From positions 1,883 to 65,882 of the forward strand of contig JAZUHE010000067.1 of the NCBI GenBank assembly GCA_045641565.1: 64,000 bases of DNA, in the 5' to 3' direction. Position 1 is the stretch's first letter. Every line of letters begins with the position of its first letter. The DNA comes from Acutalibacteraceae bacterium. Lineage in GTDB: Bacteria > Bacillota > Clostridia > Oscillospirales > Acutalibacteraceae. The notes under the pieces were generated by a model. That model did not search any database. It was not told the DNA's origin and was given only the letters and a program-made list of their open reading frames with translations. This document shows, in pieces, positions 1 to 64,000 of the stretch. The translations under genes and the position numbers were made by a program.

Positions 1-1674
1 ATCAAAAAGCTTTTTGCTCTCGGCCAGATGGCTACAGTAAACGAGGTTATTGACTACGACACCGCTGAAATCGTTGCCACAGAGCTTGGCGCGAAGTGCG
101 AAAAGGAAGTTGTAGTTACAATCGAAGACAGAATTATCGACGACAGCGAAGACACTGAGACAGACCTTCAGCCCAGAGACCCGGTTGTATGCGTTATGGG
201 TCACGTTGACCACGGTAAGACTTCTCTTCTTGACGCTATAAGAAATACCTCCGTTACCTCAACAGAGGCAGGCGGAATCACACAGCATATCGGTGCTTAC
301 AGAGTTGACCTCAACGGTCAGAAGATTACATTCCTTGATACTCCCGGTCACGCGGCGTTCACATCAATGCGCGCAAGAGGCGCGAAGGCAACTGATATTG
401 CCATTCTTGTTGTAGCTGCGGATGACGGTATCATGCCTCAGACAATAGAAGCTATCAACCATGCTAAGGCCGCAGGCATCAGCATTATTGTAGCTATCAA
501 TAAAATGGATAAGCCGGATGTTAACCCCGAAAGAATCAAGCAGCAGCTCACAGAGCACTCTCTTGTTCCCGAGGAATGGGGCGGCGACGTTATCTGCGTT
601 CCCGTTTCGGCAAAAACACGTATGGGTATCGATTCTCTTCTTGAATCCGTTCTTCTCGTTGCAGAAATGCAGGAGCTTAAGGCCAACCCCGACAGAGCGG
701 CTAAAGGTATCGTTATCGAGGCGAGACTTGACAAGGGCAGAGGCCCAATCGCCACTCTTCTTGTTCAGAAGGGTACACTTCACTCAGGCGACATTATCGT
801 TGCAGGCTCATCAGTCGGCCGTGTAAGAGTTATGAAGAATGACAAGGGCGAAAGCGTAAGAGAAGCAGGTCCCTCAGTTCCCGTTGAAATCATGGGCCTT
901 GCAGAAGTTCCCCAGGCAGGCGACGGCTTTGACGCTGTTTCTGACGAAAAGCTTGCCCGTGAGCTTGTTGAGCAGAGAAAGCAGGAGGCTAAGGAAGAGC
1001 AGTTCAAGTCTGTTCAGAAGGTTACTCTTGACAATCTGTTCTCTTCACTCCAGGAAGGTGAGCTCAAGGAGCTTAATATTATCGTCAAGGCTGACGTTCA
1101 GGGCTCCGCAGAGGCTGTTAAGCAGAGCCTCGAGAAGCTCTCCAATGACGAAGTACGCGTAAGAGTTATTCACAACGGCGTCGGTGCCGTAAGCGAGTCC
1201 GACGTTATGCTCGCCAACGCTTCAAACGCTATTATCGTAGGCTTCAATATCCGCCCAGATAATGTAGCCAAGAATCTCGCTGAGCGTGACGGCGTTGAGA
1301 TGCGTATGTACAGAATTATCTATGACTGCATCGAGGATGTTGAGGCGGCAATCAAGGGTATGCTTGCGCCTAAATACCGTGATGTTGACCAGGGCAGAAT
1401 AGAAGTAAGAAACGTTATTACAATTTCTTCTGTAGGTAAGATTGCCGGCTGTTATGTTATGGAAGGCAAGGTTACCAGAAACAGCAAAATCCGTGTTGTA
1501 CGCGACGGCATAGTTGTTGCGGAGGACGAGATTGCTTCTCTTCGCCGCTTTAAGGATGACGTTAAGGAAGTTGCTACAAACTACGAATGCGGTATCGGCC
1601 TTAATAAATTCTCAGACATTAAAGAGGGCGACATCTTTGAAGCATTCATCACAGAGGAATACCGTGAAGATTAA
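1..1674 (+). CDS. infB: Translation initiation factor IF-2, C-terminal part (5' end lies upstream of the window)
   Basis: Frame 1 is open from base 1, so the ATG at 28 is internal. GTPase motifs [14 protein letters not shown] and NKMD are present. The gene is followed by rbfA, as in the conserved operon. Confidence 0.96.
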
Positions 1675-1685
1675 GGTGGATATTT

Positions 1686-2048
1686 ATGGCAGGCTACAGA
1701 ATTGACAGAATATCTGAAGATATAAAAAGAGAAACCATCGCCGTTATCAGAGAGTTGAAGGACCCGAGGGTAATGGATAAGCTCATTACCGTTGTCAGAG
1801 TTGAGGTCAGCTCCGACGCTTCATTCGCGAGGGTTTACATCAGTGCGCTCGAGGGACTTGACGTAGCTAAAAACGCAGTCAAAGGTCTTGAATGCGCTAC
1901 GGGATATATCAGACGTGAGGTCGGTAAAAGGCTTCATCTGAGAAAGACTCCCGAAATGAAATTCATTGCCGACAACTCTATTGAGCACGGTATGCACATT
2001 GTTAAAATTATGGACGATTTAAAGGTTGATGCGGAAAATGATGATTGA
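1686..2048 (+). CDS. rbfA: Ribosome-binding factor A
   Basis: 120-aa ORF starting 11 nt after the infB stop. The sequence is RbfA-like (RISEDIKRE...VVRVEVSSDASFARVY) and sits in the conserved position after infB. Confidence 0.9.
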   Translation: MAGYRIDRISEDIKRETIAVIRELKDPRVMDKLITVVRVEVSSDASFARVYISALEGLDVAKNAVKGLECATGYIRREVGKRLHLRKTPEMKFIADNSIEHGMHIVKIMDDLKVDAENDD

Positions 2049-2994
2049 CACTTTTTCAGCCGCTGCGGATATTTTAAAAGCGCAGGATAATATTCTTATA
2101 CTGGTACACGGGCATCCCGACGGAGATACGCTGGGATGCGGGTACTCTCTTTGCCGCGCGCTTCTTTCCATGGGCAAAAAGGCGGCTGTCAGCTGTTCCG
2201 ACGTTATACCGTCAAAATACGGCTATCTTTCACAGGGGATGGAGGATTTATCGTTCACTCCCGATTTTATCGTTGCCGTTGATGTGGCGGATACCGCTCT
2301 TTTAGGCAAAAAGAACGAGGAACTTTACGCTGACAAAATAGATTTATGTATTGACCATCACGGCTCAAACAGGCTTTTCGCACAGAAGACACTGCTTGAC
2401 GATAAGGCGGCGGCCGCTTGTGAAATCATGCTCGAGGTCATAAAGGCTCTCGGAGCAGAAATCACAGTGGAAATCGCGAACTGCATTTATACGGGTCTCA
2501 CAACAGACACAGGCTGTTTCCGCTACTCAAATGTAACGCCCAGAACGATGCGTATGGGCGCTGAAATGATTGAGGCGGGAGCGGACAACGCGGCGATTAA
2601 CACAATTATGTTTGAAACGAAGACCAAAACATATGTGGCGCTTGAAAAAATGTGCCTCGCCGGTATGGAAACGTTTTTTGACGAGCGTTTCGCGCTTATT
2701 ACCGTAACTCAGGAGATGTTCAGAATAAGCGGTTCTGACGAAAGCGAATGCGACGCCATTGCGTCTCTGCCCCGTCAGATAGAGGGCGTTGTTATCGGCG
2801 CCACTCTCAGAGAGAAGCCCGACGGCAGCTTCAAGGTTTCAATGAGAACCCACGCCCCGGCGGACGCTTCCGCAATCTGCGCGAAAATGGGCGGCGGCGG
2901 TCATATAAGAGCCGCAGGCTGTCAGCTTGACGGGCCGATGGAAAACGCGAAAGCGGTTCTGATGCAGAATATAAAAGAATATTTTAATGGATAA
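2026..2994 (+). CDS. nrnA: DHH/DHHA1 phosphoesterase (NrnA-like oligoribonuclease / pAp phosphatase)
   Basis: DHH-family motifs HGHPDGD, DVAD and CIDHH, plus the DHHA1 motif GGGGH. It overlaps the rbfA 3' end. Alternative in-frame ATGs lie at 2038 and 2041. Confidence 0.8.
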   Translation: MMRKMMIDTFSAAADILKAQDNILILVHGHPDGDTLGCGYSLCRALLSMGKKAAVSCSDVIPSKYGYLSQGMEDLSFTPDFIVAVDVADTALLGKKNEELYADKIDLCIDHHGSNRLFAQKTLLDDKAAAACEIMLEVIKALGAEITVEIANCIYTGLTTDTGCFRYSNVTPRTMRMGAEMIEAGADNAAINTIMFETKTKTYVALEKMCLAGMETFFDERFALITVTQEMFRISGSDESECDAIASLPRQIEGVVIGATLREKPDGSFKVSMRTHAPADASAICAKMGGGGHIRAAGCQLDGPMENAKAVLMQNIKEYFNG

Positions 2995-3012
2995 ATATAT
3001 TAAAATATAAGG

Positions 3013-4158
3013 ATGAATTTTGTGATGATTGATAAATACGCGATTGTTATAGGGGGAGCACATTTTAATTCTTTGGGAGTTATTAGAGCTCTGGGCGAAG
3101 CAGGGATAAAATCCGTTTTTATTAATATGGATGAATGGGGATTTGCCGAATGCAGCAAGTATACATTCGAAACAATTCATATCAGTAATATAGGAGAGTT
3201 GGTTCCGACTATATTAAATATTGTTAAAAAACATGGAGGCCGTCCTGCGATTTATCCTACGGGAGATGATTCCGCAAAGATAATAGATGAAGCTTTTGAA
3301 GAACTTGATAAAATTTCAATCTGCCCGGGCTGTAATGGTAAACTGAACTATTATTTAAGAAAGGATATTATGTGTGCTGCTGCAAAGGAAGCAGGATTTA
3401 TTGTACCGGAAACAGAATTTTTGGATATTGACGGCAATTTTGAAAACAAGCTGAGAGATTTTCCGAAACCGTTTATTTTGAAGCCTATTAACAATCTGTT
3501 CGGCTCTAAGGGTGACATTTCAATATGTAAAGATGATAACGAAATAACCGGAATTGTAAAAAAATTCAGCTCATATAAAGCTGTGTTGATTCAGAAATAT
3601 GTAAACGGAAGTGAAAATCTTACCATTGAGTATTGTGGCTGTAAATCCAGAGGTCACAGAGTTGAGGTTTATGGTCAGCTTGAAAAAATCAGAGAATATC
3701 CTGTTGACAGAGGTAGCACATCGTATGCTGTGATTAAAGAAAACATAACATATATTGATATTGATGTTCTGGATAAGATGCTTGATATAACTGATTTCAG
3801 TGGCGTTTTTGATTTGGAGCTGAAAGTGGTTGACGGAGTTCCGTATTTTATAGAAATAAATTACAGAAACGGCGCACCCGCATATGCATTTATAAAAGGT
3901 GGCTTTAATCTTCATAAAGTTTGGTTTGACCAACAGTCAGGTATTAAAATTAATCGGGCGGAAATAAAAGAAACCACTCTTATTTGTGAGGGCATTGATT
4001 TAAGTCATGTGTTTGACGGGAATATTAATTTTACAACGTGGCTTAAAAACTATCTGACGGCAGACGCACATATGATAGTAAATAAAAAGGATATGAAACC
4101 GTTCTTTTATCAGTATAAATTACTTAAACCGTTCTTTGAGGCAAAGTTTTCCAAGTAA
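3013..4158 (+). CDS. ATP-grasp domain protein (carboxylate-amine ligase-like)
   Basis: 381-aa ORF with an N-terminal GGAHFNSLGVIRALGEAG pre-ATP-grasp pattern and a C-terminal FIEINYRNG (E.N) metal-binding pattern. It is visibly AT-richer than its neighbours. Confidence 0.6.
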   Translation: MNFVMIDKYAIVIGGAHFNSLGVIRALGEAGIKSVFINMDEWGFAECSKYTFETIHISNIGELVPTILNIVKKHGGRPAIYPTGDDSAKIIDEAFEELDKISICPGCNGKLNYYLRKDIMCAAAKEAGFIVPETEFLDIDGNFENKLRDFPKPFILKPINNLFGSKGDISICKDDNEITGIVKKFSSYKAVLIQKYVNGSENLTIEYCGCKSRGHRVEVYGQLEKIREYPVDRGSTSYAVIKENITYIDIDVLDKMLDITDFSGVFDLELKVVDGVPYFIEINYRNGAPAYAFIKGGFNLHKVWFDQQSGIKINRAEIKETTLICEGIDLSHVFDGNINFTTWLKNYLTADAHMIVNKKDMKPFFYQYKLLKPFFEAKFSK

Positions 4159-4172
4159 GATAGGATGATAAT

Positions 4173-5099
4173 ATGATAAACCTTTCAAGATTGTTTACAA
4201 AAACTGAATATACTGTCGGTTACAGATTCAGCAGAAAAGGAATTCTTGAGGATACAGAGACTCCGTTTGAATATATCAGGCTGAACAACGGTAATTACTG
4301 GTATGCGGACCCGTTTATTTATAAACACAATGACGAATGGTATGTATTTATGGAGATTTTTCAGTACGACAAGGGTTATGCCGGTATCGGATACTCTAAG
4401 TTGATTGACGGAAAACTTACAGAGCCCAGGATGATTATGGATACGGGATATCATATGTCTTTTCCCTTGATTTTTGAATATAACGGTAAAATATTTATGG
4501 TTCCCGAAACCTGCGCGGTTAATAAGGTTCAGATGTTTGAATGTACGGATTTCCCCGAGAGGTGGAATAGCGTCGGATGTATTAAAGAAAATGCGATTCT
4601 TAGTGATTCGGCAGTTTTTGAGTATGATAATCGGTTCTACATGTTTACATCCGCACCTACCGATGATTTATACGGAAACAGTTTGATTCTTGTTGAACTT
4701 GAAAAAGATGGTGAAATATTAAAAGCGGCAAAGCAGAAAATAATCACATCGGATTATAAGATTTCCCGTCAGGCAGGGAAATTATTGAATTATAATGACA
4801 GATTAATAAGAGTCGCTCAGGATTGCAGTAATATGGATTATGGTCATGCTCTTGAGTTTCTTGAAATTGAGAATATGAGCATAGACAATTATGCCGAAAA
4901 ATATATCAGAGAAGTAAATGTATCTGACTTGAAAATTAACGGAGGCCTTCGCGGAGTGTCAGGAATACATACATACAATCGTGAAGATGATTTTGAAGTG
5001 GTTGATTATAAGCTGTGCACTTTTTCTTTAAAAAGCACAGTACTGAAAATAAAAATTGTTTTTGGCATGATAATTGATAAAATCAGACACAGACATTAA
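4173..5099 (+). CDS. Hypothetical protein (WYADPF motif, possibly a beta-propeller glycosyl-hydrolase/transferase-like fold)
   Basis: 308-aa ORF 14 nt after the ATP-grasp gene, with the same AT-rich composition. The product cannot be assigned by eye. Confidence 0.5.
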   Translation: MINLSRLFTKTEYTVGYRFSRKGILEDTETPFEYIRLNNGNYWYADPFIYKHNDEWYVFMEIFQYDKGYAGIGYSKLIDGKLTEPRMIMDTGYHMSFPLIFEYNGKIFMVPETCAVNKVQMFECTDFPERWNSVGCIKENAILSDSAVFEYDNRFYMFTSAPTDDLYGNSLILVELEKDGEILKAAKQKIITSDYKISRQAGKLLNYNDRLIRVAQDCSNMDYGHALEFLEIENMSIDNYAEKYIREVNVSDLKINGGLRGVSGIHTYNREDDFEVVDYKLCTFSLKSTVLKIKIVFGMIIDKIRHRH

Positions 5100-5119
5100 A
5101 CAAACAGACAGGAATTCAT

Positions 5120-6145
5120 ATGAAAAAATATCTTATTTCAGATGAGGGGAATTTTTACAAGGCGAATCTCCACGGTCATTCCACTGTCTCTGATGGTGAG
5201 CTGACTCCGGACGGGATTAAAGAAATGTATATGAAAGAGGGATACTCGATTATCGCCTATACAGACCACAATCATTTTGTGACTCACAATGATTTGAGCG
5301 ATGATAGTTTCCTCGCTCTCAACGGCGTTGAGAATGCCGCAGACGAGCACTGCGAGTCGTGGATGCACGAGAGATGCTGTGATATATGCTATATTGCTCT
5401 TTCACCGGAGAGAAAAGCGCATCCGTTTCAGGACGAGGACAATATAATCGGCGACAGTGAATATTCTCCCTTTTCCGTGACGTACTGCTCAGAGGATGTA
5501 AATATGATGATTGAAACCGGCGTGAAGAACGGATTTTTTGTAACGTACAATCATCCTACCTGGTCGCTGGAAAATTTTGAGAGATATATGTCATATAACG
5601 GGATGCACGCCATGGAGATATTCAACAAGAGCAGCGAGGTTGACGGATACAACGAGTATAACCCCGATATTTATGACGATATGCTTCGCGGCGGCAAGAA
5701 GATTTTCTGCATCGCGACAGACGACAATCACAACCGCGCGCCGAACACCTGCCACTGGGATTCCTTCGGCGGATTCACCATGATTAAATCAAAGTCGCTG
5801 AAATACGAAGATGTGACATCGGCACTTTTAAAGGGCGATTTTTATGCTTCGAGAGGGCCTGTAATCAAGGCTCTGTGGCTTGATACAGATGATTATTCCG
5901 TTCATCTTGAGTGCGAAAAGGCGGTAAGAATTGTCTGCACCCGCGGCGGCAGGAGACTTCGCTCCGTATACGCCGAGGAAAAGGGCGTTGATTATATTAC
6001 GGAGGAAAAATTCAGCATCAACAAGGACGATGTGTATTTCAGATTCACCGTTTTTGACGAGAACGGCATGACCGCCGATACAAACGCATATTTTGTTGAG
6101 GATATGGATGTGGATTTTTCCTGTGAAAATCTGTTTGTAGAATAA
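5120..6145 (+). CDS. PHP-domain metal-dependent phosphoesterase
   Basis: N-terminal NLHGHSTVSDG (PHP HxH..D), TDHNH and DDNHN motifs. 341-aa ORF followed by a strong terminator. Confidence 0.75.
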   Translation: MKKYLISDEGNFYKANLHGHSTVSDGELTPDGIKEMYMKEGYSIIAYTDHNHFVTHNDLSDDSFLALNGVENAADEHCESWMHERCCDICYIALSPERKAHPFQDEDNIIGDSEYSPFSVTYCSEDVNMMIETGVKNGFFVTYNHPTWSLENFERYMSYNGMHAMEIFNKSSEVDGYNEYNPDIYDDMLRGGKKIFCIATDDNHNRAPNTCHWDSFGGFTMIKSKSLKYEDVTSALLKGDFYASRGPVIKALWLDTDDYSVHLECEKAVRIVCTRGGRRLRSVYAEEKGVDYITEEKFSINKDDVYFRFTVFDENGMTADTNAYFVEDMDVDFSCENLFVE

Positions 6146-6172
6146 AAGGAGGCTTGCCTCCTTTATTTTTTT
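6145..6172 (+). terminator. Rho-independent terminator
   Basis: An 8-bp stem AAAGGAGG / CCTCCTTT with a 4-nt loop, followed by A and a T7 run, immediately after the PHP gene stop. Confidence 0.8.
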
Positions 6173-6203
6173 GCAAAAATCTGAATTATTTTTGATTTAC
6201 ATC

Positions 6204-6232
6204 TTGATAGATTTGTAATTTTCTGCGATAAT
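6204..6232 (+). promoter_or_regulatory. Candidate sigma-A promoter for gltX-glnS
   Basis: TTGATA, a 17-nt spacer, then GATAAT, about 70 nt upstream of the gltX ATG. Confidence 0.4.
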
Positions 6233-6300
6233 ATAATGTGATTATTTATAAACTCAGTAAGTATTTTTTGTTGAGCCAAAAAACGAAAGGATTTTTTAAT

Positions 6301-7965
6301 ATGATGGATTATGAGAAATTAGCTGAGCTGCTTTTTCCCGATATAACAAAGACAGTTGAGGATTACGAAGCTCTTTACCCTGTAAGAAATCTCAAGGAGG
6401 GCGCGCGCGTTACACGTTTCGCTCCCAGCCCTACGGGATATCTTCATATAGGCGGACTTTTCGGCGCTCTTGTTGACGTGCTGACCGCAAAAGCCACAGG
6501 CGGTATTTCTTATTTAAGAATTGAGGATACCGACAAAAAACGTGAAATCGAAGACGGCGTTTCCACTGTTATCAACGGCTTTAAAGCTTTCGGCATTGAG
6601 TTTGATGAGGGCGTTACAGGCTTTGACAGCGAAAAGGGCGATTACGGCCCCTACACTCAGAGCCAGCGCGTTGAGGTTTATCAGACAGTAGCGAAAGAGC
6701 TTGTTAAAAAAGGTCTCGCTTATCCCTGCTTCTGCACGGCGGACGAGCTCTCCGCTCTTCGTGAACAGCAGGAAAAGGACGGCGCTCTTATCTGGGGCTA
6801 TTTCGGCAAATGGGCAAAATGCCGTGACCTTTCATATGAACAGATTGAGGAAAACATAAATGCGGGCAAGCCTTATGTTCTCCGCTTCCGCTCAGAGGGC
6901 AGCGAAGACAAGCGCATTTTCTTTGACGATATTATCCGCGGTAAAATTGAAATGCCCGAAAATATTATAGACGAGGTCCTTCTCAAATCAGACGGAATTC
7001 CCACATACCATTTTGCTCACGTCTGCGACGATCACTTCATGAGAACAACACACGTTATCCGCGGTGAGGAATGGATTTCATCTGTTCCCAAGCATATTGC
7101 CCTCTTCAAGGCCTGCGGATTCAGACTTCCAAAATACGCCCACACACCCCAGCTTATGAAGATTGACGAGCAGGACGGCACAAAGCGTAAATTCTCAAAG
7201 AGAAAAGACCCCGAGGCGGCTGTCAGCTACTTTGTTGACCAGGGATTCCCGAAGGAAAGCCTCATAGAGTATATCCTTACTCTTCTCAACTCCAACTTTG
7301 AGGACTGGCGCAGAGCGAATCCCGACGCTGACGCGTTTTCGTTCCCCTTTAATCTTAAAAAGATGAGCCCCAGCGGATGTCTCTTTGACCTCGTAAAGCT
7401 CACCGATATAAGCAAAAACATTATTTCAAAAATGAGCGCTCAGAGAATATATGAAGACCTCACCGTATGGGCAAAGGCTTATGATGAGGAATTCTATGAG
7501 CTTCTTACAAAAGATAAGGAATTCAGCATTAATATGCTCAATATTGACCGTGAGGTTCCGAAGCCCCGTAAGGATATCGCAAAGTGGAACGAGGTTAAGG
7601 ATTATTTCTCATATTTCTTCAATGAGATTTATAATCCCGACCTGACTCTTCCCGAGAATATCAGCAAGGCTGACGCGGCGGACATCCTCACTGAATATCT
7701 TAAGGTTGTTGACTGCGCTGACGATAAGGACACATGGTTTGCAAAAATCAAAGCTCTCTGCGAGCCTCTCGGCTTCACACCCAATGTTAAGGAATACAAA
7801 AAGAATCCCGAGGCGTTCAAGGGTCATGTAGGCGACGTTTCAACAGTTATCAGAATCGCTCTCACATCAAGAAAGAATACCCCAGACCTTCACTCCATCA
7901 CAGCTCTTTTAGGTAATGACGAGGTTAAGGCGAGAATAGAAAAGGCAATTAAAGAATACAGATAA
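6301..7965 (+). CDS. gltX: Glutamyl-tRNA synthetase
   Basis: Class I motifs [11 protein letters not shown] (HIGH) and KFSKRK (KMSKS). The ORF is open from 6238, but MMDYEKL at 6301 is the likely start. Confidence 0.93.
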
Positions 7966-7979
7966 GCGGAGGAATAAAC

Positions 7980-9626
7980 ATGGACGAAGCAGTAAAATCA
8001 TCAAATTTTATTCATGACTTCATTGATGAAGATCTTGAAAACGGAGTAAATACGAGAATTCAGACAAGATTTCCTCCCGAACCCAACGGATATCTCCATA
8101 TCGGTCACGCGAAGGCTATCTGCATAGATTTCGGTACAGCTGAAAAATACGGCGGCATATGCAATCTCCGCTTTGACGACACCAACCCCTCAAAAGAGGA
8201 CGTTGAATATGTTGACTCAATCAAAGAGGATATTGAGTGGCTCGGCTTCAAGTGGGCAAACACATATTATGCGTCAAGCTATTTTGATTTTATTTATGAA
8301 TGTGCAATAAAGCTTATCAACAAGGGCAAGGCTTATGTTGACGACCTTTCGCCCGAAGAGATAAGAGAATACAGAGGAACTCTCACAGAGCCCGGCAAAA
8401 ACAGTCCTTACCGCGACCGTTCCGTTGAAGAAAATCTTGAGCTCTTCAGGAGAATGACAGACGGTGAATTCCCCAACGGCGCTAAGGTACTCAGAGCAAA
8501 GATTGACATGGCGTCGCCCAACCTTAATATGCGCGACCCGATTATATACAGAATCTCACACACATCACATCATCAGACAGGAGATAAATGGTGCGTATAT
8601 CCCATGTACGATTTTGCGCATCCTCTTTCAGACGCGAGAGAGAACGTAACCTATTCTCTCTGCTCTCTTGAATTTGAAAATCACAGACCGCTTTATAACT
8701 GGTTTGTTAATGAAATCGGCTTTGAGGAGCCGCCCAGACAGATTGAGTTCGCACGTCTTAACGTCAACTACTGCGTAACAAGCAAGAGAAAATGCCTTGA
8801 CCTTGTTGAGCAGGGTCACGTTTCCGGCTGGGACGACCCGAGAATGGTTACCCTCTGCGGAATGAGAAGACGCGGTTATCCCGCACAGGCGGTAAGAGAT
8901 TTCATTGACAGAATCGGCGTCAGCAAGGCAGACAGTGTTGTTGATTTCGGTCTGCTCGAGGCCTGCGTAAGAGATTATCTCAACGCAAACGCTCCCAGAG
9001 CAATGGCTGTTCTCCGTCCTCTTAAGGTAGTTATTGACAATTACCCTGAAGGACAGACGGAGGAACTTGAGGTTGAGCTTCATCCCGACCATCCCGAAAT
9101 GGGAACAAGAAAGGTTACCTTCGGCAGAGAGATATATGTTGAGCGCGAGGACTTCATGATTGAGCCTGTCAAGAAGTATTTCAGACTCTTCCCCGGCAAC
9201 GAGGTCAGACTCAAGAGCGCTTATTTCGCAAAGTGCACAGGCTATGACCTTGACGAAAACGGCGAAGTATGCTGCGTTCACTGTGAATATGACCCCGCTT
9301 CAAAGGGCGGAAATTCACCCGACGGCAGAAAGGTCAAGGGTACTCTTCACTGGGTAAGCAAGGATGACAGCATCAAGGCTACAGTCAATATTTATGACAG
9401 ACTCTTTAAGGTTGAGAAGCCCGGTTCATCAGATGACCTCGCCGCTGACCTTAATCCCGATTCTCTTACCGTGCTTAAGGACTGCCTTATTGAAGGAAGT
9501 CTTAAGGACGCAAAGCCCGGTGACGTTTTCCAGTTTATGCGCCAGGGATACTTCTGCGTTGATAAAGACAGCACAGAAGATAATCTGATTATCAACCGCA
9601 CGGTTGACCTTAAATCATCCTGGTAA
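7980..9626 (+). CDS. glnS: Glutaminyl-tRNA synthetase
   Basis: [17 protein letters not shown] (HIGH) and VTSKRK (KMSKS-like) motifs. 548 aa, with a typical GlnRS C-terminal anticodon-binding region. Confidence 0.95.
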
Positions 9627-9710
9627 TAAACAGGACACAAAAAATCTTACTGCGCAATCCGCACATCTTAATTGTGCGGTGTTGCCATAAATCAGAAAGG
9701 TTCTGATATT

Positions 9711-10409
9711 ATGAAAATAATTAACAAGATAATTACCATTGCCGCTGCGCTGGCTGTTTTCCCCGCGTTCATAATGCAGACGATTTTTACCGCGGTTGTT
9801 TCTATAGATAAGGAATCCCTTGTTTATACGCTGGCCAACGCTGTCCTCGGGCAGGATAATCAGCTGACCGGCAACCGCCTCGGAATTGAGAAGTCTCTGG
9901 TTGACCTGTTTAATTATCTGACAGGCAAGACAGAGAGCACATTTGACCTTAAGGATATTATCATGAACCTCCCTGCGGAGTTCGCACCCCTTAAGAAATA
10001 CGTTATTGCGTCGGCTGTATTTATTGCTATAGGTCTGATTATTACCGTTATTATTCTCGGCTGCTCACTGTTTACCAAGGCGTATAAGACAATTATCGGT
10101 TTAGGCCTCGGCGGCGCGGCGAGCTTCCTGACATCAATAATCCTTTTCGGTAAAGCTGCTGCCCCCTTGCTTGACGGTACTATTGACATTGCTTCATATA
10201 TACTGCCCAAGCTCATTAACAGTGAGTCTATTTTAGGCTCTATCGCAACAGCGGCGCTCAGCGGAACGATAAGTGTGGATATGTGCAGCCTCGGTGGTGC
10301 GGTATACAGCGCGATGATAATTCTCTTTGGCATTGCCGCGTGGGAATTCGCGTATTATATTACTCTTCCCAAAGAAGAGAAGCCCGCAAAGAAAGTGAAA
10401 GTGAGATAG
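9711..10409 (+). CDS. Hypothetical multi-pass membrane protein
   Basis: Several long hydrophobic segments and a Lys-rich C-terminus. The ATG at 9711 is preferred over the ORF-track start at 9672. Confidence 0.6.
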   Translation: MKIINKIITIAAALAVFPAFIMQTIFTAVVSIDKESLVYTLANAVLGQDNQLTGNRLGIEKSLVDLFNYLTGKTESTFDLKDIIMNLPAEFAPLKKYVIASAVFIAIGLIITVIILGCSLFTKAYKTIIGLGLGGAASFLTSIILFGKAAAPLLDGTIDIASYILPKLINSESILGSIATAALSGTISVDMCSLGGAVYSAMIILFGIAAWEFAYYITLPKEEKPAKKVKVR

Positions 10410-10410
10410 C

Positions 10411-11211
10411 TTGAATATACTAAAAGATAAAAAGCTTTTTCTGCTCGACCTTGACGGGACACTGTATGTCAGCGAAAAAATCATAGGCAAGTCTCTTGAA
10501 TTCCTTGACGCTGTGGTTGACAACGGCGGAAAGTATATGTTCCTGACAAACAACTCCTCAAAAAGTGTAGACACTTATATTGAGCGGCTTAATAAAATAG
10601 GCTTCAGGGCCGCGGAGGATAATTTCTTTACCTCGGCGCAGGCCACGGCGTATTATATCGAAAAGAAATACGGCAAGGAAAAAAGAATGTATGTTCTCGG
10701 CACGGAATCCTTCAAAAAGTCGCTTTTAAAAGAAAACTTCAACATCACCGACGAGCTTGAGGACGGAATCGAGCTTCTTGTAGTTGGCTACGATACGGAG
10801 CTGACATATAAAAAGCTCGAGGAAGCGTGTATTCTTATTCATCGCGGCGTTGAATATATCGCCACGAATCCCGACCTTGCCTGTCCGTCTGAGAACGGAT
10901 TTATCCCCGACTGCGGAGCCATAACCGCCTGTATTGAGGCGGCAACGGGCAAAAAGCCTCATTACGCAGGCAAGCCGGACCCTGCCATGGTTTATATGGC
11001 GGTGGAAAAATCGGGATTTTCTTTTGAAGAAGCCTGCATGATAGGAGACAGACTCTATACTGATATTGCGATAGGCAACAACGCCGGAATCACCAGCGTG
11101 GCTGTGCTTACGGGCGAAACAACTTTGGAAGAAATCGCTTCGGCGCAGGGTAATCTCATACCCGATATTGTCTGTGACAGTATAGACGATATTTATAATA
11201 TGATAAAATAA
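10411..11211 (+). CDS. HAD-IIA family hydrolase (NagD-like sugar phosphatase)
   Basis: LLDLDGTLY motif I, TNNSS motif II, and GKP...GDRLYTDI motifs III/IV. The start codon is TTG. Confidence 0.8.
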   Translation: MNILKDKKLFLLDLDGTLYVSEKIIGKSLEFLDAVVDNGGKYMFLTNNSSKSVDTYIERLNKIGFRAAEDNFFTSAQATAYYIEKKYGKEKRMYVLGTESFKKSLLKENFNITDELEDGIELLVVGYDTELTYKKLEEACILIHRGVEYIATNPDLACPSENGFIPDCGAITACIEAATGKKPHYAGKPDPAMVYMAVEKSGFSFEEACMIGDRLYTDIAIGNNAGITSVAVLTGETTLEEIASAQGNLIPDIVCDSIDDIYNMIK

Positions 11212-11219
11212 CGAAAAGA

Positions 11220-11264
11220 GGTGCGGATTGAGTATTACACTTTATCCGCGCCCTTTTGATTTTC
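11220..11264 (+). terminator. Rho-independent terminator after the HAD gene
   Basis: A 9-bp stem GGTGCGGAT / ATCCGCGCC followed by CTTTTGATTTT. Confidence 0.7.
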
Positions 11265-11425
11265 GGGGTGATATTTTGAAAATCGAAACAGTAAAATACA
11301 GCGCGGACGGTTATTTTACCGCGGCAGGGCTTAAAATGAATAAGGCGAATCACAACGGAAAAACAATGAGAATTTTTTCGTTTGATATAAGATGAACGGA
11401 ATAATAAAAATGCTTGAAAAATTTT

Positions 11426-11499
11426 TATCTGAATCTTTCTCTCGGCAAGCGCAGAAAAGGCGCCCTTTGGGGGAGCTGTCACAAAGTGACTGAGGGGGT
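11426..11499 (+). repeat. Dispersed intergenic repeat, copy 1 (REP-like)
   Basis: About 75 nt (TATCTGAATCTTTCTCTCGGCAAGCGCAGAAAAGGCGCCC...GGGAGCTGTC...GACTGAGGGGGT). It aligns at roughly 80% identity by eye with 49242-49322 in the same orientation. Confidence 0.75.
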
Positions 11500-11602
11500 T
11501 ACCCCTACCGTCAAAATCAGAGATTTTGCCACCTCCCCCAAGGGAGGCAACAACTTGCCAAATCCCAGTTTGTAAAACCGGAATTATGTGATATATCCAT
11601 AT

Positions 11603-11629
11603 GGGCGAACTGCGTTCGCCCGTTTTTTT
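11603..11629 (+). terminator. Orphan terminator-like hairpin
   Basis: GGGCGAAC-TGC-GTTCGCCC followed by G and a T7 run. A second hairpin with the same arms (GGGCGAAC-AAA-GTTCGCCC) lies at 11653-11671. No annotated + strand gene ends nearby. Confidence 0.5.
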
Positions 11630-11760
11630 AGATTTCCTGAAAAAGTCGCTTTCGGGCGAACAAAGTTCGCCCTTACGATGTCACGCATTATTAAACAATT
11701 AAAGGGAAAAATCACAACCTAAGGACAATTTGATGTCGGAGCCGCGACTCACCGCAAATC

Positions 11761-11801
11761 AAAAAATTACCCGCCGAAGAGGTTAATCCTTTTCAGCGGG
11801 T
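11761..11801 (-). terminator. Rho-independent terminator of the DUF4838-like gene
   Basis: On the - strand: ACCCGCTG...CGGCGGGT stem followed by AATTTTTT, about 20 nt downstream of the stop. Confidence 0.6.
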
Positions 11802-11820
11802 TTTATAATGCTGTCAGCTT

Positions 11821-13716
11821 TTACTTTGAAAGAAATCCGAAATATTCAACTAAGAAATTATAGAAGTTTACGATATACGGCTCTAAAAAATCCCAGTAGT
11901 TTTCATCAAAAAGGGTTACCCATTTTGTGGCGGGACGGAGCAGATAAAGGGACTTGCAGTCGGAAATAACTCTTGACGCGTATTCGCCCAGACGGTTGAA
12001 ATCGAATTCTATATAATCGTTATAAAGCTGCTCTCTCTGAGTCATTCGTGAATTAAGCGGACGTAAAATCGAAAATTCCTGCTTTCTGTTGCAGCATTTC
12101 CAGAATCTCCAGCAAAGCTCGGAACGCTGAATCCTTTTAAGATATGTTTCGTTTTCCGCCTGAGCCTCAGCGTTTGCCCAGAGCTCGTCACAGCGCTTTA
12201 TTTCTTTTAATGTGATACCGGGGAGCGTCTTATTCGGCTTTTGAGTGATACCCATATGAGTGGTTCTTGTTGCGGCGCGTTTTGTTGTTATATCTATAAA
12301 TTCACGGATGTTTTCCCATCCCTCGCCGTAAAACGCTTTAAGGAAGCCGTCCATTTCGGCGTCGTAATCCATATACGGGTCCTGCATAAGCTTTGAGAGA
12401 AGATACGCGCGCAGGTCGCCGAATTCGCCGTCGCACTCATTCATATAATAGTCGCCTTCAACGTAAATGCCCTTTACGTTATGCTCATAAAACATCTGCA
12501 TATTCTGCTGAAGAACGCCGAAGTTGGGGAAAATATTTGCGGTGTAGCTGTAGTTTGTGGCGTAGTCCCATATATGAATACGTTCGCAGATTTTGCTCCA
12601 GCCCTCAAGGTCTTTCATGAATGAAACATTTTCCTTGCATTTCGGGTCATCAAGAGTGTGACCGAAGCAGCACTCAATAGAGCAGATTCTGATTATGACA
12701 TTATCTTCGGGCACAACATTTGAAGGTGTATGGCGTGTGTACTGATAAGCGAATGTGTCAACGCCGATATTGTCATACCCTGCTTCTTTCACCGCGCGGG
12801 CGACGCTGTTGACGAATGTCACCATTGTGCCTGCCTGCGAGCCGTTTGCCTTGTCGAGAGCGGCGCATTCGTGGCAGGTGCAGTAGTTCTGATTATCTGC
12901 CTGTGTAAGTGAAACTATCTGAAGCGCCTGAGAGGGGTCGTGTTTTGCCTTGATAAGGTCAAGGACCTCCTGAGTGACGATTTTAAGCACGTCGGGATTT
13001 GTAAGGCAGAGCTGGTCGGGGTTACGTTTGCCGTCTCTCAGAGCAAAATATTCGGGATGTGTGTCAAAATAGACGTCTTTTGAGCAGAACTGAGAGGTGA
13101 GGGTGTGGGCAAGATTTGAAATGTAGTTTACAGTTCCGCCCTGTTCCGCTGAAAGTGAGCGGTATGTGCCGCCCGAAAGACCGTTGGCAAGAGAAAACTC
13201 AGCGTTTCTCGGGCTTAACCAGTCTGTTTCGGTGGATTCGAAAAACGGCGTATATTCGTATTTTTCGTTTGCGGGTACGCTGATTGTCTCAGATTTCGGT
13301 ATAAGTTTGACATCGCCTGTATACCAGCGGCATCCGCAATATTTCTGGAGGAAGCCGAAAACGCCGTAAATCGGTCCGCGGCTGCCGGAGCCTGTGATAT
13401 AAAGAGTGTCGCCGTCAGCTTTTACAGTGTAGCTGCCGCTTTCACCCTCTGCAGCGGTGGAAATATATATCGTTTTGCCTGAGGGAACGCTCAGAGAAGC
13501 GTTCAAGGCAAGCTCTTTGCCTGTGATTTCTTTAATGTATTTCTGCAGAGTCTGAGCGGCGTATTTTTCTGTTGCCGCGGCGTTAACTGGGATAGTGATG
13601 GTGCAGTCTGTGTCACTTCCGACAAAAACGGTGTCGCCGTCTTCAGCGGATACAGTGAACACAAGAGCACTCATTGTAAATAAAACCGCTAAAAAGATGC
13701 TGATTAATTTTTTCAT
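11821..13716 (-). CDS. Secreted protein resembling the DUF4838 family (putative glycoside hydrolase)
   Basis: Signal peptide MKKLISIFLAVLFTMSALVFTVSA. The ATG at 13716 is preceded by a GGAGG RBS. The family call is from memory of sequence patterns only. Confidence 0.55.
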   Translation of the reverse strand: MKKLISIFLAVLFTMSALVFTVSAEDGDTVFVGSDTDCTITIPVNAAATEKYAAQTLQKYIKEITGKELALNASLSVPSGKTIYISTAAEGESGSYTVKADGDTLYITGSGSRGPIYGVFGFLQKYCGCRWYTGDVKLIPKSETISVPANEKYEYTPFFESTETDWLSPRNAEFSLANGLSGGTYRSLSAEQGGTVNYISNLAHTLTSQFCSKDVYFDTHPEYFALRDGKRNPDQLCLTNPDVLKIVTQEVLDLIKAKHDPSQALQIVSLTQADNQNYCTCHECAALDKANGSQAGTMVTFVNSVARAVKEAGYDNIGVDTFAYQYTRHTPSNVVPEDNVIIRICSIECCFGHTLDDPKCKENVSFMKDLEGWSKICERIHIWDYATNYSYTANIFPNFGVLQQNMQMFYEHNVKGIYVEGDYYMNECDGEFGDLRAYLLSKLMQDPYMDYDAEMDGFLKAFYGEGWENIREFIDITTKRAATRTTHMGITQKPNKTLPGITLKEIKRCDELWANAEAQAENETYLKRIQRSELCWRFWKCCNRKQEFSILRPLNSRMTQREQLYNDYIEFDFNRLGEYASRVISDCKSLYLLRPATKWVTLFDENYWDFLEPYIVNFYNFLVEYFGFLSK

Positions 13717-13819
13717 AAAATCGCCTCCGTAAAATAATAGTATCATACAGAAGAGCAAATTTCAATAAAAACAGTTATACTTTAATTTTAAATTAAAATG
13801 ACAAATTCGCTTAAAATAC

Positions 13820-13848
13820 TTGAATAAGCTGATAAAATTGTGTATAAT
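13820..13848 (+). promoter_or_regulatory. Candidate sigma-A promoter for the aconitase-X pair
   Basis: TTGAAT, a 17-nt spacer, then TATAAT, about 125 nt upstream of the ATG at 13974. Confidence 0.5.
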
Positions 13849-13973
13849 CAATCTGTATAGCTGTTTAATATTTAACAAAGGTTTATGTTGATAATATTAT
13901 GCTGACAGAAAGTTGATTTTAGCTTTTTTAAAGCTTGCAAAATAATAAAGAATTTTTAAAGGAGGAATTCCCC

Positions 13974-15272
13974 ATGAATGAAAACTTCAGCTATAAAATG
14001 AAGCTTACAGACGAGCAGGCCGCAATTCTCCACGGCTCAAAGGGCGAAACAATGGCAAAGGTTATGCAGACCCTTGTTCTTTACGGTGACGCCTTTGAGG
14101 CAGAGAAGATGGTTCCCGTTACAAGCGAGAAAGGTCATCTTGTTACAAGCTTCGGCCTTAAGGTTATGAAGCCCGTTCACGACCTTATGGACACACTTAT
14201 CAACGGCGGCGCAATTTCCGCACAGAAATTCTCCGTTGACCCCAAACCCCTTGATCCCAACGTTCCCTCAGATTTCCTTAAGAATGTTGTATTCAACAAG
14301 TTTATGTATTCCGTTCAGGATAAGTATGACGCTCAGCTTGAAAAGCTCGGACTTATCGACAAGGATTCATATACCTGCACATGCTATATGGACGAAGTAG
14401 GCAACAAGCCCAATAAGGGCGAGGTACTCTCATGGGCAGAGTCTTCAGCTGTTGTTTACGCCAACTCCGTTCTCGGCGCGAAGTGCAACCGTAACTCAGG
14501 CATCATTGAGCTCTTCGGCTCAATCGTAGGCTGTGTTCCTTATTTCGGACTTCTCACTGACGAAGGCAGAAAGGCAACATGGATTGTTGAAGTCAAGACA
14601 AGCAAAAAGCCTGAGGCTCAGATTCTCGGCTCCGCTATCGGCATGAAGGTTATGGAAGATGTTCCCTATGTCAAGGGTCTTGACAAGTGGCTCGGCACAG
14701 AGCTTGACGGCGACACCTGCGCATACCTTAAGGATTTCGGTGCTGCTACAGCTTCAAACGGCGCTGTCGGTCTTTATCATATCGAAAATCTTACTCCCGA
14801 GGCAGTTGAGCAGGGCGAAGGCATCATCGCAGAGGGCGCAAAGGTTTATGTTATTGATGACGCTGAACTTGAAAGAGTTAAAAATAATTATCCCGTTATG
14901 TGGAAGGATAAGAACGCGGCTCCCAAGCTCTGCTTCGTAGGCTGCCCCCATCTTTCATTCAACCAGCTCGTTGAGTGGACTGAAAATGTTGCTGACGGTC
15001 TTAAGAAGAACGGTCTCAGCAAGGTTTCCGTTCCCACAGTATTCACAGCGGCTCCCGGAGTTATTGAGAAATTCAACAAGACACCCTACGCGGCTAAGCT
15101 TAAGGGTACAGGCGTTGTACTCAGCTACATCTGCCCGCTTATGTATATGAATAACCCGCTTGCAAAGTCAATGCCCGTTATCACAAACTCAAATAAGCTC
15201 AGAACATATACAACATCACGTTACTACACAAGTGATGAGATTCTTTCAATAATCACAAAGGAGGTTAAGTAA
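13974..15272 (+). CDS. Aconitase X catalytic subunit (DUF521 family)
   Basis: The N-terminus KLTDEQAAILHGSKGETMAKVMQTLVLYGDAF is typical of DUF521/AcnX. A GGAGG RBS lies before the ATG at 13974. It is directly followed by a DUF126 partner. Confidence 0.8.
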   Translation: MNENFSYKMKLTDEQAAILHGSKGETMAKVMQTLVLYGDAFEAEKMVPVTSEKGHLVTSFGLKVMKPVHDLMDTLINGGAISAQKFSVDPKPLDPNVPSDFLKNVVFNKFMYSVQDKYDAQLEKLGLIDKDSYTCTCYMDEVGNKPNKGEVLSWAESSAVVYANSVLGAKCNRNSGIIELFGSIVGCVPYFGLLTDEGRKATWIVEVKTSKKPEAQILGSAIGMKVMEDVPYVKGLDKWLGTELDGDTCAYLKDFGAATASNGAVGLYHIENLTPEAVEQGEGIIAEGAKVYVIDDAELERVKNNYPVMWKDKNAAPKLCFVGCPHLSFNQLVEWTENVADGLKKNGLSKVSVPTVFTAAPGVIEKFNKTPYAAKLKGTGVVLSYICPLMYMNNPLAKSMPVITNSNKLRTYTTSRYYTSDEILSIITKEVK

Positions 15273-15273
15273 T

Positions 15274-15738
15274 ATGAAACAGTTTAAAGGCCGTCCGGTA
15301 GTACCCGGCAAATGCACAGCTCCCGCACTTGTATCTCACGGCGGATTCAATACACTTGCCTCTTTCCAGGGCGCACTTCAGTTCGGTGATATTCCGATTT
15401 ACGGCAGCAAGTATAAGCAGACCGAATGTGATGACCAGAACAATAAGGACCTTTACCGCAAGCCCATGCTCAACAAGGCTCTCTGCCTTCCCCAGACAAT
15501 CGGCTCAACCACAGGCGGGATGATTCTTTACTGCGCGAAGGTTCTGGGCAAATGCCCCTCATGCCTTCTTTTCTCAGAGCATATTGATTCACTCGCAGCA
15601 GCCGGCGCGGCTCTCGGCGCAGTATGGGCAGACAGCCCCATGCCTGTTGTTGACTGCCTCGGTCAGGAATTCCTTGACTATGTTAAGGACGGAATGACAA
15701 TCGACATCGCAGAGGACGGAACGGTTACCGTAAGATAA
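15274..15738 (+). CDS. Aconitase X swivel-domain subunit (DUF126 family)
   Basis: 154 aa, starting 1 nt after the previous stop. The pattern GRPVVPGKCTAPALVSHGGFN is typical of DUF126. Confidence 0.8.
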   Translation: MKQFKGRPVVPGKCTAPALVSHGGFNTLASFQGALQFGDIPIYGSKYKQTECDDQNNKDLYRKPMLNKALCLPQTIGSTTGGMILYCAKVLGKCPSCLLFSEHIDSLAAAGAALGAVWADSPMPVVDCLGQEFLDYVKDGMTIDIAEDGTVTVR

Positions 15739-15802
15739 ACAAATTCGATAATTTAAGCCGCTTGAAATACAGCGGCTTAGTTCTTTTGAGAGGAATTTCA
15801 TT

Positions 15803-16465
15803 ATGCCCACGATTAAGATTGAGAATAAATCCGACGACGATATAATTATCAGCTTCTGCGGAGAGGAAAAGGAGCTTGCTGACGGAGAGAGTACTTTTTT
15901 TGAAAACAGGGAAAAGGGCGAATACGAAGTCCATGTTCACAGAAAAAGAGTGCCTAAAGAAAGCATTCTGCCCGAGGATGCGCCCAAGGGACTTGAGGCG
16001 GCAAAGGCACAGGATGAGAAGCCCGGCAGCCACGTTCAGCTTGACGCGGATATTATCTTTGATGTGAATTCCTCAAAGGCTGTGGTTAACGTCATTCAGG
16101 AGGTTAAGGGCGTGGAGACTCTCCATGAGGATGTTATATTTGTCGGATATAACGCGGATGTTTCCGGAGCTAAGCTTGTGGAGAAAAAAGACAGCTTCGC
16201 AAATGAGAAGATACGCAAGTCATATCTTTTTCAGCAGCTTAAAAGTGCCTTTCTTCCTGTTGGTCTTGTGGGAATCGCCGTCTTTATTCTCGGCGCGGTG
16301 CTTCTGATTCTTTACGCGGCGGGTGTTACGATTTCTGTAGGGAAAAATGATGTGACTCTTGTGCGGATTCTTATTCTTTTTGCAGGCGGAGTGCTTGTAG
16401 CGGGATACTTTGCCGTTAATGTGAAAAAAATACTCAAACGGGCAAAGTCCCTGAGCGGAAAATAA
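15803..16465 (+). CDS. Hypothetical membrane-anchored protein
   Basis: 220-aa ORF with two C-terminal hydrophobic helices. No recognisable domain. Confidence 0.55.
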   Translation: MPTIKIENKSDDDIIISFCGEEKELADGESTFFENREKGEYEVHVHRKRVPKESILPEDAPKGLEAAKAQDEKPGSHVQLDADIIFDVNSSKAVVNVIQEVKGVETLHEDVIFVGYNADVSGAKLVEKKDSFANEKIRKSYLFQQLKSAFLPVGLVGIAVFILGAVLLILYAAGVTISVGKNDVTLVRILILFAGGVLVAGYFAVNVKKILKRAKSLSGK

Positions 16466-16626
16466 AAAACTTTTGCACAGGGTTTTACACAAGATGTCAG
16501 TGTCGAAGCGCAATTTTAAGAGCCGTTTCCACAAGCTGTTGTGGACAGAAGATTTATCAACAACTAATTGACATTTTATTGACATGAGGGTGTGCAAAAC
16601 CCGCAAAAAAAGAGTAAAAATTCCTC

Positions 16627-16655
16627 TTGACATATGATGTTTTATACTGTATAAT
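16627..16655 (+). promoter_or_regulatory. Consensus sigma-A promoter upstream of ylxM-ffh
   Basis: Perfect TTGACA, a 17-nt spacer, then perfect TATAAT. Confidence 0.65.
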
Positions 16656-16657
16656 AA

Positions 16658-16689
16658 CTGCCTGTAAAGATTAAAAGCTTTACAGGCAG
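16658..16689 (+). promoter_or_regulatory. Leader hairpin (perfect 12-bp inverted repeat)
   Basis: CTGCCTGTAAAG (16658-16669) pairs with CTTTACAGGCAG (16678-16689), followed by TTTGCTTT. It starts 3 nt after the -10 box. Confidence 0.45.
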
Positions 16690-16690
16690 T

Positions 16691-17077
16691 TTGCTTTGGA
16701 GGTGCGTTTTTACGGCAAAGAATCTTGATGTTATAATGCTTATAGATTTGTACGGCGATATGCTTACCGAAAAGCAGCACTCCTTTTTAAGCTATTATTA
16801 TAATGATGACCTTTCCCTTTCAGAAATAGCGGCCAACGAGGGCATAACCCGCCAGGGTGTGCGTGACGCTATAAAAAGAGCGGAGACTCAGCTTTATGAT
16901 ATGGAAGAGAAGCTGGGGCTTGTTGCCAGATTTGAAAGCATGAAAAACGGACTTGAAGAGATAATGCAGTATGCGGATGAAATAGGTGAATACAACCGCA
17001 CACATACTCTTTCAAGAGAGGTCAACGACTGCACGGCAAAGATAAAGGCAGTCGCCCGAACATTAATAATGGAATAA
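16691..17077 (+). CDS. ylxM: YlxM/UPF0122 putative DNA-binding protein (SRP operon)
   Basis: LIDLYGDMLTEKQHSFLSYYYNDDLSLSEIA...GVRDAIKRAE matches the YlxM pattern, and the gene precedes ffh. The start is uncertain: TTG at 16691 or ATG at 16736. Confidence 0.85.
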   Translation: MLWRCVFTAKNLDVIMLIDLYGDMLTEKQHSFLSYYYNDDLSLSEIAANEGITRQGVRDAIKRAETQLYDMEEKLGLVARFESMKNGLEEIMQYADEIGEYNRTHTLSREVNDCTAKIKAVARTLIME

Positions 17078-17107
17078 TAATTTATATGCAACCATGGTGG
17101 TGAATTT

Positions 17108-18457
17108 ATGGCATTTGAAGGTCTTTCAGACAGACTTGAGTCAGCGTTTCAGCGCCTGAAAAGCAAGGGTTCTCTTACAGAGGCCGATGTTAATGACGCG
17201 ATGCGAGAAGTCAGAATGGCTCTGCTCGAGGCTGACGTAAACTACAAGGTTGCCAAGGATTTCACAAAAAAAGTTACCGAACGCGCTGTCGGTGAGAAGG
17301 TTATGGAAAGCCTTACACCCGCGCAGATGGTTATAAAAATCGTTAATGAAGAGCTTACAGGCCTTATGGGCGGCACAAAATCCCGCCTTGCTGTTGCGAA
17401 TCATCCGCCGACGGTGGTTATGATGTGCGGCCTTCAGGGCTCAGGTAAAACTACCCATACCGCTAAAATAGCAATGATGCTCAAGGGCCAGGGCCACAGA
17501 CCGCTTCTCGCAGCCTGCGACGTTTACCGTCCCGCGGCTATCAAACAGCTTCAGGTTGTGGGTGAGCAGGCAGGAGTTCCTGTGTTTGAGATGGGTCAGA
17601 TAGACCCGGTTACAATAGCTCAGGAAGCTATCAAGCTTGCTAAAGACCGCGGATACGATTATGTTTTCCTTGACACCGCAGGACGACTCCATATTGACGA
17701 GGTTCTTATGGAGGAGCTTAAAAATATCAAAGCAACCGTTCATCCTCACGAAATTCTTTTCGTAGTTGACGCAATGACCGGTCAGGACGCTGTTAATGTC
17801 GCGAAGACATTTGATGACGCTCTCGGTATCGACGGCGTTGTTCTCACAAAGCTTGACGGTGATACACGAGGCGGTGCCGCTCTTTCAATCAGAGCCGTTA
17901 CAGGCAAGCCTATCAAATTTATCGGTATCGGTGAAAAATTAGGCGACCTTGATGTTTTCCATCCCGACAGAATGGCGTCGAGAATCCTCGGCATGGGCGA
18001 CGTTCTTTCTCTTATCGAAAAGGCTGAGATGGCTCTTGACGAAAAGAAGGCGGAGGAGCTTGAAAAGAAGCTCAGACAGAACAAATTCGACCTTAATGAC
18101 CTGGTTGACCAGATTGACCAGATTAAGCGTCTCGGTTCTCTTAAAGATACTCTTTCCCTTATCCCGGGTCTCGGCAAGCAGATAAAGGATGTTGAGATTG
18201 ACGAAACGGCGTTTGACAAAATTAAGGCTATTATTTCATCAATGACACCTGAGGAAAGAGAGCATCCCGAAGTTATCAATCCCTCACGCAAGAGAAGGAT
18301 TGCGGCAGGCTGCGGCAGAGATGTTGAAGCGGTAAACAAGCTTCTCTCTCAGCATAAGCAGATGCAGAAAATGTTTAAGCAGATGAATTCGGCAGGCAAG
18401 AAAAGAAGAAGAAAAGGAAGACCTGACCTTTCACAGCTTAAAGGCTTTAATATTTAA
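17108..18457 (+). CDS. ffh: Signal recognition particle protein Ffh
   Basis: GLQGSGKTT, DTAGR and TKLDGD GTPase motifs, with a Met-rich M domain. Confidence 0.97.
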   Translation: MAFEGLSDRLESAFQRLKSKGSLTEADVNDAMREVRMALLEADVNYKVAKDFTKKVTERAVGEKVMESLTPAQMVIKIVNEELTGLMGGTKSRLAVANHPPTVVMMCGLQGSGKTTHTAKIAMMLKGQGHRPLLAACDVYRPAAIKQLQVVGEQAGVPVFEMGQIDPVTIAQEAIKLAKDRGYDYVFLDTAGRLHIDEVLMEELKNIKATVHPHEILFVVDAMTGQDAVNVAKTFDDALGIDGVVLTKLDGDTRGGAALSIRAVTGKPIKFIGIGEKLGDLDVFHPDRMASRILGMGDVLSLIEKAEMALDEKKAEELEKKLRQNKFDLNDLVDQIDQIKRLGSLKDTLSLIPGLGKQIKDVEIDETAFDKIKAIISSMTPEEREHPEVINPSRKRRIAAGCGRDVEAVNKLLSQHKQMQKMFKQMNSAGKKRRRKGRPDLSQLKGFNI

Positions 18458-18542
18458 TTCAACACGCTTGGCAGGTTATATTTTACGCATTGCGTGATGG
18501 ATATATAAACTAATTTATTTATTATATTTGGAGGAAACAAAA

Positions 18543-18788
18543 ATGGCAGTAAAAATCAGACTGCGCCGTATGGGCGCAAAGAAAGCACCTTTCTATCGTG
18601 TAGTAGTAGCAGACTCAAGATATCCCCGTGACGGCAGATTCATCGAGGAAATCGGCACATATGATCCCATGAAGAGCGACGATCAGATCAGCATCGACGC
18701 AGAAGCAGCTCAGAAGTGGATTGCTAACGGCGCACAGCCCACAGATACAGTTAAGGTTCTTCTTAAAAAGAGCGGTATCGTAAAATAA
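18543..18788 (+). CDS. rpsP: 30S ribosomal protein S16
   Basis: [35 protein letters not shown] lies before the ATG at 18543. Confidence 0.95.
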
Positions 18789-18806
18789 TTTGAGAGGAAT
18801 TTTGCA

Positions 18807-19040
18807 ATGAAAGATTTATTGCTTTTGATTGCTCAGGGCCTCGTAAGTAATCCCGATGCGGTTAACGTTACAGTTGACGAGCCTGATGATGAGGGCGTTA
18901 CAGTTTATCATCTCAGCGTTGCGCAGGAGGATATGGGCAGAGTAATCGGCAAACAGGGCAGAATTGCAAAAGCTATCAGAGTAGTTATGCGTTCAGCCGC
19001 AAGCAGAAACGATGAAAAAATCTCAGTTGAGATAGAGTAA
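18807..19040 (+). CDS. KH-domain RNA-binding protein (YlqC-like)
   Basis: 77 aa with the GRVIGKQGRIAKAIR KH motif, in the conserved position after rpsP. Confidence 0.85.
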   Translation: MKDLLLLIAQGLVSNPDAVNVTVDEPDDEGVTVYHLSVAQEDMGRVIGKQGRIAKAIRVVMRSAASRNDEKISVEIE

Positions 19041-19048
19041 TTGTAAAA

Positions 19049-19083
19049 CGGGAGTTGCACTGCAGCTCCCGCTTTGAGTTTTT
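19049..19083 (+). terminator. Rho-independent terminator
   Basis: CGGGAGTTGCA-C-TGCAGCTCCCG hairpin followed by CTTTGAGTTTTT. Confidence 0.75.
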
Positions 19084-19094
19084 GAGGTGGAAAA

Positions 19095-19937
19095 ATGAAC
19101 GGTGTTATTGATGTAGGAGGAGGCCTGCGCGGAATTTACGGCGCGGGTGTTTTTGACCGATGCCTTGATGATAATGTGTATTTTGACTGCTGCATAGGCG
19201 TGTCGGCCGGCAGCGCGAATACGGCATCTTTTTTGGCGGGGCAGAAAGGCAGAAATTTTCTTTTTTATCACGATTACGCATTCAGAAAAGAATATATGAG
19301 CTTCAGAAATCTGATTAAAACAGGTTCATATATCGGCCTTGACTATGTTTACGGTACGCTGACAAATACAGGCGGCGAAAACCCCATAAATTATGAGAAC
19401 ATACGGGCGTATAACGGAGTTTACAATGTAGTTTCCACTGACGCTGAGACAGGGGAGCCTGTGTATTTTACAAAAGACAATCTTTCTCTTGATAATTACA
19501 GAATTTTCAATGCTTCGTCATGTATTCCCATAGTCTGCAGGCCTGTTGAAATCGACGGCAGAAAGTTTTATGACGGCGGTGTTGCTGACCCTGTTCCCGT
19601 TGACAGAGCTGTTGAGCTCGGATGTGAAAAAATCGTGCTGATTCTTACGCGTCCGCTTAATGAAAAAAAGAAGCAGGGCGCAGACGCGAAGGCGGCGGCT
19701 GTAATGAAAAAGAAAAATCCGAAGATTACGGCAAAGCTTCTTGAAAGAGCGGAACTATATAACAGCTCAGTTGAAAAAGCGAAGAAGCTTCAGAAAGAAG
19801 GCAGATGTCTTATTATTGCGCCTGATGACTGCTGCGGAATAACAACCCTTTCAAAGAACGCTGAAAATCTTGAAAAGCTATATAAAAAAGGGTATAATGA
19901 CGGCGGAAAAATCAAAGAGTTTATAAATATAAGGTGA
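19095..19937 (+). CDS. Patatin-like phospholipase
   Basis: GGGLRG oxyanion motif, GVSAGS (GxSxG) nucleophile elbow, and a DGG catalytic Asp motif. Confidence 0.85.
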   Translation: MNGVIDVGGGLRGIYGAGVFDRCLDDNVYFDCCIGVSAGSANTASFLAGQKGRNFLFYHDYAFRKEYMSFRNLIKTGSYIGLDYVYGTLTNTGGENPINYENIRAYNGVYNVVSTDAETGEPVYFTKDNLSLDNYRIFNASSCIPIVCRPVEIDGRKFYDGGVADPVPVDRAVELGCEKIVLILTRPLNEKKKQGADAKAAAVMKKKNPKITAKLLERAELYNSSVEKAKKLQKEGRCLIIAPDDCCGITTLSKNAENLEKLYKKGYNDGGKIKEFINIR

Positions 19938-19941
19938 TACT

Positions 19942-20460
19942 ATGATTAAAGAATATCTTGAGGTCGGTCAGATTGTGGGTACTCACGGTGTCAGAGGCGA
20001 AGTCCGTGTTAATCCGTGGTGTGACAGCCCCGAATTTATCAAGCAGTTTAAAACTTTATATTATGATAAAAACGGTCAGAAGAGCGTTAAGGTGCTCGCC
20101 TGCCGTCCTCACGGAAACGTAGCGCTTTTAAAGCTTGACGGAATCGAAACAGTTGAGGCTGCGTCAGCTATGAGAAATAAGATTCTTTATATGAAAAGAA
20201 GCGACGCAAAAATCAGCGAGGGCTCTTATTTCATAGCGGAGCTGTGCGATTGTACGGTGGTTGACGCTGACAATGAGAGTAAGGTTTACGGAATTCTTAC
20301 AGATGTAACCGAGACAGGCGCCAATGATGTATGGTATATCACCAGAGACGGTAAAGAGTATCTTATTCCCGCTATCCCCGATGTGGTGGTAAATGTTGAC
20401 GTTGTCGCGGGAATAATAAAGATAAGACCGCTGAAAGGGATTTTTGAAGATGAGGATTGA
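19942..20460 (+). CDS. rimM: 16S rRNA processing protein RimM
   Basis: The pattern VGQIVGTHGVRGEVRV is typical of RimM, and the gene precedes trmD. Confidence 0.92.
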   Translation: MIKEYLEVGQIVGTHGVRGEVRVNPWCDSPEFIKQFKTLYYDKNGQKSVKVLACRPHGNVALLKLDGIETVEAASAMRNKILYMKRSDAKISEGSYFIAELCDCTVVDADNESKVYGILTDVTETGANDVWYITRDGKEYLIPAIPDVVVNVDVVAGIIKIRPLKGIFEDED

Positions 20461-21193
20461 TATACTTACTCTTTTTCCCGAGATGTGCGATGCCGTTCTC
20501 GGCGAAAGCATAATAGGCAGAGCCAGAGAAAACGGTTTTGTTGAAATAAACAGCATAAATATCAGAGATTACACAGAGGACAAGCACAACCGTGTTGATG
20601 ACGCTCCCTACGGCGGCGGAACGGGCATGATAATGCAGACTCAGCCGATTTATGACTGCTTTAAGAGTCTCTGCGAGTCTCTGGGCAAGAGACCGAAGCT
20701 TATATATATGTCTCCTCAGGGTAAGGTGCTTGACCAACAGAAGGTTAAGGAGCTGGCGGAAGAAGAGAATATCGCTATTCTCTGCGGTCACTATGAGGGC
20801 GTTGACCAGCGGGTTATTGACGAAATAGTCGACGAGGAAATATCCATAGGCGACTATGTGCTTACAGGCGGCGAGCTGCCTGCGCTTATTCTGGCGGACA
20901 GTATTTCAAGAATGCTTCCAGGGGTTCTTGCCAATGATGACGCTTTTCAGCAGGAGAGCCATTATTCCCATCTTCTTGAATATCCTCAGTATACCCGCCC
21001 TGTGGAATGGCGCGGAAAAGAGGTTCCGCAGGTGCTTCTTTCGGGTCATCACGCCAATATAGACAAATGGCGCAGGGAGCAGTCTCTCAAGCGCACATAT
21101 GAGCGCAGGCCCGATATGCTTTCTGCGGCTGAACTCAGCAAAAACGACAAAAAGTACCTTTCATCTTTGGATAACGATGAGCAAAAATGGTAA
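20444..21193 (+). CDS. trmD: tRNA (guanine37-N1)-methyltransferase
   Basis: IDILTLFPEM, DDAPYGGGTGM and CGHYEGVDQRV motifs. It overlaps rimM by 17 nt. Confidence 0.95.
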   Translation: MKMRIDILTLFPEMCDAVLGESIIGRARENGFVEINSINIRDYTEDKHNRVDDAPYGGGTGMIMQTQPIYDCFKSLCESLGKRPKLIYMSPQGKVLDQQKVKELAEEENIAILCGHYEGVDQRVIDEIVDEEISIGDYVLTGGELPALILADSISRMLPGVLANDDAFQQESHYSHLLEYPQYTRPVEWRGKEVPQVLLSGHHANIDKWRREQSLKRTYERRPDMLSAAELSKNDKKYLSSLDNDEQKW

Positions 21194-21303
21194 ATATGCA
21201 ACAAATGGGCAATTCTTTATTGTAAAATTGCACAAACTGCAAGGTTTTTGAATTGCTACATTTGGAATTCACTACGAATATTTCAAAACAGCATTTCTTT
21301 TCG

Positions 21304-21331
21304 TTGACGTGGACAGGTTTTGTGATATAAT
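21304..21331 (+). promoter_or_regulatory. Candidate promoter for ptsH
   Basis: TTGACG, a 16-nt spacer, then TATAAT with an extended -10 (TGA TATAAT). Confidence 0.5.
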
Positions 21332-21381
21332 ATAGTAGTAGGAATTGTTAAACGAACCTTAAGCGAATGGAGACGGAAAAT

Positions 21382-21645
21382 ATGTACGTTAAAGATGTAG
21401 TTATTCAGAATCAGGTCGGACTTCATGCACGCCCGGCAACATTTTTCATTCAGAAAGCAAACGAATTCAAATCTTCTATCTGGGTTGAGAAGGAAGAGAG
21501 AAGAGTTAACGCAAAGAGCCTTCTCGGTGTTCTTTCACTCGGAATTATGGGCGGTACACAGATTCGCATAATCGCAGGCGGCGCTGATGAAGAGCAGGCT
21601 GTTGACGAGCTTGTTAAGCTTGTAAGCTCAGGCTTCGCAGAGTAA
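21382..21645 (+). CDS. ptsH: Phosphocarrier protein HPr
   Basis: The His15 region is GLHARPAT and the Ser46 region is NAKSLLGVLSLG. The ATG at 21382 is preceded by an RBS. Confidence 0.9.
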   Translation: MYVKDVVIQNQVGLHARPATFFIQKANEFKSSIWVEKEERRVNAKSLLGVLSLGIMGGTQIRIIAGGADEEQAVDELVKLVSSGFAE

Positions 21646-21776
21646 TTATTATTTTGCCGTAAGCGTATAAAATCAAAAATGTAAAGAAAAGTATGGGTTT
21701 TGAATAATCATAATGACTTAATCAGAATCCATACTATATTTTTATATAAATTAAAGCTGTTACGAAGAACAGGGAG

Positions 21777-23612
21777 GTGATTTTTCTGGAACTTAAGGAA
21801 TTGAGAAAAAAGTCAATGGCTCTGCCGAAAACCCCCGGGGTTTACTTGATGAAAGACATAAAAAACGAGATAATATATGTGGGCAAGGCAAAGGCTTTGA
21901 AAAACAGAGTCAGCTCATACTTCGGTTCACAGAATAATCATACCCCGAAGGTCAGAAAAATGGTTGAGCACGTCAATGATTTTGACTATATTCTGACAGA
22001 CAGCGAATTTGAGGCTCTTGTGCTGGAATGCAGTCTTATTAAGCAGCACAGCCCCAAATACAACATTCTTTTAAAAGACGATAAAGGCTACAGTTATATA
22101 AAAGTCACTAAAGGCAAATGGCCTAAAATTTCAGCCGTGCTTCAGAAAAGTGATGATGACGCCAGATATATCGGGCCTTATACAGGCTCATTCAGCGTTA
22201 AAAGCGCTGTTGAGGAGGCGCTGAAGACATTTATGCTGCCGTCGTGCGGCAAAAGCTTCCCTAAGGAAATCGGCAAAAGCCGCCCGTGCCTTAATTATTT
22301 TATCAAGCAGTGCATGGCGCCGTGCAGCGGCAAGGTCAGCTGTGAGGAGTATAATGAGGCGGTTAACGAAGCGCTGAGATTCCTGCAGGGAGACAGCACG
22401 GAGATTGTACGCGAACTGAAAGCTCAGATGGAGCAGGCGTCGGAAAATCTTGATTTTGAAAAAGCGGCAAAGCTGAGAGATAAAATCCGCGCCATTGAAA
22501 AAACGTCGGAGCGGCAGAAGGTTGTGGGAACGGATAACCGCCCGAAGGACTTTTTCGCCGTTTCACAGACAGAAGAAAAATCATGTCTGTGTATTTTGAG
22601 ATTTGATACGGGCAGACTCAGAGAAAGCAAATATTTTATTCTTCCCTTTTTAGAGTCTCTGCCTGCCGCGAGAGCGGAGCTGATAACCCGCTTTTATTCA
22701 GACGGCGCGCATATCCCGTCACAGGTTTTTATTGACGGAGAGATTGATGACGCGGAGCTGATTACCGAGTGGCTGAGCAGTACAGCAGGCAGAAAAGTTG
22801 AGCTGATTATTCCTCAGAAGGGCAAATCGGCCGAAACTGTAAGAATGTGTAAAAACAACGCGGCGGAAAAACTGGCGCAGAGCCTAGGCAGAACAGGCGG
22901 AGTTACCGCGGCGCTGGACGAGCTGTCAAAGCTGCTCGGACTTGAAAAACCGCCGGTGTTTATAGAGTCATACGATATTTCACACACCATGGGCAGCGAT
23001 AATGTCGCCGGTATGGTTGTGTTTAAAAACGGTCAGCCGTATAAGAAATCATACCGCAGATTCAGTATAAAAGGATTCTCGGGTCAGGACGATTACGGCT
23101 CAATGGCAGAGGTTATTTCAAGGCGGCTTAATGAGTATCAGATTCACGAGGGTACAGACAACGGATTCGGGACTCTGCCCGACCTGATTCTGCTTGACGG
23201 CGGCATAGGCCAGGTCAACGCAGTTAAGCCGATAGTAGAAGCCTTCGGTTATAATATCCCTGTTTTCGGTATGGTTAAGGATTCATCACACCGCACGAGA
23301 GCCATTGCCTCAAACGGAGGAGAAATCGCAATCAACTCAAAGCGTCAGGCGTTCACTCTTGTTTCCACAATTCAGGAGGAGGTACACCGCTACTCGGTAG
23401 CGTATCACAGAACAAAGCATAAAAAAACCTCTTTGGCTGCTTCACTCACTGAGATTGACGGCGTAGGAGAGAAAAAAGCCAAAGCCCTTCTTAAAGAATT
23501 CAGAACAATCACGGCTGTAAAGAATGCATCTGTTGAGGAACTTTGCCGCGCAGAGGGCATAAATACGGTGATTGCGGATAAAATTTACGGTCATTTTCAT
23601 AAAACTGATTGA
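21777..23612 (+). CDS. uvrC: Excinuclease ABC subunit C
   Basis: GIY-YIG motif (PGVYLMKD...IIYVGKAK...RV.SYF), a UVR domain, and a C-terminal (HhH)2. The exact start is uncertain because the GTG at 21777 lies only 1 nt after GGAGG. Confidence 0.94.
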   Translation: MIFLELKELRKKSMALPKTPGVYLMKDIKNEIIYVGKAKALKNRVSSYFGSQNNHTPKVRKMVEHVNDFDYILTDSEFEALVLECSLIKQHSPKYNILLKDDKGYSYIKVTKGKWPKISAVLQKSDDDARYIGPYTGSFSVKSAVEEALKTFMLPSCGKSFPKEIGKSRPCLNYFIKQCMAPCSGKVSCEEYNEAVNEALRFLQGDSTEIVRELKAQMEQASENLDFEKAAKLRDKIRAIEKTSERQKVVGTDNRPKDFFAVSQTEEKSCLCILRFDTGRLRESKYFILPFLESLPAARAELITRFYSDGAHIPSQVFIDGEIDDAELITEWLSSTAGRKVELIIPQKGKSAETVRMCKNNAAEKLAQSLGRTGGVTAALDELSKLLGLEKPPVFIESYDISHTMGSDNVAGMVVFKNGQPYKKSYRRFSIKGFSGQDDYGSMAEVISRRLNEYQIHEGTDNGFGTLPDLILLDGGIGQVNAVKPIVEAFGYNIPVFGMVKDSSHRTRAIASNGGEIAINSKRQAFTLVSTIQEEVHRYSVAYHRTKHKKTSLAASLTEIDGVGEKKAKALLKEFRTITAVKNASVEELCRAEGINTVIADKIYGHFHKTD

Positions 23613-23667
23613 CAACAGGGCTTATTTTATGCGATAATACACTGAGTAAAATTTATCGGAGGAAAGT

Positions 23668-24216
23668 ATGAGAGTTATTACGGGAACAGCACGAGGCAGA
23701 GTTCTTGAAACACTGCCGGGAGAAGATGTGCGACCCACAACCGATAGAGTTAAAGAAGCCATGTTCAGCATTGTTCAGTTTGAGCTTGAAGGCAGAAAGG
23801 TGCTTGACCTTTTTGCGGGCTCGGGTCAGCTGGGTATAGAGGCTCTCAGCAGAGGCGCCGCGTATGCCACTTTTGTTGACAGCAGCAGAGATTCAATCAA
23901 CTGCGTTAAGAATAATCTGAACAGGACAGGACTTAAAACAAATACAAGCGTTGTTCAGTCAGATTCACTGACATTTGTCAGAACAACAAAAGAAACTTTT
24001 GATATAGCTTTTCTTGACCCGCCTTATTCAAGGGGGCTGCTTCAGGCGGCGCTTCCTGTAGTTGCTCAGAGAATGAGCAGCGGAGGCGTTATAATCTGTG
24101 AGCATCCCAAGGGTGAGGAAATGCCTGCTGAAGCAGGAGAATTTACGCTTTACAGAGAATATAAATACGGCAAAACAGCACTTACGGTTTACCGCAAAAA
24201 GGAAGATGACGAATGA
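23668..24216 (+). CDS. rsmD: 16S rRNA (guanine966-N2)-methyltransferase
   Basis: MRVITG.ARG, DLFAGSGQLGIEALSRGA and FLDPPY motifs. Confidence 0.9.
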   Translation: MRVITGTARGRVLETLPGEDVRPTTDRVKEAMFSIVQFELEGRKVLDLFAGSGQLGIEALSRGAAYATFVDSSRDSINCVKNNLNRTGLKTNTSVVQSDSLTFVRTTKETFDIAFLDPPYSRGLLQAALPVVAQRMSSGGVIICEHPKGEEMPAEAGEFTLYREYKYGKTALTVYRKKEDDE

Positions 24217-24710
24217 GAATTGCAATATGTCCGGGCAGCTTTGACCCGATTACCAACGGTCATCTTGCCGTTATCCGCCGCGCGGCGAAGCTTTTTGACA
24301 AGGTTATTGTTGTGGTTATGGTTAATTTCCGCAAGCCTGTCGGTCTCTTTAATGCCGAAGAGAGAGTGGAGCTTATAAAACGCTGCACTAAAGATATAGA
24401 AAATGTTGAGGTCGATTATTCGGGCGGTCTGCTTGCAGACTACGCCGCCGAAAAAAAGGCTGTAGCCATTGTAAAGGGCTTAAGAGCCGTGTCTGATTTT
24501 GAGGATGAATTTCAGCAGGCGCTTACAAACAAGCAGCTTAATCCCGATGTGGAGACAGTGTTTATCACCGCAGAGGCTGAGCATATGTATCTTTCGTCAA
24601 GCCTTGTTAAGCAGATATGCGAGCTGGGAGCAAATATTGATATGACCAGATTTGTCCCGGAAGAGATCGCTGATGATATTGTGAAAAGAATAAAGGGAAA
24701 GGAAGAATAA
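24213..24710 (+). CDS. coaD: Phosphopantetheine adenylyltransferase
   Basis: PGSFDPITNGHL motif. It overlaps rsmD by 4 nt. Confidence 0.95.
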   Translation: MRIAICPGSFDPITNGHLAVIRRAAKLFDKVIVVVMVNFRKPVGLFNAEERVELIKRCTKDIENVEVDYSGGLLADYAAEKKAVAIVKGLRAVSDFEDEFQQALTNKQLNPDVETVFITAEAEHMYLSSSLVKQICELGANIDMTRFVPEEIADDIVKRIKGKEE

Positions 24711-24712
24711 AA

Positions 24713-25366
24713 ATGAACGTACAGGGGATTCTTGATTCTATTGAGGAAGTGCTTGATAACGGTTCGAGCTTTCCGTTCTCATCAAAAATTGCGGTTGATG
24801 TTGATGCAATACGTACTTATGTAAATGACATCAGACTTGAGCTTCCTGTAGAAATCGAGAAAGCGCAGGAGATTGTTGAGCACTATAACAGCATAATCAA
24901 AAAGGCTTCAACAGAGGCTTCTGTTACTACGTCCACAGCTCAAAAGCAGGCTGAGGAGATTATCGGCGCCGCAAAAGAAAAGGCAAAGGGAATTATCGAA
25001 AACGCAGAGGCAAACTCAAAAGCCACCCTTGCCGCAGCTAATGAGCAGGCGCGCAAAATGGTTGAATCCACAGAAATCGCCCATCAGGCACAGGAGTATT
25101 CCGATATGGTTCGCTCAAGAGCAACAGAAGAGTCTCAGGCAATTATCAAGAATGCCGAGGGTGAGGCTTCCGCTATTGTTCAGGACGCAACAAATAAATC
25201 CGAATCAATTAAAAAGAGCACCAGTGAGTGGGCTGCAGGCATCCGCCAGGCAACCACAAACTACGTCAATGACATTATGAAAAACAGCGACGACGTTCTT
25301 TCCGCAAATATCGCAGAGATCCGCAAGGCACGCCAGAGTCTTCAGGCTGCAGCCGAGAGGGATTAA
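24713..25366 (+). CDS. Hypothetical coiled-coil protein (ATP-synthase b / V-ATPase G-like repeats)
   Basis: 217 aa, Ala/Glu/Lys-rich heptad-like sequence, starting 2 nt after coaD. Confidence 0.6.
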   Translation: MNVQGILDSIEEVLDNGSSFPFSSKIAVDVDAIRTYVNDIRLELPVEIEKAQEIVEHYNSIIKKASTEASVTTSTAQKQAEEIIGAAKEKAKGIIENAEANSKATLAAANEQARKMVESTEIAHQAQEYSDMVRSRATEESQAIIKNAEGEASAIVQDATNKSESIKKSTSEWAAGIRQATTNYVNDIMKNSDDVLSANIAEIRKARQSLQAAAERD

Positions 25367-25387
25367 GTTACATATCATAAATAATAA

Positions 25388-25416
25388 CAGGGTTGCTGTG
25401 TAATGCGGCAGCCCTG
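25388..25416 (+). terminator. Hairpin between the coiled-coil gene and the tRNA (weak terminator or processing signal)
   Basis: An 11-bp stem CAGGGTTGCTG / CGGCAGCCCTG with two G-U pairs. No T tract follows. Confidence 0.35.
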
Positions 25417-25422
25417 AATTGT

Positions 25423-25496
25423 GCAGGGTTAGTACATCGGTAGTACAGGCGCTTCCCAAGCCTCAGAGGCGGGTTCGACTCCCGTACCCTGCTCCA
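25423..25496 (+). tRNA. tRNA-Gly (anticodon CCC), CCA encoded
   Basis: Manual cloverleaf. Acceptor GCAGGGT/ACCCTGC; D arm GTAC-ATCGGTA-GTAC; anticodon arm GGCGC-TTCCCAA-GCCTC; variable AGAG; T arm GCGGG-TTCGACT-CCCGT; discriminator T plus CCA. The anticodon stem has one C-C mismatch (29:41) and one G-U pair. Confidence 0.85.
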
Positions 25497-25506
25497 TAAA
25501 AGAAAC

Positions 25507-25541
25507 GTCTTTTGTCTACCAAGGCAAAAGGCTTTTCTTTT
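25507..25541 (+). terminator. Rho-independent terminator of the tRNA-Gly transcript
   Basis: A 10-bp stem GTCTTTTGTC / GGCAAAAGGC (two G-U pairs) followed by TTTTCTTTT. Confidence 0.7.
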
Positions 25542-25801
25542 CGCATTTTAGGGCAAAATACAGGCAAAATCGCATAAAATGAGGTAAAACGGGCTTTGAG
25601 ATGGCCATCATGGCTGTCCAGGAGCCCATTTTTTCGTTTCCGGCACCGAAAACAGCCCGAAAATGCTGGTGTACTTTTTACGTTTCTTTGCTCTGCAAAG
25701 AAGTCGGCAACCGACTCTGCGAAGGGATTTGAACCTTGTCGAAAATCCAATGCGAATAAGTGATTGTAATCTGTAGAAAGTTTGAAATTTTTATTATAAT
25801 A

Positions 25802-25830
25802 TTGATTTTTCGGTCGAAAAATGCTATACT
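25802..25830 (+). promoter_or_regulatory. Candidate promoter with an embedded palindromic operator, upstream of the XRE gene
   Basis: TTGATT, a 17-nt spacer, then TATACT. The spacer contains the palindrome ATTTTTCG-GT-CGAAAAAT (25805-25822). Confidence 0.5.
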
Positions 25831-25885
25831 AAACAAAAGATGGTAGTTGTATCAAACTCCAAACTGCTTGTAAAGGAGATTTAAA

Positions 25886-26095
25886 ATGGCTGTTAGTTAT
25901 AAGAAATTGTGGCACATTCTTGTGGACAAAAACATGAAGAAAAAGGATCTGGAAGAAGCAGCCGGTATCACCCACTATCAAATGTACAAGCTCGCGAATG
26001 ATAAAGATATCACTACTGATGTGATTGGTGCCATTTGTGCTGCACTCGGGGTTGAGCCAAACGATATCATGGATTTTATTCCGGATAAAAAGTAA
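25886..26095 (+). CDS. XRE-family helix-turn-helix transcriptional regulator
   Basis: 69 aa with a Cro/C1-type HTH pattern (KKKDLEEAAGITHYQMYKLAND...). GGAG RBS. Confidence 0.85.
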   Translation: MAVSYKKLWHILVDKNMKKKDLEEAAGITHYQMYKLANDKDITTDVIGAICAALGVEPNDIMDFIPDKK

Positions 26096-26127
26096 GTAGT
26101 ACAAAATGATCTATTACGGAGGTTTTC

Positions 26128-28179
26128 ATGAGCTACTTAGAATTAGATATTAAACGAAGCTATGTCAGTTATGGTGATCATAATATTGCCAATTCATTTT
26201 TGGTACCTGCACTTAGGCATACGAGAATATATAAACGTAGTGTTGGCTTTTTTTCTTCCGGCGTATTTTCTCCAATTATTGACGGTATTGTTGCTCTATC
26301 GAGAAACAACGGCTATATCCAATTGATAGCGAGTCCTAACCTAAACGAGGAAGACATAAGGGCGATAGACCTTGGATATCAGAAAAGAGAAGATATTATA
26401 TCAGGTGCGGTTGAACGTGATTTTGAAAATGCTCTTGAAGAATTAGATGATGCAAGGTTACAGTTATTGGCATCATTGATAGCAAATGGTACAATGGATA
26501 TAAAAATCGCTGTAACAAATGGAACTGGCATATATCATGACAAGTTGGGGATCATAGAGGATTTTGACGGAAATGTACTTGTGTTTTATGGGTCTCCAAA
26601 TGCCAGCTTAAGCGGGTATCAAAACAATTATGAGAAAATCCGTGTGGTGAAAAGTTGGGTTATCTCGGATAAAGAAAGCATTGAAGATGAAGAGAATGAA
26701 TTTGATGCATTGTGGAATGATACCAATCCCCATGTAAAAGTTTACGATTATTCGATATCAGCGAAATTGAAAATTCTGTCTGTGTTGGAGAATCGGAAAA
26801 GTGCTGCTGATAGAGATGAAAAGAAAGCACCAATTGTCTTAAGGGACTATCAAAATGCTGCGATTAATGCGTGGGTTAAAAATGATTTTCACGGTTTTTA
26901 TGTTATGGCAACTGGTACCGGAAAAACATGGACAGCTATTTTCTCAGCCATTAAACTTATGGATACAATACCGGTGATGACTGTAATCTGCGCACCGTAT
27001 AAGCATCTGGTTAGACAGTGGGCTGAGGATGTGGAAAAGGCTGTTCCGGGCGCAATATTAATTTTGGTATCTTCTGAAAATCAAGGATGGGAACAACAGT
27101 TATCACAAGCAATTGTGCGACAGCGTTTACATAAGGAAACAAAAATTATTGTCATTTCTACGATTAAATCATTTTATCTTGAACGGTTTCAAAATACAAT
27201 CAAAAAATCAAAACAGGAAAAACTATTAATTGTTGATGAAGCTCATCGATTTACAAAACGACCAGAAGCCTTAAGTCAACAATTTCAGTATATGCTCGGA
27301 TTAAGTGCTACCCCTTTTAGTGGCAAAGACACTGCTAAAGGAAATGAGCTTATGGCGTTTTTTGGCGGGCAAGTTTTCAGCCTTCCTATTGAAGAAGCAT
27401 TGAAACGGGGTTTTTTGGTAAAATACAATTACTACCCTATTTTTGTAAATGCAACTGTAGATGAGGAAGAGCGTTTTAGAAAGAAAAGTGCGCAGATTGC
27501 TGGTTGCTTTAGGAATAACGTATGTATTGATCCTGAAAATCTGGCTTTGTACCTACGCGCCCGTCTACGAATCATTTCCATGGCACAGGAAAAACTTGAC
27601 CGCATTGAAGAAATTTTTGCGTATATAAAAGAGAAGGATCACTTTATTGTATACTGCGGAGATGGCAGACTTTATGATGATAATAATGAGGAAATCCGGC
27701 ACATTCAATTTGTAAAACGCAAGTTATCTGGTCTTGGATTTAAAACGAGCCAGTTTACAGCATCAGAGGATATGGCAGAACGTATGGATCTGGTAGATGC
27801 ATTTAACGAAGGCGCAATCGATGCGCTTGCTGCAATAAGGTGCTTGGATGAAGGAATCAACATTCCTTCTATAAATGGAGCCCTGATCCTATCAAGCAAC
27901 GATGATTATAGGGAATTCGTACAACGCAGAGGACGTATTCTGAGAACTTACAAAAATAAAGAATATGCGAATATCTACGATGTAATTGTTTTGCCGTCGT
28001 ATGATACTACAAAAATGGCAGAAATAGAACTTAGGCGATATTACGAATATGCAAGATTGGCATACAATTCTGAGGAACTGCTGACAAAACTTGAAAATAT
28101 TGCTGCGGATTATGGACTGGAGCTTGACGACTTTATTGCCACATTTGATGAAGGTAAGGAGGTAGACCTCGATGACTAA
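26128..28179 (+). CDS. PLD-family nuclease fused to an SF2 (ResIII/DEAH) helicase
   Basis: N-terminal HKD motif YHDKLGIIED...GSPNAS. Helicase motif I is ATGTGKTW, II is VDEAH, III is LSATP and VI is QRRGRILR. 683 aa with no extra C-terminal recognition domain. Confidence 0.85.
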   Translation: MSYLELDIKRSYVSYGDHNIANSFLVPALRHTRIYKRSVGFFSSGVFSPIIDGIVALSRNNGYIQLIASPNLNEEDIRAIDLGYQKREDIISGAVERDFENALEELDDARLQLLASLIANGTMDIKIAVTNGTGIYHDKLGIIEDFDGNVLVFYGSPNASLSGYQNNYEKIRVVKSWVISDKESIEDEENEFDALWNDTNPHVKVYDYSISAKLKILSVLENRKSAADRDEKKAPIVLRDYQNAAINAWVKNDFHGFYVMATGTGKTWTAIFSAIKLMDTIPVMTVICAPYKHLVRQWAEDVEKAVPGAILILVSSENQGWEQQLSQAIVRQRLHKETKIIVISTIKSFYLERFQNTIKKSKQEKLLIVDEAHRFTKRPEALSQQFQYMLGLSATPFSGKDTAKGNELMAFFGGQVFSLPIEEALKRGFLVKYNYYPIFVNATVDEEERFRKKSAQIAGCFRNNVCIDPENLALYLRARLRIISMAQEKLDRIEEIFAYIKEKDHFIVYCGDGRLYDDNNEEIRHIQFVKRKLSGLGFKTSQFTASEDMAERMDLVDAFNEGAIDALAAIRCLDEGINIPSINGALILSSNDDYREFVQRRGRILRTYKNKEYANIYDVIVLPSYDTTKMAEIELRRYYEYARLAYNSEELLTKLENIAADYGLELDDFIATFDEGKEVDLDD

Positions 28180-28345
28180 AGAAGAAGCAGTAATATACAT
28201 GATTTCGAAGGTGGAAGAGGTTGAGCGTGAACGATTGGCGTCACATTTTTCCATTGATGCTACAAAGCAAAAAAAAGAAGCTGTAGATGGAATTCTTAAA
28301 GCATTAAAGGAGGTTCAGCTCGATAATGAAGATCAGCAGGATTGA
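28172..28345 (+). CDS. Small 57-aa ORF (not in the supplied track), function unknown
   Basis: The ATG at 28172 overlaps the helicase stop (GATGACTAA) and is preceded by AAGGAGG 9 nt upstream. The ORF ends at the TGA at 28343-28345, 20 nt inside the next gene. Translation: MTKEEAVIYMISKVEEVERERLASHFSIDATKQKKEAVDGILKALKEVQLDNEDQQD. Confidence 0.5.
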   Translation: MTKEEAVIYMISKVEEVERERLASHFSIDATKQKKEAVDGILKALKEVQLDNEDQQD

Positions 28346-30314
28346 GTTTGAAAACTTTAGAAATTTTCGTGATCACTGCCGCATGGATTTTCCTACAGAT
28401 GGCAGCGTTTCTGTAATCTATGGTCCTAACGGAGTAGGAAAAACTACGCTACACCAGTTGTTCCAGTGGATTTTTTACGGAGATGTACATTTTAATAAAA
28501 CAGCAAGTAATAAAATGTATAATTTAGAGTTTGAACAAGCAGCTAGCTTTCATCAGGTGTTTTCTGTGCTGGGAGTAATTGATTTCGAACACCCTAACGC
28601 AGATGGTGTTATAGAATATTACTCGCTTCGAAGAGAATGGATATATCAAAAAGAGCAGCAGGAATCAAAAATTATTAACAAGAAATTTAGACTGTCTAAA
28701 AAAATCGGAGATGATTGGAAAACAGTATCTGATGATCCGGTTAATATCATAGAACAAATATTACCCAGCGGCTTATCTCAGTATTTCTTTTTTGATGGTG
28801 AAAGCATGATAGCTGACCTGAGCCAGAAAGGTAGAGATTCTGCAAAATCGCTCAGGAAAGCCTTGTACTCCATTTTTGATTTGGATATATATGAACAAGC
28901 ACTCGTACATATAGGGACACAGAGCAGCGGAACCTCTACTGTGTTAGGTAAACTGTATTTTAGTCGTGCAGAAAACAGCACTAACGCTGATGTAATTAAA
29001 GCACGAGGCCTATATCGCCAAGCACTAAAATGGGTAGAGGATCTAGAAGAAAAGATTAGATCTTGCAATGTAGCGATAGAGAGATATAAGCAGGAAGCTC
29101 AGGAGTTATCCGAACAAATTGGAAGTAATCCGTCTCAGGAAACATTGGAAAAGCGACGCAAAAAAGCCAAAGATTCTATAAAAGCTCTTGAAACAGCCAT
29201 TCAGCGTGAGACGAAAGCTTTTGGCGAAACTATTATGGCAAATTATCCATATTTGTTGCTTGCACGCATGGTTGAAGAAGCACAGGTTCGAATCGGCCTC
29301 AAAGTTGAAGAAGAAAAGCTTTTACCAGGTCTGACAAAAGAATTGGTGCTTTCATTACTAAAAGAAAACACTTGTCTGTGCGGAAATCCAATTACAGATG
29401 CCGAGCGTACTTCACTAAATAATCTCCTTAAAATGTTCCCACCGCTATCATATAAGTATATTTATGACCAGTTCAAAAATAATGCTATCCGTTGGAGTAC
29501 AACATATGATAGCGAGGCTCTGCTGAAACACTTAAATGCAATTTTTGAATATAGAGATCAGATTGCAGAGCTTCAGATTGAAATTCATGATATTGATGAA
29601 GAACAGAAACAAGGAGAAAATGTAGATGCGCTGATAGCAAAGCGCGCAAAAGCTGAAGAATCACAGCGGTATTGGCGAAATGAACTAGAAAAAGTAACAA
29701 AGGATCTTGGACTACAAGATCAGATAAAAAAGCAACGTAAGAAGAAGCTTGATGAACTTTTGGCCGCCAATAATGCCAACAAGAGCATCGATGAACAAAT
29801 CGCCATAATGGAAGCAGTCAGAATTTACTTCGACAGCACGTTGAAGTCGTCTGCAAAGCATTATAGTGAAACCCTTCGTTCAACCATTCAGGAATTACTT
29901 GGGAAGATGCTCACCAGCACGAGACAGGTTAGTATGACTGAAAAATTCGAACTGAGTGTAAAAGATAGCTTTGGTGATGAAGCAAAATCAGAAGGACAAT
30001 TTGCAGTTGTTTCATTTGCTTATATTGGAGGAATATTTAAGCTGCTTGGTGATGTGCCTGAATTGAAAGGAAAAGAATTCCCCCTAATTTTGGATGGACC
30101 GTTTTCAAAGTTGGATGTTATTCAGCGGCAGAACGTTATTAACACAATTCCGGCATATGCCCCGCAGGTCATATTGTTTTCGAAAGATGATATTAATAAT
30201 TGCTTTGGAGAAACAGGCATTGAAAATGTATGGACCATTTATAGCAATGCGGAAAGAAATGTATCTCGTGTAGAAAAAGGTTATAATCCGGAGGTGTTCA
30301 TCATAAATGCTTGA
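28326..30314 (+). CDS. SMC/ABC-like AAA ATPase, paralogous to DndD
   Basis: Walker A GPNGVGKTT, FFFDGESM motif, a long coiled-coil middle with CLCGNP, and a D-loop/Walker B region FPLILDGPFSKLD. The layout matches the DndD at 33342. Confidence 0.8.
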   Translation: MKISRIEFENFRNFRDHCRMDFPTDGSVSVIYGPNGVGKTTLHQLFQWIFYGDVHFNKTASNKMYNLEFEQAASFHQVFSVLGVIDFEHPNADGVIEYYSLRREWIYQKEQQESKIINKKFRLSKKIGDDWKTVSDDPVNIIEQILPSGLSQYFFFDGESMIADLSQKGRDSAKSLRKALYSIFDLDIYEQALVHIGTQSSGTSTVLGKLYFSRAENSTNADVIKARGLYRQALKWVEDLEEKIRSCNVAIERYKQEAQELSEQIGSNPSQETLEKRRKKAKDSIKALETAIQRETKAFGETIMANYPYLLLARMVEEAQVRIGLKVEEEKLLPGLTKELVLSLLKENTCLCGNPITDAERTSLNNLLKMFPPLSYKYIYDQFKNNAIRWSTTYDSEALLKHLNAIFEYRDQIAELQIEIHDIDEEQKQGENVDALIAKRAKAEESQRYWRNELEKVTKDLGLQDQIKKQRKKKLDELLAANNANKSIDEQIAIMEAVRIYFDSTLKSSAKHYSETLRSTIQELLGKMLTSTRQVSMTEKFELSVKDSFGDEAKSEGQFAVVSFAYIGGIFKLLGDVPELKGKEFPLILDGPFSKLDVIQRQNVINTIPAYAPQVILFSKDDINNCFGETGIENVWTIYSNAERNVSRVEKGYNPEVFIINA

Positions 30315-30822
30315 GTTTACAACTGATGCCTACTTAAGAGGACCTATTTGGCACGATACACTTGAAAAATTGGTTGGAAGCGTCTTTGAAACACAGTGGG
30401 ATGTATTTGCTCTTTGTATTTCAATTGGAATGATGTACGATAAGCAAATCGAAACAGAAAATATGGTTCCTGATGATTACGAAATGGAACCGCACTCTGT
30501 TGGTAGAAATGTCCTTGGAAAAGCCCAAAATAGAGCATTGTTGGAATTTATGTTTCAAACAGCTATGGTAACAACAAAGCATTTGGATCTTGATGAGGAC
30601 GCACGATTAGAATTAGCTTTTAACGATAATGCAAAACCAGACTTCAATCCAGTGACATTTTTAACAAAATTTGCAAATTATGGTATCTCAAAGCTTTCTG
30701 AGATAATTGCTGATACCGAGGATGTTGAACTTTTGGAATCTATGATGACTTTCCTCAACTCCACCTATGAATCAGGAGCAGAAATTATTGAAGACGAATT
30801 AGAAATTGAAGATTTCGAGTGA
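30307..30822 (+). CDS. 171-aa acidic-tailed protein with a DndE-like helix layout (hypothetical)
   Basis: It overlaps the ATPase gene by 8 nt and has a GGAGGTG RBS. The motif order ALCISIGM...GRNVLG...LLEFMFQ...FANYGISKL parallels DndE's KLAISMSL...NRQTITG...YKSLIE...HLDRGARIL. The C-terminus is Glu/Asp-rich. Confidence 0.65.
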   Translation: MLEFTTDAYLRGPIWHDTLEKLVGSVFETQWDVFALCISIGMMYDKQIETENMVPDDYEMEPHSVGRNVLGKAQNRALLEFMFQTAMVTTKHLDLDEDARLELAFNDNAKPDFNPVTFLTKFANYGISKLSEIIADTEDVELLESMMTFLNSTYESGAEIIEDELEIEDFE

Positions 30823-30842
30823 GTGTTTCAAATAGAGAACTA

Positions 30843-30897
30843 TTGACAAAATGCGACAAGCGTGATATACTTAAGTACATACTTAAGTATATCACGC
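30843..30897 (+). promoter_or_regulatory. Promoter plus 38-nt palindrome (operator and/or terminator) upstream of dndB
   Basis: TTGACA (30843-30848), a 17-nt spacer, then TATACT (30866-30871). Perfect 17-nt inverted arms GCGTGATATACTTAAGT / ACTTAAGTATATCACGC span 30860-30897 and are followed by TTTGCTTTG. Confidence 0.55.
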
Positions 30898-30915
30898 TTT
30901 GCTTTGAGGTGAATT

Positions 30916-31977
30916 ATGAATTTTACATACCGTTTCCCAGCTGTTCGTGGCGTTCAAGCTGGAAGAGAATATTATATTTCAATGGTTCCATTAAAGTTGT
31001 TATCTCGCTTGTTTCCTGCCGAAGAAGAAATTGTGCTTCCTGAATATCGGGCACAGCGTAGAATAAACGAAGCCCGTATTCCTGAAATTAAAAAATATAT
31101 TTTAGATAACCGGGATACTTATGTCTTTTCTGCCCTTTCTGCATCTATAGATGGTGAATTTAGGTTTGCTTCAATTGACGACGTAGATGTTGGCATCTTG
31201 GAAGTTGATATGGAATCTGTTTTTCTAATCAACGATGGGCAGCATCGTAAGGCTGCGATTTTAGCAGCGATGGAAGAAGATGCATCATTAGAAAAAGAAA
31301 CTATCTCAATTGTGTTTTTTGCAGATGAAGGACTCGCGCGCAGCCAACAGATGTTTACGGATTTAAATAAACATGCTGTAAAAACGTCCAATTCTCTTTC
31401 CACATTATACGATGCACGTGATGAGATTGCAGTTGCAACCAAAAATGTGATTGATGCTATTCCGTTCTTTAAGAAATACACCGATAAAGAACGAGATATC
31501 CTTGGAAAAAACTCGTCCAATCTGTTTACTTTGAACATGATCTATAAGGCAAATCAGAAAATACTTCACGGCGAAAAATGCAGCGAAAATGACGAGCGTT
31601 TTTTGATTGATTTCTGGAGGTTGATTTCCGAAAACATTATTGAGTGGCAAGAAGTTCTGAACAAAACCCTCACCAAAAAAGCTCTTAGAGAAAATTATAT
31701 CGTGGCGTTAGCAATAACAATTAGCGCCTTTGGAAGGCTGGGAAGACATTTTTATGAGCACCGTGATTCAATGGACTCATACCTTACTAAGCTTAGATCT
31801 ATCGACTGGTTGCGAACAAACGAAGCGTGGGTAGGTCGAACAATCCGACAGAACGGGAAAGTCTTAAATAGTGAAGAAGCGGTTTTATTAACGTGCTCAC
31901 TGATAAAGCAAAAACTTGGTATTTCTCTAACAAAAGAGGAACAGCAAAAAGAAAAAATGATGTTGGAGAAGAAATGA
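30916..31977 (+). CDS. dndB: DNA phosphorothioation protein DndB (DGQHR domain)
   Basis: INDGQHRKAAILAA (DGQHR motif). 353 aa, directly upstream of dndC. Confidence 0.85.
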   Translation: MNFTYRFPAVRGVQAGREYYISMVPLKLLSRLFPAEEEIVLPEYRAQRRINEARIPEIKKYILDNRDTYVFSALSASIDGEFRFASIDDVDVGILEVDMESVFLINDGQHRKAAILAAMEEDASLEKETISIVFFADEGLARSQQMFTDLNKHAVKTSNSLSTLYDARDEIAVATKNVIDAIPFFKKYTDKERDILGKNSSNLFTLNMIYKANQKILHGEKCSENDERFLIDFWRLISENIIEWQEVLNKTLTKKALRENYIVALAITISAFGRLGRHFYEHRDSMDSYLTKLRSIDWLRTNEAWVGRTIRQNGKVLNSEEAVLLTCSLIKQKLGISLTKEEQQKEKMMLEKK

Positions 31978-31978
31978 T

Positions 31979-33352
31979 ATGAAATATACGGGAGAATTTG
32001 CTGCATACGAGGACATCATTCAAGAAATGAAACTCGTATATCAAAATGATAAACGTCCATGGATGATTGGATTCAGCGGTGGTAAAGATTCGACGCTATT
32101 ATGTTGTCTTGTCATGGAAATGCTCGAACGACTTCCGGCAGAAAAGCGCAATAAAACAGTTTATATTGTTTCATCAGACACCATGGTTGAAAATCCAATT
32201 GTGCGAGATTATATGCATAGAATGTCAACTATGATTAATGAAGCTGGAGCGCGCCTAAATGTAAAAGCGGACATCATTTATCCCAAGGTCGAGGATACGT
32301 TCTGGTGCAAAACGATAGGACTTGGCTATCCTACACCGGAAGCTCCGGGATTTCGCTGGTGTACAGAACGTCTGAAGATTCATCCGATGAACGCGTATAC
32401 ACTCAATACGATCAAAAATAACGGTGAGGTTGTATTGCTTTTGGGTGTGCGCAAGGCTGAAAGCACATATAGGGCAAATAATATTCGCTCAAGAGAAATT
32501 GAGGGCAAGCTCCTTGTTCCACATAATGATATAGAGAATGCCTATGTATATAATCCACTCACAGAAATTCCAAATGAAGAAGTATGGAAGTTCTTGTTGA
32601 AGGGAGATGCTAAAACGCCCTGGGGCTCTGATAATAAATATCTTTTTTCACTCTATCAAGGGGAAAATCTCGGTGAAGAAGCCAGTGTTATCGGAGAAAT
32701 CGATGAGAACAAGATTCCGGTAACCGGGAATTCGCGTTTCGGTTGCTGGATTTGCACAATGGTAAAGGAAGACAAATCTCTGAAAACATTCATTGATCGC
32801 GGAGAAGAGTGGCTCATTCCTTTGCGTGATTACCGAAATTGGATGCTTTCCATGCGCACAACTCCTGGAGCACGCGAGTATAAACGCAGAAATGGCTCCA
32901 TGTATCGCAAAGCTGATGGATCATTAGGTGAAGGACCATTTACTATGGAGACTAGAAAAGAAATGCTTCGCCGCCTTCTTCAGCTTGAAGTGGATACAGG
33001 TTTATCACTTATCACAATTGAAGAGCTAAAGCAAATCGATATAATGTGGGATAATGAAGGAGACCTAACGCGAAGAAGCTTGGTGGAAATATACAACGAT
33101 GTAACTGGCAAAACACTTCCTTGGGATCAGTATAAGACGCCGATTTTTCCTGCAGATGTTATCGATGAAATCCAACAGCAATGCATAGAAAATAACGTTG
33201 AATTTGAACTGATTTCTAAGTTGATAGTTGAAATTGAAGCTAACAAATACTATACAAAAGGATCTATAATGACAAAGGCATTTGATCGAATAATCAATCA
33301 AGGATGGCTTCACTTTGACAGTATCGAGAAGGGTTTAAAAAATGATAATTGA
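31979..33352 (+). CDS. dndC: DNA phosphorothioation protein DndC (PAPS-reductase-like ATP pyrophosphatase)
   Basis: The PP-loop is GFSGGKDST and the Fe-S Cys motif is RFGCWICT. 457 aa. Confidence 0.92.
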   Translation: MKYTGEFAAYEDIIQEMKLVYQNDKRPWMIGFSGGKDSTLLCCLVMEMLERLPAEKRNKTVYIVSSDTMVENPIVRDYMHRMSTMINEAGARLNVKADIIYPKVEDTFWCKTIGLGYPTPEAPGFRWCTERLKIHPMNAYTLNTIKNNGEVVLLLGVRKAESTYRANNIRSREIEGKLLVPHNDIENAYVYNPLTEIPNEEVWKFLLKGDAKTPWGSDNKYLFSLYQGENLGEEASVIGEIDENKIPVTGNSRFGCWICTMVKEDKSLKTFIDRGEEWLIPLRDYRNWMLSMRTTPGAREYKRRNGSMYRKADGSLGEGPFTMETRKEMLRRLLQLEVDTGLSLITIEELKQIDIMWDNEGDLTRRSLVEIYNDVTGKTLPWDQYKTPIFPADVIDEIQQQCIENNVEFELISKLIVEIEANKYYTKGSIMTKAFDRIINQGWLHFDSIEKGLKNDN

Positions 33353-35429
33353 TAAGATTGTACTTTATAATTTCGGCTCGTATGAGGGTGAAAACGTCTT
33401 TGAGACTCATGGTACCGATGGAAAAAGCATCATATTAATCGGCGGAAAAAACGGGGCCGGTAAAACGACGCTTTTTACAGCAATGCGTATATGCTTATAT
33501 GGCTATATGAGCATGGGTTACAAAAATCTAAATTCGTTCTATTACCGAGCCATAACAAAATTGATTAACAATGAGGCAAAAATGATTCGTCCTGCGAAAT
33601 CTCATGTGCTGATGACTATTGAACTCAGCAATGGTAGAGGCGTTGATACATATGAGCTTTTGCGCGAATGGACTCTGACGGATTCATTGCTCGAAGAGTT
33701 TTGCGTCCTTAAAAATGGAATCCTTCTAAACGAGCAAGAAATCGCCGATTTTGAAAAATACCTTCTGTCAGTAATTCCACCAGAATTATTCAATTTGTAT
33801 TTTTTTGATGGAGAAAAAATAGCTGATTTCTTTTTGGAAGAAGGCAGTAATGCCAGGATAAAAAGTGCATTTTTAACTTTATGTGGATATGATACATTCG
33901 ACATTATGCGAAAAAACTTTAGGCGGATAAGTACTGGAAAGGGGAAAACTGCGCCTGCTCTGGATGGGTATATTGCCGCAAAAGAATCTGTATCGGAAGC
34001 TAAAGAGAAATATTTAGCGCTGACAGAGCTACTGAAAAATTGCATAGGTGAAATAGATTCATGCGAAGCTGAAATCACTGCATTAGAAAAAGAATACTAT
34101 CAAAAAGGTGGTATTACTCAAGAAGAATGGGATTTAAAAATTTTCACTCTAAAAGATGAAGAAAAGAAGCGAGAAAACTGGAACGCGCTCTTAAAAAAAT
34201 GGGCAAATGAGTTGATTCCATTTCTAATGATTAGGGACCAAATCGTTGCTTTAAAAAATCAAATTGAACGCGAGAATAAGGGACAAAAATATATAAACTT
34301 CTGTGAAGTTATTAATACACCAGAAATAACAGCAATTATTGGATCTCGAACAAACGAATTGCAGCAAATCGCATTCCAACAATTTGGCGATACAAACGAG
34401 CCCATTCTTAACCTTTCTATTGAGCAAAGCGCCATCCTTTTAGCTCAGATTAATCAGATCCTTGCGTTTGATTCAGAAAAGATTGGAAAATGCCGCAGGG
34501 CAATAAGAAATTCACAGGCTCTTACAGCTAAGCTGCGTCAGGAACTGGACAGCAGCAGTGTGTCTTCTGTTCAAGAATATATGCAAAAACGAGCACAATT
34601 GTTTGAAAAAAAGAGCCTTTTGTTAGTGCAGCGAGTAGAATTAGAGCAAAGATTGGTAGATCAGCAAAGTATCGTTATACAAGCCGAGTCCACATTATTA
34701 AGTGTGCAGACCAGATTAGAAGCAGATTTAAAAAAGGCATCGATAACAGATATTTCTGCGAAATCTATCGTTATGCTTGATAAATTACAGCAGGTGCTTT
34801 TTCAGAGGCAGATTGAAAAGGTCGAAGCGTTTTTCAGAAATGAAATTCGTACGCTTATGCGCAAGACGCATTTTATAGATGATATGCGGATTGACGATAG
34901 CTTTAATACGCATTTATATCGCCGAGAAACCATATCCACGAGTAAAATCGTTGAGATTCTAAACACGAATTCCGAAGAGCACGTTATTGCCATGCTGGGT
35001 GAGGCCGCCGTCAAGGAACTGCAAGATATTACTGGCAAAAAAACATTGGAAGAAATCGCTACTGTATGCCAAGATATCAATAAAGATTCTATTGATATTC
35101 TTATTGAAATCGATAAAGCAACGTTATCAAATGGCGAAAAGCAAATATTTATTATGGCACTTTACCATTCGCTCGTACAATTGTGTAATCATGAGATACC
35201 GTTCATAATCGATACACCATTTGCACGAATTGATACTGAGCATAGAAGAAATATTTCTGAACACTTTTTCCGCCAGCTAAATGGACAAGTATTCATTCTT
35301 TCTACCAATGAAGAAATCAGCTCTGAACATGTGCACATTATCGAAGATAAGATTGCTGCGACCTATATATTAGAAAATGCTGATAACAAGCGAACTACTG
35401 TAGTAAGCGGAAAGTATTTTGAGGTGTAA
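33342..35429 (+). CDS. dndD: DNA phosphorothioation protein DndD (SMC-like ATPase)
   Basis: Walker A GGKNGAGKTT, YFFDGEKIADFF, a coiled-coil middle, and IPFIIDTPFARIDTEHR. It overlaps dndC by 11 nt. Confidence 0.9.
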   Translation: MIIDKIVLYNFGSYEGENVFETHGTDGKSIILIGGKNGAGKTTLFTAMRICLYGYMSMGYKNLNSFYYRAITKLINNEAKMIRPAKSHVLMTIELSNGRGVDTYELLREWTLTDSLLEEFCVLKNGILLNEQEIADFEKYLLSVIPPELFNLYFFDGEKIADFFLEEGSNARIKSAFLTLCGYDTFDIMRKNFRRISTGKGKTAPALDGYIAAKESVSEAKEKYLALTELLKNCIGEIDSCEAEITALEKEYYQKGGITQEEWDLKIFTLKDEEKKRENWNALLKKWANELIPFLMIRDQIVALKNQIERENKGQKYINFCEVINTPEITAIIGSRTNELQQIAFQQFGDTNEPILNLSIEQSAILLAQINQILAFDSEKIGKCRRAIRNSQALTAKLRQELDSSSVSSVQEYMQKRAQLFEKKSLLLVQRVELEQRLVDQQSIVIQAESTLLSVQTRLEADLKKASITDISAKSIVMLDKLQQVLFQRQIEKVEAFFRNEIRTLMRKTHFIDDMRIDDSFNTHLYRRETISTSKIVEILNTNSEEHVIAMLGEAAVKELQDITGKKTLEEIATVCQDINKDSIDILIEIDKATLSNGEKQIFIMALYHSLVQLCNHEIPFIIDTPFARIDTEHRRNISEHFFRQLNGQVFILSTNEEISSEHVHIIEDKIAATYILENADNKRTTVVSGKYFEV

Positions 35430-35430
35430 T

Positions 35431-35808
35431 ATGGTTTTTAAGATTAGAACTTCAAAAAAAACAATGACTATTTTTGAAGAGATGGCTGCCAGCACAAATT
35501 ATGCACCGTTCATTCTTTCTAAGCTTGCCATTTCGATGTCTCTCAAACTTGGAGGTCCATTACAAGAGAACGATTTTCATACGGATACATATGGACTGGA
35601 ATTAAACAGACAAACAATTACTGGTGAATGGGACGAGCTATACAAAAGCCTGATAGAAATGCACGAAGGGCAACACATATCTGATGATGATTATTTTCAG
35701 AAATACCTGAAAGCTCATCTGGATCGTGGAGCTCGGATTCTTTATAGTGAGTTTAAGTATAATAACGATTTCCTAATTGGTCTTTTGAGCCATAAAACCG
35801 GTATATAA
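35431..35808 (+). CDS. dndE: DNA phosphorothioation protein DndE
   Basis: About 125 aa, starting 1 nt after the dndD stop, with a GAGGTG RBS. Size and position are typical of DndE. The ORF track begins at an upstream TTG (35419). Confidence 0.75.
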   Translation: MVFKIRTSKKTMTIFEEMAASTNYAPFILSKLAISMSLKLGGPLQENDFHTDTYGLELNRQTITGEWDELYKSLIEMHEGQHISDDDYFQKYLKAHLDRGARILYSEFKYNNDFLIGLLSHKTGI

Positions 35809-35822
35809 AAGAGGTGGATTGT

Positions 35823-37793
35823 ATGTCAAACATCAAAGGTACTATCATAAACGTAAAAGATTTTCTCAGCCAAGAAGTCGTTAGTATAAAGATTAGAGGC
35901 ACAGAAGAGAAGGTTTTTGAACTGGAAAAAGAACGAATATATGTCATTCCGGATTTTCAACGTGAGATTCGATGGTTGCCAGAAAACCTTATAGAACTGA
36001 TGAATGACATCTCACGCCGTGAAAAATTCCTTGGAAATCTAATTTTAACCAGGAATGAAAATAAAAAGTATTCTATAATTGATGGCCAGCAAAGGACGTC
36101 TATGTTGCTCATGCTAATTCAATTCGCTGTGACGAAGTATCGCGATGAGCTTCCAGCGCCCCCAGAGTTATGCATAATTGAGAATGAGAGCTTTCCGGAA
36201 TTTGGCGTTTTTCAAAAACACTGCTATTCATTTTCAGGAATGGAACCTGAACTTGCAGAAGAAGTGAAATCAAGCGACCAATATAAACAGGCTGAACGTT
36301 TTCAACTGTTATGGCAAACCATTGAGGATTCTGAAATCATTGCAGATTCATCATCCGCGCGAGATTTTTTAACCAACCTCTACCGTTGTGAATTTAATGT
36401 CATTTTGTCGGAAGAAGATTCCACGAATTATAGCATTGAGTATTTTCTGGATGTAAATTTAAAAGGCATAAAGTTAGACACTGAAGATATTTTTAAAGGT
36501 TATTTGTTTCATTTAGATCCAAGCGATGCATCACGTCAACTGTGGGTAGAAATGAAACGTAAATCATTGGAATTCAATGAGCTGTGCAAAACTTCACATT
36601 CCAAAAGCGATTGTTATCCGCTGATGAAATTGATAGAACATTTTTTATATTGCTATATCTATGACAACGAAAAATACAAGGATATCGTTTTTGGAGAGGA
36701 CTTCTGCCTAAAACAAAAAGTGCAAATAGACCGAACTATGCATTATACTGGAGAGCACATACTAAAGGTTATAAACAACAACAGATTTATTCGAGAGATG
36801 CTGGAAAAGATAATTAAATTCTTAACTATCGCTATCGATGTTGTGTCTAATTCGAGTCCTAGCACAAAATTAAAAGGGCTTTTTGTTGTGGACGATCCTA
36901 AAGAAAAAATAGATGACATTGATATATCTAATTTTTACACTTTTATAAAAATGGTTCTTATGGATAGAAAGGTAATTGTATCGAAAGCTGTTGTAATAAA
37001 ATACGCGCTAAACACGTTAATGAACACTTCTGACAACCAAAAAGAATCATACAAAAAGTTATATGCAGTACAGATGTTTGTTACTCTGTTTTCGCTGTTT
37101 GAAAATAAAAAAGGAATTGAGCCTGTAGAAAAAATATTGAAAGCAGCCAATTGGGATGAGGAAATACGTACCGCTATTACCATCTATTGCAGTAAAGATG
37201 CTATCGAAGAACGTAAGCGCAGCGCAGAGTTTAAATATAGTACAAACCCCGATAATGAACAGCAGAGGTATCATAGTATTGCTCTAGCAGCAGTATACAA
37301 CTTTTTTGTTTTCGATAAAAGTAAATTGGGTGTAAAAAAAGGAAAAGCCACGGATCTTAATGTTTTTCTTACTAACGACGAATTATTCAGTGTAGAGCAT
37401 TTTATCGTCAACGATTCGTTCAAAAGCAAGGTTAAGTATACAGATGCAGAAGATTATTACGAGTATGAATACCCGGCAGATGTTAAAAAGTATGCGGCAT
37501 CTATTTTTAATTTTATTTACATTCCGAGGGAACTTAATAAAGATTTAGGCAATAAACCCATTATGGATAAGTTAGCTATAGTATCTGTAGCTTCAACATC
37601 CTGCGAATACTCCAAAGTTGTTATTGATGCGGCAAGAGAATCATTCGAAGCTTTGCCGGCAATAAAAAAAGGAGCCGACGAAGATAATAAACGCGCGTTG
37701 GATAGGTATTTTGCTTACGAATTCAAGCAGCAATATGCAAATTTCGTTTCAATAATACTGAAAAATATCGCAAAAAAGTTTTGTGTTACATAA
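35823..37793 (+). CDS. DUF262 (ParB-like NTPase) plus DUF1524 (His-Me finger nuclease) protein, GmrSD/SspE-like
   Basis: N-terminal IPDFQREIRW and IIDGQQRT motifs. C-terminal VEHFIVN...FNFIYIPRELNKDLGNKP (HNH-like). The ATG at 35823 lies 6 nt after GAGGTG and 14 nt after the dndE stop. Confidence 0.8.
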   Translation: MSNIKGTIINVKDFLSQEVVSIKIRGTEEKVFELEKERIYVIPDFQREIRWLPENLIELMNDISRREKFLGNLILTRNENKKYSIIDGQQRTSMLLMLIQFAVTKYRDELPAPPELCIIENESFPEFGVFQKHCYSFSGMEPELAEEVKSSDQYKQAERFQLLWQTIEDSEIIADSSSARDFLTNLYRCEFNVILSEEDSTNYSIEYFLDVNLKGIKLDTEDIFKGYLFHLDPSDASRQLWVEMKRKSLEFNELCKTSHSKSDCYPLMKLIEHFLYCYIYDNEKYKDIVFGEDFCLKQKVQIDRTMHYTGEHILKVINNNRFIREMLEKIIKFLTIAIDVVSNSSPSTKLKGLFVVDDPKEKIDDIDISNFYTFIKMVLMDRKVIVSKAVVIKYALNTLMNTSDNQKESYKKLYAVQMFVTLFSLFENKKGIEPVEKILKAANWDEEIRTAITIYCSKDAIEERKRSAEFKYSTNPDNEQQRYHSIALAAVYNFFVFDKSKLGVKKGKATDLNVFLTNDELFSVEHFIVNDSFKSKVKYTDAEDYYEYEYPADVKKYAASIFNFIYIPRELNKDLGNKPIMDKLAIVSVASTSCEYSKVVIDAARESFEALPAIKKGADEDNKRALDRYFAYEFKQQYANFVSIILKNIAKKFCVT

Positions 37794-37811
37794 TACTTAT
37801 AGGAGATTAAT

Positions 37812-39794
37812 ATGCGCAACTTACGATCCTACTACTCTGCCACAATAGCAGATTTCCTAAGTCAGTCTGACCGAGAAATCCTCGGCATTATTCATGCCAA
37901 CGACATATCGGCGGAAACGACAATTCAACAGAGCAACACATGGGAGTCGGAAATTACGATTCTCAAGGATCAGTTGCGCACATTTTTAGACGGACGTATC
38001 ATCTTTGAGTACACTATACCACGCATGGGAAAACGAGTGGACGCTGTGGTGATATACCGGGACATCGTGTTTCTACTTGAGTTCAAGGTCGGAGACAAGG
38101 AGTACCGCGAGAGTACATATGATCAGGTTTATGATTATGCCCTGGACCTGCGGAACTTTCAGAAAGAAAGTCATGACAAACTGCTTGCCTGTCTGATGAT
38201 TTCTACCAGAGCACCGGAGCAACCGTGCGTTATAAACGAACGCAACCATATTATTGAGCCGATCCGTTGTAATGCAGAAAATATCGCTGCTGCCATTGAA
38301 ACGATCGTGGTGCAATATGACGAGCCGGCGTTTGATTACGAAGCGTGGGAAAACTCGGAGTATTTGCCGACACCGACTATTGTTGAAGCGGCACAGGCGC
38401 TATACCGTGGGCACAATGTCCATGATATCACCCGCAGCGATGCCGGCGCCGAAAATCTTACAGTCACCACAGATGAAATCAACCGAATCATTGATTACAG
38501 CAAAGCCAATCACCGGAAGTCGATTTGCTTTGTTACCGGTGTACCCGGAGCAGGTAAAACGCTGGTTGGTCTTAATCTTGCTATACAGCGATCAGACGCC
38601 GCAGCCGGCGAGCACGCGGTATTTCTATCCGGCAATTTCCCGCTTGTAACAGTGTTACAAGAGGCACTCGCTAGAGATAAGGTGGCGCAGGAAAAAGAAG
38701 CCGGACGCCGACTTTCAAAAAATGATGCACTACGCAGTACGTCGGCATTCATTCAAATTATCCACAAATATCGTGATTCTTTCGTCGGTAACGAACATAT
38801 CCCGCCGGAGCGCGTCGCCATTTTTGATGAGGCACAGCGCGCGTGGACGAAGGATATGATTGCTAAGTTCATGCAGACGAAAAAAGGCGTACCGGACTTT
38901 GAATACAGCGAGCCGGAGTTCCTGATCAGTACTATGGACAGGCATCAGGACTGGGCTGTTATCATCTGTCTTGTCGGTGGCGGACAGGAGATCAACACTG
39001 GTGAAGCCGGACTGCCAGAATGGTTTGACTCACTGCGTCGTGCATTCCCACATTGGGACGTATATATCACGCCTCAGCTCAACGACGAGGAATATCGCCG
39101 CGAACGCGAATGGAACGACATGATTGCCTACCTGCAGATCTATGAGAATGCTGATCTGCACCTTGCCACCTCGGTACGGTCCTTCCGCACACCGGATTTG
39201 GCTGCATTCGTCAAGGCTGTGTTGGACGTTGACACTGATGCGGCAAAAGAATTATATACTCGCATTAAAGATAAGTACCCCATCGTGCTGACACGTGATC
39301 TGAACAAAGCAAAAGAGTGGGTGCGTAACCAGTGCCAAGGCACCACACGCTATGGTTTGCTTGCCAGTAGTGGAGCGCTTCGCCTAAAACCGGAAGGAAT
39401 TTTCGTGAAGAATGAGATCTCCGTGGCAAACTGGTTTCTGAACGGAAAAGACGACGTGCGATCCAGCTATTATCTGGAGGACGTCGTTTCGGAGTTCGAC
39501 ATTCAAGGCCTGGAACTGGATTATTCCATTGTTGCGTGGGACGCGGACTTCCGTTTCGACGGCGAGCAGTGGACCTATAATAATTTCGTTGGTAACCGCT
39601 GGATGAACGTTGCGTCTGAGGATCGCAAATTGTATCTGAAAAATGCCTACCGAGTACTTCTCACCCGTGCTCGTCAAGGAATGGTGATATTTATCCCGGA
39701 AGGTAGTGATGCGGATGGAACACGGAAGCGAGAATGGTATGATAGGACGTATGAGTATCTGCATGATATAGTGTCAAACGAATCACAGATATAG
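37812..39794 (+). CDS. DUF2075-family ATPase/helicase-like protein with an N-terminal nuclease-like region
   Basis: DAVVIYRDIVFLLEFKVG (PD-(D/E)xK-like), Walker A VTGVPGAGKT, FDEAQRAW, GGGQEINTGEAG, and VLLTRARQGMVIF. Confidence 0.8.
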   Translation: MRNLRSYYSATIADFLSQSDREILGIIHANDISAETTIQQSNTWESEITILKDQLRTFLDGRIIFEYTIPRMGKRVDAVVIYRDIVFLLEFKVGDKEYRESTYDQVYDYALDLRNFQKESHDKLLACLMISTRAPEQPCVINERNHIIEPIRCNAENIAAAIETIVVQYDEPAFDYEAWENSEYLPTPTIVEAAQALYRGHNVHDITRSDAGAENLTVTTDEINRIIDYSKANHRKSICFVTGVPGAGKTLVGLNLAIQRSDAAAGEHAVFLSGNFPLVTVLQEALARDKVAQEKEAGRRLSKNDALRSTSAFIQIIHKYRDSFVGNEHIPPERVAIFDEAQRAWTKDMIAKFMQTKKGVPDFEYSEPEFLISTMDRHQDWAVIICLVGGGQEINTGEAGLPEWFDSLRRAFPHWDVYITPQLNDEEYRREREWNDMIAYLQIYENADLHLATSVRSFRTPDLAAFVKAVLDVDTDAAKELYTRIKDKYPIVLTRDLNKAKEWVRNQCQGTTRYGLLASSGALRLKPEGIFVKNEISVANWFLNGKDDVRSSYYLEDVVSEFDIQGLELDYSIVAWDADFRFDGEQWTYNNFVGNRWMNVASEDRKLYLKNAYRVLLTRARQGMVIFIPEGSDADGTRKREWYDRTYEYLHDIVSNESQI

Positions 39795-39816
39795 GACAGT
39801 AAACGGAGGATTCATA

Positions 39817-41760
39817 ATGGCAAATAATGATATGATTATTATTGATAGCATTGTCCAAGATCGCCTTCTTGAAAAAGGATTGAAAGATACGGATAAAACC
39901 CGCGGTGCAGAATTCGAAGAGTTTGCTTTTCAAGAAATACTAAAAAGCTACGACATTTCTAATACTCAGCTTGTAGATGGAATTGTTGACGGTCAAGATG
40001 ATGGCGGAATAGATGGATTCTATATTTTTGTAAACGGGATTCCTGTTATTGACCCGGATGATTTTCCCTGGCCAAGAAGGAATGCAGAATTAGAAATTTA
40101 TATTATTACTTCAAAGCACCACGACACATATGAACTCGGCCCATTAGAAAGCTTAGATTCCACCCTATCCGAAGTTTTTAATCTGCGGTTAAGCACGGAT
40201 AAATTTTCTAGCAAATTAAATTCTAAAGTCATTTCCAAGAGGAATACACTGGTACATACATATCGTAAAATTGGACATATTCTAGAGAATTGCATAATTT
40301 CCATTATTTACGTCTCTCGAGGTGACAGTTCTCAAGTTGCACCTAATATTGCTGCCAAAGGTCAAAAAATCAAAAAAACCTGCATGGAGAATTTCACGGA
40401 TTGTGAAACCAAACTCTCTTTCTTGGGATCCAAGGAGCTTGTTTCGTTATATCGAAAGAAAAGAAATGCGCCGGTTTCTATTAAAATAACCGAATGTTTC
40501 CAAAGGAAAAGTGACTATGTAGCGCTGGTTACACTGAGTGATTACTATTCTTTCGTAACTGATGACCAAGGGAAGCTAAAACGCTATTATTTCGAGGAAA
40601 ATGTGCGGGATTATCTTGGGGCCAATCGAACAAACGTCGATATCCAAAATACTCTTTTAAATCCCGATTCGCCTGATTTTTGGCTATTGAATAACGGAGT
40701 TACAATCCTGGCTTCAAAGGCTATTTTATATGACAAACAACTTGAGGTGGAAAACGTTCAGATTGTAAATGGGCTTCAAACAACTAATGCAATTTATCAG
40801 CACTTTTTCAACAGAAAAGAAGAAAATGATAACAGGAGCCTATTAGTGAAAATCATATGTTCTTCGAATGAAGACGTCAGACACGAAATAATACAGGCCA
40901 CAAATAATCAGTCTGCAATTCCTTTGTACTCTCTTCATGCTACAGATAAAATACAAAAAGACATTGAAGACATAATGATCCAAAACGGTTTGTTTTACGA
41001 AAGGAAGATAAATTATTATAAAAATTTAGGTTATGACGAGGAGCAAATATTCGCGCCACTATATTTGGCTGGTGGATACGTAACATTGATAATGAAACTT
41101 CCATATGTAGCTGCCGTTCTTAAATCAAAGTTTATGAACGAGCCATCACAATATGTGAAAGTTTTCTCTCCAAAATCCGATTTAAGAGTTTGGCCAGCCA
41201 TCGCCAAAATACTCAGAAAAGTTGATAGTGTTGCCGAAGCAAATAGAGCAAAAATTAAAACAAGTTCAGAAAAATATCTAAAAACAGTTAGACCAATTAT
41301 TTCATTACTCTGTGTCGCACGTCTACAAGGAAAATTCAATTTTGGCGAAAATGATCTTATTCGTATGGATATAGAATTGTTGGATGATGCCCTTATCGCT
41401 GATGTAGTAAACGATTTGGTTAATCTAATAAACAGTGATGATTCCCTAAAATCAATAAAAAATATAGCAAATTATGGTAAGATTCGTGAGATTATAAAAA
41501 GTCTTGGAGAAAAGTATAAATTACCAGATTACATTACAATTGAAAAACGCAAAAGTTTCATTGTAAGCAATTATGAAATAACAGAAGATTTTTTAAACGA
41601 AGTAAGAGAATACTTGCCCGCCCAGCCCTGGCCAGCAGGAATTCATAAGGTAATAGCTGAGAAAATAGGAAGTACAAACTCAAAAGTATATCGTGCAATA
41701 GATGAATTAATTGAAAGAGGAATATTTCGAGCACAAATTGATGGAAAGGTAACAGACTAG
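39817..41760 (+). CDS. AIPR-family abortive-infection protein
   Basis: VRDYLGANRTNVDIQNTL...FWLLNNGVTILA...IVNGLQTT matches the remembered AIPR pattern. 647 aa. Confidence 0.75.
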   Translation: MANNDMIIIDSIVQDRLLEKGLKDTDKTRGAEFEEFAFQEILKSYDISNTQLVDGIVDGQDDGGIDGFYIFVNGIPVIDPDDFPWPRRNAELEIYIITSKHHDTYELGPLESLDSTLSEVFNLRLSTDKFSSKLNSKVISKRNTLVHTYRKIGHILENCIISIIYVSRGDSSQVAPNIAAKGQKIKKTCMENFTDCETKLSFLGSKELVSLYRKKRNAPVSIKITECFQRKSDYVALVTLSDYYSFVTDDQGKLKRYYFEENVRDYLGANRTNVDIQNTLLNPDSPDFWLLNNGVTILASKAILYDKQLEVENVQIVNGLQTTNAIYQHFFNRKEENDNRSLLVKIICSSNEDVRHEIIQATNNQSAIPLYSLHATDKIQKDIEDIMIQNGLFYERKINYYKNLGYDEEQIFAPLYLAGGYVTLIMKLPYVAAVLKSKFMNEPSQYVKVFSPKSDLRVWPAIAKILRKVDSVAEANRAKIKTSSEKYLKTVRPIISLLCVARLQGKFNFGENDLIRMDIELLDDALIADVVNDLVNLINSDDSLKSIKNIANYGKIREIIKSLGEKYKLPDYITIEKRKSFIVSNYEITEDFLNEVREYLPAQPWPAGIHKVIAEKIGSTNSKVYRAIDELIERGIFRAQIDGKVTD

Positions 41761-41804
41761 TCAGTTCATTCTTTTAACACTAATATGTTACGTTTCGGTG
41801 CTGC

Positions 41805-42702
41805 ATGAAAAAAGATAATTTCACTTTTGATGGAAAAGAAAGATGTGAAACCGTCATGGTTGAGAATGAAAAAATAGAATTATACGAAGATCAGCCGATC
41901 CGGACTGCGTGGAACGAAGTCGAAGAAGAATGGTATTTTTCTGTCGTTGATACTATCCGTGTTTTGACCGACAGCAAAGATCCATTGGCATACTGGAGAA
42001 AGCTGAAACAGCGGTTAATTAGCGAAGGCAATGAAACCGTGACAAATTGTCACGGTTTGAAAATGACTGCTGCCGACGGGAAAAAACGTCTTACCGACGT
42101 TGCCACCACGGAGCAGCTTCTTCGCATCATCCAGTCCATCCCATCAAAAAAAGCAGAGCCGTTCAAAATGTGGCTGGCACAGGTCGGACGCGAGCGAATT
42201 GAAGAAACCATCGATCCTGAGCTGACGATTGAGCGAGCGCTGGAGATATATCTTAAAAAAGGTTATTCGCGGGAGTGGATCAATCAACGTTTACAGGCTA
42301 TCCAAGTACGCAAGGAACTAACCGACGCAGAACCGTGGCGTCAAGGAAGGCGTGGAATACGCAATCCTGACCGACGAGATCACCAAAGCGTGGTCAGGTA
42401 TGTCCACGCGGCAGTATAAAAACCTCAAAGGGCTGAAAAAGGAAAACCTGCGGGACAATATGTCTACGCTGGAGCTCGTGCTCAACATGCTAGCCGAGGC
42501 AACCACGACAGAACTTTCCAAAACACATGAGCCACAGGGCCTTGCGGAGAATCAGAGTATTGCCCGTCAGGGTGGGCAGATCGCCGGAAATGCACGGAAA
42601 GAAATCGAAGAAAACACTGGGAGACCTATAATTACATCTAAAAACGCCACAGAACTCAACGCCGTGGTGACAAAACTGATCGAGGAAACCAGCAAGGAAT
42701 AA
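41805..42702 (+). pseudogene. Bro-N / DinD-like (DNA-damage-inducible protein D-like) gene with a +1 frameshift
   Basis: The N-terminal part (41805-42419 ORF) and the C-terminal part (42352-42702 ORF) are consecutive pieces of one protein. The second frame is open from 42322 (PTQNRGVKEGVEYAILTDE...), which places the shift at about 42322-42340. Confidence 0.7.
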
Positions 42703-42795
42703 TGCACTTGTTACTTTTCTCTTAACAATGCCCTTTTCGGGTAGCTATTTCCCGCCTTCTCTGGTATGTTTTGTGCTGTCAAAGGAGGTGGCACA

Positions 42796-43086
42796 ATGGA
42801 GAGCACTATTCAGGAATTGTATTACGGCAATATTCCGCTTTCGGATCGGGACTTCAAGAAAAATAGTGAGTACGCGCACATTTTGCAGCTTGTTTCTCGA
42901 CACGAAGAAAGCCTCATGAGTACCCTGACCGAAGCACAGAAAGAGATTTTCGAGAAGTTCAAAGACGGGACTGCGGAAATCGAAGGCATGACGGAAGTGG
43001 CGGCCTTTACCATCGGCTTCAAGCTGGGCCTGCGACTGACCGCAGAGGCATTTATCAGCGGCGAGCAAAACCTGATCGACGAATGA
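42796..43086 (+). CDS. Small hypothetical protein (about 96 aa) of a type common on Firmicutes mobile elements
   Basis: The ATG at 42796 lies 7 nt after AAGGAGGTG, and a terminator-like hairpin follows. Function unknown. Confidence 0.6.
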   Translation: MESTIQELYYGNIPLSDRDFKKNSEYAHILQLVSRHEESLMSTLTEAQKEIFEKFKDGTAEIEGMTEVAAFTIGFKLGLRLTAEAFISGEQNLIDE

Positions 43087-43183
43087 TCCCAACGCGTCGC
43101 ATCCGAGTGGGTGCGATTGCGTTTTCAAAAGATCGGAGTCATATGATAAGTATTAAAAATGATAATCAACTGCGCATCTGCCC

Positions 43184-43316
43184 CAGTCTAGCCCAATTTC
43201 GCGTAACTTTTCCTATATAATTCTTTACGCGCGACTTTATCAGAAATAGAAGCAGTAATAGCCAGTACCCCAGTATTAAGTCAAGGAACTTGCTAAGTTC
43301 CTTGTAATGGCTTTCT
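43184..43316 (+). repeat. ~125-nt hairpin-bearing repeat, copy A
   Basis: It aligns with copies B and C: ...TAACTTTTCCTATAT...ACGCGCGACTTTATCAGAAA.AGA...CAGTAATA...AGTAC. Hairpin AAGGAACTT-GCT-AAGTTCCTT at 43283-43303. Confidence 0.8.
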
Positions 43317-43344
43317 TTCAATACCCTCCGTCGCTGATGGCTGA

Positions 43345-43466
43345 ATCAGTTTGAGGCTGTTTCGCTGTAACTTTTCTATACTTCTTTTCATACGCGATTT
43401 TATCAGAAAAAGAATCAGGAATAGTAAGTACTTCAGTAAAGGAACTTTGTAAGTTCCTTTAGAATG
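43345..43466 (+). repeat. ~125-nt hairpin-bearing repeat, copy B
   Basis: Same unit, about 30 nt after copy A. Hairpin AAAGGAACTT-TGT-AAGTTCCTTT at 43438-43460. Confidence 0.8.
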
Positions 43467-43508
43467 ATATTTTATGCAGTGCGGAAAATATAGTCGTATA
43501 ACCGCAGC

Positions 43509-43730
43509 ATGCATATTAGTGGGACATTCAGCAAAAATCAGGACATTGAAGCCACAAAACAGGATATTGCCAGTGGAAAACAGGACATTGGAACAACACT
43601 TTCCCGTCACCAGCAAAAGCAATACGAAAAAATGGTCGCTTCATTTGGTAAGACCACTGTTTTCGGAAGAAGCGATATGGTTGCTGCTTTAGGTATCACA
43701 CCATCTCCGGCATCTGCATATTGGAAATAA
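43509..43730 (+). pseudogene. Possible remnant of a regulator/Fic-associated gene (QDI-repeat region plus a truncated wHTH-like tail)
   Basis: 73-aa ORF with KQDI repeats, ending ...FGRSDMVAALGITPSPASAYWK where homologues (from memory) continue. It is weakly supported as a functional gene. Confidence 0.3.
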
Positions 43731-43742
43731 TATAAATACGAG

Positions 43743-44609
43743 GTGCACAATATGATTAATAAAACCTCAATACGTTTTTTCGAAAATATCCCGGTACGCG
43801 CTGTTTGGGACGATGAAAGCTCCAAATGGTGGTTTTGTGCTATGGATATTGCCGAAGCACTGACAAAATCAAAAAATCCAAGGTCGTATTGGAATGCAAT
43901 CAAAAGGCGAAAAAATGAGTTGTCGACAATTTGTCGACAACTGAAATTAAAAGCGAAAGACGGCAAGTTTTACAATACCGATGTGGTAGATGAAAACAGC
44001 CTGAATACCGTTCTTGCACTTATTCCAAGCAAAAAATCCGATGTGTTCCAAAAGTGGATGAAAAACATGGAAACGTCGCTTGACGAGAAGAGTAAGCAAA
44101 AAGCCTATGAACTTTTTGAAAGCGGATTTATCGACAACATCGAAGTCGGCACGGCTAAAGGCTTGCAACAAATCCACGGCTATATTTTCGGCGGTCTTTA
44201 CGATTTTGCGGGACAGATCCGAACACTGAATATTGCAAAGGGCGGTTTCGCTTTTGCTCCAGCAATATACTTGGATGGAGCCCTTGCACATATTGAGGCG
44301 ATGCCGGAAAATACGCTGAATGAAATCGTGAGCAAATATGTGGAAATGAACGTGGCACATCCGTTCATGGAGGGTAACGGTCGCAGTACCCGCATCTGGC
44401 TTGACCTAATGCTGAAAAAGAACTTGAAAAAATGCGTGGATTGGAGCCAGATTGATAAGACGGAATACCTTGACGCCATGCGGGAGAGCGTGGATGATTC
44501 GCACCGGATATTTGAACTGTTGCAAAGCGCCCTGACTGATGATATCTATAACCGCGAGATCATTATGAAGGGCATAGACTATTCGTATTATTACGAGACA
44601 GAAGAATGA
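43743..44609 (+). CDS. Bro-N domain plus Fic (AMPylase/DOC) domain protein
   Basis: N-terminal [31 protein letters not shown] (Bro-N-like). The Fic motif is [23 protein letters not shown]. Confidence 0.8.
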
Positions 44610-44632
44610 GAGGACAGCAAAGGAGGCAGACT

Positions 44633-44986
44633 ATGCAGTTTATTTGTTATCCCAAATGCACGACCTGCCAGAAGGCCAAGAAGTGGTTGGAGGAAAATGG
44701 TGTTGCGTTTGACGAGCGACACATCAAGGAAAACAATCCCACAGCCGAAGAGCTGCTGGCGTGGCACAAGAAAAGTGGATTGCCGCTGAAGAAGTTTTTT
44801 AACACCAGCGGTCTGCAGTATAAGGCACTGCAACTCAAGGACAAGCTGCCTGCCATGAGCGAGGGCGAACAGTTTGCGTTGCTCGCTTCGGACGGTATGC
44901 TGGTCAAGCGTCCGCTCTTGATCGGTGACGACTTCGTGATAGTGGGCTTCAAAGAGGCAGACTGGGTATCTGTCCTCGGAAAGTGA
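44633..44986 (+). CDS. ArsC/Spx-family protein (arsenate reductase-like)
   Basis: YPKCTTCQKAKKWLEENGV...LVKRPLL pattern. The ATG at 44633 follows AAGGAGG. Confidence 0.75.
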   Translation: MQFICYPKCTTCQKAKKWLEENGVAFDERHIKENNPTAEELLAWHKKSGLPLKKFFNTSGLQYKALQLKDKLPAMSEGEQFALLASDGMLVKRPLLIGDDFVIVGFKEADWVSVLGK

Positions 44987-44995
44987 GGGTATAAC

Positions 44996-45481
44996 ATGAC
45001 CAACAAACTTGTAGCCTATTTCTCTGCCAGCGGAGTAACGGCAAAGGTCGCCGGAAAACTGGCAAGTGCACTAGAAACAGATATCTACGAGATCAAGCCG
45101 GAAGTAAAATACACCAAAGCAGACCTGAACTGGATGAATAAAAAGTCCCGCAGCAGCATTGAAATGAACGACAAAAGCTTCCGTCCCGCCATAATCTCCG
45201 GTGATATGGATATTTCCGGGTATGACACAATTTGTCTTGGATTCCCAATCTGGTGGTATGTTGCACCGACAATTATCAACACATTCCTTGAAGCCTACGA
45301 TTTTTCCGGTAAGAAAATCCTGTTGTTTGCCACGGCTGGCAGTAGTGGATTCGGTGATACGGCAGCAGAACTCAAGCCCTCTGCACCAAACGCGGATATT
45401 ATCGAGACCAATGTATTGACAGGAATTATTACAGAGCCAAAAGTGAAAAAGTTGATCGAACTCGTTCAAAAGTCACTGTAA
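44996..45481 (+). CDS. Flavodoxin-family protein
   Basis: KLVAYFSASGVTAKVAGKLA FMN-binding loop pattern. 161 aa. Confidence 0.7.
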   Translation: MTNKLVAYFSASGVTAKVAGKLASALETDIYEIKPEVKYTKADLNWMNKKSRSSIEMNDKSFRPAIISGDMDISGYDTICLGFPIWWYVAPTIINTFLEAYDFSGKKILLFATAGSSGFGDTAAELKPSAPNADIIETNVLTGIITEPKVKKLIELVQKSL

Positions 45482-45505
45482 ACATATTGACCACTGAGCA
45501 ACTGA

Positions 45506-45633
45506 CTCAGTCTGAGGCAATTTTGCATAACTTTTTCTATATATTTTTCACGCGCGACTTTATCAGAAAAAGAGTCAGTAATACTCAGTACTTCAGTAAA
45601 GGAACTTTGTAAGTTCCTTTGGAATGGCTTTTT
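45506..45633 (+). repeat. ~125-nt hairpin-bearing repeat, copy C
   Basis: Same unit as A and B, about 25 nt after the flavodoxin stop. Hairpin AAAGGAACTT-TGT-AAGTTCCTTT at 45598-45620. Confidence 0.8.
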
Positions 45634-45660
45634 ACTTATGGACGATATTTGACGTAGGAA

Positions 45661-45693
45661 ACAGCGCAGGCACCAATAGCCTGCGCTGTTTTT
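45661..45693 (+). terminator. Rho-independent terminator
   Basis: Perfect 10-bp stem ACAGCGCAGG / CCTGCGCTGT followed by TTTT. Confidence 0.8.
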
Positions 45694-45840
45694 GGATAAG
45701 ATAACGATTTTTCAACGCTAATATCCGATACCATCGTATTTTAGCGTTGATGTAATAGAAATTTTAACATAAAGGTGGTGATGCGTATTGAAAGCAGCAT
45801 GACTCTTTGGAAGCAAAACAAAAGAAGGAGGTAAAACAAC

Positions 45841-47322
45841 ATGGTTTCCAAAGAACAGTTTTTAGTAATCCGACGATGTCATCAAAAAGGCATGACGGCA
45901 AACGAGATCGCACAAAAGGTCGGCGTGTCGGCACCGAGCGTTCGAAAATGGTGGAATGTCGAAGAAAAGACGTTCGATGAACTGATCCAAGGCAATATGG
46001 CCTATCTGGACAATTACCGAGAGTTCATTCTGAACATTCTCCGACTATGCCCACAAACACGGCAGACAAATATCCTGTATCGCCTGCAAGAAGAGTTCCC
46101 GGATTTTCATTGTCATAAGCAGACATTCTATCGGTATATGAAGATGCTGCGAGAACAGACGGGCTTTGAACAGTTTAATCACCGGAACACTTCGCCCCGT
46201 GAGGAAACACCGCCCGGCTATGAAGCACAGGTGGATTTCGGCCAGTTCAAAATGATGGATATGTATGGTAAAAATGTCCGCGTATATTTCTTCTGCATGG
46301 TACTGGCATATAGCCGAATGCACTACCTGTATTTTAGCCGAGAGCCGTTCACCACCCGCGAAGCCATCAAAGCACACGAATACGCTTTCTTGTATTACGG
46401 AGGCAGACCGCAGACCATTCTGTACGACCAAGATAAAGTGTTTGTTGTCAGCGAGAACTTCGGTAGTATTGTGCTTGTTCCAGCCTTTGAAGAATTCGCA
46501 CGAAACACTGGTTTTAGTGTTCGCCTATGCAGGCCGCATGATCCGCAGAGCAAAGGCAAAGTGGAGAGCTTCGTGAGATACGTCAAAGAGAGTTTTCTTA
46601 CCGGACGAATCTATACCGGCATTGACAACCTCAATAGCGCAGCACTGCGATGGCTGGATAATGAGGGCAATGGCACCACCAATCTCCGAACTCGCAAACC
46701 ACCAAGAGAACTATTCCGTGAAGAAATACGGCATCTGGAAAAGTTCTATGCTTCACAGTCGGAGCCGTCGATGGTGCGGAGTGTTTCGGATAAGTTCATG
46801 GTGAAAGTGGACTGGAGCAATTACGAATTGCCACATAACGTTGTGCGACCATTCGATCAGGTACGTATTGAGAATGAGTTCGGTATTCTGCTTTTCTACA
46901 AAGCCGGCAGCAACGAGCTGATTTACAAATGCAAGAAGCGCGAGACAGCCGGTGTGTCACCAACTGGAAAAGAAACAGAAAAGCCGGATTTTGTGGCCAG
47001 CAACTCCATTCGATATCGCTTTGCAGAGTATGACGTAATCGACGAATTTGTGGAGAGGCTATCGGAAGCGGAGCCAAGATACAAAAACGTGCAGTTCAAC
47101 CGGATCATTACACTGGCGAATTTGTACTCCACGGAGCAGTTAGCGGAAGCGATCGAATATTGCGTCAAAGTGAATCGCTGCAACGTTTCTGAAATCACAG
47201 CTTTTCTCATTTTTCGTCATGGTGACGATGTGGCAAAGAAACGACTTTCAAATAACGCTTATTACTATAATCGGAAACGAGCTGAAGAAATAAGGAGGGA
47301 GCAAGATGGCAAATATCTCTGA
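45841..47322 (+). CDS. istA: IS21-family transposase IstA
   Basis: N-terminal HTH and a DDE/rve core (QVDFGQF...YFFCMVLAYSRM...DQDKV...). 493 aa, with an AAGGAGG RBS. Confidence 0.9.
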   Translation: MVSKEQFLVIRRCHQKGMTANEIAQKVGVSAPSVRKWWNVEEKTFDELIQGNMAYLDNYREFILNILRLCPQTRQTNILYRLQEEFPDFHCHKQTFYRYMKMLREQTGFEQFNHRNTSPREETPPGYEAQVDFGQFKMMDMYGKNVRVYFFCMVLAYSRMHYLYFSREPFTTREAIKAHEYAFLYYGGRPQTILYDQDKVFVVSENFGSIVLVPAFEEFARNTGFSVRLCRPHDPQSKGKVESFVRYVKESFLTGRIYTGIDNLNSAALRWLDNEGNGTTNLRTRKPPRELFREEIRHLEKFYASQSEPSMVRSVSDKFMVKVDWSNYELPHNVVRPFDQVRIENEFGILLFYKAGSNELIYKCKKRETAGVSPTGKETEKPDFVASNSIRYRFAEYDVIDEFVERLSEAEPRYKNVQFNRIITLANLYSTEQLAEAIEYCVKVNRCNVSEITAFLIFRHGDDVAKKRLSNNAYYYNRKRAEEIRREQDGKYL

Positions 47323-47986
47323 GATCCAGCAGATTGCGCGGAAGCTGGGACTGACCAATATCGCAAGCGGCGCCGTCAACTTGAATGACGAGACACTATC
47401 CAATACTGACTATCTGCTAAAAGTATTATCCGGTGAGCTGGAAGCTGTCGAGAATGCCTCACTGATGAAGCGCCGGCAAGCAAGTGGACTGCCACACCGA
47501 ACATTTTCTCTGGATAAGCTGAACAAAGGCATTGCCTGGCAGGTGGAGCAGCTCGAAAAGCTCGATTGGATCGACAATACCGAAGACCTTGTTGTCATCG
47601 GCAAATGCGATACCGGCAAAACCTCACTGGCTGTACACCTGGCAGAGAAAGCGTTAAAAAACGGAGAACGGGTATTTTACGCAGATATCGATACCTTTCT
47701 TGAAATTATGCGCAACAAAGAACATATCGACAAGTTCCATCGCAAATTCCGGTATATGTTAAGCTGCGGGCTGATCATCATTGATGAAATCATGTACGTC
47801 ACCATATCACCGGCAGATCTGCCGCTGTTCTACAGGGCAGTAAACTTCCTCAAGGAAGAGCGAAGCATTGTATTCATAACCAACCGTGAATTGTCAGAGT
47901 GGACACAGGCAGCGGAAGACCATCACCTGATGCAAACGCTGACAGAAAAGATCATGAGCACAAGTCAGCTCATTCGAATGACTTAA
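47306..47986 (+). CDS. istB: IS21 helper ATPase IstB
   Basis: Walker A GKCDTGKTSL and Walker B IIIDEI. It overlaps istA by 17 nt. Confidence 0.9.
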   Translation: MANISEIQQIARKLGLTNIASGAVNLNDETLSNTDYLLKVLSGELEAVENASLMKRRQASGLPHRTFSLDKLNKGIAWQVEQLEKLDWIDNTEDLVVIGKCDTGKTSLAVHLAEKALKNGERVFYADIDTFLEIMRNKEHIDKFHRKFRYMLSCGLIIIDEIMYVTISPADLPLFYRAVNFLKEERSIVFITNRELSEWTQAAEDHHLMQTLTEKIMSTSQLIRMT

Positions 47987-48134
47987 CAAAATGGGACACA
48001 CCGTGTCCGTTTGCCATATAACTTAAACTCGAAAAATACTGGATTTATATCCGGATTATATAGATTTCGTTTTCCCGAGTTGCAAAAAAATTCTCAGGAA
48101 TTTTCTAAAATTCGAAAGAAACTGAGAATAATGA

Positions 48135-48761
48135 TACCCCATAGGGGGCATCGCAATCTCCAGCGGATTTTCGCGTGCAACGGGCGTGGGGTATCGCGCA
48201 AATTTCCGGGAAATCAAGTGGGGCTGCGCAGCAAGAGTGTCGCAGGGACGCGAAGCCTGCAGCCTGAGTCATCACGTCCGCGAGGACGTACTCGAAAAGA
48301 CATACACGGCAGCGATCCAGCAGATCACCGAGAGCGCCGATGAGGTCACCGCAGCAGTACGCGAAGGTGCGATGCTGACTCTGGAGCCGGAGAACAGAGA
48401 ACGCCTCGAAACGGTGGAGCAGGCCATCATCGAGACGCAGGAACAGGCCCTCACGCTTCACAAAAAGAAGGTCGCACACCAGATCACGGAAGCCGAGTAC
48501 ACGGATGCCATTCAGGCATGCGGCCAGAGAATGAAGGAACTCGAAGCCGAGCAGGCCGAGCTCCAGACCATCGCCACCCGGTACAGTGAGGTCAAAGCAT
48601 GGCTGGACACCTTCGAGGAAAACGTCCGCAGCGGCGACATCCTGGATGCCAACGACGCCTTGGTCATGAAGGCGCTGGTCGATGAGATCATCGTAGGCGA
48701 CACCGGCATCGAGATACACTGCAAATGCGGAGTCACCATCGAGCAGGAATACGTAAGATAA
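48135..48761 (+). pseudogene. 3' remnant of a large serine recombinase gene
   Basis: Only the C-terminal part is present: the end of the zinc-ribbon region (W.C....C), a coiled-coil, and the IIVGDTGIEIHCKCG tail. The frame opens right after a stop at 48132. There is no N-terminal resolvase domain. The region is visibly GC-rich. Confidence 0.7.
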
Positions 48762-48765
48762 ACAG

Positions 48766-48811
48766 AGCCCTCGGCCACCGGCAGCAGCGCCGGACGGTCG
48801 AGGGCTTTTTT
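48766..48811 (+). terminator. Rho-independent terminator
   Basis: AGCCCTCG...CGAGGGCT stem followed by a T6 run. Confidence 0.75.
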
Positions 48812-48880
48812 GCGTCAAAGGGTAGAAAAATTCATAAAACCGTGCTATAATATTCCAAAAATGAGAACGGAGGCCATGAC

Positions 48881-49069
48881 ATGGAACACAGTGCATTTGA
48901 CAACGATGCATGGGCTTCGCTCACGCCAGAAGAAAAGAAGCGGGCTTTGTACGAAAGACAAAAGAAAACGCTGGCAGACTTTCTGGAACGGAACGCGATC
49001 AGCAAGGCACAATACGATAAGAGCCTGCACGACCTGACCGAAAAGATGGGCTACGGCGAGACAAAATAA
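48881..49069 (+). CDS. Small 62-aa protein typical of Firmicutes integrative elements (function unknown)
   Basis: The pattern LTPEEKKRALYERQKKTLADFLERNAISKAQYDKSLHDLTEKMGY is remembered as frequently adjacent to serine recombinases. Confidence 0.55.
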   Translation: MEHSAFDNDAWASLTPEEKKRALYERQKKTLADFLERNAISKAQYDKSLHDLTEKMGYGETK

Positions 49070-49241
49070 ATCGGTACCATTTTGCGTTTTTTACCTTCAA
49101 TCGGTACCTTTTAGGTAGTCTTTTACAATGATATCCGCTCCTTACGGAACGGGTGATATATCATTGTCACTATTTCGACTTATCGTTATAATTAGTTAAA
49201 CTGTAATCTGTTTCGATACGCTGTGCTCGAGCCATAAAATA

Positions 49242-49322
49242 TATCTGTATCTTTCTCTCGGTAAGCGCAGAAAAAGGCTCCCTCGTGAGGGAGCTGTCGA
49301 GCAAATGCGAGACTGAGGGAGT
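49242..49322 (+). repeat. Dispersed intergenic repeat, copy 2 (REP-like)
   Basis: TATCTGTATCTTTCTCTCGGTAAGCGCAGAAAAAGGCTCCC...GGGAGCTGTCGAGC...GACTGAGGGAGT aligns with 11426-11499. Confidence 0.75.
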
Positions 49323-49491
49323 AAGATAAATCAGAATTTGCGGAGAAATAACAACGAAAAAGAAGAGGAGCACATTGTATGTGGAAATCAATCAGTAACA
49401 ATGATGAGATTATCAGGTTTATGGAAAAGGTATGCTTTCGCAGTATAAAGATTCAGACAAAATCTGTTGAAGAAAGAATTTGAGGTAAGCA

Positions 49492-51033
49492 ATGAAAAAC
49501 ATAGCCAATATTGTTAATTTTGTCAGAGCGGTTGAGCCGCGGGAAAAGGACAATTCATATCTGCCCGAAACAACAGGAAAAGAGCTTGAGCTCTGTCGCA
49601 GATTCGGCTTCAGGTCAACAGTTCTTCTTCAATATGACGCTCTGATTCTGCCCGAATACCGAGAAATTATCTCGTCTTTTTCGGATATTACCGAGGTCGG
49701 GATATGGTTTGAGGTCGTTCAGCCTCTTGTTGAAGACTGCGGCCTCCCATGGCACGGAAGATTTCCGTGGGACTGGCACAACGATGTAGGCTTTCTCGTC
49801 GGCTATGATACAGACGAAAGAAAACTTCTGATTGACCGCTTTTTTGAAGTGTTCAGAGAATACTACGGTGATTACCCGAAAGCTGTCGGTTCGTGGCACA
49901 TTGACGCTTTTTCGCTTCGCTATATGAGCGAAAAATACGGCATCACTGTTTCGTGCAACTGCAAAGACCAGTACGGCACGGACGGTTACACAATCTGGGG
50001 CGGATATTACGCGGGAGCCTATTATCCGTCGGTGAATAATATGATTTGCCCTGCGAATTCTTCTGAAAACCAGATTAATGTTCCAGTTTTCCGTATGCTT
50101 GGCTCCGACCCGATTTATCAGTATGACCTGGGCCTTGAAAACGGTGTCATCTCTCAGGGTGTTTCGTCAATGGAGCCTGTTTACGGCTGCTCCGGCTCAA
50201 GTGAAAGCTGGGTAAAGTGGTATTTTGACGAAGTTTATAACGGCAAATCTCTTGCCTTATCATATACACAGTTCGGACAGGAAAATTCCTTCGGCTGGAA
50301 CAAAATTTCACAAGGACTCGAAATGCAGTTTGAGATTCTGAGTGAACAGATAAAGCTCGGAAAAGTTGAACTGCTCACTCTCGGCGAGGCGGGAAAATGG
50401 TTCAGCGATAATTTTTCCGAAACACCTGCGTCTGCTTTGTGCGTTGATTCCGACTATTCGGAAAACGGCAAAAAGAGCCTGTGGTACAACTGCAAAAATT
50501 ACAGAATAAATCTGATTTACGAAAACGGCGGGCTTCATATCAGAGATTTTTATCTTTTCAGAGATGATTTCTGCGAAAAGTTCCTCAACAGGAAAGAAAC
50601 CGAGCACTCCTGCGGCTATTACAATTTGCCGGTTATGGACGGTTACCGTTTCAGTTCTGCACAAAAAAGAGCAGGTATTTATCCTGTTGACTGCTCCGGC
50701 AAACAGATTCTCTGTAATGATTACCGCTTCGAAACAGATGACCATAAGCAGGAGGCTGTTTGCAGCGGGAACGGAATGAAATTCATAATGACACCCGAAA
50801 AAATAACAATTCATGCGGAAAAAGCAGAACGGTTCATTTTTGACTTTGCCGAAAATGCCGATGTGCCATATGTATCCGCTGCTGAAAAAGAGCTGTTTAT
50901 GAATTTCAGAGGCACCGCGGACGAAGATTATTCTTATTCCGTTAAGCTTGAAAATGGCTTCTTCGGTATTTCCGACGGCAAGCCGTTTATCACTCCGGAA
51001 AACGGAATGATAACCATAATAACCGAAAAATAA
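49492..51033 (+). CDS. Hypothetical protein (513 aa)
   Basis: A long ORF with host-like composition, followed by a strong terminator. No domain was recognised by eye. Confidence 0.6.
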   Translation: MKNIANIVNFVRAVEPREKDNSYLPETTGKELELCRRFGFRSTVLLQYDALILPEYREIISSFSDITEVGIWFEVVQPLVEDCGLPWHGRFPWDWHNDVGFLVGYDTDERKLLIDRFFEVFREYYGDYPKAVGSWHIDAFSLRYMSEKYGITVSCNCKDQYGTDGYTIWGGYYAGAYYPSVNNMICPANSSENQINVPVFRMLGSDPIYQYDLGLENGVISQGVSSMEPVYGCSGSSESWVKWYFDEVYNGKSLALSYTQFGQENSFGWNKISQGLEMQFEILSEQIKLGKVELLTLGEAGKWFSDNFSETPASALCVDSDYSENGKKSLWYNCKNYRINLIYENGGLHIRDFYLFRDDFCEKFLNRKETEHSCGYYNLPVMDGYRFSSAQKRAGIYPVDCSGKQILCNDYRFETDDHKQEAVCSGNGMKFIMTPEKITIHAEKAERFIFDFAENADVPYVSAAEKELFMNFRGTADEDYSYSVKLENGFFGISDGKPFITPENGMITIITEK

Positions 51034-51038
51034 AATCA

Positions 51039-51076
51039 GGGGACTGCATCTAAATGCGGCAGTCCCCCCATTTTTT
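51039..51076 (+). terminator. Rho-independent terminator
   Basis: GGGGACTGC...GCAGTCCCC stem followed by CCA and a T6 run. Confidence 0.8.
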
Positions 51077-51193
51077 AACGAAATAAACTTCTTACGGGAT
51101 TTGTGAAATGCCATGTACGACAAAAATAGAATTATTGATTATTTGCGGCTGTTATGATATACTTTTGCGGAAAAATGCGGAGTTGGTGATAAT

Positions 51194-51511
51194 ATGGCGA
51201 CATCTAAAGAATTTCACGATTATATTATGGAAAATCTCAGTCGTGCCGGGAATGTTTCTTCCAAGAGAATGATGGGCGAGTATCTGATTTATTTCGGCGG
51301 CAGACTCGCGGGTGTTATATGTGACGGCACACTTATGCTGAAGCAGACGGAGGCGTCACTGAGGCTTCTGCCCGACGCGGAAAAGGCGTATCCGTATGAG
51401 GGCTCAAAAACCCTTATGCTTGTGGTTGAAGACTTTGAAAATACAGAGCTTATGAGAAAAATAATTGAAGAAATGTATCCTCAGCTTCCTGAAAAGACAA
51501 AAAAGAAATAA
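51194..51511 (+). CDS. TfoX/Sxy N-terminal-domain protein
   Basis: The pattern FHDYIMENLSRAGNVSSKRMMGEYLIYFGGRLAGVICDG is typical of the TfoX_N domain. Confidence 0.75.
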   Translation: MATSKEFHDYIMENLSRAGNVSSKRMMGEYLIYFGGRLAGVICDGTLMLKQTEASLRLLPDAEKAYPYEGSKTLMLVVEDFENTELMRKIIEEMYPQLPEKTKKK

Positions 51512-51693
51512 TGCCAACAACATTTTGTTAACAGTTACTTAATATTCTCGAGTATTATTTTAGTGTTTGTTTACAAAATCTTCAGGTGTATTGGTGGGAT
51601 TTTAGAGGAAAACAATGGATTTATCTGATAAAGTTGACAAATGGTAAAGAAGATGTTACAATTAGTTACAATATTTCCAACAGGAGAGAGAAT

Positions 51694-52929
51694 ATGAATA
51701 AAATCTCAAAAAGAATTATTGCACTGATTTTAACGCTGGTTATGGCGGTTACAATCGTTCCTCTTTCGGGGCTTAACATTACGGTTGAGGCGGCCACAGG
51801 CAGCGATGTTGTTGAATATGCAAGACAGTTTATCGGCTGTCCCTATGTTTCCGGAGCAACCGGCCCGGATGCTTTTGACTGCTCAGGATTTGTAAGCTTT
51901 GTTTTCAAGCATTTCGGTATTGATATACCCAACAGTACATATGTCATCTGGAACAACATGAGCAAATACGGCAATGTGATTGACCACGGCTCGGTTGAAA
52001 ACGCTATCCCCGGTGACGTTATTGTATGGGTAGGTCATGTTTCGATATATACCGGCAACGGCAACTGCGTTGAGGCGCTGAATTCCAGATACGGCGTTAC
52101 AGAAGCCATACCGGTAAACAGCCATACAAACGGTATGGATTACTATGTGCTCAGAATCAACGGTCTGAGCTCCGCGGTTGTTATTAATGAAAAATACACC
52201 GTAAAGTATGATGCTAACGGCGGTGTCGGCGCGCCTGCTTCGCAGACAAAATATTCCGACATGTCGCTTACACTTACAAGCTATACTCCCACACGTTTAG
52301 GATATACTTTTAAGGAATGGAATACTCTTTCCACGGGTAAGGGCACATCCTATCCTTCAGGCTCAAGCTATTCAATAAATGAGAACGTTACTCTTTACGC
52401 TGTATGGACTGCAAATCAGTCAACCCATACACACAGATACTCTTCAAAAATCACCAAAGCCGCTACCTGCGAAACAGAAGGTATAAAAACATTTACCTGC
52501 TCATGCGGCAGCAGCTATACAGAGTCAATTCCTGCAACAGGACATTCCTACGGCGACTGGGTAATTACAAAACTCGCAACTGTTTCTGCTGCGGGCGAAA
52601 AACAGCGTACCTGCAAAACCTGCGGCAAGGTTGAAAAAGAGTCTATAGCAAAGCTTGCGGCAGACGCCGTTGTTCTTGATAAAGCTACAATCGCTATGAA
52701 CTACAGAGGAACAGCAAAACTTATGGCAAACAAAGCTGTAAAGTGGAGCACATCAAATCCCTCGATTGCGACTGTTGACGCTAACGGAAACATTATAGCT
52801 ACAGGAGCGGGAACGGCAACGGTTACCGCAACTGCAGGCAGTCAGACAGCGTCATGTGTTGTCAAGGTTTCATACACATGGTGGCAGATGATAATAAGAA
52901 CGCTGCTTCTCGGATTCCTTTGGTATTAA
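51694..52929 (+). CDS. Secreted NlpC/P60 (C40) peptidase with Listeria-Bacteroides-type repeat and Big_2-like domains
   Basis: Signal/TM segment, then the catalytic region GPDAFDCSGFVSFVF...GHVSIY, then YTVKYDANGG...GYTFKEWNT. The ATG at 51694 follows AGGAGAG. Confidence 0.8.
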   Translation: MNKISKRIIALILTLVMAVTIVPLSGLNITVEAATGSDVVEYARQFIGCPYVSGATGPDAFDCSGFVSFVFKHFGIDIPNSTYVIWNNMSKYGNVIDHGSVENAIPGDVIVWVGHVSIYTGNGNCVEALNSRYGVTEAIPVNSHTNGMDYYVLRINGLSSAVVINEKYTVKYDANGGVGAPASQTKYSDMSLTLTSYTPTRLGYTFKEWNTLSTGKGTSYPSGSSYSINENVTLYAVWTANQSTHTHRYSSKITKAATCETEGIKTFTCSCGSSYTESIPATGHSYGDWVITKLATVSAAGEKQRTCKTCGKVEKESIAKLAADAVVLDKATIAMNYRGTAKLMANKAVKWSTSNPSIATVDANGNIIATGAGTATVTATAGSQTASCVVKVSYTWWQMIIRTLLLGFLWY

Positions 52930-52948
52930 TATCGATGATAAAAAAATT

Positions 52949-52987
52949 AAGGTATGATTTTCAGATGAGAATCATACCTTTTATTTT
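52949..52987. terminator. Bidirectional terminator between the NlpC/P60 and YgjV-like genes
   Basis: Perfect 11-bp stem AAGGTATGATT / AATCATACCTT, flanked by an A-run on the left and a T-run on the right. Confidence 0.8.
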
Positions 52988-53546
52988 ATGCGTTATTATT
53001 TTTTTCTGTGAGGGCATTTTCTTTTTCTGTTTTGCGTATTGTATAAAGTGAAATGAGAATTGAAATAAACGCCAGCGTTTCGTTGCACATTCCCGCCCAC
53101 GAATGGCTTACTGTATTGTATGTAAACCATGTGCAGCATACGGGGATTGTGAGAAGCTTGAGCTTTTTGGTATCCTTCTGCCAGTTGGCAACGGTGGCAA
53201 ATGATGTGCCAATGCAGGGGAGAATGCTCCACCAGCTGTCCCACGTGCAGATAACAAGCACAAGAGAAGCTATGAGAAATCCGACAGGAATAAGATTTGA
53301 CTGCGCCCATTTTTTGTCTCTGAAGCTGAAAACGAAGCTTCTGGCTACGTTAAGCAGATTCATTGCGACGGGAGTCATCAGCCCGAGCACCCCGAAGTGA
53401 CAGCACCACAGCGCCGAATACAGCACCATAAGCCACAGAATTGTTTTATGCTTTTTAAACTGATACATCAGGATTACTACAAATATCGCCGAGAATCCGA
53501 AAATATTCGCGAGCAGGGACTGATGTGCATTAATAAAATCCATCAT
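52986..53546 (-). CDS. YgjV-like inner-membrane protein
   Basis: 186 aa with five or six hydrophobic helices. The family call is from memory. Confidence 0.55.
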   Translation of the reverse strand: MMDFINAHQSLLANIFGFSAIFVVILMYQFKKHKTILWLMVLYSALWCCHFGVLGLMTPVAMNLLNVARSFVFSFRDKKWAQSNLIPVGFLIASLVLVICTWDSWWSILPCIGTSFATVANWQKDTKKLKLLTIPVCCTWFTYNTVSHSWAGMCNETLAFISILISLYTIRKTEKENALTEKNNNA

Positions 53547-53771
53547 AATTTACTCCGAATGAAAAACATAATATTTCCGCATAATTTTAGCACAGGATAT
53601 CTTAAAAAACAAGATGTTGACAGCTGAATGTAAATTTTAAGATAAAATGCATAAAAAGGTAGTGACTTTTGATGAAATTTATGATATATTTATTATATCG
53701 TAGGGTAATCTTCGCTTTTTGAAATTACGCCTGCGTTCAAAAGATTTTTAATTCTGAAAGGAGTTTTTATT

Positions 53772-55094
53772 ATGGGACTTATTCATGCAGGCCTTGGCTC
53801 AGTCGGAGGAATACTGGCTGATCAGTGGAAGGAATTTTTTACCTGTAATGCTTTGAGCACAGACGTTCTTGTTGCAAAAGGAGAAAAGCACATCGGCTCA
53901 CGCTCATCAAACACGAAGGCAAGCGACAATGTTATTACAAACGGTTCGGTTGTTGTTGTTGCCGACGGTCAGTGCATGCTTATCGTTCAGCAGGGCGAAA
54001 TAGTTGAAGTATGCGCAGAACCCGGTGAATTCGTATGGGATTCATCAACAGAGCCTACAATTTTTGCAGGTTCACTTGGTGAAAGCATAAAGGCCACATT
54101 TAAGGCTCTCGGCAGAAGATTTACTTTCGGCGGCGACCCCGGAAAGGATCAGAGAGTATATTATATCAACACTAAAGAGATTATCGGCAATAAATTCGGC
54201 ACACCTAACCCCTTCATGTTTGACGTTGTCAATAAGCAGGTTGGCTACAGAAGAACCGTTCAGGTAAGATGCAACGGCACATATACCTATAAAATCACAG
54301 ACCCGCTTCTTTTCTATAAGAATGTTTCAGGCAACGTAGAGAGCACTTATGAAAGAGAAACAATAGACAGCACACTTAAGACTGAGTTTATTGACGCTCT
54401 TCAGCCTGCGTTTGCATATCTTACAGAGCTCGAGCTTCGTCCCGCTCAGATTCCCGGACATACAAAGGAGCTCAAGGACGCTATAAACACAACTCTTGCT
54501 TCAACATGGGCAGAGCACAGAGGAATTACTGTTGACTCCATCGCTCTTAATCCGATTACCCTCACAGAAGAGGATATGAAGAAGATTAATCAGCTTGAGG
54601 ACGCAGCTTCTCTCGGCGGCAATCCCTTCATGATGGCAGGCAGAATTACAGACTCAACAGCCAGCGCTATGGAAGGCGCCGCAAACAATCCCAACGGCGC
54701 GGTTAATGCCTTTATGGGTATGGGCATGACAGGCGGCGCAGGTGCCGGCGGATTTGCCGCGGCACAGGGCTTATATAATATGGGCGTTCAGCAGACCCAG
54801 CAGCAGGCCGCTCAGGCAAACGGATGGAAATGCGCCTGCGGAGCAACCGCAACAGGTAATTTCTGCCCGAATTGCGGAGCAAAAAAGCCTGACCCCGTTC
54901 AGGCTGACAGCTGGAAGTGCGCCTGCGGAGCAGTAAACAACGGCAAATTCTGCTCGAACTGCGGAGCGAAAAAGCCTGAGGCAGCACCGCAGTATAAATG
55001 CAGCAAATGCGGCTGGGAGCCTGAAGACCCTCAGAATCCTCCTAAATTCTGCCCTGAGTGCGGCGATGCTTTTGATAATAACGATGTTAAATAA
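53772..55094 (+). CDS. SPFH/band-7-like protein (YdjI-like) with three C-terminal zinc ribbons
   Basis: N-terminal MGLIHAGLGSVGGILADQWKEFF. C-terminal WKCACG...CPNCG, WKCACG...CSNCG and YKCSKCG...CPECG. Confidence 0.75.
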   Translation: MGLIHAGLGSVGGILADQWKEFFTCNALSTDVLVAKGEKHIGSRSSNTKASDNVITNGSVVVVADGQCMLIVQQGEIVEVCAEPGEFVWDSSTEPTIFAGSLGESIKATFKALGRRFTFGGDPGKDQRVYYINTKEIIGNKFGTPNPFMFDVVNKQVGYRRTVQVRCNGTYTYKITDPLLFYKNVSGNVESTYERETIDSTLKTEFIDALQPAFAYLTELELRPAQIPGHTKELKDAINTTLASTWAEHRGITVDSIALNPITLTEEDMKKINQLEDAASLGGNPFMMAGRITDSTASAMEGAANNPNGAVNAFMGMGMTGGAGAGGFAAAQGLYNMGVQQTQQQAAQANGWKCACGATATGNFCPNCGAKKPDPVQADSWKCACGAVNNGKFCSNCGAKKPEAAPQYKCSKCGWEPEDPQNPPKFCPECGDAFDNNDVK

Positions 55095-55120
55095 GACTGA
55101 TTCGGATATTAAGGAGGCGC

Positions 55121-56302
55121 ATGGCTGTGAATATTAAAAGAGCTTTACTTACGGCAGTTTCGCTTGTTCTTTGCATGAGCCTTGTGCTTTCCTTTGCGTC
55201 CTGCGGCAAAAAGAATGAGGAAAAAGAGCCCGTACCTGACGTGAGCAGTGATGAATACAGCAAGCTCACGCCTGAAGATATCATTGAGAAATACATTAAA
55301 GATAAAAATAATATTTCTCTTGAGGATTATACGGCTCTGCTTTCCACTCTTGCGTATGTTCCGATTAATAACGATACGCTTGAGCTGGAGGATAACAATA
55401 CCGCACGTGCTCTCAATCTTCTCGGCAACGGGAATGCAGTGTTCCCTGAACCTGAGAAAGTTGTGGAGGCACTCATTCATGATAAATCTCCCCAGGTGAG
55501 AGGTTTTGCGGTAACGCTTGCAGGTTCTCTGCTTGAATCCGATGAAGAAAATCTGTCACTGCTTAAAGATGTAATCAAAAACGAAAAAGAACCTTATGTG
55601 CTTAAATGCGCGACAGATACTTTTGCGTTCGGCGGTGCCGAGGACCCGGATATTGGAAAATTCCTTGTCAGAATGACAAAGAATGATAATAAGGCTGTAA
55701 GGCTCAGTGCGGTGTATACGCTGAGCAGCACGGCAGCACTTGATATTGACGGTGCGGCAGACGCTGTTATCGCCCTCATGGGCGACAGCGAGCCTGATGT
55801 GCGCAAGGCGGCGTATAAATTCTGCGGAGCTTTTTATGATGACAGGGCGGTTGAGCCGATAGTTAAAATGCTCAGCAATTCCGCTGAAGCGGATTATCAC
55901 GCATACGGTCTGCTCGGTCTGATAACCATGTGGTATGACTATCCCGGTCATGCCCATACAAGCGCGGCGGCGTATAAGGCCACTGTGAATTATTTCAAAA
56001 CGGTCAGGCCTTCACAGAAGACTCCTCCGCTTTCGGCGATTTCAGCTCTGAGTCAGAAGACCGATGAGACTTTTGATTCGTGGAAGCAGCAGGCTTCGTA
56101 TTATAACGCAGATGAGCTTGTGCAGATTATGAAAAATCTTGTTTCACAGGCAGACCTCAGCTGGCAGGCGCGTGTCGCGGCTATGAAAGTAATTGCTGTT
56201 CACGGAACGAAGGCCGATATGGATTCGCTTAAGGCGGTAACAGACTCTCTTAAGGACGAGGCGGCTGAGCTTATCAGAACAGAATACGAAAAAATCAGTT
56301 AA
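55121..56302 (+). CDS. HEAT-repeat lipoprotein
   Basis: Lipobox LSFASC. Repeated helical units contain the patterns SPQVRGFA, NKAVRLSA and EPDVRKAA. Confidence 0.6.
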   Translation: MAVNIKRALLTAVSLVLCMSLVLSFASCGKKNEEKEPVPDVSSDEYSKLTPEDIIEKYIKDKNNISLEDYTALLSTLAYVPINNDTLELEDNNTARALNLLGNGNAVFPEPEKVVEALIHDKSPQVRGFAVTLAGSLLESDEENLSLLKDVIKNEKEPYVLKCATDTFAFGGAEDPDIGKFLVRMTKNDNKAVRLSAVYTLSSTAALDIDGAADAVIALMGDSEPDVRKAAYKFCGAFYDDRAVEPIVKMLSNSAEADYHAYGLLGLITMWYDYPGHAHTSAAAYKATVNYFKTVRPSQKTPPLSAISALSQKTDETFDSWKQQASYYNADELVQIMKNLVSQADLSWQARVAAMKVIAVHGTKADMDSLKAVTDSLKDEAAELIRTEYEKIS

Positions 56303-56361
56303 TTCCCAATAAGCTTTACGGAGCGGGGCGATGCTCTGCTCCGTTATTACAATAAAAAGAG

Positions 56362-57471
56362 GTGAAGTGCTTGTCAACTTTACTTGAATTCAAATGTCCT
56401 CATTGCGGGGGCAAGCTTGAATTTGACGCTTCAACGCAGAAAATGAAGTGCCCTTACTGTGATTCCGAGCTTGATATAACAGCTCTGCAGCATAATGAAG
56501 AGCTGCTTAATCAGTCGAGCGGCGAAGACAATATGGTGTGGGAAAATACAGCAGGCGGTCAGTGGGACGAAGGAGAAACTGACAATATTAAGGTTTACAC
56601 CTGTAATTCCTGCGGCGGTGAAATTATTGCCGATGAAACAACGGGTGCGACTCACTGCCCTTACTGCGGCAATCCTGTTGTTATGACCTCAAGCTTTTCA
56701 GGCGCGCTGAAGCCTGACTATGTTATACCGTTCAAGATTACAAAGGAGCAGGCCAAGGACGCGCTTAAAAAGCATTACGAAGGCAAAAAGCTGCTTCCTG
56801 CTGTCTTTAAATCAGAGAATCATCTTGATGAAATAAAAGGCGTTTATGTGCCGTTCTGGCTTTTTGACGCTGTGTCAAATGCGAATATCAGCTATGAAAT
56901 GAGCAAAATGAGAGTGTGGACAGACAGCAATTTCAATTATACTGAAACCTCCCATTATGCGGGCTTCAGGCAGGGCTCAGTTCAGTTTATGAATGTTCCT
57001 GTTGACGGCTCCGAAAAAATGCCTGATGATATGATGGAGTCTATAGAGCCTTTTGATTTTTCTGAGGCTGTTCCGTTCAACACGGCTTATCTCTCCGGCT
57101 TTATGGCAGATAAATATGATGTAGATGACATAAGCAGTGCGGACAGAGCCAACAGCAGAATCAAATCAAGCACAGAGGAACTGTTTAAAAGCACCGTTGA
57201 GGGCTACGGCTCAATTCAGGTTAAGAGCAGTAATATTTCTCTTTCAGATTCAAAAGCGAAGTATGCCCTTTACCCCGTATGGCTGCTTACAACAACCTTT
57301 GAAAATAAACAGTATCTTTTTGCCGTTAACGGGCAGACAGGGAAAATTGTAGGCGATTTGCCTATTGACAACAAGCTCGCCAGAAAATATAAATGGATTT
57401 ATACTCTTATAGGCGGCGCGGCGGCATACGCTGTTCTTGCAATCTTAGGCCTGATAGGAGGATTGCTGTGA
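56362..57471 (+). CDS. Zinc-ribbon protein with a C-terminal TM anchor (YdjG-like)
   Basis: N-terminal CPHCGG...CPYC and CNSCGG...CPYCG, with a C-terminal hydrophobic helix. GTG start. Confidence 0.55.
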   Translation: MKCLSTLLEFKCPHCGGKLEFDASTQKMKCPYCDSELDITALQHNEELLNQSSGEDNMVWENTAGGQWDEGETDNIKVYTCNSCGGEIIADETTGATHCPYCGNPVVMTSSFSGALKPDYVIPFKITKEQAKDALKKHYEGKKLLPAVFKSENHLDEIKGVYVPFWLFDAVSNANISYEMSKMRVWTDSNFNYTETSHYAGFRQGSVQFMNVPVDGSEKMPDDMMESIEPFDFSEAVPFNTAYLSGFMADKYDVDDISSADRANSRIKSSTEELFKSTVEGYGSIQVKSSNISLSDSKAKYALYPVWLLTTTFENKQYLFAVNGQTGKIVGDLPIDNKLARKYKWIYTLIGGAAAYAVLAILGLIGGLL

Positions 57472-58247
57472 TGAAACGTTTTATATGTATTTTAGCGGCA
57501 GTTCTTGTCTTTGCTTCATGCTTTGTGATTGCGGCGTCGGCCGAGACAATCCCGAGTGAAAGACAGGTTGAAAGATTCGCCGATAACGCGGGAATTATTC
57601 CCGACAGCGACGAGGCGGAGATACTTAAGATGCTGAATGAAATCAGCGAGAAGAGAAAATTTGACGTTATTATTCTTACAACCGCTTCAACAGGGCTTCA
57701 GGACCCGCAGGATTATGCGGACGATTATTATGATTATAACGGCTGCGGATACGGCAGAAACCGTGACGGCGCGATTCTTCTTATTTCCATGGATCCGAGA
57801 TATATTCATATAGGCACCTGCGGAAAAGGTATGAAGATAATAAGTGACGGAGATATTGACCCGTTGATTGATACGTTTTATGAGGACATTCTTGCCGGAG
57901 ATTATTCATCTGCGTGCAGAACCTTTGCGAGCGAAACCGATTCCCTCATAGGCTCATTTAAGCTCAGACCGATAATTCTTATTCCCATTGCTCTTGTACT
58001 CGGCTTTATAATAGCGTATTTTGCGGTAAACGGAATGAAAGAAAAGCACAGAACCGTAAGGTTCAAGGCCGAAGCTTCAAGCTATGAAGTTGCAGGCAGT
58101 CTCGCTCTTGCAAATAAAAGCGATAATTTCCTTTACATGAATGTGGCGAGAGTTCCGATTCCGAGAGAAACGAGAGCGGGCGGCTCAGGAGGAGGACACG
58201 TATCCTCTTCAGGCACCTCCCACGGCGGCGGAGGAAGGTCATTCTGA
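57471..58247 (+). CDS. TPM-domain protein (YdjH-like) with a Gly-rich tail
   Basis: Signal peptide, the TPM pattern FADNAGIIPDSDEAEILKMLNEISEKRKFDVIILT, a TM segment, and a GGSGGGH...GGGGRSF tail. The start overlaps the upstream stop (TGATG). Confidence 0.75.
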   Translation: MKRFICILAAVLVFASCFVIAASAETIPSERQVERFADNAGIIPDSDEAEILKMLNEISEKRKFDVIILTTASTGLQDPQDYADDYYDYNGCGYGRNRDGAILLISMDPRYIHIGTCGKGMKIISDGDIDPLIDTFYEDILAGDYSSACRTFASETDSLIGSFKLRPIILIPIALVLGFIIAYFAVNGMKEKHRTVRFKAEASSYEVAGSLALANKSDNFLYMNVARVPIPRETRAGGSGGGHVSSSGTSHGGGGRSF

Positions 58248-58254
58248 AATAAAA

Positions 58255-58297
58255 AAGTATGGATTTTGCTTAATGCAGAACCCATACTTGTTTTTTT
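58255..58297. terminator. Bidirectional terminator between the TPM and M23 genes
   Basis: AAGTATGG...CCATACTT stem flanked by an A6 run and a T7 run. Confidence 0.7.
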
Positions 58298-58985
58298 ATA
58301 AAAGATTAAGAGCGGTAAGGGGATTCATATATTCACCGCTGACAACCGTTTCAACATGAATGTGCGGCTCCTCAGCAGATTCTGACGGCAGGGTGCCTGC
58401 CTTGCCGATAATACCGCCCTTTGATATTTTATCACCTTTTTTTACTTTTACCGAGTCCTCAAGGCCGCAGTATTTCACATACATATCACCGGGGCAGAGA
58501 ACTGTGACAGTAACGCCCCACATTTCGTCCTTGTCAACGGAGGTAACGGTACAGCTCTGAACGGCAAAAACATTATCGCCTGCCGCGGCGCTGAAATCGG
58601 TGCCGTTATGAACGCGCCAGTCGCCCATGGTTTCGGATTTTACCATTTCGCCTTCGCTGAAATCCTTTATCGCTTTGCCCGTTGTGGGCGGGGCAAAGGA
58701 GCCGGTGCAGGGCTTTTCATCTTCGGGAACGGCGGTTGACACAACTGACGTTGATGACGGCTTCGGAATTCCCGTGGCGGGTACGTTCGCCGCTTCATTT
58801 TTCTGGCTTGTTGTGATTCGGGTATACGATGTCAGAATCTCGGATTTTTCACTGCCGCTCTTCATAGTATTTTTAGGAACGGAAAGATTATAAACAACTG
58901 CGCTGATACCTACGATTGCTATTAAACAGAATGTAAGTATGGTGCGGTAAAGCTTTCCTGAAACGGCATTGTTTTTCTCTTGCAT
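58296..58985 (-). CDS. M23-family metallopeptidase
   Basis: HNGTDF (HxxxD) and PHIHVE (HxH) motifs, with an N-terminal TM anchor. Confidence 0.85.
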   Translation of the reverse strand: MQEKNNAVSGKLYRTILTFCLIAIVGISAVVYNLSVPKNTMKSGSEKSEILTSYTRITTSQKNEAANVPATGIPKPSSTSVVSTAVPEDEKPCTGSFAPPTTGKAIKDFSEGEMVKSETMGDWRVHNGTDFSAAAGDNVFAVQSCTVTSVDKDEMWGVTVTVLCPGDMYVKYCGLEDSVKVKKGDKISKGGIIGKAGTLPSESAEEPHIHVETVVSGEYMNPLTALNLL

Positions 58986-59051
58986 ATAAACACCTCTGAA
59001 TTTTTTATGAGCAATTATATTGTTGCCGTTACATCATATTTTTATGCAACG

Positions 59052-59084
59052 AAAAAGCAGCCGGTATAACACCGGCTGCTTTTT
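59052..59084. terminator. Orphan bidirectional terminator-like hairpin in a divergent intergenic region
   Basis: Perfect 14-nt arms AAAAAGCAGCCGGT / ACCGGCTGCTTTTT with a 5-nt loop. Confidence 0.5.
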
Positions 59085-59344
59085 CCAATAAATTGAGGGG
59101 TTTATTGAGGAGGGGTATGTGATAGAGGAAAGTTGCGGCTCTTTCCTTACCACGGCCTTATCATAACAGACGATTATGAACAAATTATGAACAAAACATG
59201 CTTATTTTGAAAATTTTTAAAAACATTTTGATGAAATGTGTTTAATAACGCGGTGGTTCGTTAAAAAGTTTTAAATTTTTACTTGAAATATAAATCTATA
59301 TGGTGTAGCATATTATAAGACCAAAAACAAAGGAGACGGTTAAT

Positions 59345-60310
59345 ATGAAGCTTGGTGTTTTTACCTGCCTTTTAGGTAATCTTCCTCTTGAGCAGGCACT
59401 TGAATATTTTAAATCAAAGGGAATCGAAATGATTGAAATCGGTTGCGGCGGATATCCCGGAAACAGTCATGCCGATCCCGAAACATTACTTAATGACAGC
59501 GCGAAGCTTGAAGAATTCAAAGCGCTTATCAAAAAGTATGGTATGGAAATCAGCGCTCTGAGCTGTCACGGCAATCCCGTTCATCCCAACAAAGAAATTG
59601 CCGCTGATTTTGACAAGACAATCCGTAATACCATTCTTCTTGCGGAGAAGCTGGATCTTCATCAGATAAACACCTTCTCAGGCTGTCCCGGCGACCATGA
59701 CGGCGCTAAATTCCCCAACTGGGTAACCTGCCCCTGGCCGAATGATTTTGGTGAGATTCTCGATTATCAGTGGAATGAAGTTCTTATCCCTTACTGGAAA
59801 GACCTTGTTGCATTCTCGAAGGCTCACGGCGTAAACAAAATTGCTCTTGAGCTTCATCCCGGATTCTGCGTATATAATACAGAGAGCCTTCTGAAGCTCC
59901 GTGAGGCTGTAGGACCCGAAATCGGCGCCAACCTTGACCCCAGCCATCTTATCTGGCAGGGAATGGAGCCTGTTGCTGTTATCAGAGCTCTTGGTGACGC
60001 TATTTTCCACTTCCACGCTAAGGATACTAAGATTGATAAATATAACACAGCGGTTAACGGCGTGCTTGATACAAAGCCCTACGGCGACGAAATCAACCGC
60101 TCATGGATTTTTCGCAGCGTAGGCTACGGCAACGATGCCGCGTACTGGAAAGATATAATCAGTAATCTTCGCCTTGTAGGCTATGATTACGCTATAAGCA
60201 TTGAGCATGAAGACAGCCTTATGAGCCAGAATGAAGGCCTTACAAAGGCGGTTGAGCTCCTTAAGCAGGTACTTGTTACTGAATCCACAGGCGATATGTG
60301 GTGGGTATGA
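59345..60310 (+). CDS. Sugar phosphate isomerase/epimerase (xylose-isomerase-like TIM barrel)
   Basis: 321 aa with typical patterns (IEIGCGG, ALELHPG, ISIEHED). Confidence 0.75.
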   Translation: MKLGVFTCLLGNLPLEQALEYFKSKGIEMIEIGCGGYPGNSHADPETLLNDSAKLEEFKALIKKYGMEISALSCHGNPVHPNKEIAADFDKTIRNTILLAEKLDLHQINTFSGCPGDHDGAKFPNWVTCPWPNDFGEILDYQWNEVLIPYWKDLVAFSKAHGVNKIALELHPGFCVYNTESLLKLREAVGPEIGANLDPSHLIWQGMEPVAVIRALGDAIFHFHAKDTKIDKYNTAVNGVLDTKPYGDEINRSWIFRSVGYGNDAAYWKDIISNLRLVGYDYAISIEHEDSLMSQNEGLTKAVELLKQVLVTESTGDMWWV

Positions 60311-60331
60311 CGAAAGCGAGGCAAATACACA

Positions 60332-61408
60332 ATGGTTGGTAATAAAATCGGTGCTGCCGTTATCGGTTACGGCGGAATGGGCAGCTGGCATACACGCAAA
60401 ATGCTCAAGCAGATGACAGATGACGTTGAGCTGGTAGGAATATATGATATTAAACCCGAAAGAGCAAAGGTCGCGGAGGAAAACGGAATTCACGCGTTCG
60501 CTTCAAGAGAAGAGCTCCTCAGCGACGACAGAATAGATTTTGTTGTTGTCGCGACTCCCAATAATTTCCATAGAGAGATTGTTGTTGACGCTCTTGCTCA
60601 CGGTAAAAATGTAATCAGCGAAAAGCCTGTCACAATAAACTGTGAAGAGCTTGAAAAGATGATTGCCGCAAGCGAAAAATACGGCAAAATCTTTACCGTT
60701 CATCAGAACAGACGCTGGGACCCTGATTATCTTACAGTTAAAAAGATTTATGAAGCCAACACCCTCGGCCGAATCTTCAGAATCGAGTCAAGAGTTCACG
60801 GCTCACGCGGTGTACCCGGTGACTGGAGAAATCATAAGGAATTCGGCGGCGGCATGGTATTTGACTGGGGCATACATATAATTGACCAGGCTCTCATGCT
60901 TATGGGCGACGCTAAGATTGAATCCGTCTATGCTATAACAGACCTGATTACAACCGATGACTGCGATGACGGATTTAAGCTTGAGCTTAAATTCTCAAAC
61001 GGAATAGAATACCACGCTGAGGTCGGCACAAGCAATTTCATTGAACTGCCCCGCTGGTATGTTCTTGGTGAAAACGGTTCCGCGATTATCCGCGACTGGG
61101 ACCTCAACGGCGAAATCGTTATGGTTTCAGACTGGGAAAACAAAGACGCTGTTCCGATTCAGGCAGGCGTAGGTCTTACAAAGACAATGGCACCCAGAAC
61201 AGACGATTCAATTCAGAGATATCCTCTGCCATACGTTGAGAATCTCGGCTTTGACGACATGAGCGAATTCTACAGAAACTTCATCGCAACACTCCGCGGC
61301 GAAGAGACTCAGTATGTAACTCACAACCAGCAGCGCAGACTCATCAAGCTGATTGAGGCTATATTTGAATCGGCGAGAGACAACAAGGTAGTTTATTTCG
61401 AAAAATAA
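60332..61408 (+). CDS. Gfo/Idh/MocA-family NAD(P)-dependent oxidoreductase
   Basis: N-terminal Rossmann IGAAVIGYGGMG and an EKP motif (SEKPV). Confidence 0.85.
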   Translation: MVGNKIGAAVIGYGGMGSWHTRKMLKQMTDDVELVGIYDIKPERAKVAEENGIHAFASREELLSDDRIDFVVVATPNNFHREIVVDALAHGKNVISEKPVTINCEELEKMIAASEKYGKIFTVHQNRRWDPDYLTVKKIYEANTLGRIFRIESRVHGSRGVPGDWRNHKEFGGGMVFDWGIHIIDQALMLMGDAKIESVYAITDLITTDDCDDGFKLELKFSNGIEYHAEVGTSNFIELPRWYVLGENGSAIIRDWDLNGEIVMVSDWENKDAVPIQAGVGLTKTMAPRTDDSIQRYPLPYVENLGFDDMSEFYRNFIATLRGEETQYVTHNQQRRLIKLIEAIFESARDNKVVYFEK

Positions 61409-61487
61409 ATAGATGAAAAGCAGAATATATGTTGATTGTTTCAATGTACATTCTGCTTTGGTTTTTAATAACATCGGAGAGATTTTT

Positions 61488-63968
61488 ATGTCTAAAAAAT
61501 TACATTTAATATGCAACGCCCATCTCGACCCCGTATGGCAGTGGGAATGGGAGGAGGGTGCCGCGGAGGCGCTTTCCACATTCAGAATCGCGGCGGAATT
61601 CTGCGAGGAATACGATAATTTTGTATTTTGCCACAATGAGGCGCTGCTTTATCAGTGGATTGAGGAATATGACCCGGAGCTTTTCAAAAAGATTCAGGAG
61701 CTTGTTAAAAAAGATAAATGGCACATCATGGGCGGCTGGCAGCTTCAGCCGGACTGCAATATGCCCTCGGGCGAATCCTTTGTACGTCAGATTCTCTCGG
61801 GAAGAAAGTATTTCCTTGAAAAATTCGGTAAAGCTCCGACAGTGGCAATAAACTTTGACCCGTTCGGTCACAGCAGGGGACTTGTACAGATAATGAAAAA
61901 AAGCGGATATGACGGATATCTGTTTATGCGTCCCGACGGGAATTTTCTCGATTTGCCTGCTGATGAATTCAGATGGGTCGGTTATGACGGAAGCGAGATA
62001 ACCGCTGTAAGGCTTGCGGGCGGTTACGGCTCGGGCAAAGGCAGGGCGGCTCAGAAAGCTCTTGATTATATTGAGAAATGCAAAGAAGATGATTTCTTCC
62101 TCTGCCTTTGGGGCATAGGCAACCACGGCGGCGGCCCTTCAAAAGAGGATATTGAGAATCTCAACGCTCTTGCTCTTGAAAAGGCGAAAGACGGCGTAGA
62201 GCTTATTCATTCCACGCCCGAGAAATATTTTGCCGAGGTAAATGAAAAAAGAGAGCTCTCTGAATTCTCAAAGAGTCTTAATTCATGGGCTCCCGGCTGC
62301 TACACAAGCATGATTCGTGTAAAGCAGAAGCACAGAAAAGCGGAAAACGAGTTTTTCCTCGCGGAATGCATGGCTTCCCACGCGGCAAATGAGGGGCTGA
62401 TTGAGTACCCCGCAAATGAGCTGGCGCAGGCGCTTTATGATATAACTCTTATTCAGTTCCACGATACTCTGCCCGGTTCGGCGATTCAGGCGGCCGAGGA
62501 GATGTCCATGAGAACCTTTGACCACGCTCTTGAGATTCTCTCCCGAATAAAGGCGAGGGCATTTTTTGCTCTTGCGTCGGGTCAGCAGAAGGCGCCGTCG
62601 GATAAAATTCCCGTATTCATATATAATCCTTATCCATATAAGGTCAGGGGCGATTTTGCCTGCGAGTTTATGCTGTGGGACCAGATATGGGACGAGGGTA
62701 AATTCTTAAAGCCGCTGGTTTACGCCGAGAACGGCAGTATCTGTGAGTCTCAGTGTGAAAAGGAAAACAGCACTATTCCTATTGAATGGCGCAAAAGAGT
62801 TATATTCAGTGCCGAGCTTGAGCCGATGAAGATGAACCGCTTCGAATGCGGATTTGAAGAAATTAAAAAGCCTGTACCTCAGCTTAAAAATGATGAGACG
62901 CATTATATTTTTGAAGCAGGCGGACAGCTGATTAAAATAAACAAGTCAACAGGTCTTATTGATGAATTATCCGTCGGCGGTGAAAACTACGTTAAGAACG
63001 GAGCGTTCAGCCTTGAAGTGTGGAAGGATAATCATGACCCGTGGTATATGGAGAATCATTCGTGGCTTGAAAAAGAAGACGAATTCAGACTTCTGAATAA
63101 GGCGGAAACAAAAGAATTCCTCTGCGTGAATAATGAAATTGAGCCTGTTCGCGTTATCGAAAGCGGTGACGTGCGTACCGTTGTTGAGGCGGTATTCGGT
63201 TACAAGAGCTCGAGGGCGGCCGTTAAGTATATTATGTCCGAAAAAGACAGGCTTAAAATTGATATTAAGGTTGTCTGGAACGAAAAGCAGAAAATGCTTA
63301 AGATGAATATTCCGTCGTCATTCGGCGCTGACACTTGTATCGGCGAGCATCCATATGGCAGAGAGAAGTTTTTCGATGCGCTCAAAGAGAATGTTTCGCA
63401 GAAATATATTCTCGAATGCAAGGACGATAAGGCGATTCTCTGCGTCAACAACTGCGTTTACGGCTCGTCATTTGACGATAAAAACGGTGAGCTTAAGATA
63501 ACGCTTCTTCGTTCACCTTCATACTGCGCTCATCCCATAGGTGACAGGCAGGTTATGCCGCAGGACAGATATATGCCCTATATGGAGCAGGGCGAGAGAG
63601 AATTCAGCTTTATGATTGAGGTGGGAAATACAGAAGAAATTCTGAAAACCGCACCGAGAACCGCTCAGCATTTCAACGCTCAGCCCATGGCGCTGTCATT
63701 CTATCCCACGGGAAGAGGAAGCCTGCCGGAGTCTCCACTTGAAATCAGCGGAAATGATGTTATCACTCTCACAGCTTTTAAAAAGGCTGACAACGGCGAC
63801 GGATATATCGTGAGACTTTTCAATCCTGTTGAAAATAAGCAGACGGCGAAAATGAGATTTTACGGGAATGACGCAGAAATTAAATTCACGGCCTTTGAAA
63901 TAAAAACTCTGAGAGTGACAAAGGAAAAAATCGAAGAGACGGATTTAATGGAAAATCTGCTTGATTGA
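61488..63968 (+). CDS. GH38-family alpha-mannosidase
   Basis: N-terminal HLICNAHLDPVWQWEWEEG, about 826 aa. The ATG at 61488 follows GGAGAG; the ORF track begins at 61413. Confidence 0.8.
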   Translation: MSKKLHLICNAHLDPVWQWEWEEGAAEALSTFRIAAEFCEEYDNFVFCHNEALLYQWIEEYDPELFKKIQELVKKDKWHIMGGWQLQPDCNMPSGESFVRQILSGRKYFLEKFGKAPTVAINFDPFGHSRGLVQIMKKSGYDGYLFMRPDGNFLDLPADEFRWVGYDGSEITAVRLAGGYGSGKGRAAQKALDYIEKCKEDDFFLCLWGIGNHGGGPSKEDIENLNALALEKAKDGVELIHSTPEKYFAEVNEKRELSEFSKSLNSWAPGCYTSMIRVKQKHRKAENEFFLAECMASHAANEGLIEYPANELAQALYDITLIQFHDTLPGSAIQAAEEMSMRTFDHALEILSRIKARAFFALASGQQKAPSDKIPVFIYNPYPYKVRGDFACEFMLWDQIWDEGKFLKPLVYAENGSICESQCEKENSTIPIEWRKRVIFSAELEPMKMNRFECGFEEIKKPVPQLKNDETHYIFEAGGQLIKINKSTGLIDELSVGGENYVKNGAFSLEVWKDNHDPWYMENHSWLEKEDEFRLLNKAETKEFLCVNNEIEPVRVIESGDVRTVVEAVFGYKSSRAAVKYIMSEKDRLKIDIKVVWNEKQKMLKMNIPSSFGADTCIGEHPYGREKFFDALKENVSQKYILECKDDKAILCVNNCVYGSSFDDKNGELKITLLRSPSYCAHPIGDRQVMPQDRYMPYMEQGEREFSFMIEVGNTEEILKTAPRTAQHFNAQPMALSFYPTGRGSLPESPLEISGNDVITLTAFKKADNGDGYIVRLFNPVENKQTAKMRFYGNDAEIKFTAFEIKTLRVTKEKIEETDLMENLLD

Positions 63969-64000
63969 TTTTTTACGGGAATAATACTATCGGAAAGTAT

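Follow-up and report, generated by a model that had tools for sequence, protein, structure and literature searches.

Elements that depend on large serine recombinases include phages with phiC31/Bxb1-type integration, Tn4451/Tn5397 and SCCmec, which employs Ccr at the 3' end of rlmH, each known element of this kind using a single site, protein-coding or intergenic. Dnd phosphorothioation with Pbe-type restriction partners was reportedly described by Xiong et al. in 2019. For tycheposons, which are tRNA-seeded islands, 910 of 937 elements use tyrosine recombinases and a minority carries a large serine recombinase; their insertion leaves repeats of part of the tRNA, and every integrase clade has a single target tRNA (Hackl et al., bioRxiv 10.1101/2020.12.28.424599).

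We analysed a window of 64 kb (the whole stretch of DNA considered here). Judged by homology and composition, positions 25497-49127 (23.6 kb) are a foreign, composite and defence-laden island beside a tRNA-Gly gene (Table 1). The first-pass annotation had recognised such an island and had described its contents correctly (defence genes, Bro/Fic/ArsC/flavodoxin genes, IS21-type istAB and a recombinase fragment). We consider it probable that this island belongs, in decayed form, to a family of integrative islands, which are mobilised by a large serine recombinase and insert behind the CCA of tRNA genes. Several properties are shared with large serine recombinase elements: in an intact relative the recombinase gene (Resolvase, Recombinase and zinc ribbon domains) adjoins one end, the island ends are imperfect inverted repeats of each other that flank a short non-palindromic core, and there is neither a long direct repeat nor a target duplication, the target gene being intact. 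In contrast to these elements, the island family targets the CCA ends of at least 21 tRNA isoacceptors and brings replacement tRNA terminators, and the window copy has lost the catalytic two-thirds of the recombinase. As with tycheposons, cargo islands appear to grow beside tRNA genes via integrase-carrying elements, with older arrivals displaced outward in tandem by newer ones and degenerate integrases remaining (Hackl et al., bioRxiv 10.1101/2020.12.28.424599). Unlike tycheposons, the window island duplicates no tRNA fragment, the ends of the family are conserved across many tRNAs, and its hosts are anaerobic gut and rumen Clostridia.

Table 1. Features of the island and its borders (window positions; LE, left end; RE, right end)
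Feature	Position	Strand	Evidence
tRNA-Gly(ccc), proposed integration target	25423-25496	+	ARAGORN, Rfam
Terminal CA of tRNA-Gly(ccc), proposed attL crossover dinucleotide	25495-25496	+	
Conserved LE, ~240 nt	25497-25734	+	Homology with G333, G344, G003
LE terminator hairpin 1	25500-25540	+	
LE terminator hairpin 2	25591-25627, T run to 25634	+	
RE-like motif in LE, GTACTTTTTACGTTTCTTTGC	25671-25691	+	
LE closing sequence, GGGATTTGAAC	25724-25734	+	
Left TGTAATCTGT copy, in non-conserved spacer within element, 31 nt past LE block	25765-25774	+	
Cro/C1-type HTH gene, 69 aa, first cargo gene	25886-26095	+	Pfam HTH_26, E 8e-19
PbeA-like PLD-helicase	26128-28179	+	PADLOC PbeA, E 1.5e-197; Pfam
PbeC-like SMC/AAA ATPase	28326-30314	+	PADLOC PbeC, E 4e-70; Pfam
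171-aa ORF, no family match	30307-30822	+	
dndB, dndC, dndD, dndE (DNA phosphorothioation module)	30916-35808	+	Pfam, PADLOC
GmrSD/DUF262-type nuclease gene after dndE	35814-37793	+	Pfam GmrSD_N, E 1.4e-20
PDC-S41/Schlafen-group-3 (DUF2075) helicase gene	37812-39794	+	PADLOC PDC-S41, E 8e-279
AbiU/AIPR abortive-infection gene	39817-41760	+	PADLOC AbiU, E 7e-139; Pfam AIPR
Mid-GC block	41805-45481	+	Pfam
Bro-N	41805-42419	+	Pfam
DUF6809	42766-43086	+	Pfam
Direct repeat, ~110-140 nt, three copies	43197-43303, 43360-43474, 45520-45634	+	
Bro-N/Fic	43743-44609	+	Pfam
ArsC/Spx-like	44606-44986	+	Pfam
Flavodoxin	44996-45481	+	Pfam
IS21-type module, istAB and 150 nt downstream	45771-48134	+	Pfam; homology limits
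istA, HTH and rve, 493 aa	45841-47322	+	Pfam rve/HTH
istB, 226 aa, overlaps istA	47306-47986	+	Pfam IstB_IS21
Large serine recombinase C-terminal fragment, aa ~342-553, open from 48135	48135-48761	+	
Terminator hairpin after recombinase fragment	48770-48815	+	Kept in G333, L141, L188, L189
63-aa ORF within element, no family match	48878-49069	+	
RE	49070-49127	+	Motif also closes element in L141, G333, G386, L188, L189
RE degenerate motif copy	49070-49095	+	
RE terminal motif copy, ATCGGTACCTTTTAGGTAGTCTTTTACA, ends in CA	49100-49127	+	
RE TCTTTTA and CA, mirror of left end	49119-49125 and 49126-49127	+	
Hairpin directly outside element	49128-49166	+	
Dispersed host repeat member (REP/MITE-like), contains right TGTAATCTGT copy	49199-49343	+	

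The borders were set by comparison with related islands. On the left, the border is 25497, the first base after the CCA of tRNA-Gly. The homology of the left end with G333, G344 and G003 starts exactly after the CCA of different tRNAs, namely tRNA-Ser(gga) and tRNA-Leu(gag), and of a ...CACCA end, respectively, and it stops at 25734. The congeners G004 and G005 carry the same tRNA-Gly(ccc) followed by ordinary terminators, with no island and no left-end block. The left end contains the half-palindrome TAAAAGA, which adjoins the core, and both of its hairpins show compensatory changes among 36 further loci that share the long block. The first-pass annotation had placed the left junction at 25765, which is 268 nt too far right, and had described the insertion as near the tRNA but not within it. 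It had taken 25507-25541 for the tRNA's own terminator and the DNA up to 25764 for host-like sequence; these are rather the first hairpin and the remainder of the conserved left end of an element that abuts the last base of the tRNA and carries its own terminator hairpins.

On the right, the homology comparison gave 49127 as the border, and the junction at 49211 proposed earlier overshoots it by 84 nt. In L189 the alignment of the end motif breaks off exactly at the position corresponding to 49127, and in L188 the same motif closes the element; beyond it, both have different host genes. A right end followed by an unrelated terminator hairpin was observed in these two loci as well as in L141 and G333. 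Within the island the right-end motif gave only this one good match on the plus strand, and a stretch homologous to the 63-aa ORF upstream of it comes after the full-length recombinase in G374. When the two ends are joined, they read TCTTTTA-CA-TAAAAGA, which looks like the attP core of a serine recombinase. The symmetry of TCTTTTA-CA and CA-TAAAAGA is 7/7 in the window and in G386, and 6/7 in G333, L141 and G003. The hairpin that adjoins the element on the outside may be what originally followed the tRNA, and an inverted copy of it (90% identical) lies on contig C197 of the same genome. Compared with G004, the tRNA-Gly region lies in the opposite orientation, so the DNA that now flanks the island on the right may differ from the original target half-site. 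The flank to the right of 49127 (hairpin, REP, 513-aa ORF) is poorly conserved, the 513-aa ORF being found in one of 24 congeners. Exact-protein look-ups and one metagenome pattern scan yielded neither a same-species empty site nor an excised circle.

As in the IS21 family (IstA transposase and IstB AAA+ helper), istA and istB overlap and form a unit of about 2.4 kb, the left limit of which varies between 45707 and 45771 with the relative compared. Unlike IS21 elements, the window module has no terminal inverted repeats or target duplication detectable in an inverted-repeat search and no further copies in the genome. The recombinase fragment has lost the first CxxC of the zinc ribbon. It matches the full-length G312 recombinase with a BLASTP E-value of 1e-55 and the 3' part of the full-length G374 gene with 85% amino acid and 89% nucleotide identity, and full-length recombinases align with it over aa 342/344-553 (tblastn). 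The earlier statement that the sole recombinase is a 3' fragment thus holds for a protein of originally about 550 amino acids. Its companion, that the island is probably immobilised, is reasonable, since no close intact recombinase was found in the same genome (96.6%-complete assembly). Several other species retain the same junction between istAB and the recombinase fragment, at 34-91% identity, which is unusual for a free-living IS; L188 and L189 are 87-91% identical to the window at the nucleotide level through istAB and the fragment. Judged by this recurrence, the junction is an old feature of the whole island lineage and not a private accident of this genome.

The cargo between the ends is modular. 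Its first gene has a homolog at the same place in G344. G333 carries the genes from PbeA-like to the 171-aa ORF in the same order (72-83% amino acid identity) together with homologs of dndBCDE (69-88%) and of the GmrSD-like gene (70%). As in Dnd plus Pbe systems, dndBCDE and the PbeA- and PbeC-like genes form one co-directional cluster; unlike these systems, the island lacks dndA and has the extra GmrSD-like gene after dndE. PbeB and PbeD were not identified in the island by the models used. The PDC-S41 gene is GC-rich (0.49) between AT-rich neighbours, so that a division of the island into three compositional blocks, as proposed initially, is too simple; its homologs adjoin istA in G344 (86%), G373 (52%) and L188. 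Homologs of the Fic, ArsC and flavodoxin genes (about 65-75% nucleotide identity) are scattered over many congeners. The three copies of the direct repeat bracket these genes, and further copies are located upstream of istA in G333, in G345 and in L188, where they are 110-nt repeats and the ArsC gene is present as well. The idea of successive insertions was only partly right: in the relatives the two conserved ends enclose reshuffled cargo modules rather than a pile of independent elements.

When the 22-nt start of the left end was scanned against GTDB species genomes, the motif was found in at least 119 stretches of Oscillospirales-type MAGs, with only one exact copy in the window genome. Among 82 analysed copies, 47 sit 3 nt after a called tRNA, and 21 isoacceptors are represented. 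A compact relative, L141, consists of tRNA-Arg, left end, WYL regulator, type II methyltransferase, recombinase, the same terminator and right end, and its recombinase is an intact 553-aa Resolvase, Recombinase and Zn_ribbon protein. This association and the symmetry of the ends suggest that the serine recombinase is the integrase. All other characterised relatives with the long left block carry defence genes (Pbe-Dnd-GmrSD in G333, type I RM/Hachiman/PDC-S41 in G344, type IIG RM in G003, and the WYL regulator with the type II methyltransferase in L141). When all loci with the motif are considered, the first ORFs downstream are of mixed kinds (GNAT, HTH, WYL, many housekeeping-like); hence, many motif copies may be solo scars, and carriage of defence genes is not uniform in the family.

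It had originally been proposed that the island extends from 25765 to 49211 and is bounded by a 10-nt direct repeat, either a target-site duplication or an att core, near the tRNA but separate from it. It is true that the window contains exactly two copies of TGTAATCTGT, at 25765-25774 and 49202-49211 on the plus strand, and that a change in composition lies within a few hundred bases of each. GC drops from about 0.45-0.50 to 0.35-0.39 between 25.5 and 25.75 kb. In tetranucleotide composition, the DNA left of 25 kb is host-like (distance to the genome, z < 0); the distance reaches z-values of +2 to +3 over 26-38 kb and stays raised to about 49 kb before becoming host-like again. The change on the right is where the GC-rich recombinase fragment (0.55) gives way to ordinary DNA. 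However, these measures resolve only the kilobase scale, so shifts near both borders are confirmed but a switch at exactly these two points is not. Chance alone gives an expectation of about 0.2 for such a repeat: 20% of Markov resamples of the non-coding zones at the two borders (345 and 425 nt) shared a direct k-mer of at least 10, as did 21% of random genome segment pairs. The proposal itself had cautioned that such a match might be due to chance. The right copy begins 3 nt inside the REP-like host repeat, which had been recognised as such. At least 14 further copies of this repeat exist in the genome; they align in register and reach about 14 nt further left, with the consensus AACTGTTATCTG at the position of the 10-mer. 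The left copy has nothing else in common with it and is read as a chance match. Moreover, 25497-25734 and 48816-49127, which had been called host, are conserved element parts behind other tRNAs in other species, and close-relative homology ends at 49127 and not at 49211. The 10-nt repeat is neither a target-site duplication nor an att repeat, and a model built on it is hardly credible.

It is improbable, if less so, that no mobile unit exists and that the left block is a tRNA-linked host module (terminators and a structured RNA or protein-binding site), which marks a recombination hotspot where defence genes accrue via homologous exchange between strains, the recombinase fragment and the IS21 genes being unrelated debris. 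The covarying hairpins, which a functional RNA or terminator would also show, the heterogeneous downstream genes and the clear reshuffling of cargo would fit such a module. It does not fit that the block is single-copy per genome, follows a different tRNA in each congener and is missing behind the same tRNA in G004 and G005, that it is always paired with a matching, mirroring right-end motif, that tandem right-end/left-end junctions exist, or that the compact relative combines these ends with one intact serine recombinase. We regard as quite unlikely, too, a large IS21-derived transposon, the whole of which is moved by IstA and IstB, with the mirrored motifs as terminal inverted repeats, a preference for sites behind tRNAs and the recombinase fragment as passenger. 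In its favour, several islands have an intact istA and istB, conserved at 76-78% amino acid identity and located in the right arm in every case; both ends hold repeats of the end motif, like the transposase-binding sites in IS21 ends; and islands with a truncated recombinase do sit behind different tRNAs. Against this, L141 has the same ends without istAB, G003 has the ends but neither gene, no target-site duplication flanks the island, and the istAB module (45707/45771 to about 48134) lies well inside it. Insertion behind CCA that is exact to one base and leaves no duplication fits site-specific recombination better than DDE transposition.

Under the preferred reading of an integrative island family, the recombinase would join attP to the tRNA end, and insertion would occur directly behind the 3'-terminal CCA. 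The attP core, composed of right end and left end, would read ...GGTAGTCTTTTA-CA-TAAAAGAAAC..., and the CA of the CCA is probably the 2-bp crossover, which would explain why there is no long direct repeat and why the tRNA remains intact. The incoming left end would provide two new intrinsic terminators behind the tRNA, the old terminator being displaced beyond the right end. In this lineage the IS21-type istAB pair appears to have replaced the 5' two-thirds of the recombinase gene, so that the island could not move by itself; islands with a truncated recombinase behind different tRNAs in different species would need help in trans or right-arm exchange by recombination. Exchangeable cargo is carried between the conserved ends, in the window a stack of anti-phage systems (Pbe with DndBCDE, GmrSD-like, PDC-S41, AbiU) followed by Bro/Fic/ArsC/flavodoxin genes. 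Judged by the distribution of its left end, the family is widespread in gut and rumen Clostridia, behind many different tRNA genes.

The genus was searched with island DNA, and this comparison proved decisive for the left border, since two congeners (G333 and G344) matched. In G333, the matching stretch lies beside homologs of PbeA through GmrSD, and G344 carries the same left stretch together with an HTH gene and PDC-S41. The adjoining tRNA differs among the three genomes: Gly(ccc) in the window, Ser(gga) in G333 and Leu(gag) in G344. The alignment indicated that homology starts at the first base 3' of the CCA of each tRNA and ends at 25734. In two other congeners (G004, G005), tRNA-Gly(ccc) is bare and followed by ordinary terminators only, and the DNA downstream of it is not homologous to the right flank of the window. 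Since the same block stands behind different tRNAs and tRNA-Gly is bare in these genomes, 25497-25734 belongs to the element. The first-pass annotation had taken the hairpin behind tRNA-Gly for the terminator of the tRNA itself. This assignment fails because the hairpin lies inside the element's left stretch, in a homologous block that starts after the CCA of other tRNAs.

Two further observations were made at this locus in the congeners. On a G005 contig (C118, locus L008), a second tRNA-Gly 3' end (GATTCCCGTACCCTGCTCC) is present about 200 nt downstream of the intact tRNA-Gly(ccc), the typical mark of a tyrosine-integrase element at this tRNA. On contig C72 of G004, a homolog of the window gene 11821-13758 comes next after the DivIVA-like gene and tRNA-Gly. 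This gene order implies that the segment from uvrC through tRNA-Gly (window ~13.8-25.5 kb) is inverted in one of the two genomes; one breakpoint is the tRNA end. In congeners at ~75% identity, synteny is lost downstream of the DivIVA-like gene and tRNA-Gly, with the region inverted relative to G004, and no nucleotide-level empty site was found in them. Exact-protein look-ups with the flanking genes returned nothing or one 2-kb contig ending within the tRNA, and a 26-nt left-flank pattern had no match in metagenome contigs. Tandem junctions of a right end with a left end exist in the family.

On the right side, the window and G333 remain homologous past the recombinase fragment as far as the end of its terminator at 48815. 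Two metagenome contigs (L188, L189), reached via short fragment homologs, are 87-91% identical to the window at the nucleotide level across istAB and the fragment. When the end motif of L189 was aligned by itself, the match ended exactly at 49127, and the element in L188 is closed by the same motif. Beyond it, both contigs carry unrelated terminator hairpins and different host genes (one pyrimidine operon, one Big_2 gene). The end motif (ATCGGTACCTTTTAGGTAGTCTTTTACA) comprises the last 28 nt of the island and is the sole good match of its kind on the island plus strand; it also closes elements in G333, in genome G386 and in the compact relative L141. Taken together, the start of left-end homology and the end of this motif indicate an island of 25497-49127, with a 63-aa ORF inside and the REP-like repeat carrying the 10-mer outside. 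Downstream, a 513-aa ORF has no Pfam match even at E = 10. A homolog was found in only one of 24 congeners (G005, 67% nt), and a fragment 40% identical to it lies in locus L092, 3.5 kb downstream of a left-end motif.

Coordinates of features at the island and at related sites (plain numbers, window positions; C numbers, contigs of the window's own genome)
Feature	Position	Remark
tRNA-Gly(ccc)	25423-25496	
Island	25497-49127	borders by homology
Conserved left end	25497-25734	
Initial G333 match	25563-25734	
Right-end motif copy through closing T-loop-like sequence of left block	25671-25734	with aligned columns of 36 related loci
Rejected minus-strand tRNA	25715-25745	
Copies of 10-nt repeat (starts)	25765; 49202	
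Non-coding border zones compared	25541-25885; 49067-49491	345 nt; 425 nt
Palindrome, 42 nt, perfect	30858-30899	between 171-aa ORF and dndB; same place in G333
Repeat of ~110-140 nt	43197-43303; 43360-43474; 45520-45634	also G333, G345:C61, L188 4719-5018
Recombinase fragment	48135-48761	
Well conserved DNA at istB-fragment junction	48146-48240	
Terminator of fragment	48770-48815	shared with L141
Right end	49070-49127	
End motif	49100-49127	
Mirrored ends	25495-25503; 49119-49127	CA-TAAAAGA; TCTTTTA-CA
Dispersed host repeat in window	49199-49343; 11426-11499	
Dispersed host repeat, own contigs	C79, C90 (two), C182, C162, C64, C84, C150, C188, C5, C57, C116, C17	
513-aa ORF	49492-51033	
Decayed N-terminal recombinase piece	C118 2031-2318	
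Degenerate left-end hairpin	C187 ~9430 (minus strand)	3 nt after tRNA-Met

The first-pass annotation had delimited the island (25765-49211) by a 10-nt direct repeat, TGTAATCTGT, which occurs exactly twice in the window. When the two non-coding border zones were compared for shared words, we found that a direct word of at least 10 nt is common to both in 20% of Markov resamples and in 21% of random segment pairs from the same genome, and at such a background rate the repeat has no statistical meaning. BLAST of the region against the whole assembly put the right 10-mer 3 nt within a dispersed repeat that has at least 14 further copies in this genome. Aligned in register, these copies give the consensus AACTGTTATCTG at the 10-mer position and extend about 14 nt further to the left. 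The many same-genome copies in register across the 10-mer identify a REP/MITE-like host repeat, and the left 10-mer copy has nothing else in common with this family. These data show that the 10-mer is part of a host repeat plus a chance match, and they refute both junctions drawn from it. A composition switch exactly at the repeat copies had also been claimed. GC falls at about 25.5-25.75 kb and the tetranucleotide distance to the genome is atypical from ~25.5 to ~49 kb, so that the atypical stretch stands, but the kb-scale resolution is too coarse for border placement and the exact positions do not. The dispersed repeat (~100-145 nt, sometimes tandem) begins with the conserved sequence tttatagtcggggtAACTGTTATCTG and contains an GGCTCCCTCGTGAGGGAGC hairpin, and copies are present in congeners too. 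No Rfam family matched this repeat or the left block.

The two ends homology defines mirror each other. Joined, right end to left end reads ...GGTAGTCTTTTA-CA-TAAAAGAAACG..., an inverted repeat around a non-palindromic CA; as read from the sequences, the mirror is 7/7 in the window and G386 and 6/7 in G333, L141 and another related genome (G003). No other repeat joining both ends was found. Imperfect inverted-repeat ends, a short core and the lack of a long direct repeat or target duplication are features of integrative elements mobilised by large serine recombinases. We also considered an island built by a tRNA-targeting tyrosine integrase and rejected it, since there is no tRNA 3' repeat at the far border and no tyrosine integrase among the ORFs scanned: neither the tRNA 3' part nor the junction recurs anywhere in the window or genome, and no major ORF scanned matched a phage-integrase family. 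A repeat of the tRNA 3' end, or of a terminator, was also looked for at the right border, and this idea was dropped.

For the serine-recombinase route, the tRNA association, the end symmetry and the exact borders are shown; the crossover is what we infer, since all tRNA targets terminate in CCA and all right ends in (A/G)CA. The recombinase would cross over at the CA of the CCA, leaving the tRNA intact and creating no repeat. The two terminators of the element would be placed behind the tRNA, and the original terminator would move beyond the right end. A hairpin follows the right end in L141, G333, L188 and L189. An empty site would join CCCTGCTCCA directly to ATGATATCCGC, and an excised circle would join GTCTTTTACA to TAAAAGAAACG.

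Gene content was assigned with Pfam and PADLOC. In order, the island carries a small HTH gene, PbeA-like and PbeC-like genes, a 171-aa ORF, DndB, DndC, DndD and DndE, a GmrSD-like nuclease, PDC-S41 (DUF2075 helicase), AbiU/AIPR, Bro-N, DUF6809, Bro-N/Fic, ArsC-like and flavodoxin genes, IS21-type istA and istB, and the recombinase fragment. DndB, C, D and E are all present and there is no dndA within the island. PbeA and PbeC are strong matches, and the 171-aa ORF and the GmrSD-like gene match no PbeB/PbeD model. No close PbeA relatives were found in species genomes; in G333, PbeA through GmrSD is homologous (~71% nt over 11.4 kb). Cargo varies among relatives with the long left block: G333 carries Pbe-Dnd-GmrSD only, G344 an HTH gene, type I RM pieces, Hachiman and PDC-S41, G003 a type IIG enzyme, and L188 T5orf172, PDC-S41-like, ArsC and DUF4143 genes. 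The window island looks like a union of such modules, in which PDC-S41 stands out by GC. An island of composite make-up, as originally proposed, is thus confirmed. The accompanying idea of successive insertions holds for the composite character but not for separate serial events, since variation of cargo between conserved ends supports module exchange rather than separate elements inserted one after another. Synonymous sites between window and G333 cargo genes are saturated, which marks them as old lineages rather than recent transfers. The ~110-140-nt repeat contains a perfect short hairpin and lies 3' of ArsC-like/flavodoxin genes and 5' of istA in several genomes of the group.

The right arm comprises an istA gene (DDE/rve with HTH), an overlapping istB (IstB_IS21 ATPase) and the recombinase fragment. 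No convincing IS21 terminal inverted repeats were found between 45.5-45.85 kb and 47.99-48.3 kb, and the unit limits come from homology only. The fragment has no Pfam family at default thresholds, with a sub-threshold zinc-ribbon match only, but it can be aligned with the C-terminal ~200 residues of complete Resolvase+Recombinase+Zn_ribbon proteins from other genomes. In tblastn with full-length recombinases it corresponds to aa 342/344-553, which bears out its earlier description as a 3' fragment and marks the window copy as a decayed member. It had no match in phage and plasmid collections. The same istA, istB and fragment follow the cargo in G333 and G344 with an identical istB-fragment junction, and the arrangement recurs in L188 and L189. 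It is also present in genome G373 (fragment 34% identical) and, in reduced form, in G386 (IstB C-terminal piece, fragment at 45% identity). The fragments always start at ~aa 342-370, are open and lack the first zinc-ribbon CxxC. Stand-alone copies were seen in the window, G333, G344, G373:C56, G386:C8, G399:C10, L188 and L189, most directly after istB. In the protein collection, fragment homologs of 126-289 aa form 38 clusters, one of which (P0036) also has an IstB_IS21 domain.

Between window and G333, dN/dS of the fragment is 0.28. However, genome G374 has a full-length gene whose 3' part matches the window fragment at 85% (aa) and 89% (nt) identity, so gene conversion from intact genes could keep the fragment open, and the low dN/dS is no proof of function. 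In its own genome, no close intact recombinase was found, only a distant paralog and a decayed N-terminal piece (51% identity). The island is therefore probably immobile now. Truncated-gene islands behind three different tRNAs in one genus leave help in trans or right-arm exchange by recombination as options. The N-terminal piece, which matches aa 41-136 of the L141 enzyme, lies in AT-rich DNA and runs into stop codons.

To define the wider family, one genome per GTDB species was scanned with the 22 nt that open the left end (AAGAAACNTCTTTTGTCTACCA). The motif was found in at least 119 stretches, nearly all, among the matches listed, in Oscillospiraceae, Acutalibacteraceae, Ruminococcaceae and unclassified Clostridia MAGs from rumen and gut. 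ARAGORN placed a tRNA ending exactly 3 nt upstream in 47 of the 82 copies analysed, representing 21 isoacceptors. Many remaining copies stand behind sequence resembling a tRNA 3' end or behind another element's right-end motif, and those of the second kind are tandem elements (seen in G003, G386, and loci L091 and L106). The long left block (~200-240 nt) is common to 36 loci, whose alignment displays compensatory changes in hairpins 1 and 2, both of which have a T run behind them. At pair 11-36, for instance, 20 sequences have C-G and 18 have G-C, and in hairpin 2 seven pairs are altered on both sides. The 150 ORFs downstream of the motif are heterogeneous and give no clean defence signal. The compact member L141 looks intact: behind tRNA-Arg(acg) and the left end come genes for a WYL regulator and a type II methyltransferase, then a 243-aa ORF and a 553-aa large serine recombinase; the terminator also present in the window and two end-motif copies come next, and an unrelated terminator follows. 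Its recombinase, the only one in the element, lies ~130 nt from the right end and retains Resolvase, Recombinase and zinc-ribbon domains.

The window's own genome holds one exact motif copy and one degenerate hairpin behind tRNA-Met. The latter has compensatory changes, is followed by an ordinary flavoprotein gene and may be the solo scar of a lost element. Within the left block itself there is a right-end motif copy, for which most relatives have an inverted counterpart; this may be the relic of an att junction or serve as a binding site. The block ends with GGATTTGAAC, which is a tRNA T-loop in reverse complement. The idea of a decayed tRNA on the minus strand here was discarded; the T-loop-like sequence is conserved, yet no tRNA folds.

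Islands seeded at tRNAs with tandem accretion are known, for example the tycheposons, which are mostly tyrosine-recombinase elements leaving partial-tRNA repeats, a few having large serine recombinases (bioRxiv 10.1101/2020.12.28.424599). In the full-text literature, we found no serine-recombinase family landing directly behind the CCA of many tRNAs, an absence that is no proof of novelty, and no conserved terminator-bearing arm or IS21/recombinase-fragment arm in such a family. The island is thus placed in a large, apparently undescribed family. We propose tentatively, and regard as rather doubtful in its joint form, that this family targets the CA and T-arm of tRNAs in general and that its right arm is under selection. 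The universal CA of CCA may be the crossover and the common T-arm/acceptor shape the half-site, so one element type could land behind almost any tRNA gene and could carry its own replacement terminators. The istA-istB-recombinase C-terminus may be a selected module and not debris; one possibility is a free-standing zinc-ribbon/coiled-coil protein that holds the island in place or keeps competing elements away from tRNA sites.

For annotation, these data shift the island borders to 25497 and 49127 and turn an apparent tRNA terminator hairpin into mobile DNA. One 22-nt motif marks well over 100 sites next to tRNAs in uncultured Clostridia of gut and rumen and could be a handle for harvesting variable cargo, including new defence systems. 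The conserved IS21/recombinase-fragment arm raises the question of whether integrase fragments are kept as regulators of island stability. If the recombinase recognises tRNA ends generally, this would explain how one family seeds islands behind many tRNAs, and the enzyme would be a candidate integrase whose landing sites already exist in any bacterium.

Follow-up and report, generated by a model that had tools for sequence, protein, structure and literature searches.

Organization of the locus

The window, a stretch of 64,000 nucleotides from an Acutalibacteraceae bacterium, contains four plus-strand open reading frames (ORFs) of 683, 57, 662, and 171 amino acids (aa), which are chained by overlaps and lie immediately upstream of dndBCDE. 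These ORFs, numbered ORF1 to ORF4 and referred to below as pbeA to pbeD, were found with the coordinates and overlaps given in an earlier note on this DNA (Table 1). At the pbeA-pbeB junction, the pbeB ATG at position 28172 lies within ...cgATGACTAA, overlaps the pbeA stop by 8 nt, and has AAGGAGG 9 nt upstream. The pbeB stop codon (28343 to 28345) extends past the pbeC ATG at 28326, giving a 20-nt overlap that is again preceded by AAGGAGG. At the third junction, the pbeD ATG (30307) and the pbeC stop (30312 to 30314) overlap by 8 nt, preceded by GGAGGTG. Judging from this layout, the four genes would be co-transcribed as a single operon.

The order of the four ORFs is kept in 56 loci of other genomes, mostly Clostridia, and the arrangement is therefore far beyond chance. 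Co-occurrence with dndBCDE was also recovered, as the order pbeA-B-C-D-dndBCDE is held, with dndC and dndD downstream of the pbe genes, in 47 of the 49 related loci with enough flank to be testable. In the same proportion of loci (47/49), pbeD lies approximately 100 to 200 nt from dndB in the same orientation; in the window, dndB begins 93 nt past pbeD. In two loci, L016 and L021, pbeABCD is retained but the dnd genes are missing.

A 69-aa helix-turn-helix (HTH) gene precedes pbeA and is probably the first gene and the regulator of the pbe operon. A promoter-like site is located ahead of it (25802 to 25830), and the same gene also stands directly before pbeA in loci L001 (100% identity) and L004 (46%). 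Elsewhere its occurrence is sporadic (4 of 28 loci with a large upstream gene). Most relatives carry a fifth Pbe-linked gene of roughly 900 aa, which is absent from the window, where the 69-aa HTH gene stands in its place. The protein encoded by the relatives combines sigma-70 region 4 with DNA-binding modules resembling the RNA polymerase alpha-CTD.

Table 1. Features of the pbe-dnd region (positions in the window)
Feature	Position	Strand	Description	Evidence
HTH gene	25886..26095	+	69 aa, Cro/C1-type	32 nt upstream of pbeA; Pfam HTH_26, E 8.3e-19
pbeA (ORF1)	26128..28179	+	683 aa, single HKD (PLD-family) nuclease + SF2 helicase/translocase	PADLOC, Pfam
pbeB-position gene (ORF2)	28172..28345	+	57 aa, coupled on both sides	8-nt and 20-nt overlaps, AAGGAGG ribosome-binding site
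pbeC (ORF3)	28326..30314	+	662 aa, CxC-type coiled-coil ABC ATPase (Rad50/DndD-like)	PADLOC PbeC, AF2, fold matches
pbeD-position gene (ORF4)	30307..30822	+	171 aa, acidic tail	8-nt overlap with pbeC; position and size
pbeD-dndB spacer	30843..30899	+	Sigma-70-like promoter match overlapped by palindrome	
dndBCDE module	30916..35808	+	Four dnd genes	NCBIfam, Pfam
dndB	30916..31977	+		NCBIfam, Pfam
dndC	31979..33352	+		NCBIfam, Pfam
dndD	33342..35429	+		NCBIfam, Pfam
dndE	35419..35808	+		NCBIfam, Pfam
DUF262 gene	35814..37793	+	659 aa, ParB-like NTPase, DGQQR	5 nt past dndE; Pfam GmrSD_N, E 1.4e-20

PbeA and PbeC, the two large proteins

The PADLOC models of PbeA and PbeC match ORF1 and ORF3, respectively, over their full length. 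For ORF1, the PbeA model scores 656.3 bits (residues 5 to 651 against 4 to 668 of 672), and Pfam assigns PLDc_2 (PF13091), ResIII (PF04851), and Helicase_C (PF00271), all over their cut-offs. The NCBIfam model TIGR04095 (dnd_restrict_1) is matched with 383.5 bits and an E value of 1.5e-114 over model positions 7 to 451 of 451, below its curated cut-off of 600 bits. By sequence, ORF1 is thus a clear relative of TIGR04095 that falls under the equivalog threshold. The motifs quoted in the earlier note for ORF1 are all in place, namely, HDKLGIIED at residue 137, ATGTGKT at 261, DEAH at 370, SATP at 393, and QRRGRILR at 599, with H137/K139...GSPN, K266, D370EAH, and Q599RRGRILR as key residues. The HKD spacing is noncanonical (HxK-x5-D...GSxN), with one copy per protein. 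Among 53 PbeA homologues, HxK...GSxN and Walker A are conserved in all 53 and DEAH in 50. The closest solved relatives of ORF1, XPB/Rad25 and SauUSI (7clg), correspond to the helicase part only. Past Helicase_C, the Pfam search detected no further domain and no DUF3427, in agreement with the earlier observation that the extra C-terminal domain of SauUSI is missing.

ORF3 matches PADLOC PbeC with 235.1 bits (residues 1 to 618 against 1 to 616 of 644). Its scores against the PADLOC DndD models (at most 116 bits) are below the PbeC score, and NCBIfam DndD (TIGR03185; cut-off, 245.85 bits) is reached with only 110.4 bits. Given this score and the CxC hook that ORF3 carries, its assignment as DndD was rejected. 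The expected head motifs are present (GPNGVGKTT at residues 33 to 41, FFFDGESM, and LILDGPFSKLD), and they are paralleled in the downstream DndD by GKNGAGKTT, YFFDGEK, and FIIDTPFARID; over the head domain, PbeC and DndD share 26% identity. The pair C350-x-C352 is invariant in 54 of 54 PbeC homologues, whereas CxC occurs in none of 43 neighboring DndD proteins. In the AF2 model of PbeC (pLDDT 83), the CxC is placed between ascending helices 221 to 323 and descending helices 376 to 528, where it is predicted to form a Zn hook at the tip of a coiled coil like that of Rad50. Consistently, the best fold matches to PbeC are Rad50 proteins (E values down to 9.5e-16). In public annotation, PbeC is mislabeled as DndD, and PbeB and PbeD are left unnamed.

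Putative PbeB and PbeD, the two small proteins

Neither ORF2 nor ORF4 is matched by PADLOC PbeB or PbeD, even at E values up to 10. For ORF2, searches of Pfam, NCBIfam, and PADLOC gave no HMM match, and homology to archaeal PbeB is not demonstrable. Its position is nevertheless strictly kept: an ORF of 50 to 57 aa whose ATG follows a GGAGG and shares precisely 8 nt with the end of pbeA was present in all 53 sequences in which the script found an ORF (52 related loci and the window), and in L036 a 53-aa ORF in the pbeA-pbeC gap had been missed by a stricter filter. PbeB evolves fastest of the four proteins, with a mean pairwise identity of 35.5%, compared to 59% for PbeA and 47% for PbeC and PbeD. 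A very small, rapidly evolving protein encoded between pbeA and pbeC fits PbeB.

The only family match of ORF4 is to TIGR04062 (dnd_assoc_4), which is weak (18 bits; E value, 0.0024) and below the curated cut-off of 74.25 bits. The same model is matched by 6 of 37 close and 13 of 82 distant ORF4 homologues. ORF4 is therefore only a remote relative of TIGR04062, since scores lie far under the cut-off and the best E value among the 82 is 2.9e-7. This family and TIGR04095 had been named in the earlier note, and they proved to be the best matches of ORF4 and ORF1. The AF2 model of ORF4 (pLDDT 87.6) consists of two strand-helix-helix units (E8-10/H13-22/H30-44 and E63-65/H67-89/H97-105). The acidic tail noted before is present. 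When searched with Foldseek, only DndE (4lrv and 5wtu) reached probabilities of 0.15 to 0.51, with TM scores of 0.49 to 0.58. DndE is the only nontrivial fold match, but the match is weak (E values of about 0.8 to 3.4), hhalign of PbeD against DndE was not significant, and no sequence similarity was detectable. PbeD is presumably a small DNA-binding partner of PbeC.

The dndBCDE module, its spacer, and the DUF262 gene

DndB, DndC, and DndD score 423.7, 382.1, and 293.6 bits against NCBIfam, each over its cut-off, and this true DndD lacks the CxC. DndE obtains 54.3 bits with NCBIfam, under the cut-off of 71.85, and 80.6 bits with Pfam DndE. The dndBCDE genes are the phosphorothioate (PT) modification module partnering the pbe genes. 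The spacer between pbeD and dndB holds the best sigma-70-like promoter match of the region (TTGACA-17-TATACT, 30843 to 30871; 11/12), which is overlapped by a palindrome of 20 + 20 nt (30858 to 30899) with the core TATACTTAAGTA. Of 43 related pbeD-dndB spacers, 39 contain a palindrome built around this core. The element probably serves as an operator for DndB, as the pbe operon's terminator, or as both.

The gene after dndE encodes a DUF262 protein with the motif IIDGQQR and invariant E528-H529, N566, and N575. It has diverged from DndI and SspE, with matches confined to the DGQQR core, and a profile search hits SspE 6jiv and 20yv within the DUF262 core only. Across the loci in which the gene adjoins pbe/dnd genes, at least 14 in number, it takes up three different positions. 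This protein is a second candidate PT-linked effector of the DndI/SspE type, outside the four-gene module. Because of it, the PT dependence of the window's pbe copy is only putative. Further defense genes follow, identified by PADLOC as PDC-S41 and AbiU. In this lineage, one dndBCDE set may possibly serve both PbeABCD and an undescribed, nuclease-like DUF262-(EH...N...N) protein at the same time, with the ~900-aa protein as a fifth Pbe-linked protein besides, a suggestion that we make tentatively. If functional, the ~900-aa protein would define a new Pbe variant with an extra sensor or regulator.

The locus as a probable bacterial PbeABCD system

Taken together, the locus is very likely a bacterial PbeABCD (CxC ABC-ATPase-centered) module beside dndBCDE, in a low-GC chromosomal defense island of a gut Clostridia-type bacterium. 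It is a fresh example of a system type that is already known. PbeABCD was described by Xiong 2019 (PMC6459918) and redescribed as a CxC ABC-ATPase-centered system by Rakesh et al. 2024 (PMC10853773). In the DndCDEA-PbeABCD system of Haloterrigena jeotgali A29, pbeABCD forms a single operon adjoining the dnd genes (PMC6459918; reannotated in PMC10853773), with the same A-B-C-D order as here. The published PbeA comprises PF13091, PF04851, and PF00271 (PLDc_2, ResIII, and Helicase_C), and PbeC is a PF13476 ATPase (PMC6459918), the same Pfam domain set as that of ORF1 and ORF3, including the N-terminal AAA_23 ABC head of PbeC. PbeB and PbeD measure 66 and 152 aa there (PMC6459918), compared to 57 and 171 aa here. 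Both systems directly adjoin PT genes. The host differs, however, as it is bacterial here, and pbe precedes dndBCDE, whereas in the archaeon it follows dndCDEA. In addition, DndB is present, no dndA is found in the cluster, and the first gene of the operon is probably the one for the Cro/C1 HTH protein. The two small proteins have diverged beyond the reach of the PADLOC PbeB and PbeD models.

The CxC systems (PMC10853773) combine an HKD-SF2 helicase with a CxC Zn-hook ABC ATPase, its DndE-like cognate, and a fast-evolving small protein, and they occur in tandem with DndD-DndE systems, as in the window, across 936 bacterial taxa. In contrast to some of them, the window's locus contains no methylase or MTaX1 gene, and its PbeB looks helical and alignable within the lineage when the alignment is read, as opposed to "mostly disordered" in the CxC systems (PMC10853773). 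Compared to the DndD-DndE pair, PbeC has the head motifs and coiled-coil ABC fold of DndD, and the modeled PbeD has two strand-helix-helix units, resembling the double RHH of DndE. Yet PbeD exceeds DndE in length, having additional helices at the C terminus as well as the acidic tail, and the partner of PbeC/PbeD is a nuclease-helicase rather than DndC. SauUSI, like PbeA, joins a single N-terminal PLD/HKD nuclease to an SF2 helicase, but 7clg aligns only to residues 499 to 634. Unlike SauUSI, PbeA has no C-terminal DUF3427 reader of modified DNA, relies on three partner proteins, and is thought to spare modified DNA, not target it. Among coiled-coil ABC proteins, Mre11-Rad50, JetC, and LmuB give the best fold matches to PbeC. 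Rad50 also has an apical cysteine Zn hook; the hook of PbeC is CxC instead of CxxC, its coiled coil spans fewer residues (about 300), and its partner nuclease is an HKD-helicase and not Mre11.

Proposed mechanism and alternative readings

Activity data come from the archaeal system and were obtained by expressing the H. jeotgali genes in Natrinema (PMC6459918). All four pbe genes are needed there, protection needs PT modification of the host, and PT-modified virus escapes. Viral DNA replication is blocked and cleavage is not detectable (PMC6459918). The role of the nuclease is therefore disputed, since Rakesh et al. argue that cleavage is necessary (PMC10853773). No experiments on any bacterial Pbe system were found in the literature, and structure searches returned no solved Pbe protein structure. 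By analogy, host DNA in the window's bacterium would be marked by DndBCDE together with a cysteine desulfurase encoded elsewhere. A PbeC dimer joined via the Zn hook, with PbeD as DNA reader in analogy to DndD-DndE, may load on and scan DNA. PbeA would be the ATP-driven translocase-nuclease effector against DNA without PT, requiring host phosphorothioation, and its single HKD domain would have to dimerize, as in Nuc, BfiI, and SauUSI. PbeB (57 aa, helical, acidic) could act as an adaptor or negative regulator that is kept stoichiometric through translational coupling.

Rakesh et al. put forward abortive infection as an alternative (PMC10853773). Here, the PbeA HKD domain would attack host DNA after a phage factor has removed or modified PbeB, which would be a labile inhibitor, and PT or scanning by PbeC/PbeD would only set a threshold. 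The fast evolution of PbeB is as expected of a phage-facing part, coupling would produce it in a fixed ratio, and the archaeal system showed no viral DNA cleavage (PMC6459918). However, deletion of pbeB abolished protection and gave no toxicity, and pbeABCD without PT was neither toxic nor protective (PMC6459918). With the escape of PT-modified virus, this nontoxicity is more in line with self/non-self marking than with a suicide trigger, and we regard abortive infection as unlikely.

It appears rather improbable that pbe is a stand-alone defense merely neighboring dndBCDE, with the nuclease-like DUF262 gene as the actual effector that senses PT. In the published survey, 320 of 553 pbeAC pairs (58%) have no nearby dndCD, and co-evolution is weak (rho, 0.107) (PMC6459918). 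The dnd-free loci L016 and L021, the strong predicted promoter and operator of dndB itself, the DndI/SspE architecture (PMC11662687) of the DUF262 gene just past dndE, and the PDC-S41 and AbiU genes further on also point in this direction. Against it, the spacing and orientation of pbeD and dndB in 47 of 49 loci are far tighter than an island neighborhood, the DUF262 gene varies more, being linked in about 14 loci and not always in the same place, and the archaeal system is PT dependent (PMC6459918).

The possibility that PbeC/PbeD is a second DndD/DndE-like pair that installs or targets a DNA modification, and does not restrict, is highly improbable. PbeC is a DndD paralogue, a 2025 review groups CxC ATPases with modification ATPases (PMC12707154), and some CxC systems contain methylases (PMC10853773). 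However, the window's pbe operon contains no sulfurtransferase or methylase, PbeC/PbeD is coupled to a nuclease-helicase, and archaeal dndCDEA modifies DNA without pbe, while pbe deletions lose protection (PMC6459918).

The proposal of the earlier note that the module is a new restriction arm, unrelated to the described PT partners, had in its favor that neither ORF2 nor ORF4 matches a PADLOC or Pfam family and that ORF1 is under the TIGR04095 cut-off, but it is excluded for practical purposes by the PbeA/PbeC HMM matches and the published description, with which domain set, gene sizes, gene order, and the CxC hallmark agree, and by the tandem DndD and CxC systems already reported (PMC10853773). 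That note had reasoned that no characterized partner has this architecture; this fails because PbeABCD has exactly that architecture, and its two large proteins fall into a characterized system. What stands is its placement of the locus as a PT-linked defense arm other than DndFGH. NCBIfam and PADLOC searches gave no match of ORF1 to ORF4 to DndF, DndG, DndH, SspF-H, or SspE. Its domain calls of PLD/HKD with SF2 helicase and of a DndD-like ABC ATPase were likewise correct, and that of a small DndE-like protein agrees with the weak fold match.

Significance

The discovery value of the locus is small, as the system has been known since 2019, was reannotated in 2024, and is detectable by PADLOC. 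The mechanism by which PbeABCD blocks viruses is still termed obscure in a 2025 review (PMC12707154). This compact bacterial copy, in which the genes are tightly coupled, the HKD and helicase motifs are intact, and dndBCDE is supplied by the same locus, would be a convenient bacterial-host model to settle whether PbeA cleaves DNA and what roles PbeB and PbeD play.

Identity and organization of the four-gene module

Judged by sequence, the four-gene module directly upstream of dndBCDE is a bacterial member of the already known PbeABCD system. ORF1 matches the PADLOC model for PbeA with 656 bits (residues 5-651 on model positions 4-668 of 672). ORF3 matches that for PbeC with 235 bits (residues 1-618 on 1-616 of 644), a score exceeding that of every DndD model. 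The Pfam set of ORF1 consists of exactly the three published PbeA domains (PF13091, PF04851, and PF00271), and ORF3 carries PF13476, as described for PbeC in the defining paper (PMC6459918). In that work, PbeB and PbeD have 66 and 152 aa, respectively, and the pbe genes are co-transcribed and adjoin dnd genes (PMC6459918). In the later re-annotation by Rakesh et al., PbeA is an HKD-SF2 helicase and PbeB a rapidly evolving small protein; PbeC, an ABC ATPase with a CxC zinc hook, is the sister of DndD, and PbeD is a DndE cognate (PMC10853773). The same authors counted 936 bacterial taxa in which a CxC system stands in tandem with a DndD-DndE system (PMC10853773).

The earlier note had held that no characterized partner of phosphorothioate (PT) modification shares this architecture. 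In view of the PADLOC matches and the published PbeABCD domain set and gene sizes, that claim is wrong (PMC6459918, PMC10853773). Its account of the anatomy was accurate, while the novelty it proposed falls away, since PbeABCD had already been described. Reading of the sequence confirmed the four chained forward-strand ORFs, with their coordinates, overlaps (8, 20, and 8 nt at ORF1/2, ORF2/3, and ORF3/4), and all quoted motifs. GGAGG-type ribosome-binding sites precede the starts of ORF2, ORF3, and ORF4. Downstream, dndB, dndC, and dndD are likewise genuine, each scoring above its NCBIfam cut-off, and dndE scores above its Pfam cut-off.

Features of the pbe-dnd region and of related loci (coordinates of L loci are those within the locus)
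Feature	Position	Strand	Remarks
tRNA-Gly(CCC)	25423-25496		Terminator hairpin beyond; tRNA and hairpin within 25423-25532
Cro/C1 HTH gene (HTH_26)	25886-26095	+	69 aa; 32 nt upstream of pbeA
ORF1 (pbeA)	26128-28179	+	683 aa
ORF2 (pbeB position)	28172-28345	+	57 aa
ORF3 (pbeC)	28326-30314	+	662 aa
ORF4 (pbeD position)	30307-30822	+	171 aa
pbeD-dndB spacer	30843-30899
Palindrome in spacer	30858-30899		42 nt, perfect
DUF262 gene (ParB-like, IIDGQQR)	35814-37793	+	659 aa; start 5 nt past dndE
Downstream defense/mobile genes	37812-39794, 39817-41760, 41805-42419, 43743-44609, 45841-47322		PADLOC candidate PDC-S41 (Schlafen-like helicase, 924 bits), AbiU (462 bits, AIPR domain), two Bro-N proteins (one fused to Fic), rve-family transposase
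875-985-aa gene, examples	L008:3204-5873; L016:3083-5869; L021:3149-5872

Conservation across related loci

A search with the ORF4 family gathered 56 loci from other genomes, a sample biased by this PbeD anchoring; nearly all come from gut, rumen, or fecal Clostridia. The nearest, L001 from an uncultured Clostridia metagenome-assembled genome, shows 86 to 100% protein identity over the entire pbe-dnd island. The order pbeA-(small ORF)-pbeC-pbeD is constant across the related loci, and dndC and dndD lie downstream of the pbe genes in 47 of the 49 loci whose downstream flank spans 5.5 kb or more.

The Pbe proteins

ORF1 contains H137-D-K139...GSPN, ATGTGKT at 261, DEAH at 370, SATP at 393, and QRRGRILR at 599. 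Each PbeA has a single HxK...GSxN motif, which is kept in 53/53 homologues. The single-HKD nucleases Nuc and BfiI dimerize to form one active site. Because PbeA also carries one HKD motif, by analogy a dimer would be needed to make one active site.

ORF3 displays the motifs GPNGVGKTT, FFFDGESM, and LILDGPFSKLD. Its CxC pair (C350, C352) is invariant in all 54 PbeC sequences and was found in none of 43 neighboring DndD proteins. In the AlphaFold2 model (pLDDT 83), a short hairpin at the predicted apex of the coiled coil carries the CxC; helices 221-323 ascend to it, and helices 376-528 descend from it. The best fold matches of PbeC are to Rad50 (E values down to 9.5e-16); JetC, SMC heads, and Lamassu LmuB come next.

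The small ORF at the pbeB position (50 to 57 aa) overlaps the pbeA stop with its ATG by exactly 8 nt in 53/53 sequences in which our script located it (52 loci and the window). It has the lowest mean pairwise identity of the four proteins (35.5%, versus 59%, 47%, and 47% for PbeA, PbeC, and PbeD), in agreement with the rapidly evolving PbeB (PMC10853773). ORF2 matched nothing in PADLOC (E up to 10), and Pfam searches with ORF2 and ORF4 (E up to 5) returned only noise.

ORF4 agrees with PbeD in position, size, and conservation. It matches no Pfam family and, at E values up to 10, no PADLOC family; the only family matched is TIGR04062 ("DNA phosphorothioation-associated protein 4"), with an E value of 0.0024 for the window protein. 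This family was matched by 6/37 close homologues and by 13/82 homologues from the full profile search (best E, 2.9e-7). The AlphaFold2 model (pLDDT 87.6) comprises two strand-helix-helix units, after which come three helices and an acidic tail that is disordered; the two predicted units would agree with the double RHH described for DndE. Foldseek against the PDB returned only Escherichia coli DndE (4lrv/5wtu) at appreciable probability (0.15 to 0.51; TM on target, 0.49 to 0.58), with non-significant E values of about 0.8 to 3.4. Comparisons of PbeD with DndE were non-significant by BLASTP, by hhalign of the PbeD profiles (37 and 82 sequences) against the window DndE, and by profile-profile alignment against 41 DndE proteins of related loci (probability, 4.6%; pairwise E, 0.0088). 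Homology is therefore not claimed from sequence. The PbeD profile found nothing among PDB sequences.

JGI names three retrieved PbeC-type CxC ATPases (P0249, P0285, and P0306) "DNA sulfur modification protein DndD," and no source records a name for the window's four proteins. Automatic annotation therefore hides Pbe systems.

Proposed mode of action

The window and its relatives provide the parts list of the pbe system and its conservation. In the archaeal system, all four pbe genes are required, protection depends on host PT, and a virus with PT modification escapes; the pbe genes without PT are not toxic, and viral replication is blocked with no visible cleavage (PMC6459918). According to Rakesh et al., the Pbe nuclease would act by cleavage or by suicide (PMC10853773), and a 2025 review terms the restriction event obscure (PMC12707154). 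PDB searches found no solved structure of any Pbe protein. We propose that a PbeC dimer joined by its zinc hook would scan DNA together with PbeD, and that PbeA would translocate on DNA lacking PT and may nick or cleave it. PbeB would serve as a translationally coupled adaptor or inhibitor.

Transcriptional organization and genomic surroundings

The 69-aa HTH gene probably heads the pbe operon. It is shared with L001 and L004 and is otherwise rare, occurring in 4/28 related loci that carry the large upstream gene described below; it was rejected as a constant feature of such operons.

The region's best promoter match, TTGACA-17-TATACT, lies in the pbeD-dndB spacer. The palindrome (core TATACTTAAGTA..TACTTAAGTATA) overlaps the -10 element of this near-consensus promoter. 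Its core TATACTTAAGTA recurs in 39/43 related spacers, and the outer arms co-vary among related loci, often followed by a T run. The palindrome is probably a DndB operator, and it may also terminate the pbe operon. Given their own promoter and palindrome, dndBCDE form a separate transcription unit, probably under DndB control.

The pbe-dnd region is a defense island. The left flank carries housekeeping genes (ffh, uvrC, rsmD, and coaD), and past the tRNA-Gly and terminator the G+C content drops from about 0.45 to about 0.37. The low-G+C stretch (26000-42000; 0.35 to 0.40 versus about 0.45 elsewhere), with the tRNA-Gly and terminator as its left edge, contains pbe, dnd, and further defense genes. 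Beyond dndE follow the DUF262 gene, PDC-S41, AbiU, Bro-N/Fic genes, and an insertion sequence. No direct repeat of the tRNA-Gly (attachment site, at least 16 nt) bounding the island was found, an Rfam scan of 24.5 to 42.5 kb returned only the tRNA, and no cysteine desulfurase gene (dndA/iscS) occurred among the 20 other window ORFs scanned.

Additional genes associated with pbe-dnd loci

The C-terminal part of the DUF262 protein, with invariant E528-H529, N566, and N575, resembles a DUF1524/His-Me finger. The protein shares its domain layout with the PT-sensing nucleases DndI and SspE, with a sequence match in the DGQQR core only. Phmmer against the PDB found nothing. The DUF262 profile matched SspE and 20yv in their N-terminal core only and so did not establish membership in DndI. 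Homologues adjoin pbe/dnd genes in 14 or more loci and occupy three different positions: after dndE, in the pbeD-dndB gap, and before pbeA.

In about 28 related loci, a conserved gene of 875 to 985 aa ends at the pbeA start or runs into it. Precomputed Pfam matches of its homologues are to the RNA polymerase alpha CTD (PF03118) and sigma-70 region 4 (PF04545), and the C-terminal ~480 aa matched nothing in Pfam, NCBIfam, or PADLOC. Neither the window nor L001-L004 has this gene. It also occurs in the two loci that lack dnd genes, and it may represent a fifth Pbe component. The DUF262 gene, the conserved candidate operator in the spacer, and this possible fifth gene of ~900 aa in most relatives are more original leads than the main finding itself.

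Follow-up and report, generated by a model that had tools for sequence, protein, structure and literature searches.

What does the gene placed directly behind dndE encode in this Acutalibacteraceae genome, and could its product read the phosphorothioate (PT) marks that its neighbours write? Two PT-sensing defence pairs have been described, in which DndI acts with IscS-DndBCDE and SspE acts with SspABCD (PMC11662687). Most dnd loci are devoid of DndFGH, and according to PMC10853773 the reader of the PT mark in such loci is still debated. We analysed a window of 64,000 nucleotides, which is the whole stretch of DNA under study (contig JAZUHE010000067.1, positions 1,883 to 65,882). An earlier note had singled out in it a GmrSD/SspE-like ORF, hereafter the target.

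Gene organization of the locus

The target ORF starts with an ATG and covers 1971 nt including the stop codon, corresponding to 656 residues; the 657 residues previously given had counted the stop codon. We favoured this ATG over an upstream GTG at 35814, because Met1, Gly6 and Thr7 are invariant in the homologues. As the earlier note had described, the stop codon of dndE, ending at 35808, and the target start at 35823 are separated by a gap of 14 nt (aagaggtggattgt), which holds a ribosome-binding site (AAGAGGTGG) for the target. A search of the plus strand from dndB through the end of the target ORF found no terminator-like site, consistent with the previous claim that no terminator intervenes. 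The best sigma-70-like match of the region lies inside the 93-nt gap 5' of dndB; it is purely a consensus match, and the number of promoter-like matches across the region (53) equals that expected from shuffled sequences (52). The GC content of the target (0.35-0.37) is that of the pbe-dnd block (0.35-0.39), compared to 0.43-0.48 in the flanks and 0.47-0.49 in the next gene, which encodes a DUF2075 protein. Most likely, the target is co-transcribed with dndBCDE as the last gene of the operon.

The four genes preceding the target encode bona fide DndB, DndC, DndD and DndE. NCBIfam equivalogs identify the first three. DndE is recognized by its Pfam model, as its NCBIfam score of 54.4 bits stays below the cut-off of 71.85 bits. 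The window DndC matches the PADLOC DndC model at 7e-128 versus 1.7e-13 for the SspD model, and the partners of the target are of the Dnd rather than the Ssp type, as had been proposed. The locus lacks dndA.

The operon had been regarded as a plain Dnd operon, but a Pbe/CxC module is located immediately upstream. In the cluster, PbeA, a small ORF at the PbeB position, the CxC protein PbeC and a protein at the PbeD position are joined to dndBCDE, an arrangement that agrees with known dnd-pbe loci. PbeABCD or CxC-ABC-ATPase systems were described by Xiong et al. 2019 (PMC6459918) and re-annotated in PMC10853773, where PbeB is characterised as a small, rapidly evolving protein. The 57-residue ORF between pbeA and pbeC has no family match in profile searches; it is found at the same place in L001-L003, three of the related loci, with 79-91% identity, and marginally in L009. 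The gene for the 171-residue protein is kept 3' of pbeC in about 20 related loci. We considered this protein as a DndE paralogue and rejected the idea, given that BLASTP found no similarity to the window DndE and that its TIGR04062 match is sub-threshold. The target itself matches no Pbe model of PADLOC, and different genes, at 26128-30822, account for the roles of PbeA to PbeD. Owing to the Pbe module directly 5' of dndBCDE, the target is not the sole candidate effector of the cluster.

Further defence genes, DUF2075/PDC-S41 and AIPR/AbiU, lie 3' of the target. They were considered as members of the same unit and discarded, because DUF2075 and AIPR follow the target only in L001 and the GC content of DUF2075 differs.

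Features of the target and its neighbourhood in the window (all on the plus strand)
Feature	Coordinates	Strand	Description and evidence
pbeA	26128..28179	+	PLD/HKD nuclease + SF2 helicase ("dnd_restrict_1"); PADLOC PbeA 1.5e-197; TIGR04095 1.5e-114; Pfam PLDc_2, ResIII, Helicase_C
57-aa charged ORF	28172..28345	+	PbeB position, bridges pbeA and pbeC; by position
pbeC	28326..30314	+	DndD-like CxC ABC ATPase, C-L-C in KENTCLCGNP; PADLOC PbeC 4e-70
171-aa protein	30307..30822	+	pbeD position (weak assignment); TIGR04062 dnd_assoc_4 E=0.0024, below cut-off, sole match
Candidate promoter of dndBCDE + target	30843..30871	+	sigma-70-like TTGACA-17-TATACT with TG, 11/12
dndB	30916..31977	+	DGQHR ParB-like regulator; Pfam DndB 4.7e-114; TIGR03233 5.6e-127
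dndC	31979..33352	+	PAPS-reductase-like sulfurtransferase; TIGR03183 3.7e-114; PADLOC DndC 7e-128
dndD	33342..35429	+	ABC/SMC-like ATPase; TIGR03185 3e-87, above cut-off; PADLOC DndD 2.8e-96
dndE	35431..35808	+	Pfam DndE 1.2e-22; PADLOC DndE
dndE-target spacer	35809..35822	+	14 nt, holds the RBS, without terminator
Target gene	35823..37793	+	656-aa DUF262 + putative His-Me-finger protein; unnamed Bacillota family of phosphorothioation loci
DUF262/GmrSD_N domain	35925..36509	+	ParB-like NTPase domain, aa 35-229; Pfam PF03235 E=1.4e-20
P43-D-F45-Q-R-E-I-R-W51	35949..35975	+	BLASTP aligns with PTYQRDYSW of a DndI-like protein
D87-G-Q-Q-R91	36081..36095	+	NTP-hydrolysis motif; invariant in 117/117 members
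C-terminal His-Me (HNH-like) finger	37389..37553	+	aa 523-577; invariant residues, AF2 model, Foldseek

Domains and predicted structure of the target

The DUF262 domain recognized in the earlier note is matched by the Pfam model PF03235 with 74.7 bits against a cut-off of 33.2 bits. The N-terminal core is also matched by the PADLOC HEC-06 and Orf5 (DndI) models, and the best PADLOC matches of the protein are the GmrSD-like HEC-06 models at its N-terminus. All motifs quoted before reside where they had been placed: FQREIRW at residues 45-51, DGQQRT at 87-92, VEHF at 524-527 and NFIYIPRELNKDLGNKP at 563-579. Residue F45 aligns with the tyrosines Y25 of DndI and Y30 of SspE, which are the PT-sensing residues of these two proteins, and the DGQQR motif is needed for the NTPase activity of both DndI (R87A mutant) and SspE (PMC11662687).

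The DUF1524 signature assigned to the C-terminus held in one respect and failed in the other: the Pfam DUF1524 model (GmrSD_C, PF07510) found no match at E<=10 with either the whole protein or its C-terminal 256 residues, whereas invariant residues and fold support a His-Me finger. PF07510 is carried by none of the listed homologues in their precomputed Pfam annotation, and no NCBIfam model matches the target. The finger consists of S-V-E525-H526-F, an inserted hairpin of ~35 residues, F-N563-F-I-Y-I-P and L-N572-K-D-L-G-N577. In the AF2 model (pLDDT 89.4, pTM 0.86), the conserved residues are borne by two strands (523-526 and 564-567) and a helix (569-575). Conservation and model together support a C-terminal His-Me finger with candidate catalytic His and Asn residues.

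Fold search of the PDB using Foldseek revealed that the model most closely resembles SspE (PDB 7DRS), with an E-value of 5e-10 over both domains, followed by further SspE matches to 6JIV (9e-7) and, for the C-terminal domain, to 7DRI (E about 1e-4); 7DRS and 7DRI each have a probability of 1.00. BrxU (7P9M) is matched at 6e-4, and the significant PDB fold matches are limited to SspE and BrxU, in line with the GmrSD/SspE two-domain architecture previously suggested. The structural alignment of the target and SspE has about 12-13% identity. The global TM-scores reach only about 0.3, a low value that is to be expected when domain orientations differ. The DndI structure (9JFL) is absent from the top 50 fold matches of the model. 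Compared to the fold, the sequence matches in the PDB are confined to the DUF262 core: the family profile and the N-terminal domain as queries hit 20yv, SspE and BrxU, the two best profile matches being 20yv (1e-4) and 6JIV (SspE, 3e-3) over a core of ~70 residues. As an SspE N-terminal query matches 20yv at 5e-35, 20yv is apparently an SspE homologue.

A compact family in gut Bacillota

The target belongs to a compact, discrete and unnamed full-length family of gut Clostridia/Bacillota with at least 698 homologues, all of about 650 residues; 287 clusters (50% identity) reach E<=1e-30. In 117 full-length members sharing 35-99% identity, P43, Q46, R47, E48, W51, the DGQQR motif, E525, H526, N572 and K583 are invariant, in addition to N563, which is kept in 116 of the 117. 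Position 45 is always aromatic, with Phe in 73 members and Tyr in 44. A tblastn search of plasmids with the target returned short matches to the DUF262 core only and no family member. The family is missed by the tested DndI and SspE profiles of PADLOC 2.0 and by Pfam DUF1524, and NCBIfam gives it no name either.

Linkage to dnd genes across relatives

We examined the loci of family homologues in 42 species-representative genomes. At least one of dndB, dndC, dndD and dndE lies within 10 kb of the homologue in 28 of the 42, and within 1.6 kb in 25 of these 28; the junctions are often 4-nt gaps or overlaps. Two further loci (L004 and L020) adjoin DndH, and L004 is also beside a dndA homologue. 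Altogether, 71% of the species-level loci are PT-linked, as are 22 of the 27 (81%) for which each flank extends over 4 kb or more. The family is therefore not the clade free of dnd and ssp association that the earlier note had allowed for. No ssp-type partner gene was seen in the related loci; the co-occurrence is with Dnd-type rather than Ssp-type genes. For comparison, dnd or ssp genes are present in only about 6% of gut genomes, according to the abstract of PMC12914056.

The gene order varies. The homologue may be located 3' of dndE, between dndE and dndA (L010 and L030), between pbeD and dndB (L036, L038 and L042, at 25-26% identity), directly 5' of dndC, or divergent from dndB or dndC (L013, L015, L024 and L039). 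The linkage persists down to 25% identity, with or without the Pbe module.

Comparison with DndI, SspE and GmrSD/BrxU

The pairing of a DUF262-HNH protein with DndBCDE had been thought uncharacterised; it was in fact described in 2024 as the IscS-DndBCDE-DndI system of Salmonella, in which DndI has DUF262 and DUF1524/HNH domains (PDB 9JFL; Tang et al. 2024, PMC11662687). DndI is ORF5 of the dpt/dnd cluster of Salmonella enterica Cerro 87, and the supplementary table of that paper includes dnd genomes of Clostridium and Ruminococcus (PMC11662687). Similar to DndI, the target is a two-domain protein with a DUF262 domain (DGQQR NTPase) and a putative HNH/His-Me domain, adjoins dndBCDE and a second restriction module (DndFGH for DndI, Pbe for the target), and has no dndA in its locus; in both proteins, the PxYQR motif bears an aromatic residue. 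Moreover, the homologues in L004 and L020 follow dndH, as does dndI (L043-L046).

The target differs from DndI in having Phe at the position of Tyr25, and its family occurs in Bacillota, compared to Enterobacteria for DndI. The PADLOC Orf5 models match only residues 35-103 of the target (9e-15), whereas the control DndI-like protein of L045 is matched by PDLC02701 over positions 93-596 of 596 (2e-221). DndI-like proteins carry Pfam GmrSD_C, which the target lacks. Aligning the target family with the DndI-like C-terminal part by hhalign gave a probability of 1%, and BLASTP of the target against the same part found no match; among PDB sequences, 9JFL was not matched by the family profile even at E<=10. 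As DndI was represented by a proxy, namely two DndI-like genes with frameshifts that were found in Logan contigs (L045 and L046), these comparisons rest on a two-sequence C-terminal profile together with the PADLOC Orf5 models. Residues 20-98 of 9JFL, recovered from an alignment, returned as a query only fragments of at most 135 residues; no dndI was found 3' of dptH in E. coli genomes. The Salmonella contigs stop inside dndI.

SspE (PDB 6JIV, 7DRS and 7DRI) is the best structural match of the target, and both predicted domains have an SspE-like fold. The two proteins would also share the logic of a PT-linked NTPase combined with a nickase. SspE partners SspABCD, whereas the target stands with DndB, DndC, DndD and DndE, a double-strand-type PT machinery. 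The PADLOC SspE model covers only 19 residues of the target (E=0.0025), and SspE is longer (771 versus 656 residues). Judged by sequence, the target family is orthologous to neither DndI nor SspE, whose profiles match only the DUF262 core of ~70 residues.

GmrSD/BrxU proteins (PDB 7P9K and 7P9M) share with the target the superfamily architecture, the fold and the DGQQR motif. The target differs in leaving the Pfam DUF1524 model unmatched; in addition, its family keeps close company with dnd genes and, unlike GmrSD/BrxU, is neither free-standing nor BREX-linked.

Proposed function

We propose, with a probability of roughly 60%, that the target is a PT-coupled restriction effector of the SspE/DndI kind, encoded by the last gene of the operon and guided by the marks that DndBCDE write. 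It is probably a PT-sensing NTPase/nickase and would add a new lineage to an established type of protein, with predicted PT sensing, predicted NTPase and nickase activities and a predicted anti-phage function. In the proposed mechanism, DndBCDE and a cysteine desulfurase encoded elsewhere would write PT marks on the host DNA, and the ParB-like DUF262 NTPase of the target (PxFQRExxW and DGQQR) would read them. NTP hydrolysis would then gate the C-terminal His-Me-finger nickase, which might damage unmarked invading DNA. The logic could be either PT-activated, as in SspE, or PT-released, as in DndI. The target would work beside the Pbe module and not necessarily depend on it, similar to DndI beside DndFGH in Salmonella. 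Several observations stand against this proposal: by sequence the family is recognized as neither DndI nor SspE, hhalign gave only 1% probability, the Pfam DUF1524 model does not match, five well-flanked homologues have no dnd gene nearby, and the target carries Phe where DndI and SspE have their PT-sensing tyrosine. In addition, the neighbouring Pbe module might itself be the principal effector.

A more far-reaching version is put forward only tentatively. Following SspE and DndI, the family might be a third GmrSD-like NTPase-nuclease lineage independently recruited and dedicated to PT systems, specific to Bacillota, serving as the main PT reader/effector of Dnd in gut Clostridia and possibly using a self/non-self logic unlike both.

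As the pairing of DndBCDE with a DUF262-HNH protein has been known since 2024, no new principle is involved. Gut Bacillota commonly use PT-based defence, and the dnd-welded DUF262-His-Me family provides a concrete candidate for the PT reader/effector there. A profile of the family, if added, would alter the annotation of such loci. With its Phe/Tyr position, the family would also add another natural form of the PT-sensing DUF262 pocket to the two in SspE (PT-activated) and DndI (PT-released), with which it could be compared.

Alternative readings

Alternatively, the target might act independently of PT, as a GmrSD/BrxU-like type IV (modification-dependent) enzyme that cuts modified-base phage DNA, resides in one defence island together with dnd and has to tolerate PT-DNA. 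The significant BrxU fold match and the GmrSD-like HEC-06 models as best PADLOC matches would fit such an enzyme, as would the continuation of the window cluster into the unrelated DUF2075/PDC-S41 and AIPR/AbiU genes. Five well-flanked homologues (L014, L017, L026, L032 and L041) have no dnd gene nearby: L032 is beside a HARE-HTH-Mrr type IV enzyme, L017 is beside DpdF/DpdH-like genes, as is the homologue of L019, and L041 is a fragment. The linkage is thus strong and not obligatory, and a PT-independent activity is possible. Nevertheless, the share of PT-linked loci, the overlapping or 4-nt junctions, the variety of gene orders and the persistence to 25% identity together are far tighter than co-residence in an island would produce. 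Homologues set between dndE and dndA, and the occurrence of DUF2075 and AIPR behind a homologue in L001 only, likewise speak against a type IV enzyme, which we consider unlikely.

It is similarly improbable that the target serves the Pbe/CxC system (PbeA-D) as an accessory nuclease subunit rather than being an autonomous partner of DndBCDE. A PbeA, PbeC or PbeD-like gene is also present in 22 of the 28 dnd-linked loci, and in L036, L038, L042 and L028 the homologue starts -12 to +8 nt from the stop codon of a pbeD-like gene, suggesting translational coupling. However, homologues occur with dndCDE(A) in five loci whose available flanks showed no Pbe gene (L010, L013, L015, L030 and L037), in addition to the two that accompany DndH, and in the window the whole of dndBCDE stands between pbeD and the target. 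Moreover, the searched text passages of PMC10853773 describe PbeABCD/CxC systems devoid of a DUF262 component and name no ParB/DUF262-HNH protein in the Pbe/CxC neighbourhoods.

We regard it as very improbable that the target chiefly regulates or limits PT modification in the manner of DndB, as a ParB-family protein whose nuclease is secondary or devoted to self-DNA surveillance. In favour of such a role, DndB is likewise of the ParB superfamily, homologues fill the dndB slot 5' of dndC in three loci where no dndB was found (L012, L023 and L028), and the Aravind group regards SspE as the counterpart of DndB in Ssp systems. Against it, the window also holds a canonical dndB, SspE and DndI act as effectors among the characterised relatives, and the family-wide invariance of the His-Me residues points to selection for nuclease activity.

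A family of DUF262-His-Me proteins at phosphorothioate loci

The gene located 3' of dndE, hereafter the target, belongs to a new, separate family of DUF262-His-Me proteins at phosphorothioate (PT) loci, which is typical of gut Clostridia and unnamed in every library searched. The open reading frame is real and intact. From its ATG start it codes for 656 residues; the 657 residues given in the earlier note had included the stop codon. Its N-terminus MSNIKGT is conserved among homologues, with Met1, Gly6 and Thr7 invariant, which assigns the start to this ATG instead of the upstream GTG at 35814. A spacer of 14 nt containing AAGAGGTGG separates it from the end of dndE at 35808, and no terminator-like site occurs on the plus strand from dndB through the end of the target. 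The sequence motifs quoted in the earlier note were all found in the protein.

Residues 35-229 correspond to GmrSD_N/DUF262 (Pfam, 1.4e-20). The proposed two-domain architecture of the GmrSD/SspE type holds, but its DUF1524 part has no Pfam counterpart: neither DUF1524 nor GmrSD_C matched even at E<=10, and NCBIfam gave no match to the target. The assignment of a C-terminal nuclease thus rests on conservation, the AlphaFold model and Foldseek. Glu525, His526, Asn572 and Lys583 are invariant in 117 family members, and Asn563 is kept in 116. In the confident AlphaFold model (pLDDT 89.4, pTM 0.86), the conserved C-terminal residues map to two strands (residues 523-526 and 564-567), separated by a hairpin of ~35 residues, and to a helix (residues 569-575). 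Foldseek against the PDB yielded six significant matches only (E<=0.001), namely five chains of SspE (7DRS, 5e-10; 6JIV, 9e-7; three chains of the isolated C-terminal domain in 7DRI, about 1e-4) and one of BrxU (7P9M, 6e-4). Position 45 in the DUF262 domain is aromatic in every member, being Phe in 73/117 and Tyr in 44/117.

Homology search retrieved 698 proteins at E<=0.001, the best 120 of which are mostly full length (about 650 residues) and carry DUF262 as their only precomputed domain. The family profile, searched against 1.84 billion representatives, reached 287 clusters at E<=1e-30, 1,090 at E<=1e-10 and 12,196 at E<=1e-3. The target family is a compact full-length family within the large DUF262 superfamily.

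Organization of the pbe-dnd super-locus

Eleven closely packed plus-strand genes, from pbeA through the AIPR/AbiU gene, include the target. The earlier note recognized the dnd link correctly, but left unmentioned a complete-looking Pbe/CxC restriction module (26128-30822) immediately 5' of dndB and in the same orientation. With this module, the locus is a pbe-dnd super-locus and has two candidate effectors.

Features in and around the pbe-dnd super-locus (window coordinates)
Feature	Position	Strand	Remarks
pbeA	start 26128	+	PLD/HKD + SF2 helicase; PADLOC PbeA, 1.5e-197; TIGR04095
57-aa ORF, PbeB position	28172-28345	+	highly charged; overlaps pbeA end and pbeC start
pbeC	after 57-aa ORF	+	DndD-like ATPase, C-L-C motif; PADLOC PbeC, 4e-70
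171-aa protein, PbeD position	ends 30822	+	only a sub-threshold TIGR04062 match
Promoter-like match, best of the region	30843-30871		gap upstream of dndB
dndB, dndC, dndD, dndE	between 171-aa gene and target	+	
Target	35823-37793	+	DUF262 and predicted His-Me finger
DUF2075/Schlafen-group-3 helicase	from 37812	+	18-nt gap after target; PADLOC PDC-S41, 8e-279
AIPR/AbiU protein	to 41760	+	22-nt gap after DUF2075 gene
First Bro-N gene	41805-42419		followed by overlapping 116-aa ORF; may be frameshifted
Second Bro-N gene	43743-44609		Bro-N + Fic/DOC fusion
IS21-type pair	45841-47986		istA (rve integrase, 493 aa) + istB (IstB_IS21 ATPase, 226 aa)

In the re-annotation of the module by the Aravind group (PMC10853773), PbeA combines an HKD nuclease with an SF2 helicase, PbeB is small and disordered, PbeC is an ABC ATPase of the CxC type, and PbeD is a cognate of DndE. 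The 57-aa ORF has no family match, and it is kept in position and at 79-91% identity in three homologous loci (L001-L003) and barely in a fourth (L009), which fits PbeB as a 'rapidly evolving small protein'. A tblastn search with the DndA of locus L010 found no cysteine desulfurase (dndA/iscS-like) in the 64-kb window; therefore the Dnd system must use a desulfurase encoded elsewhere, similar to Salmonella IscS-DndBCDE, which likewise lacks a dndA homologue beside the dnd genes.

Between pbeA and the target, both included, the GC content is 0.35-0.39; it is 0.43-0.48 in the flanking housekeeping DNA and 0.47-0.49 in the DUF2075 gene, so the target shares the composition of the pbe-dnd block, whereas the DUF2075 gene does not. 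As the DUF2075 and AIPR/AbiU genes accompany the target in only one of the related loci (L001), they are probably separate defence cargo. Two Bro-N-domain genes follow, and the IS21-type pair, which comes shortly after the defence cluster, may represent the boundary of an island.

Comparison with DndI and SspE

The arrangement had been regarded as an uncharacterised hybrid, a claim of novelty outdated by DndI. Known first as ORF5 from the dpt cluster of Salmonella Cerro 87 (Xu et al. 2010, PMC2978375), DndI is a DUF262 + DUF1524/HNH protein that protects against phage together with IscS-DndBCDE (Tang et al. 2024, PMC11662687). Its ATPase needs the DGQQR motif (R87), and PT DNA stimulates this activity via a hydrophobic pocket with Y25; the protein nicks DNA through an HNH motif (N541) and is toxic to PT-deficient cells (PMC11662687). 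By contrast, SspE requires PT for activation. Passages of PMC10853773 on dnd neighbourhoods name HKD, HNH (as wHTH+SAD+HNH), REase, URI, HEPN and PIN nucleases, with no ParB/DUF262-HNH protein among them.

The target resembles DndI and SspE on paper, and yet by sequence is an orthologue of neither. The PADLOC models Orf5 (DndI), HEC-06 and SspE match only the ~70-residue DUF262 core of the target, whereas the control, a DndI-like protein from an enterobacterial dndFGH-dndI/dndEDCB locus (L045), matches Orf5 over its full length (2e-221) and contains Pfam GmrSD_C. With the DndI-like protein, BLASTP gave an alignment confined to the PxF/YQR..W motif, in which F45 lies opposite the DndI Tyr, and hhalign of the target family against the C-terminal 505 residues of that protein gave a probability of 1%. 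Among PDB sequences, the family profile reached SspE-type proteins weakly (1e-4, 3e-3) and BrxU at 0.34, but not DndI (9JFL), which is present in that library.

Two Salmonella contigs break off after about 63 codons of dndI (L043 10001-10190, L044 7496-7684). Frameshifts split the DndI-like gene of two related enterobacterial Logan contigs into pieces of 76+505 and 107+479 residues (L045 10001-11790, L046 7695-9486). E. coli genomes with dptH have no dndI after it.

Linkage of the family to dnd genes

Scanning a single genome for each GTDB species yielded 42 loci, nearly all from Clostridia or other Bacillota, which were annotated with window proteins and extra queries. The co-occurrence test suggested earlier revealed a dnd-associated clade: dndB/C/D/E lie within 10 kb of the homologue in 28/42 loci, 25 of these having the nearest dnd gene within 1.6 kb, often 4 nt off or overlapping. 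Two further homologues (L004, L020) are just 3' of DndH (PADLOC DndH, E=0), and the L004 contig end carries a dndA homologue. PMC12914056 gives dnd or ssp genes in about 6% of gut genomes. Where the flanks reach 4 kb or more on each side (27 loci), 22 are PT-linked, that is, near dnd genes or DndH. It is unlikely that the target is a PT-independent type IV enzyme. One homologue that is an exception to the linkage (L032) adjoins a HARE-HTH-Mrr type IV enzyme.

The linkage persists over gene orders and deep divergence. In the window and in 12 loci the gene lies 3' of dndE; L010 and L030 have it between dndE and dndA, L018 has it 3' of dndA, and in L013, L015, L024 and L039 it is divergent from dndB or dndC. 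At 25-26% identity, it sits between a pbeD-like gene, whose stop it overlaps, and dndB (L036, L038, L042). The super-locus also raises the reading of the target as an accessory Pbe subunit, which is improbable; homologues occur with dndCDE(A) in L010, L013, L015, L030 and L037, where Pbe genes were undetected in the available flanks, so the target is not simply a Pbe subunit. In three loci the homologue is directly 5' of dndC, in the dndB slot (L012 4439-6442, L023 9968-11956, L028 4379-6388), where neither dndB nor, with phmmer, dndE was found; the DUF262-nuclease may have replaced DndB in these, and a DndB-like regulatory role for the target, which is encoded alongside dndB, is the least likely reading.

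Two dndCDE-target-dndA loci adjoin an extra stand-alone PAPS-reductase-domain gene with a weak BrxP-like match (L010 4606-5667, minus strand; L013 8808-9923, plus strand), which in L013 is directly 5' of the homologue on the same strand. In L010, dndA is followed by a NERD + UvrD helicase and a 904-residue unknown protein.

Proposed mechanism

We propose, as the most likely reading, that the target is a PT-sensing nuclease. DndBCDE and a housekeeping cysteine desulfurase would write PT marks on host DNA. The target would bind DNA and sense PT through its DUF262 pocket (P43, F45, Q46, R47), which might modulate NTP hydrolysis at DGQQR; hydrolysis would in turn gate access to the His-Me finger (H526, N563, N572), leading to nicks in invading DNA that lacks the marks. 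PT could either activate the target, as in SspE, or, as with DndI, free the target from self DNA.

Exceptions and broken copies

In L017 (2728-9875) and L019 (1683-8815), the homologue lies 3' of a block of four genes encoding a DpdF-like helicase, a 271-residue protein, a DpdH-like ATPase and a 228-residue protein. No dnd genes were detected in the available sequence, which in L019 stops 470 bp past the gene; pairing with a non-PT (Dpd-like) system is a further possibility for the family. In L014 and L026 no partner could be recognised near the homologue. That some homologues stand alone, with no dnd genes close by, is a weak hint of a resting state that is non-toxic and SspE-like.

The homologue is split into two or three ORFs in L029 (9989-11882), L033 (9986-11948) and L021 (1932-3974), which are probable pseudogenes. 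On the short L021 contig only dndD and dndE are seen beside the split copy, and those of L029 and L033 adjoin apparently intact pbe-dnd genes; therefore loss of the gene is tolerated.
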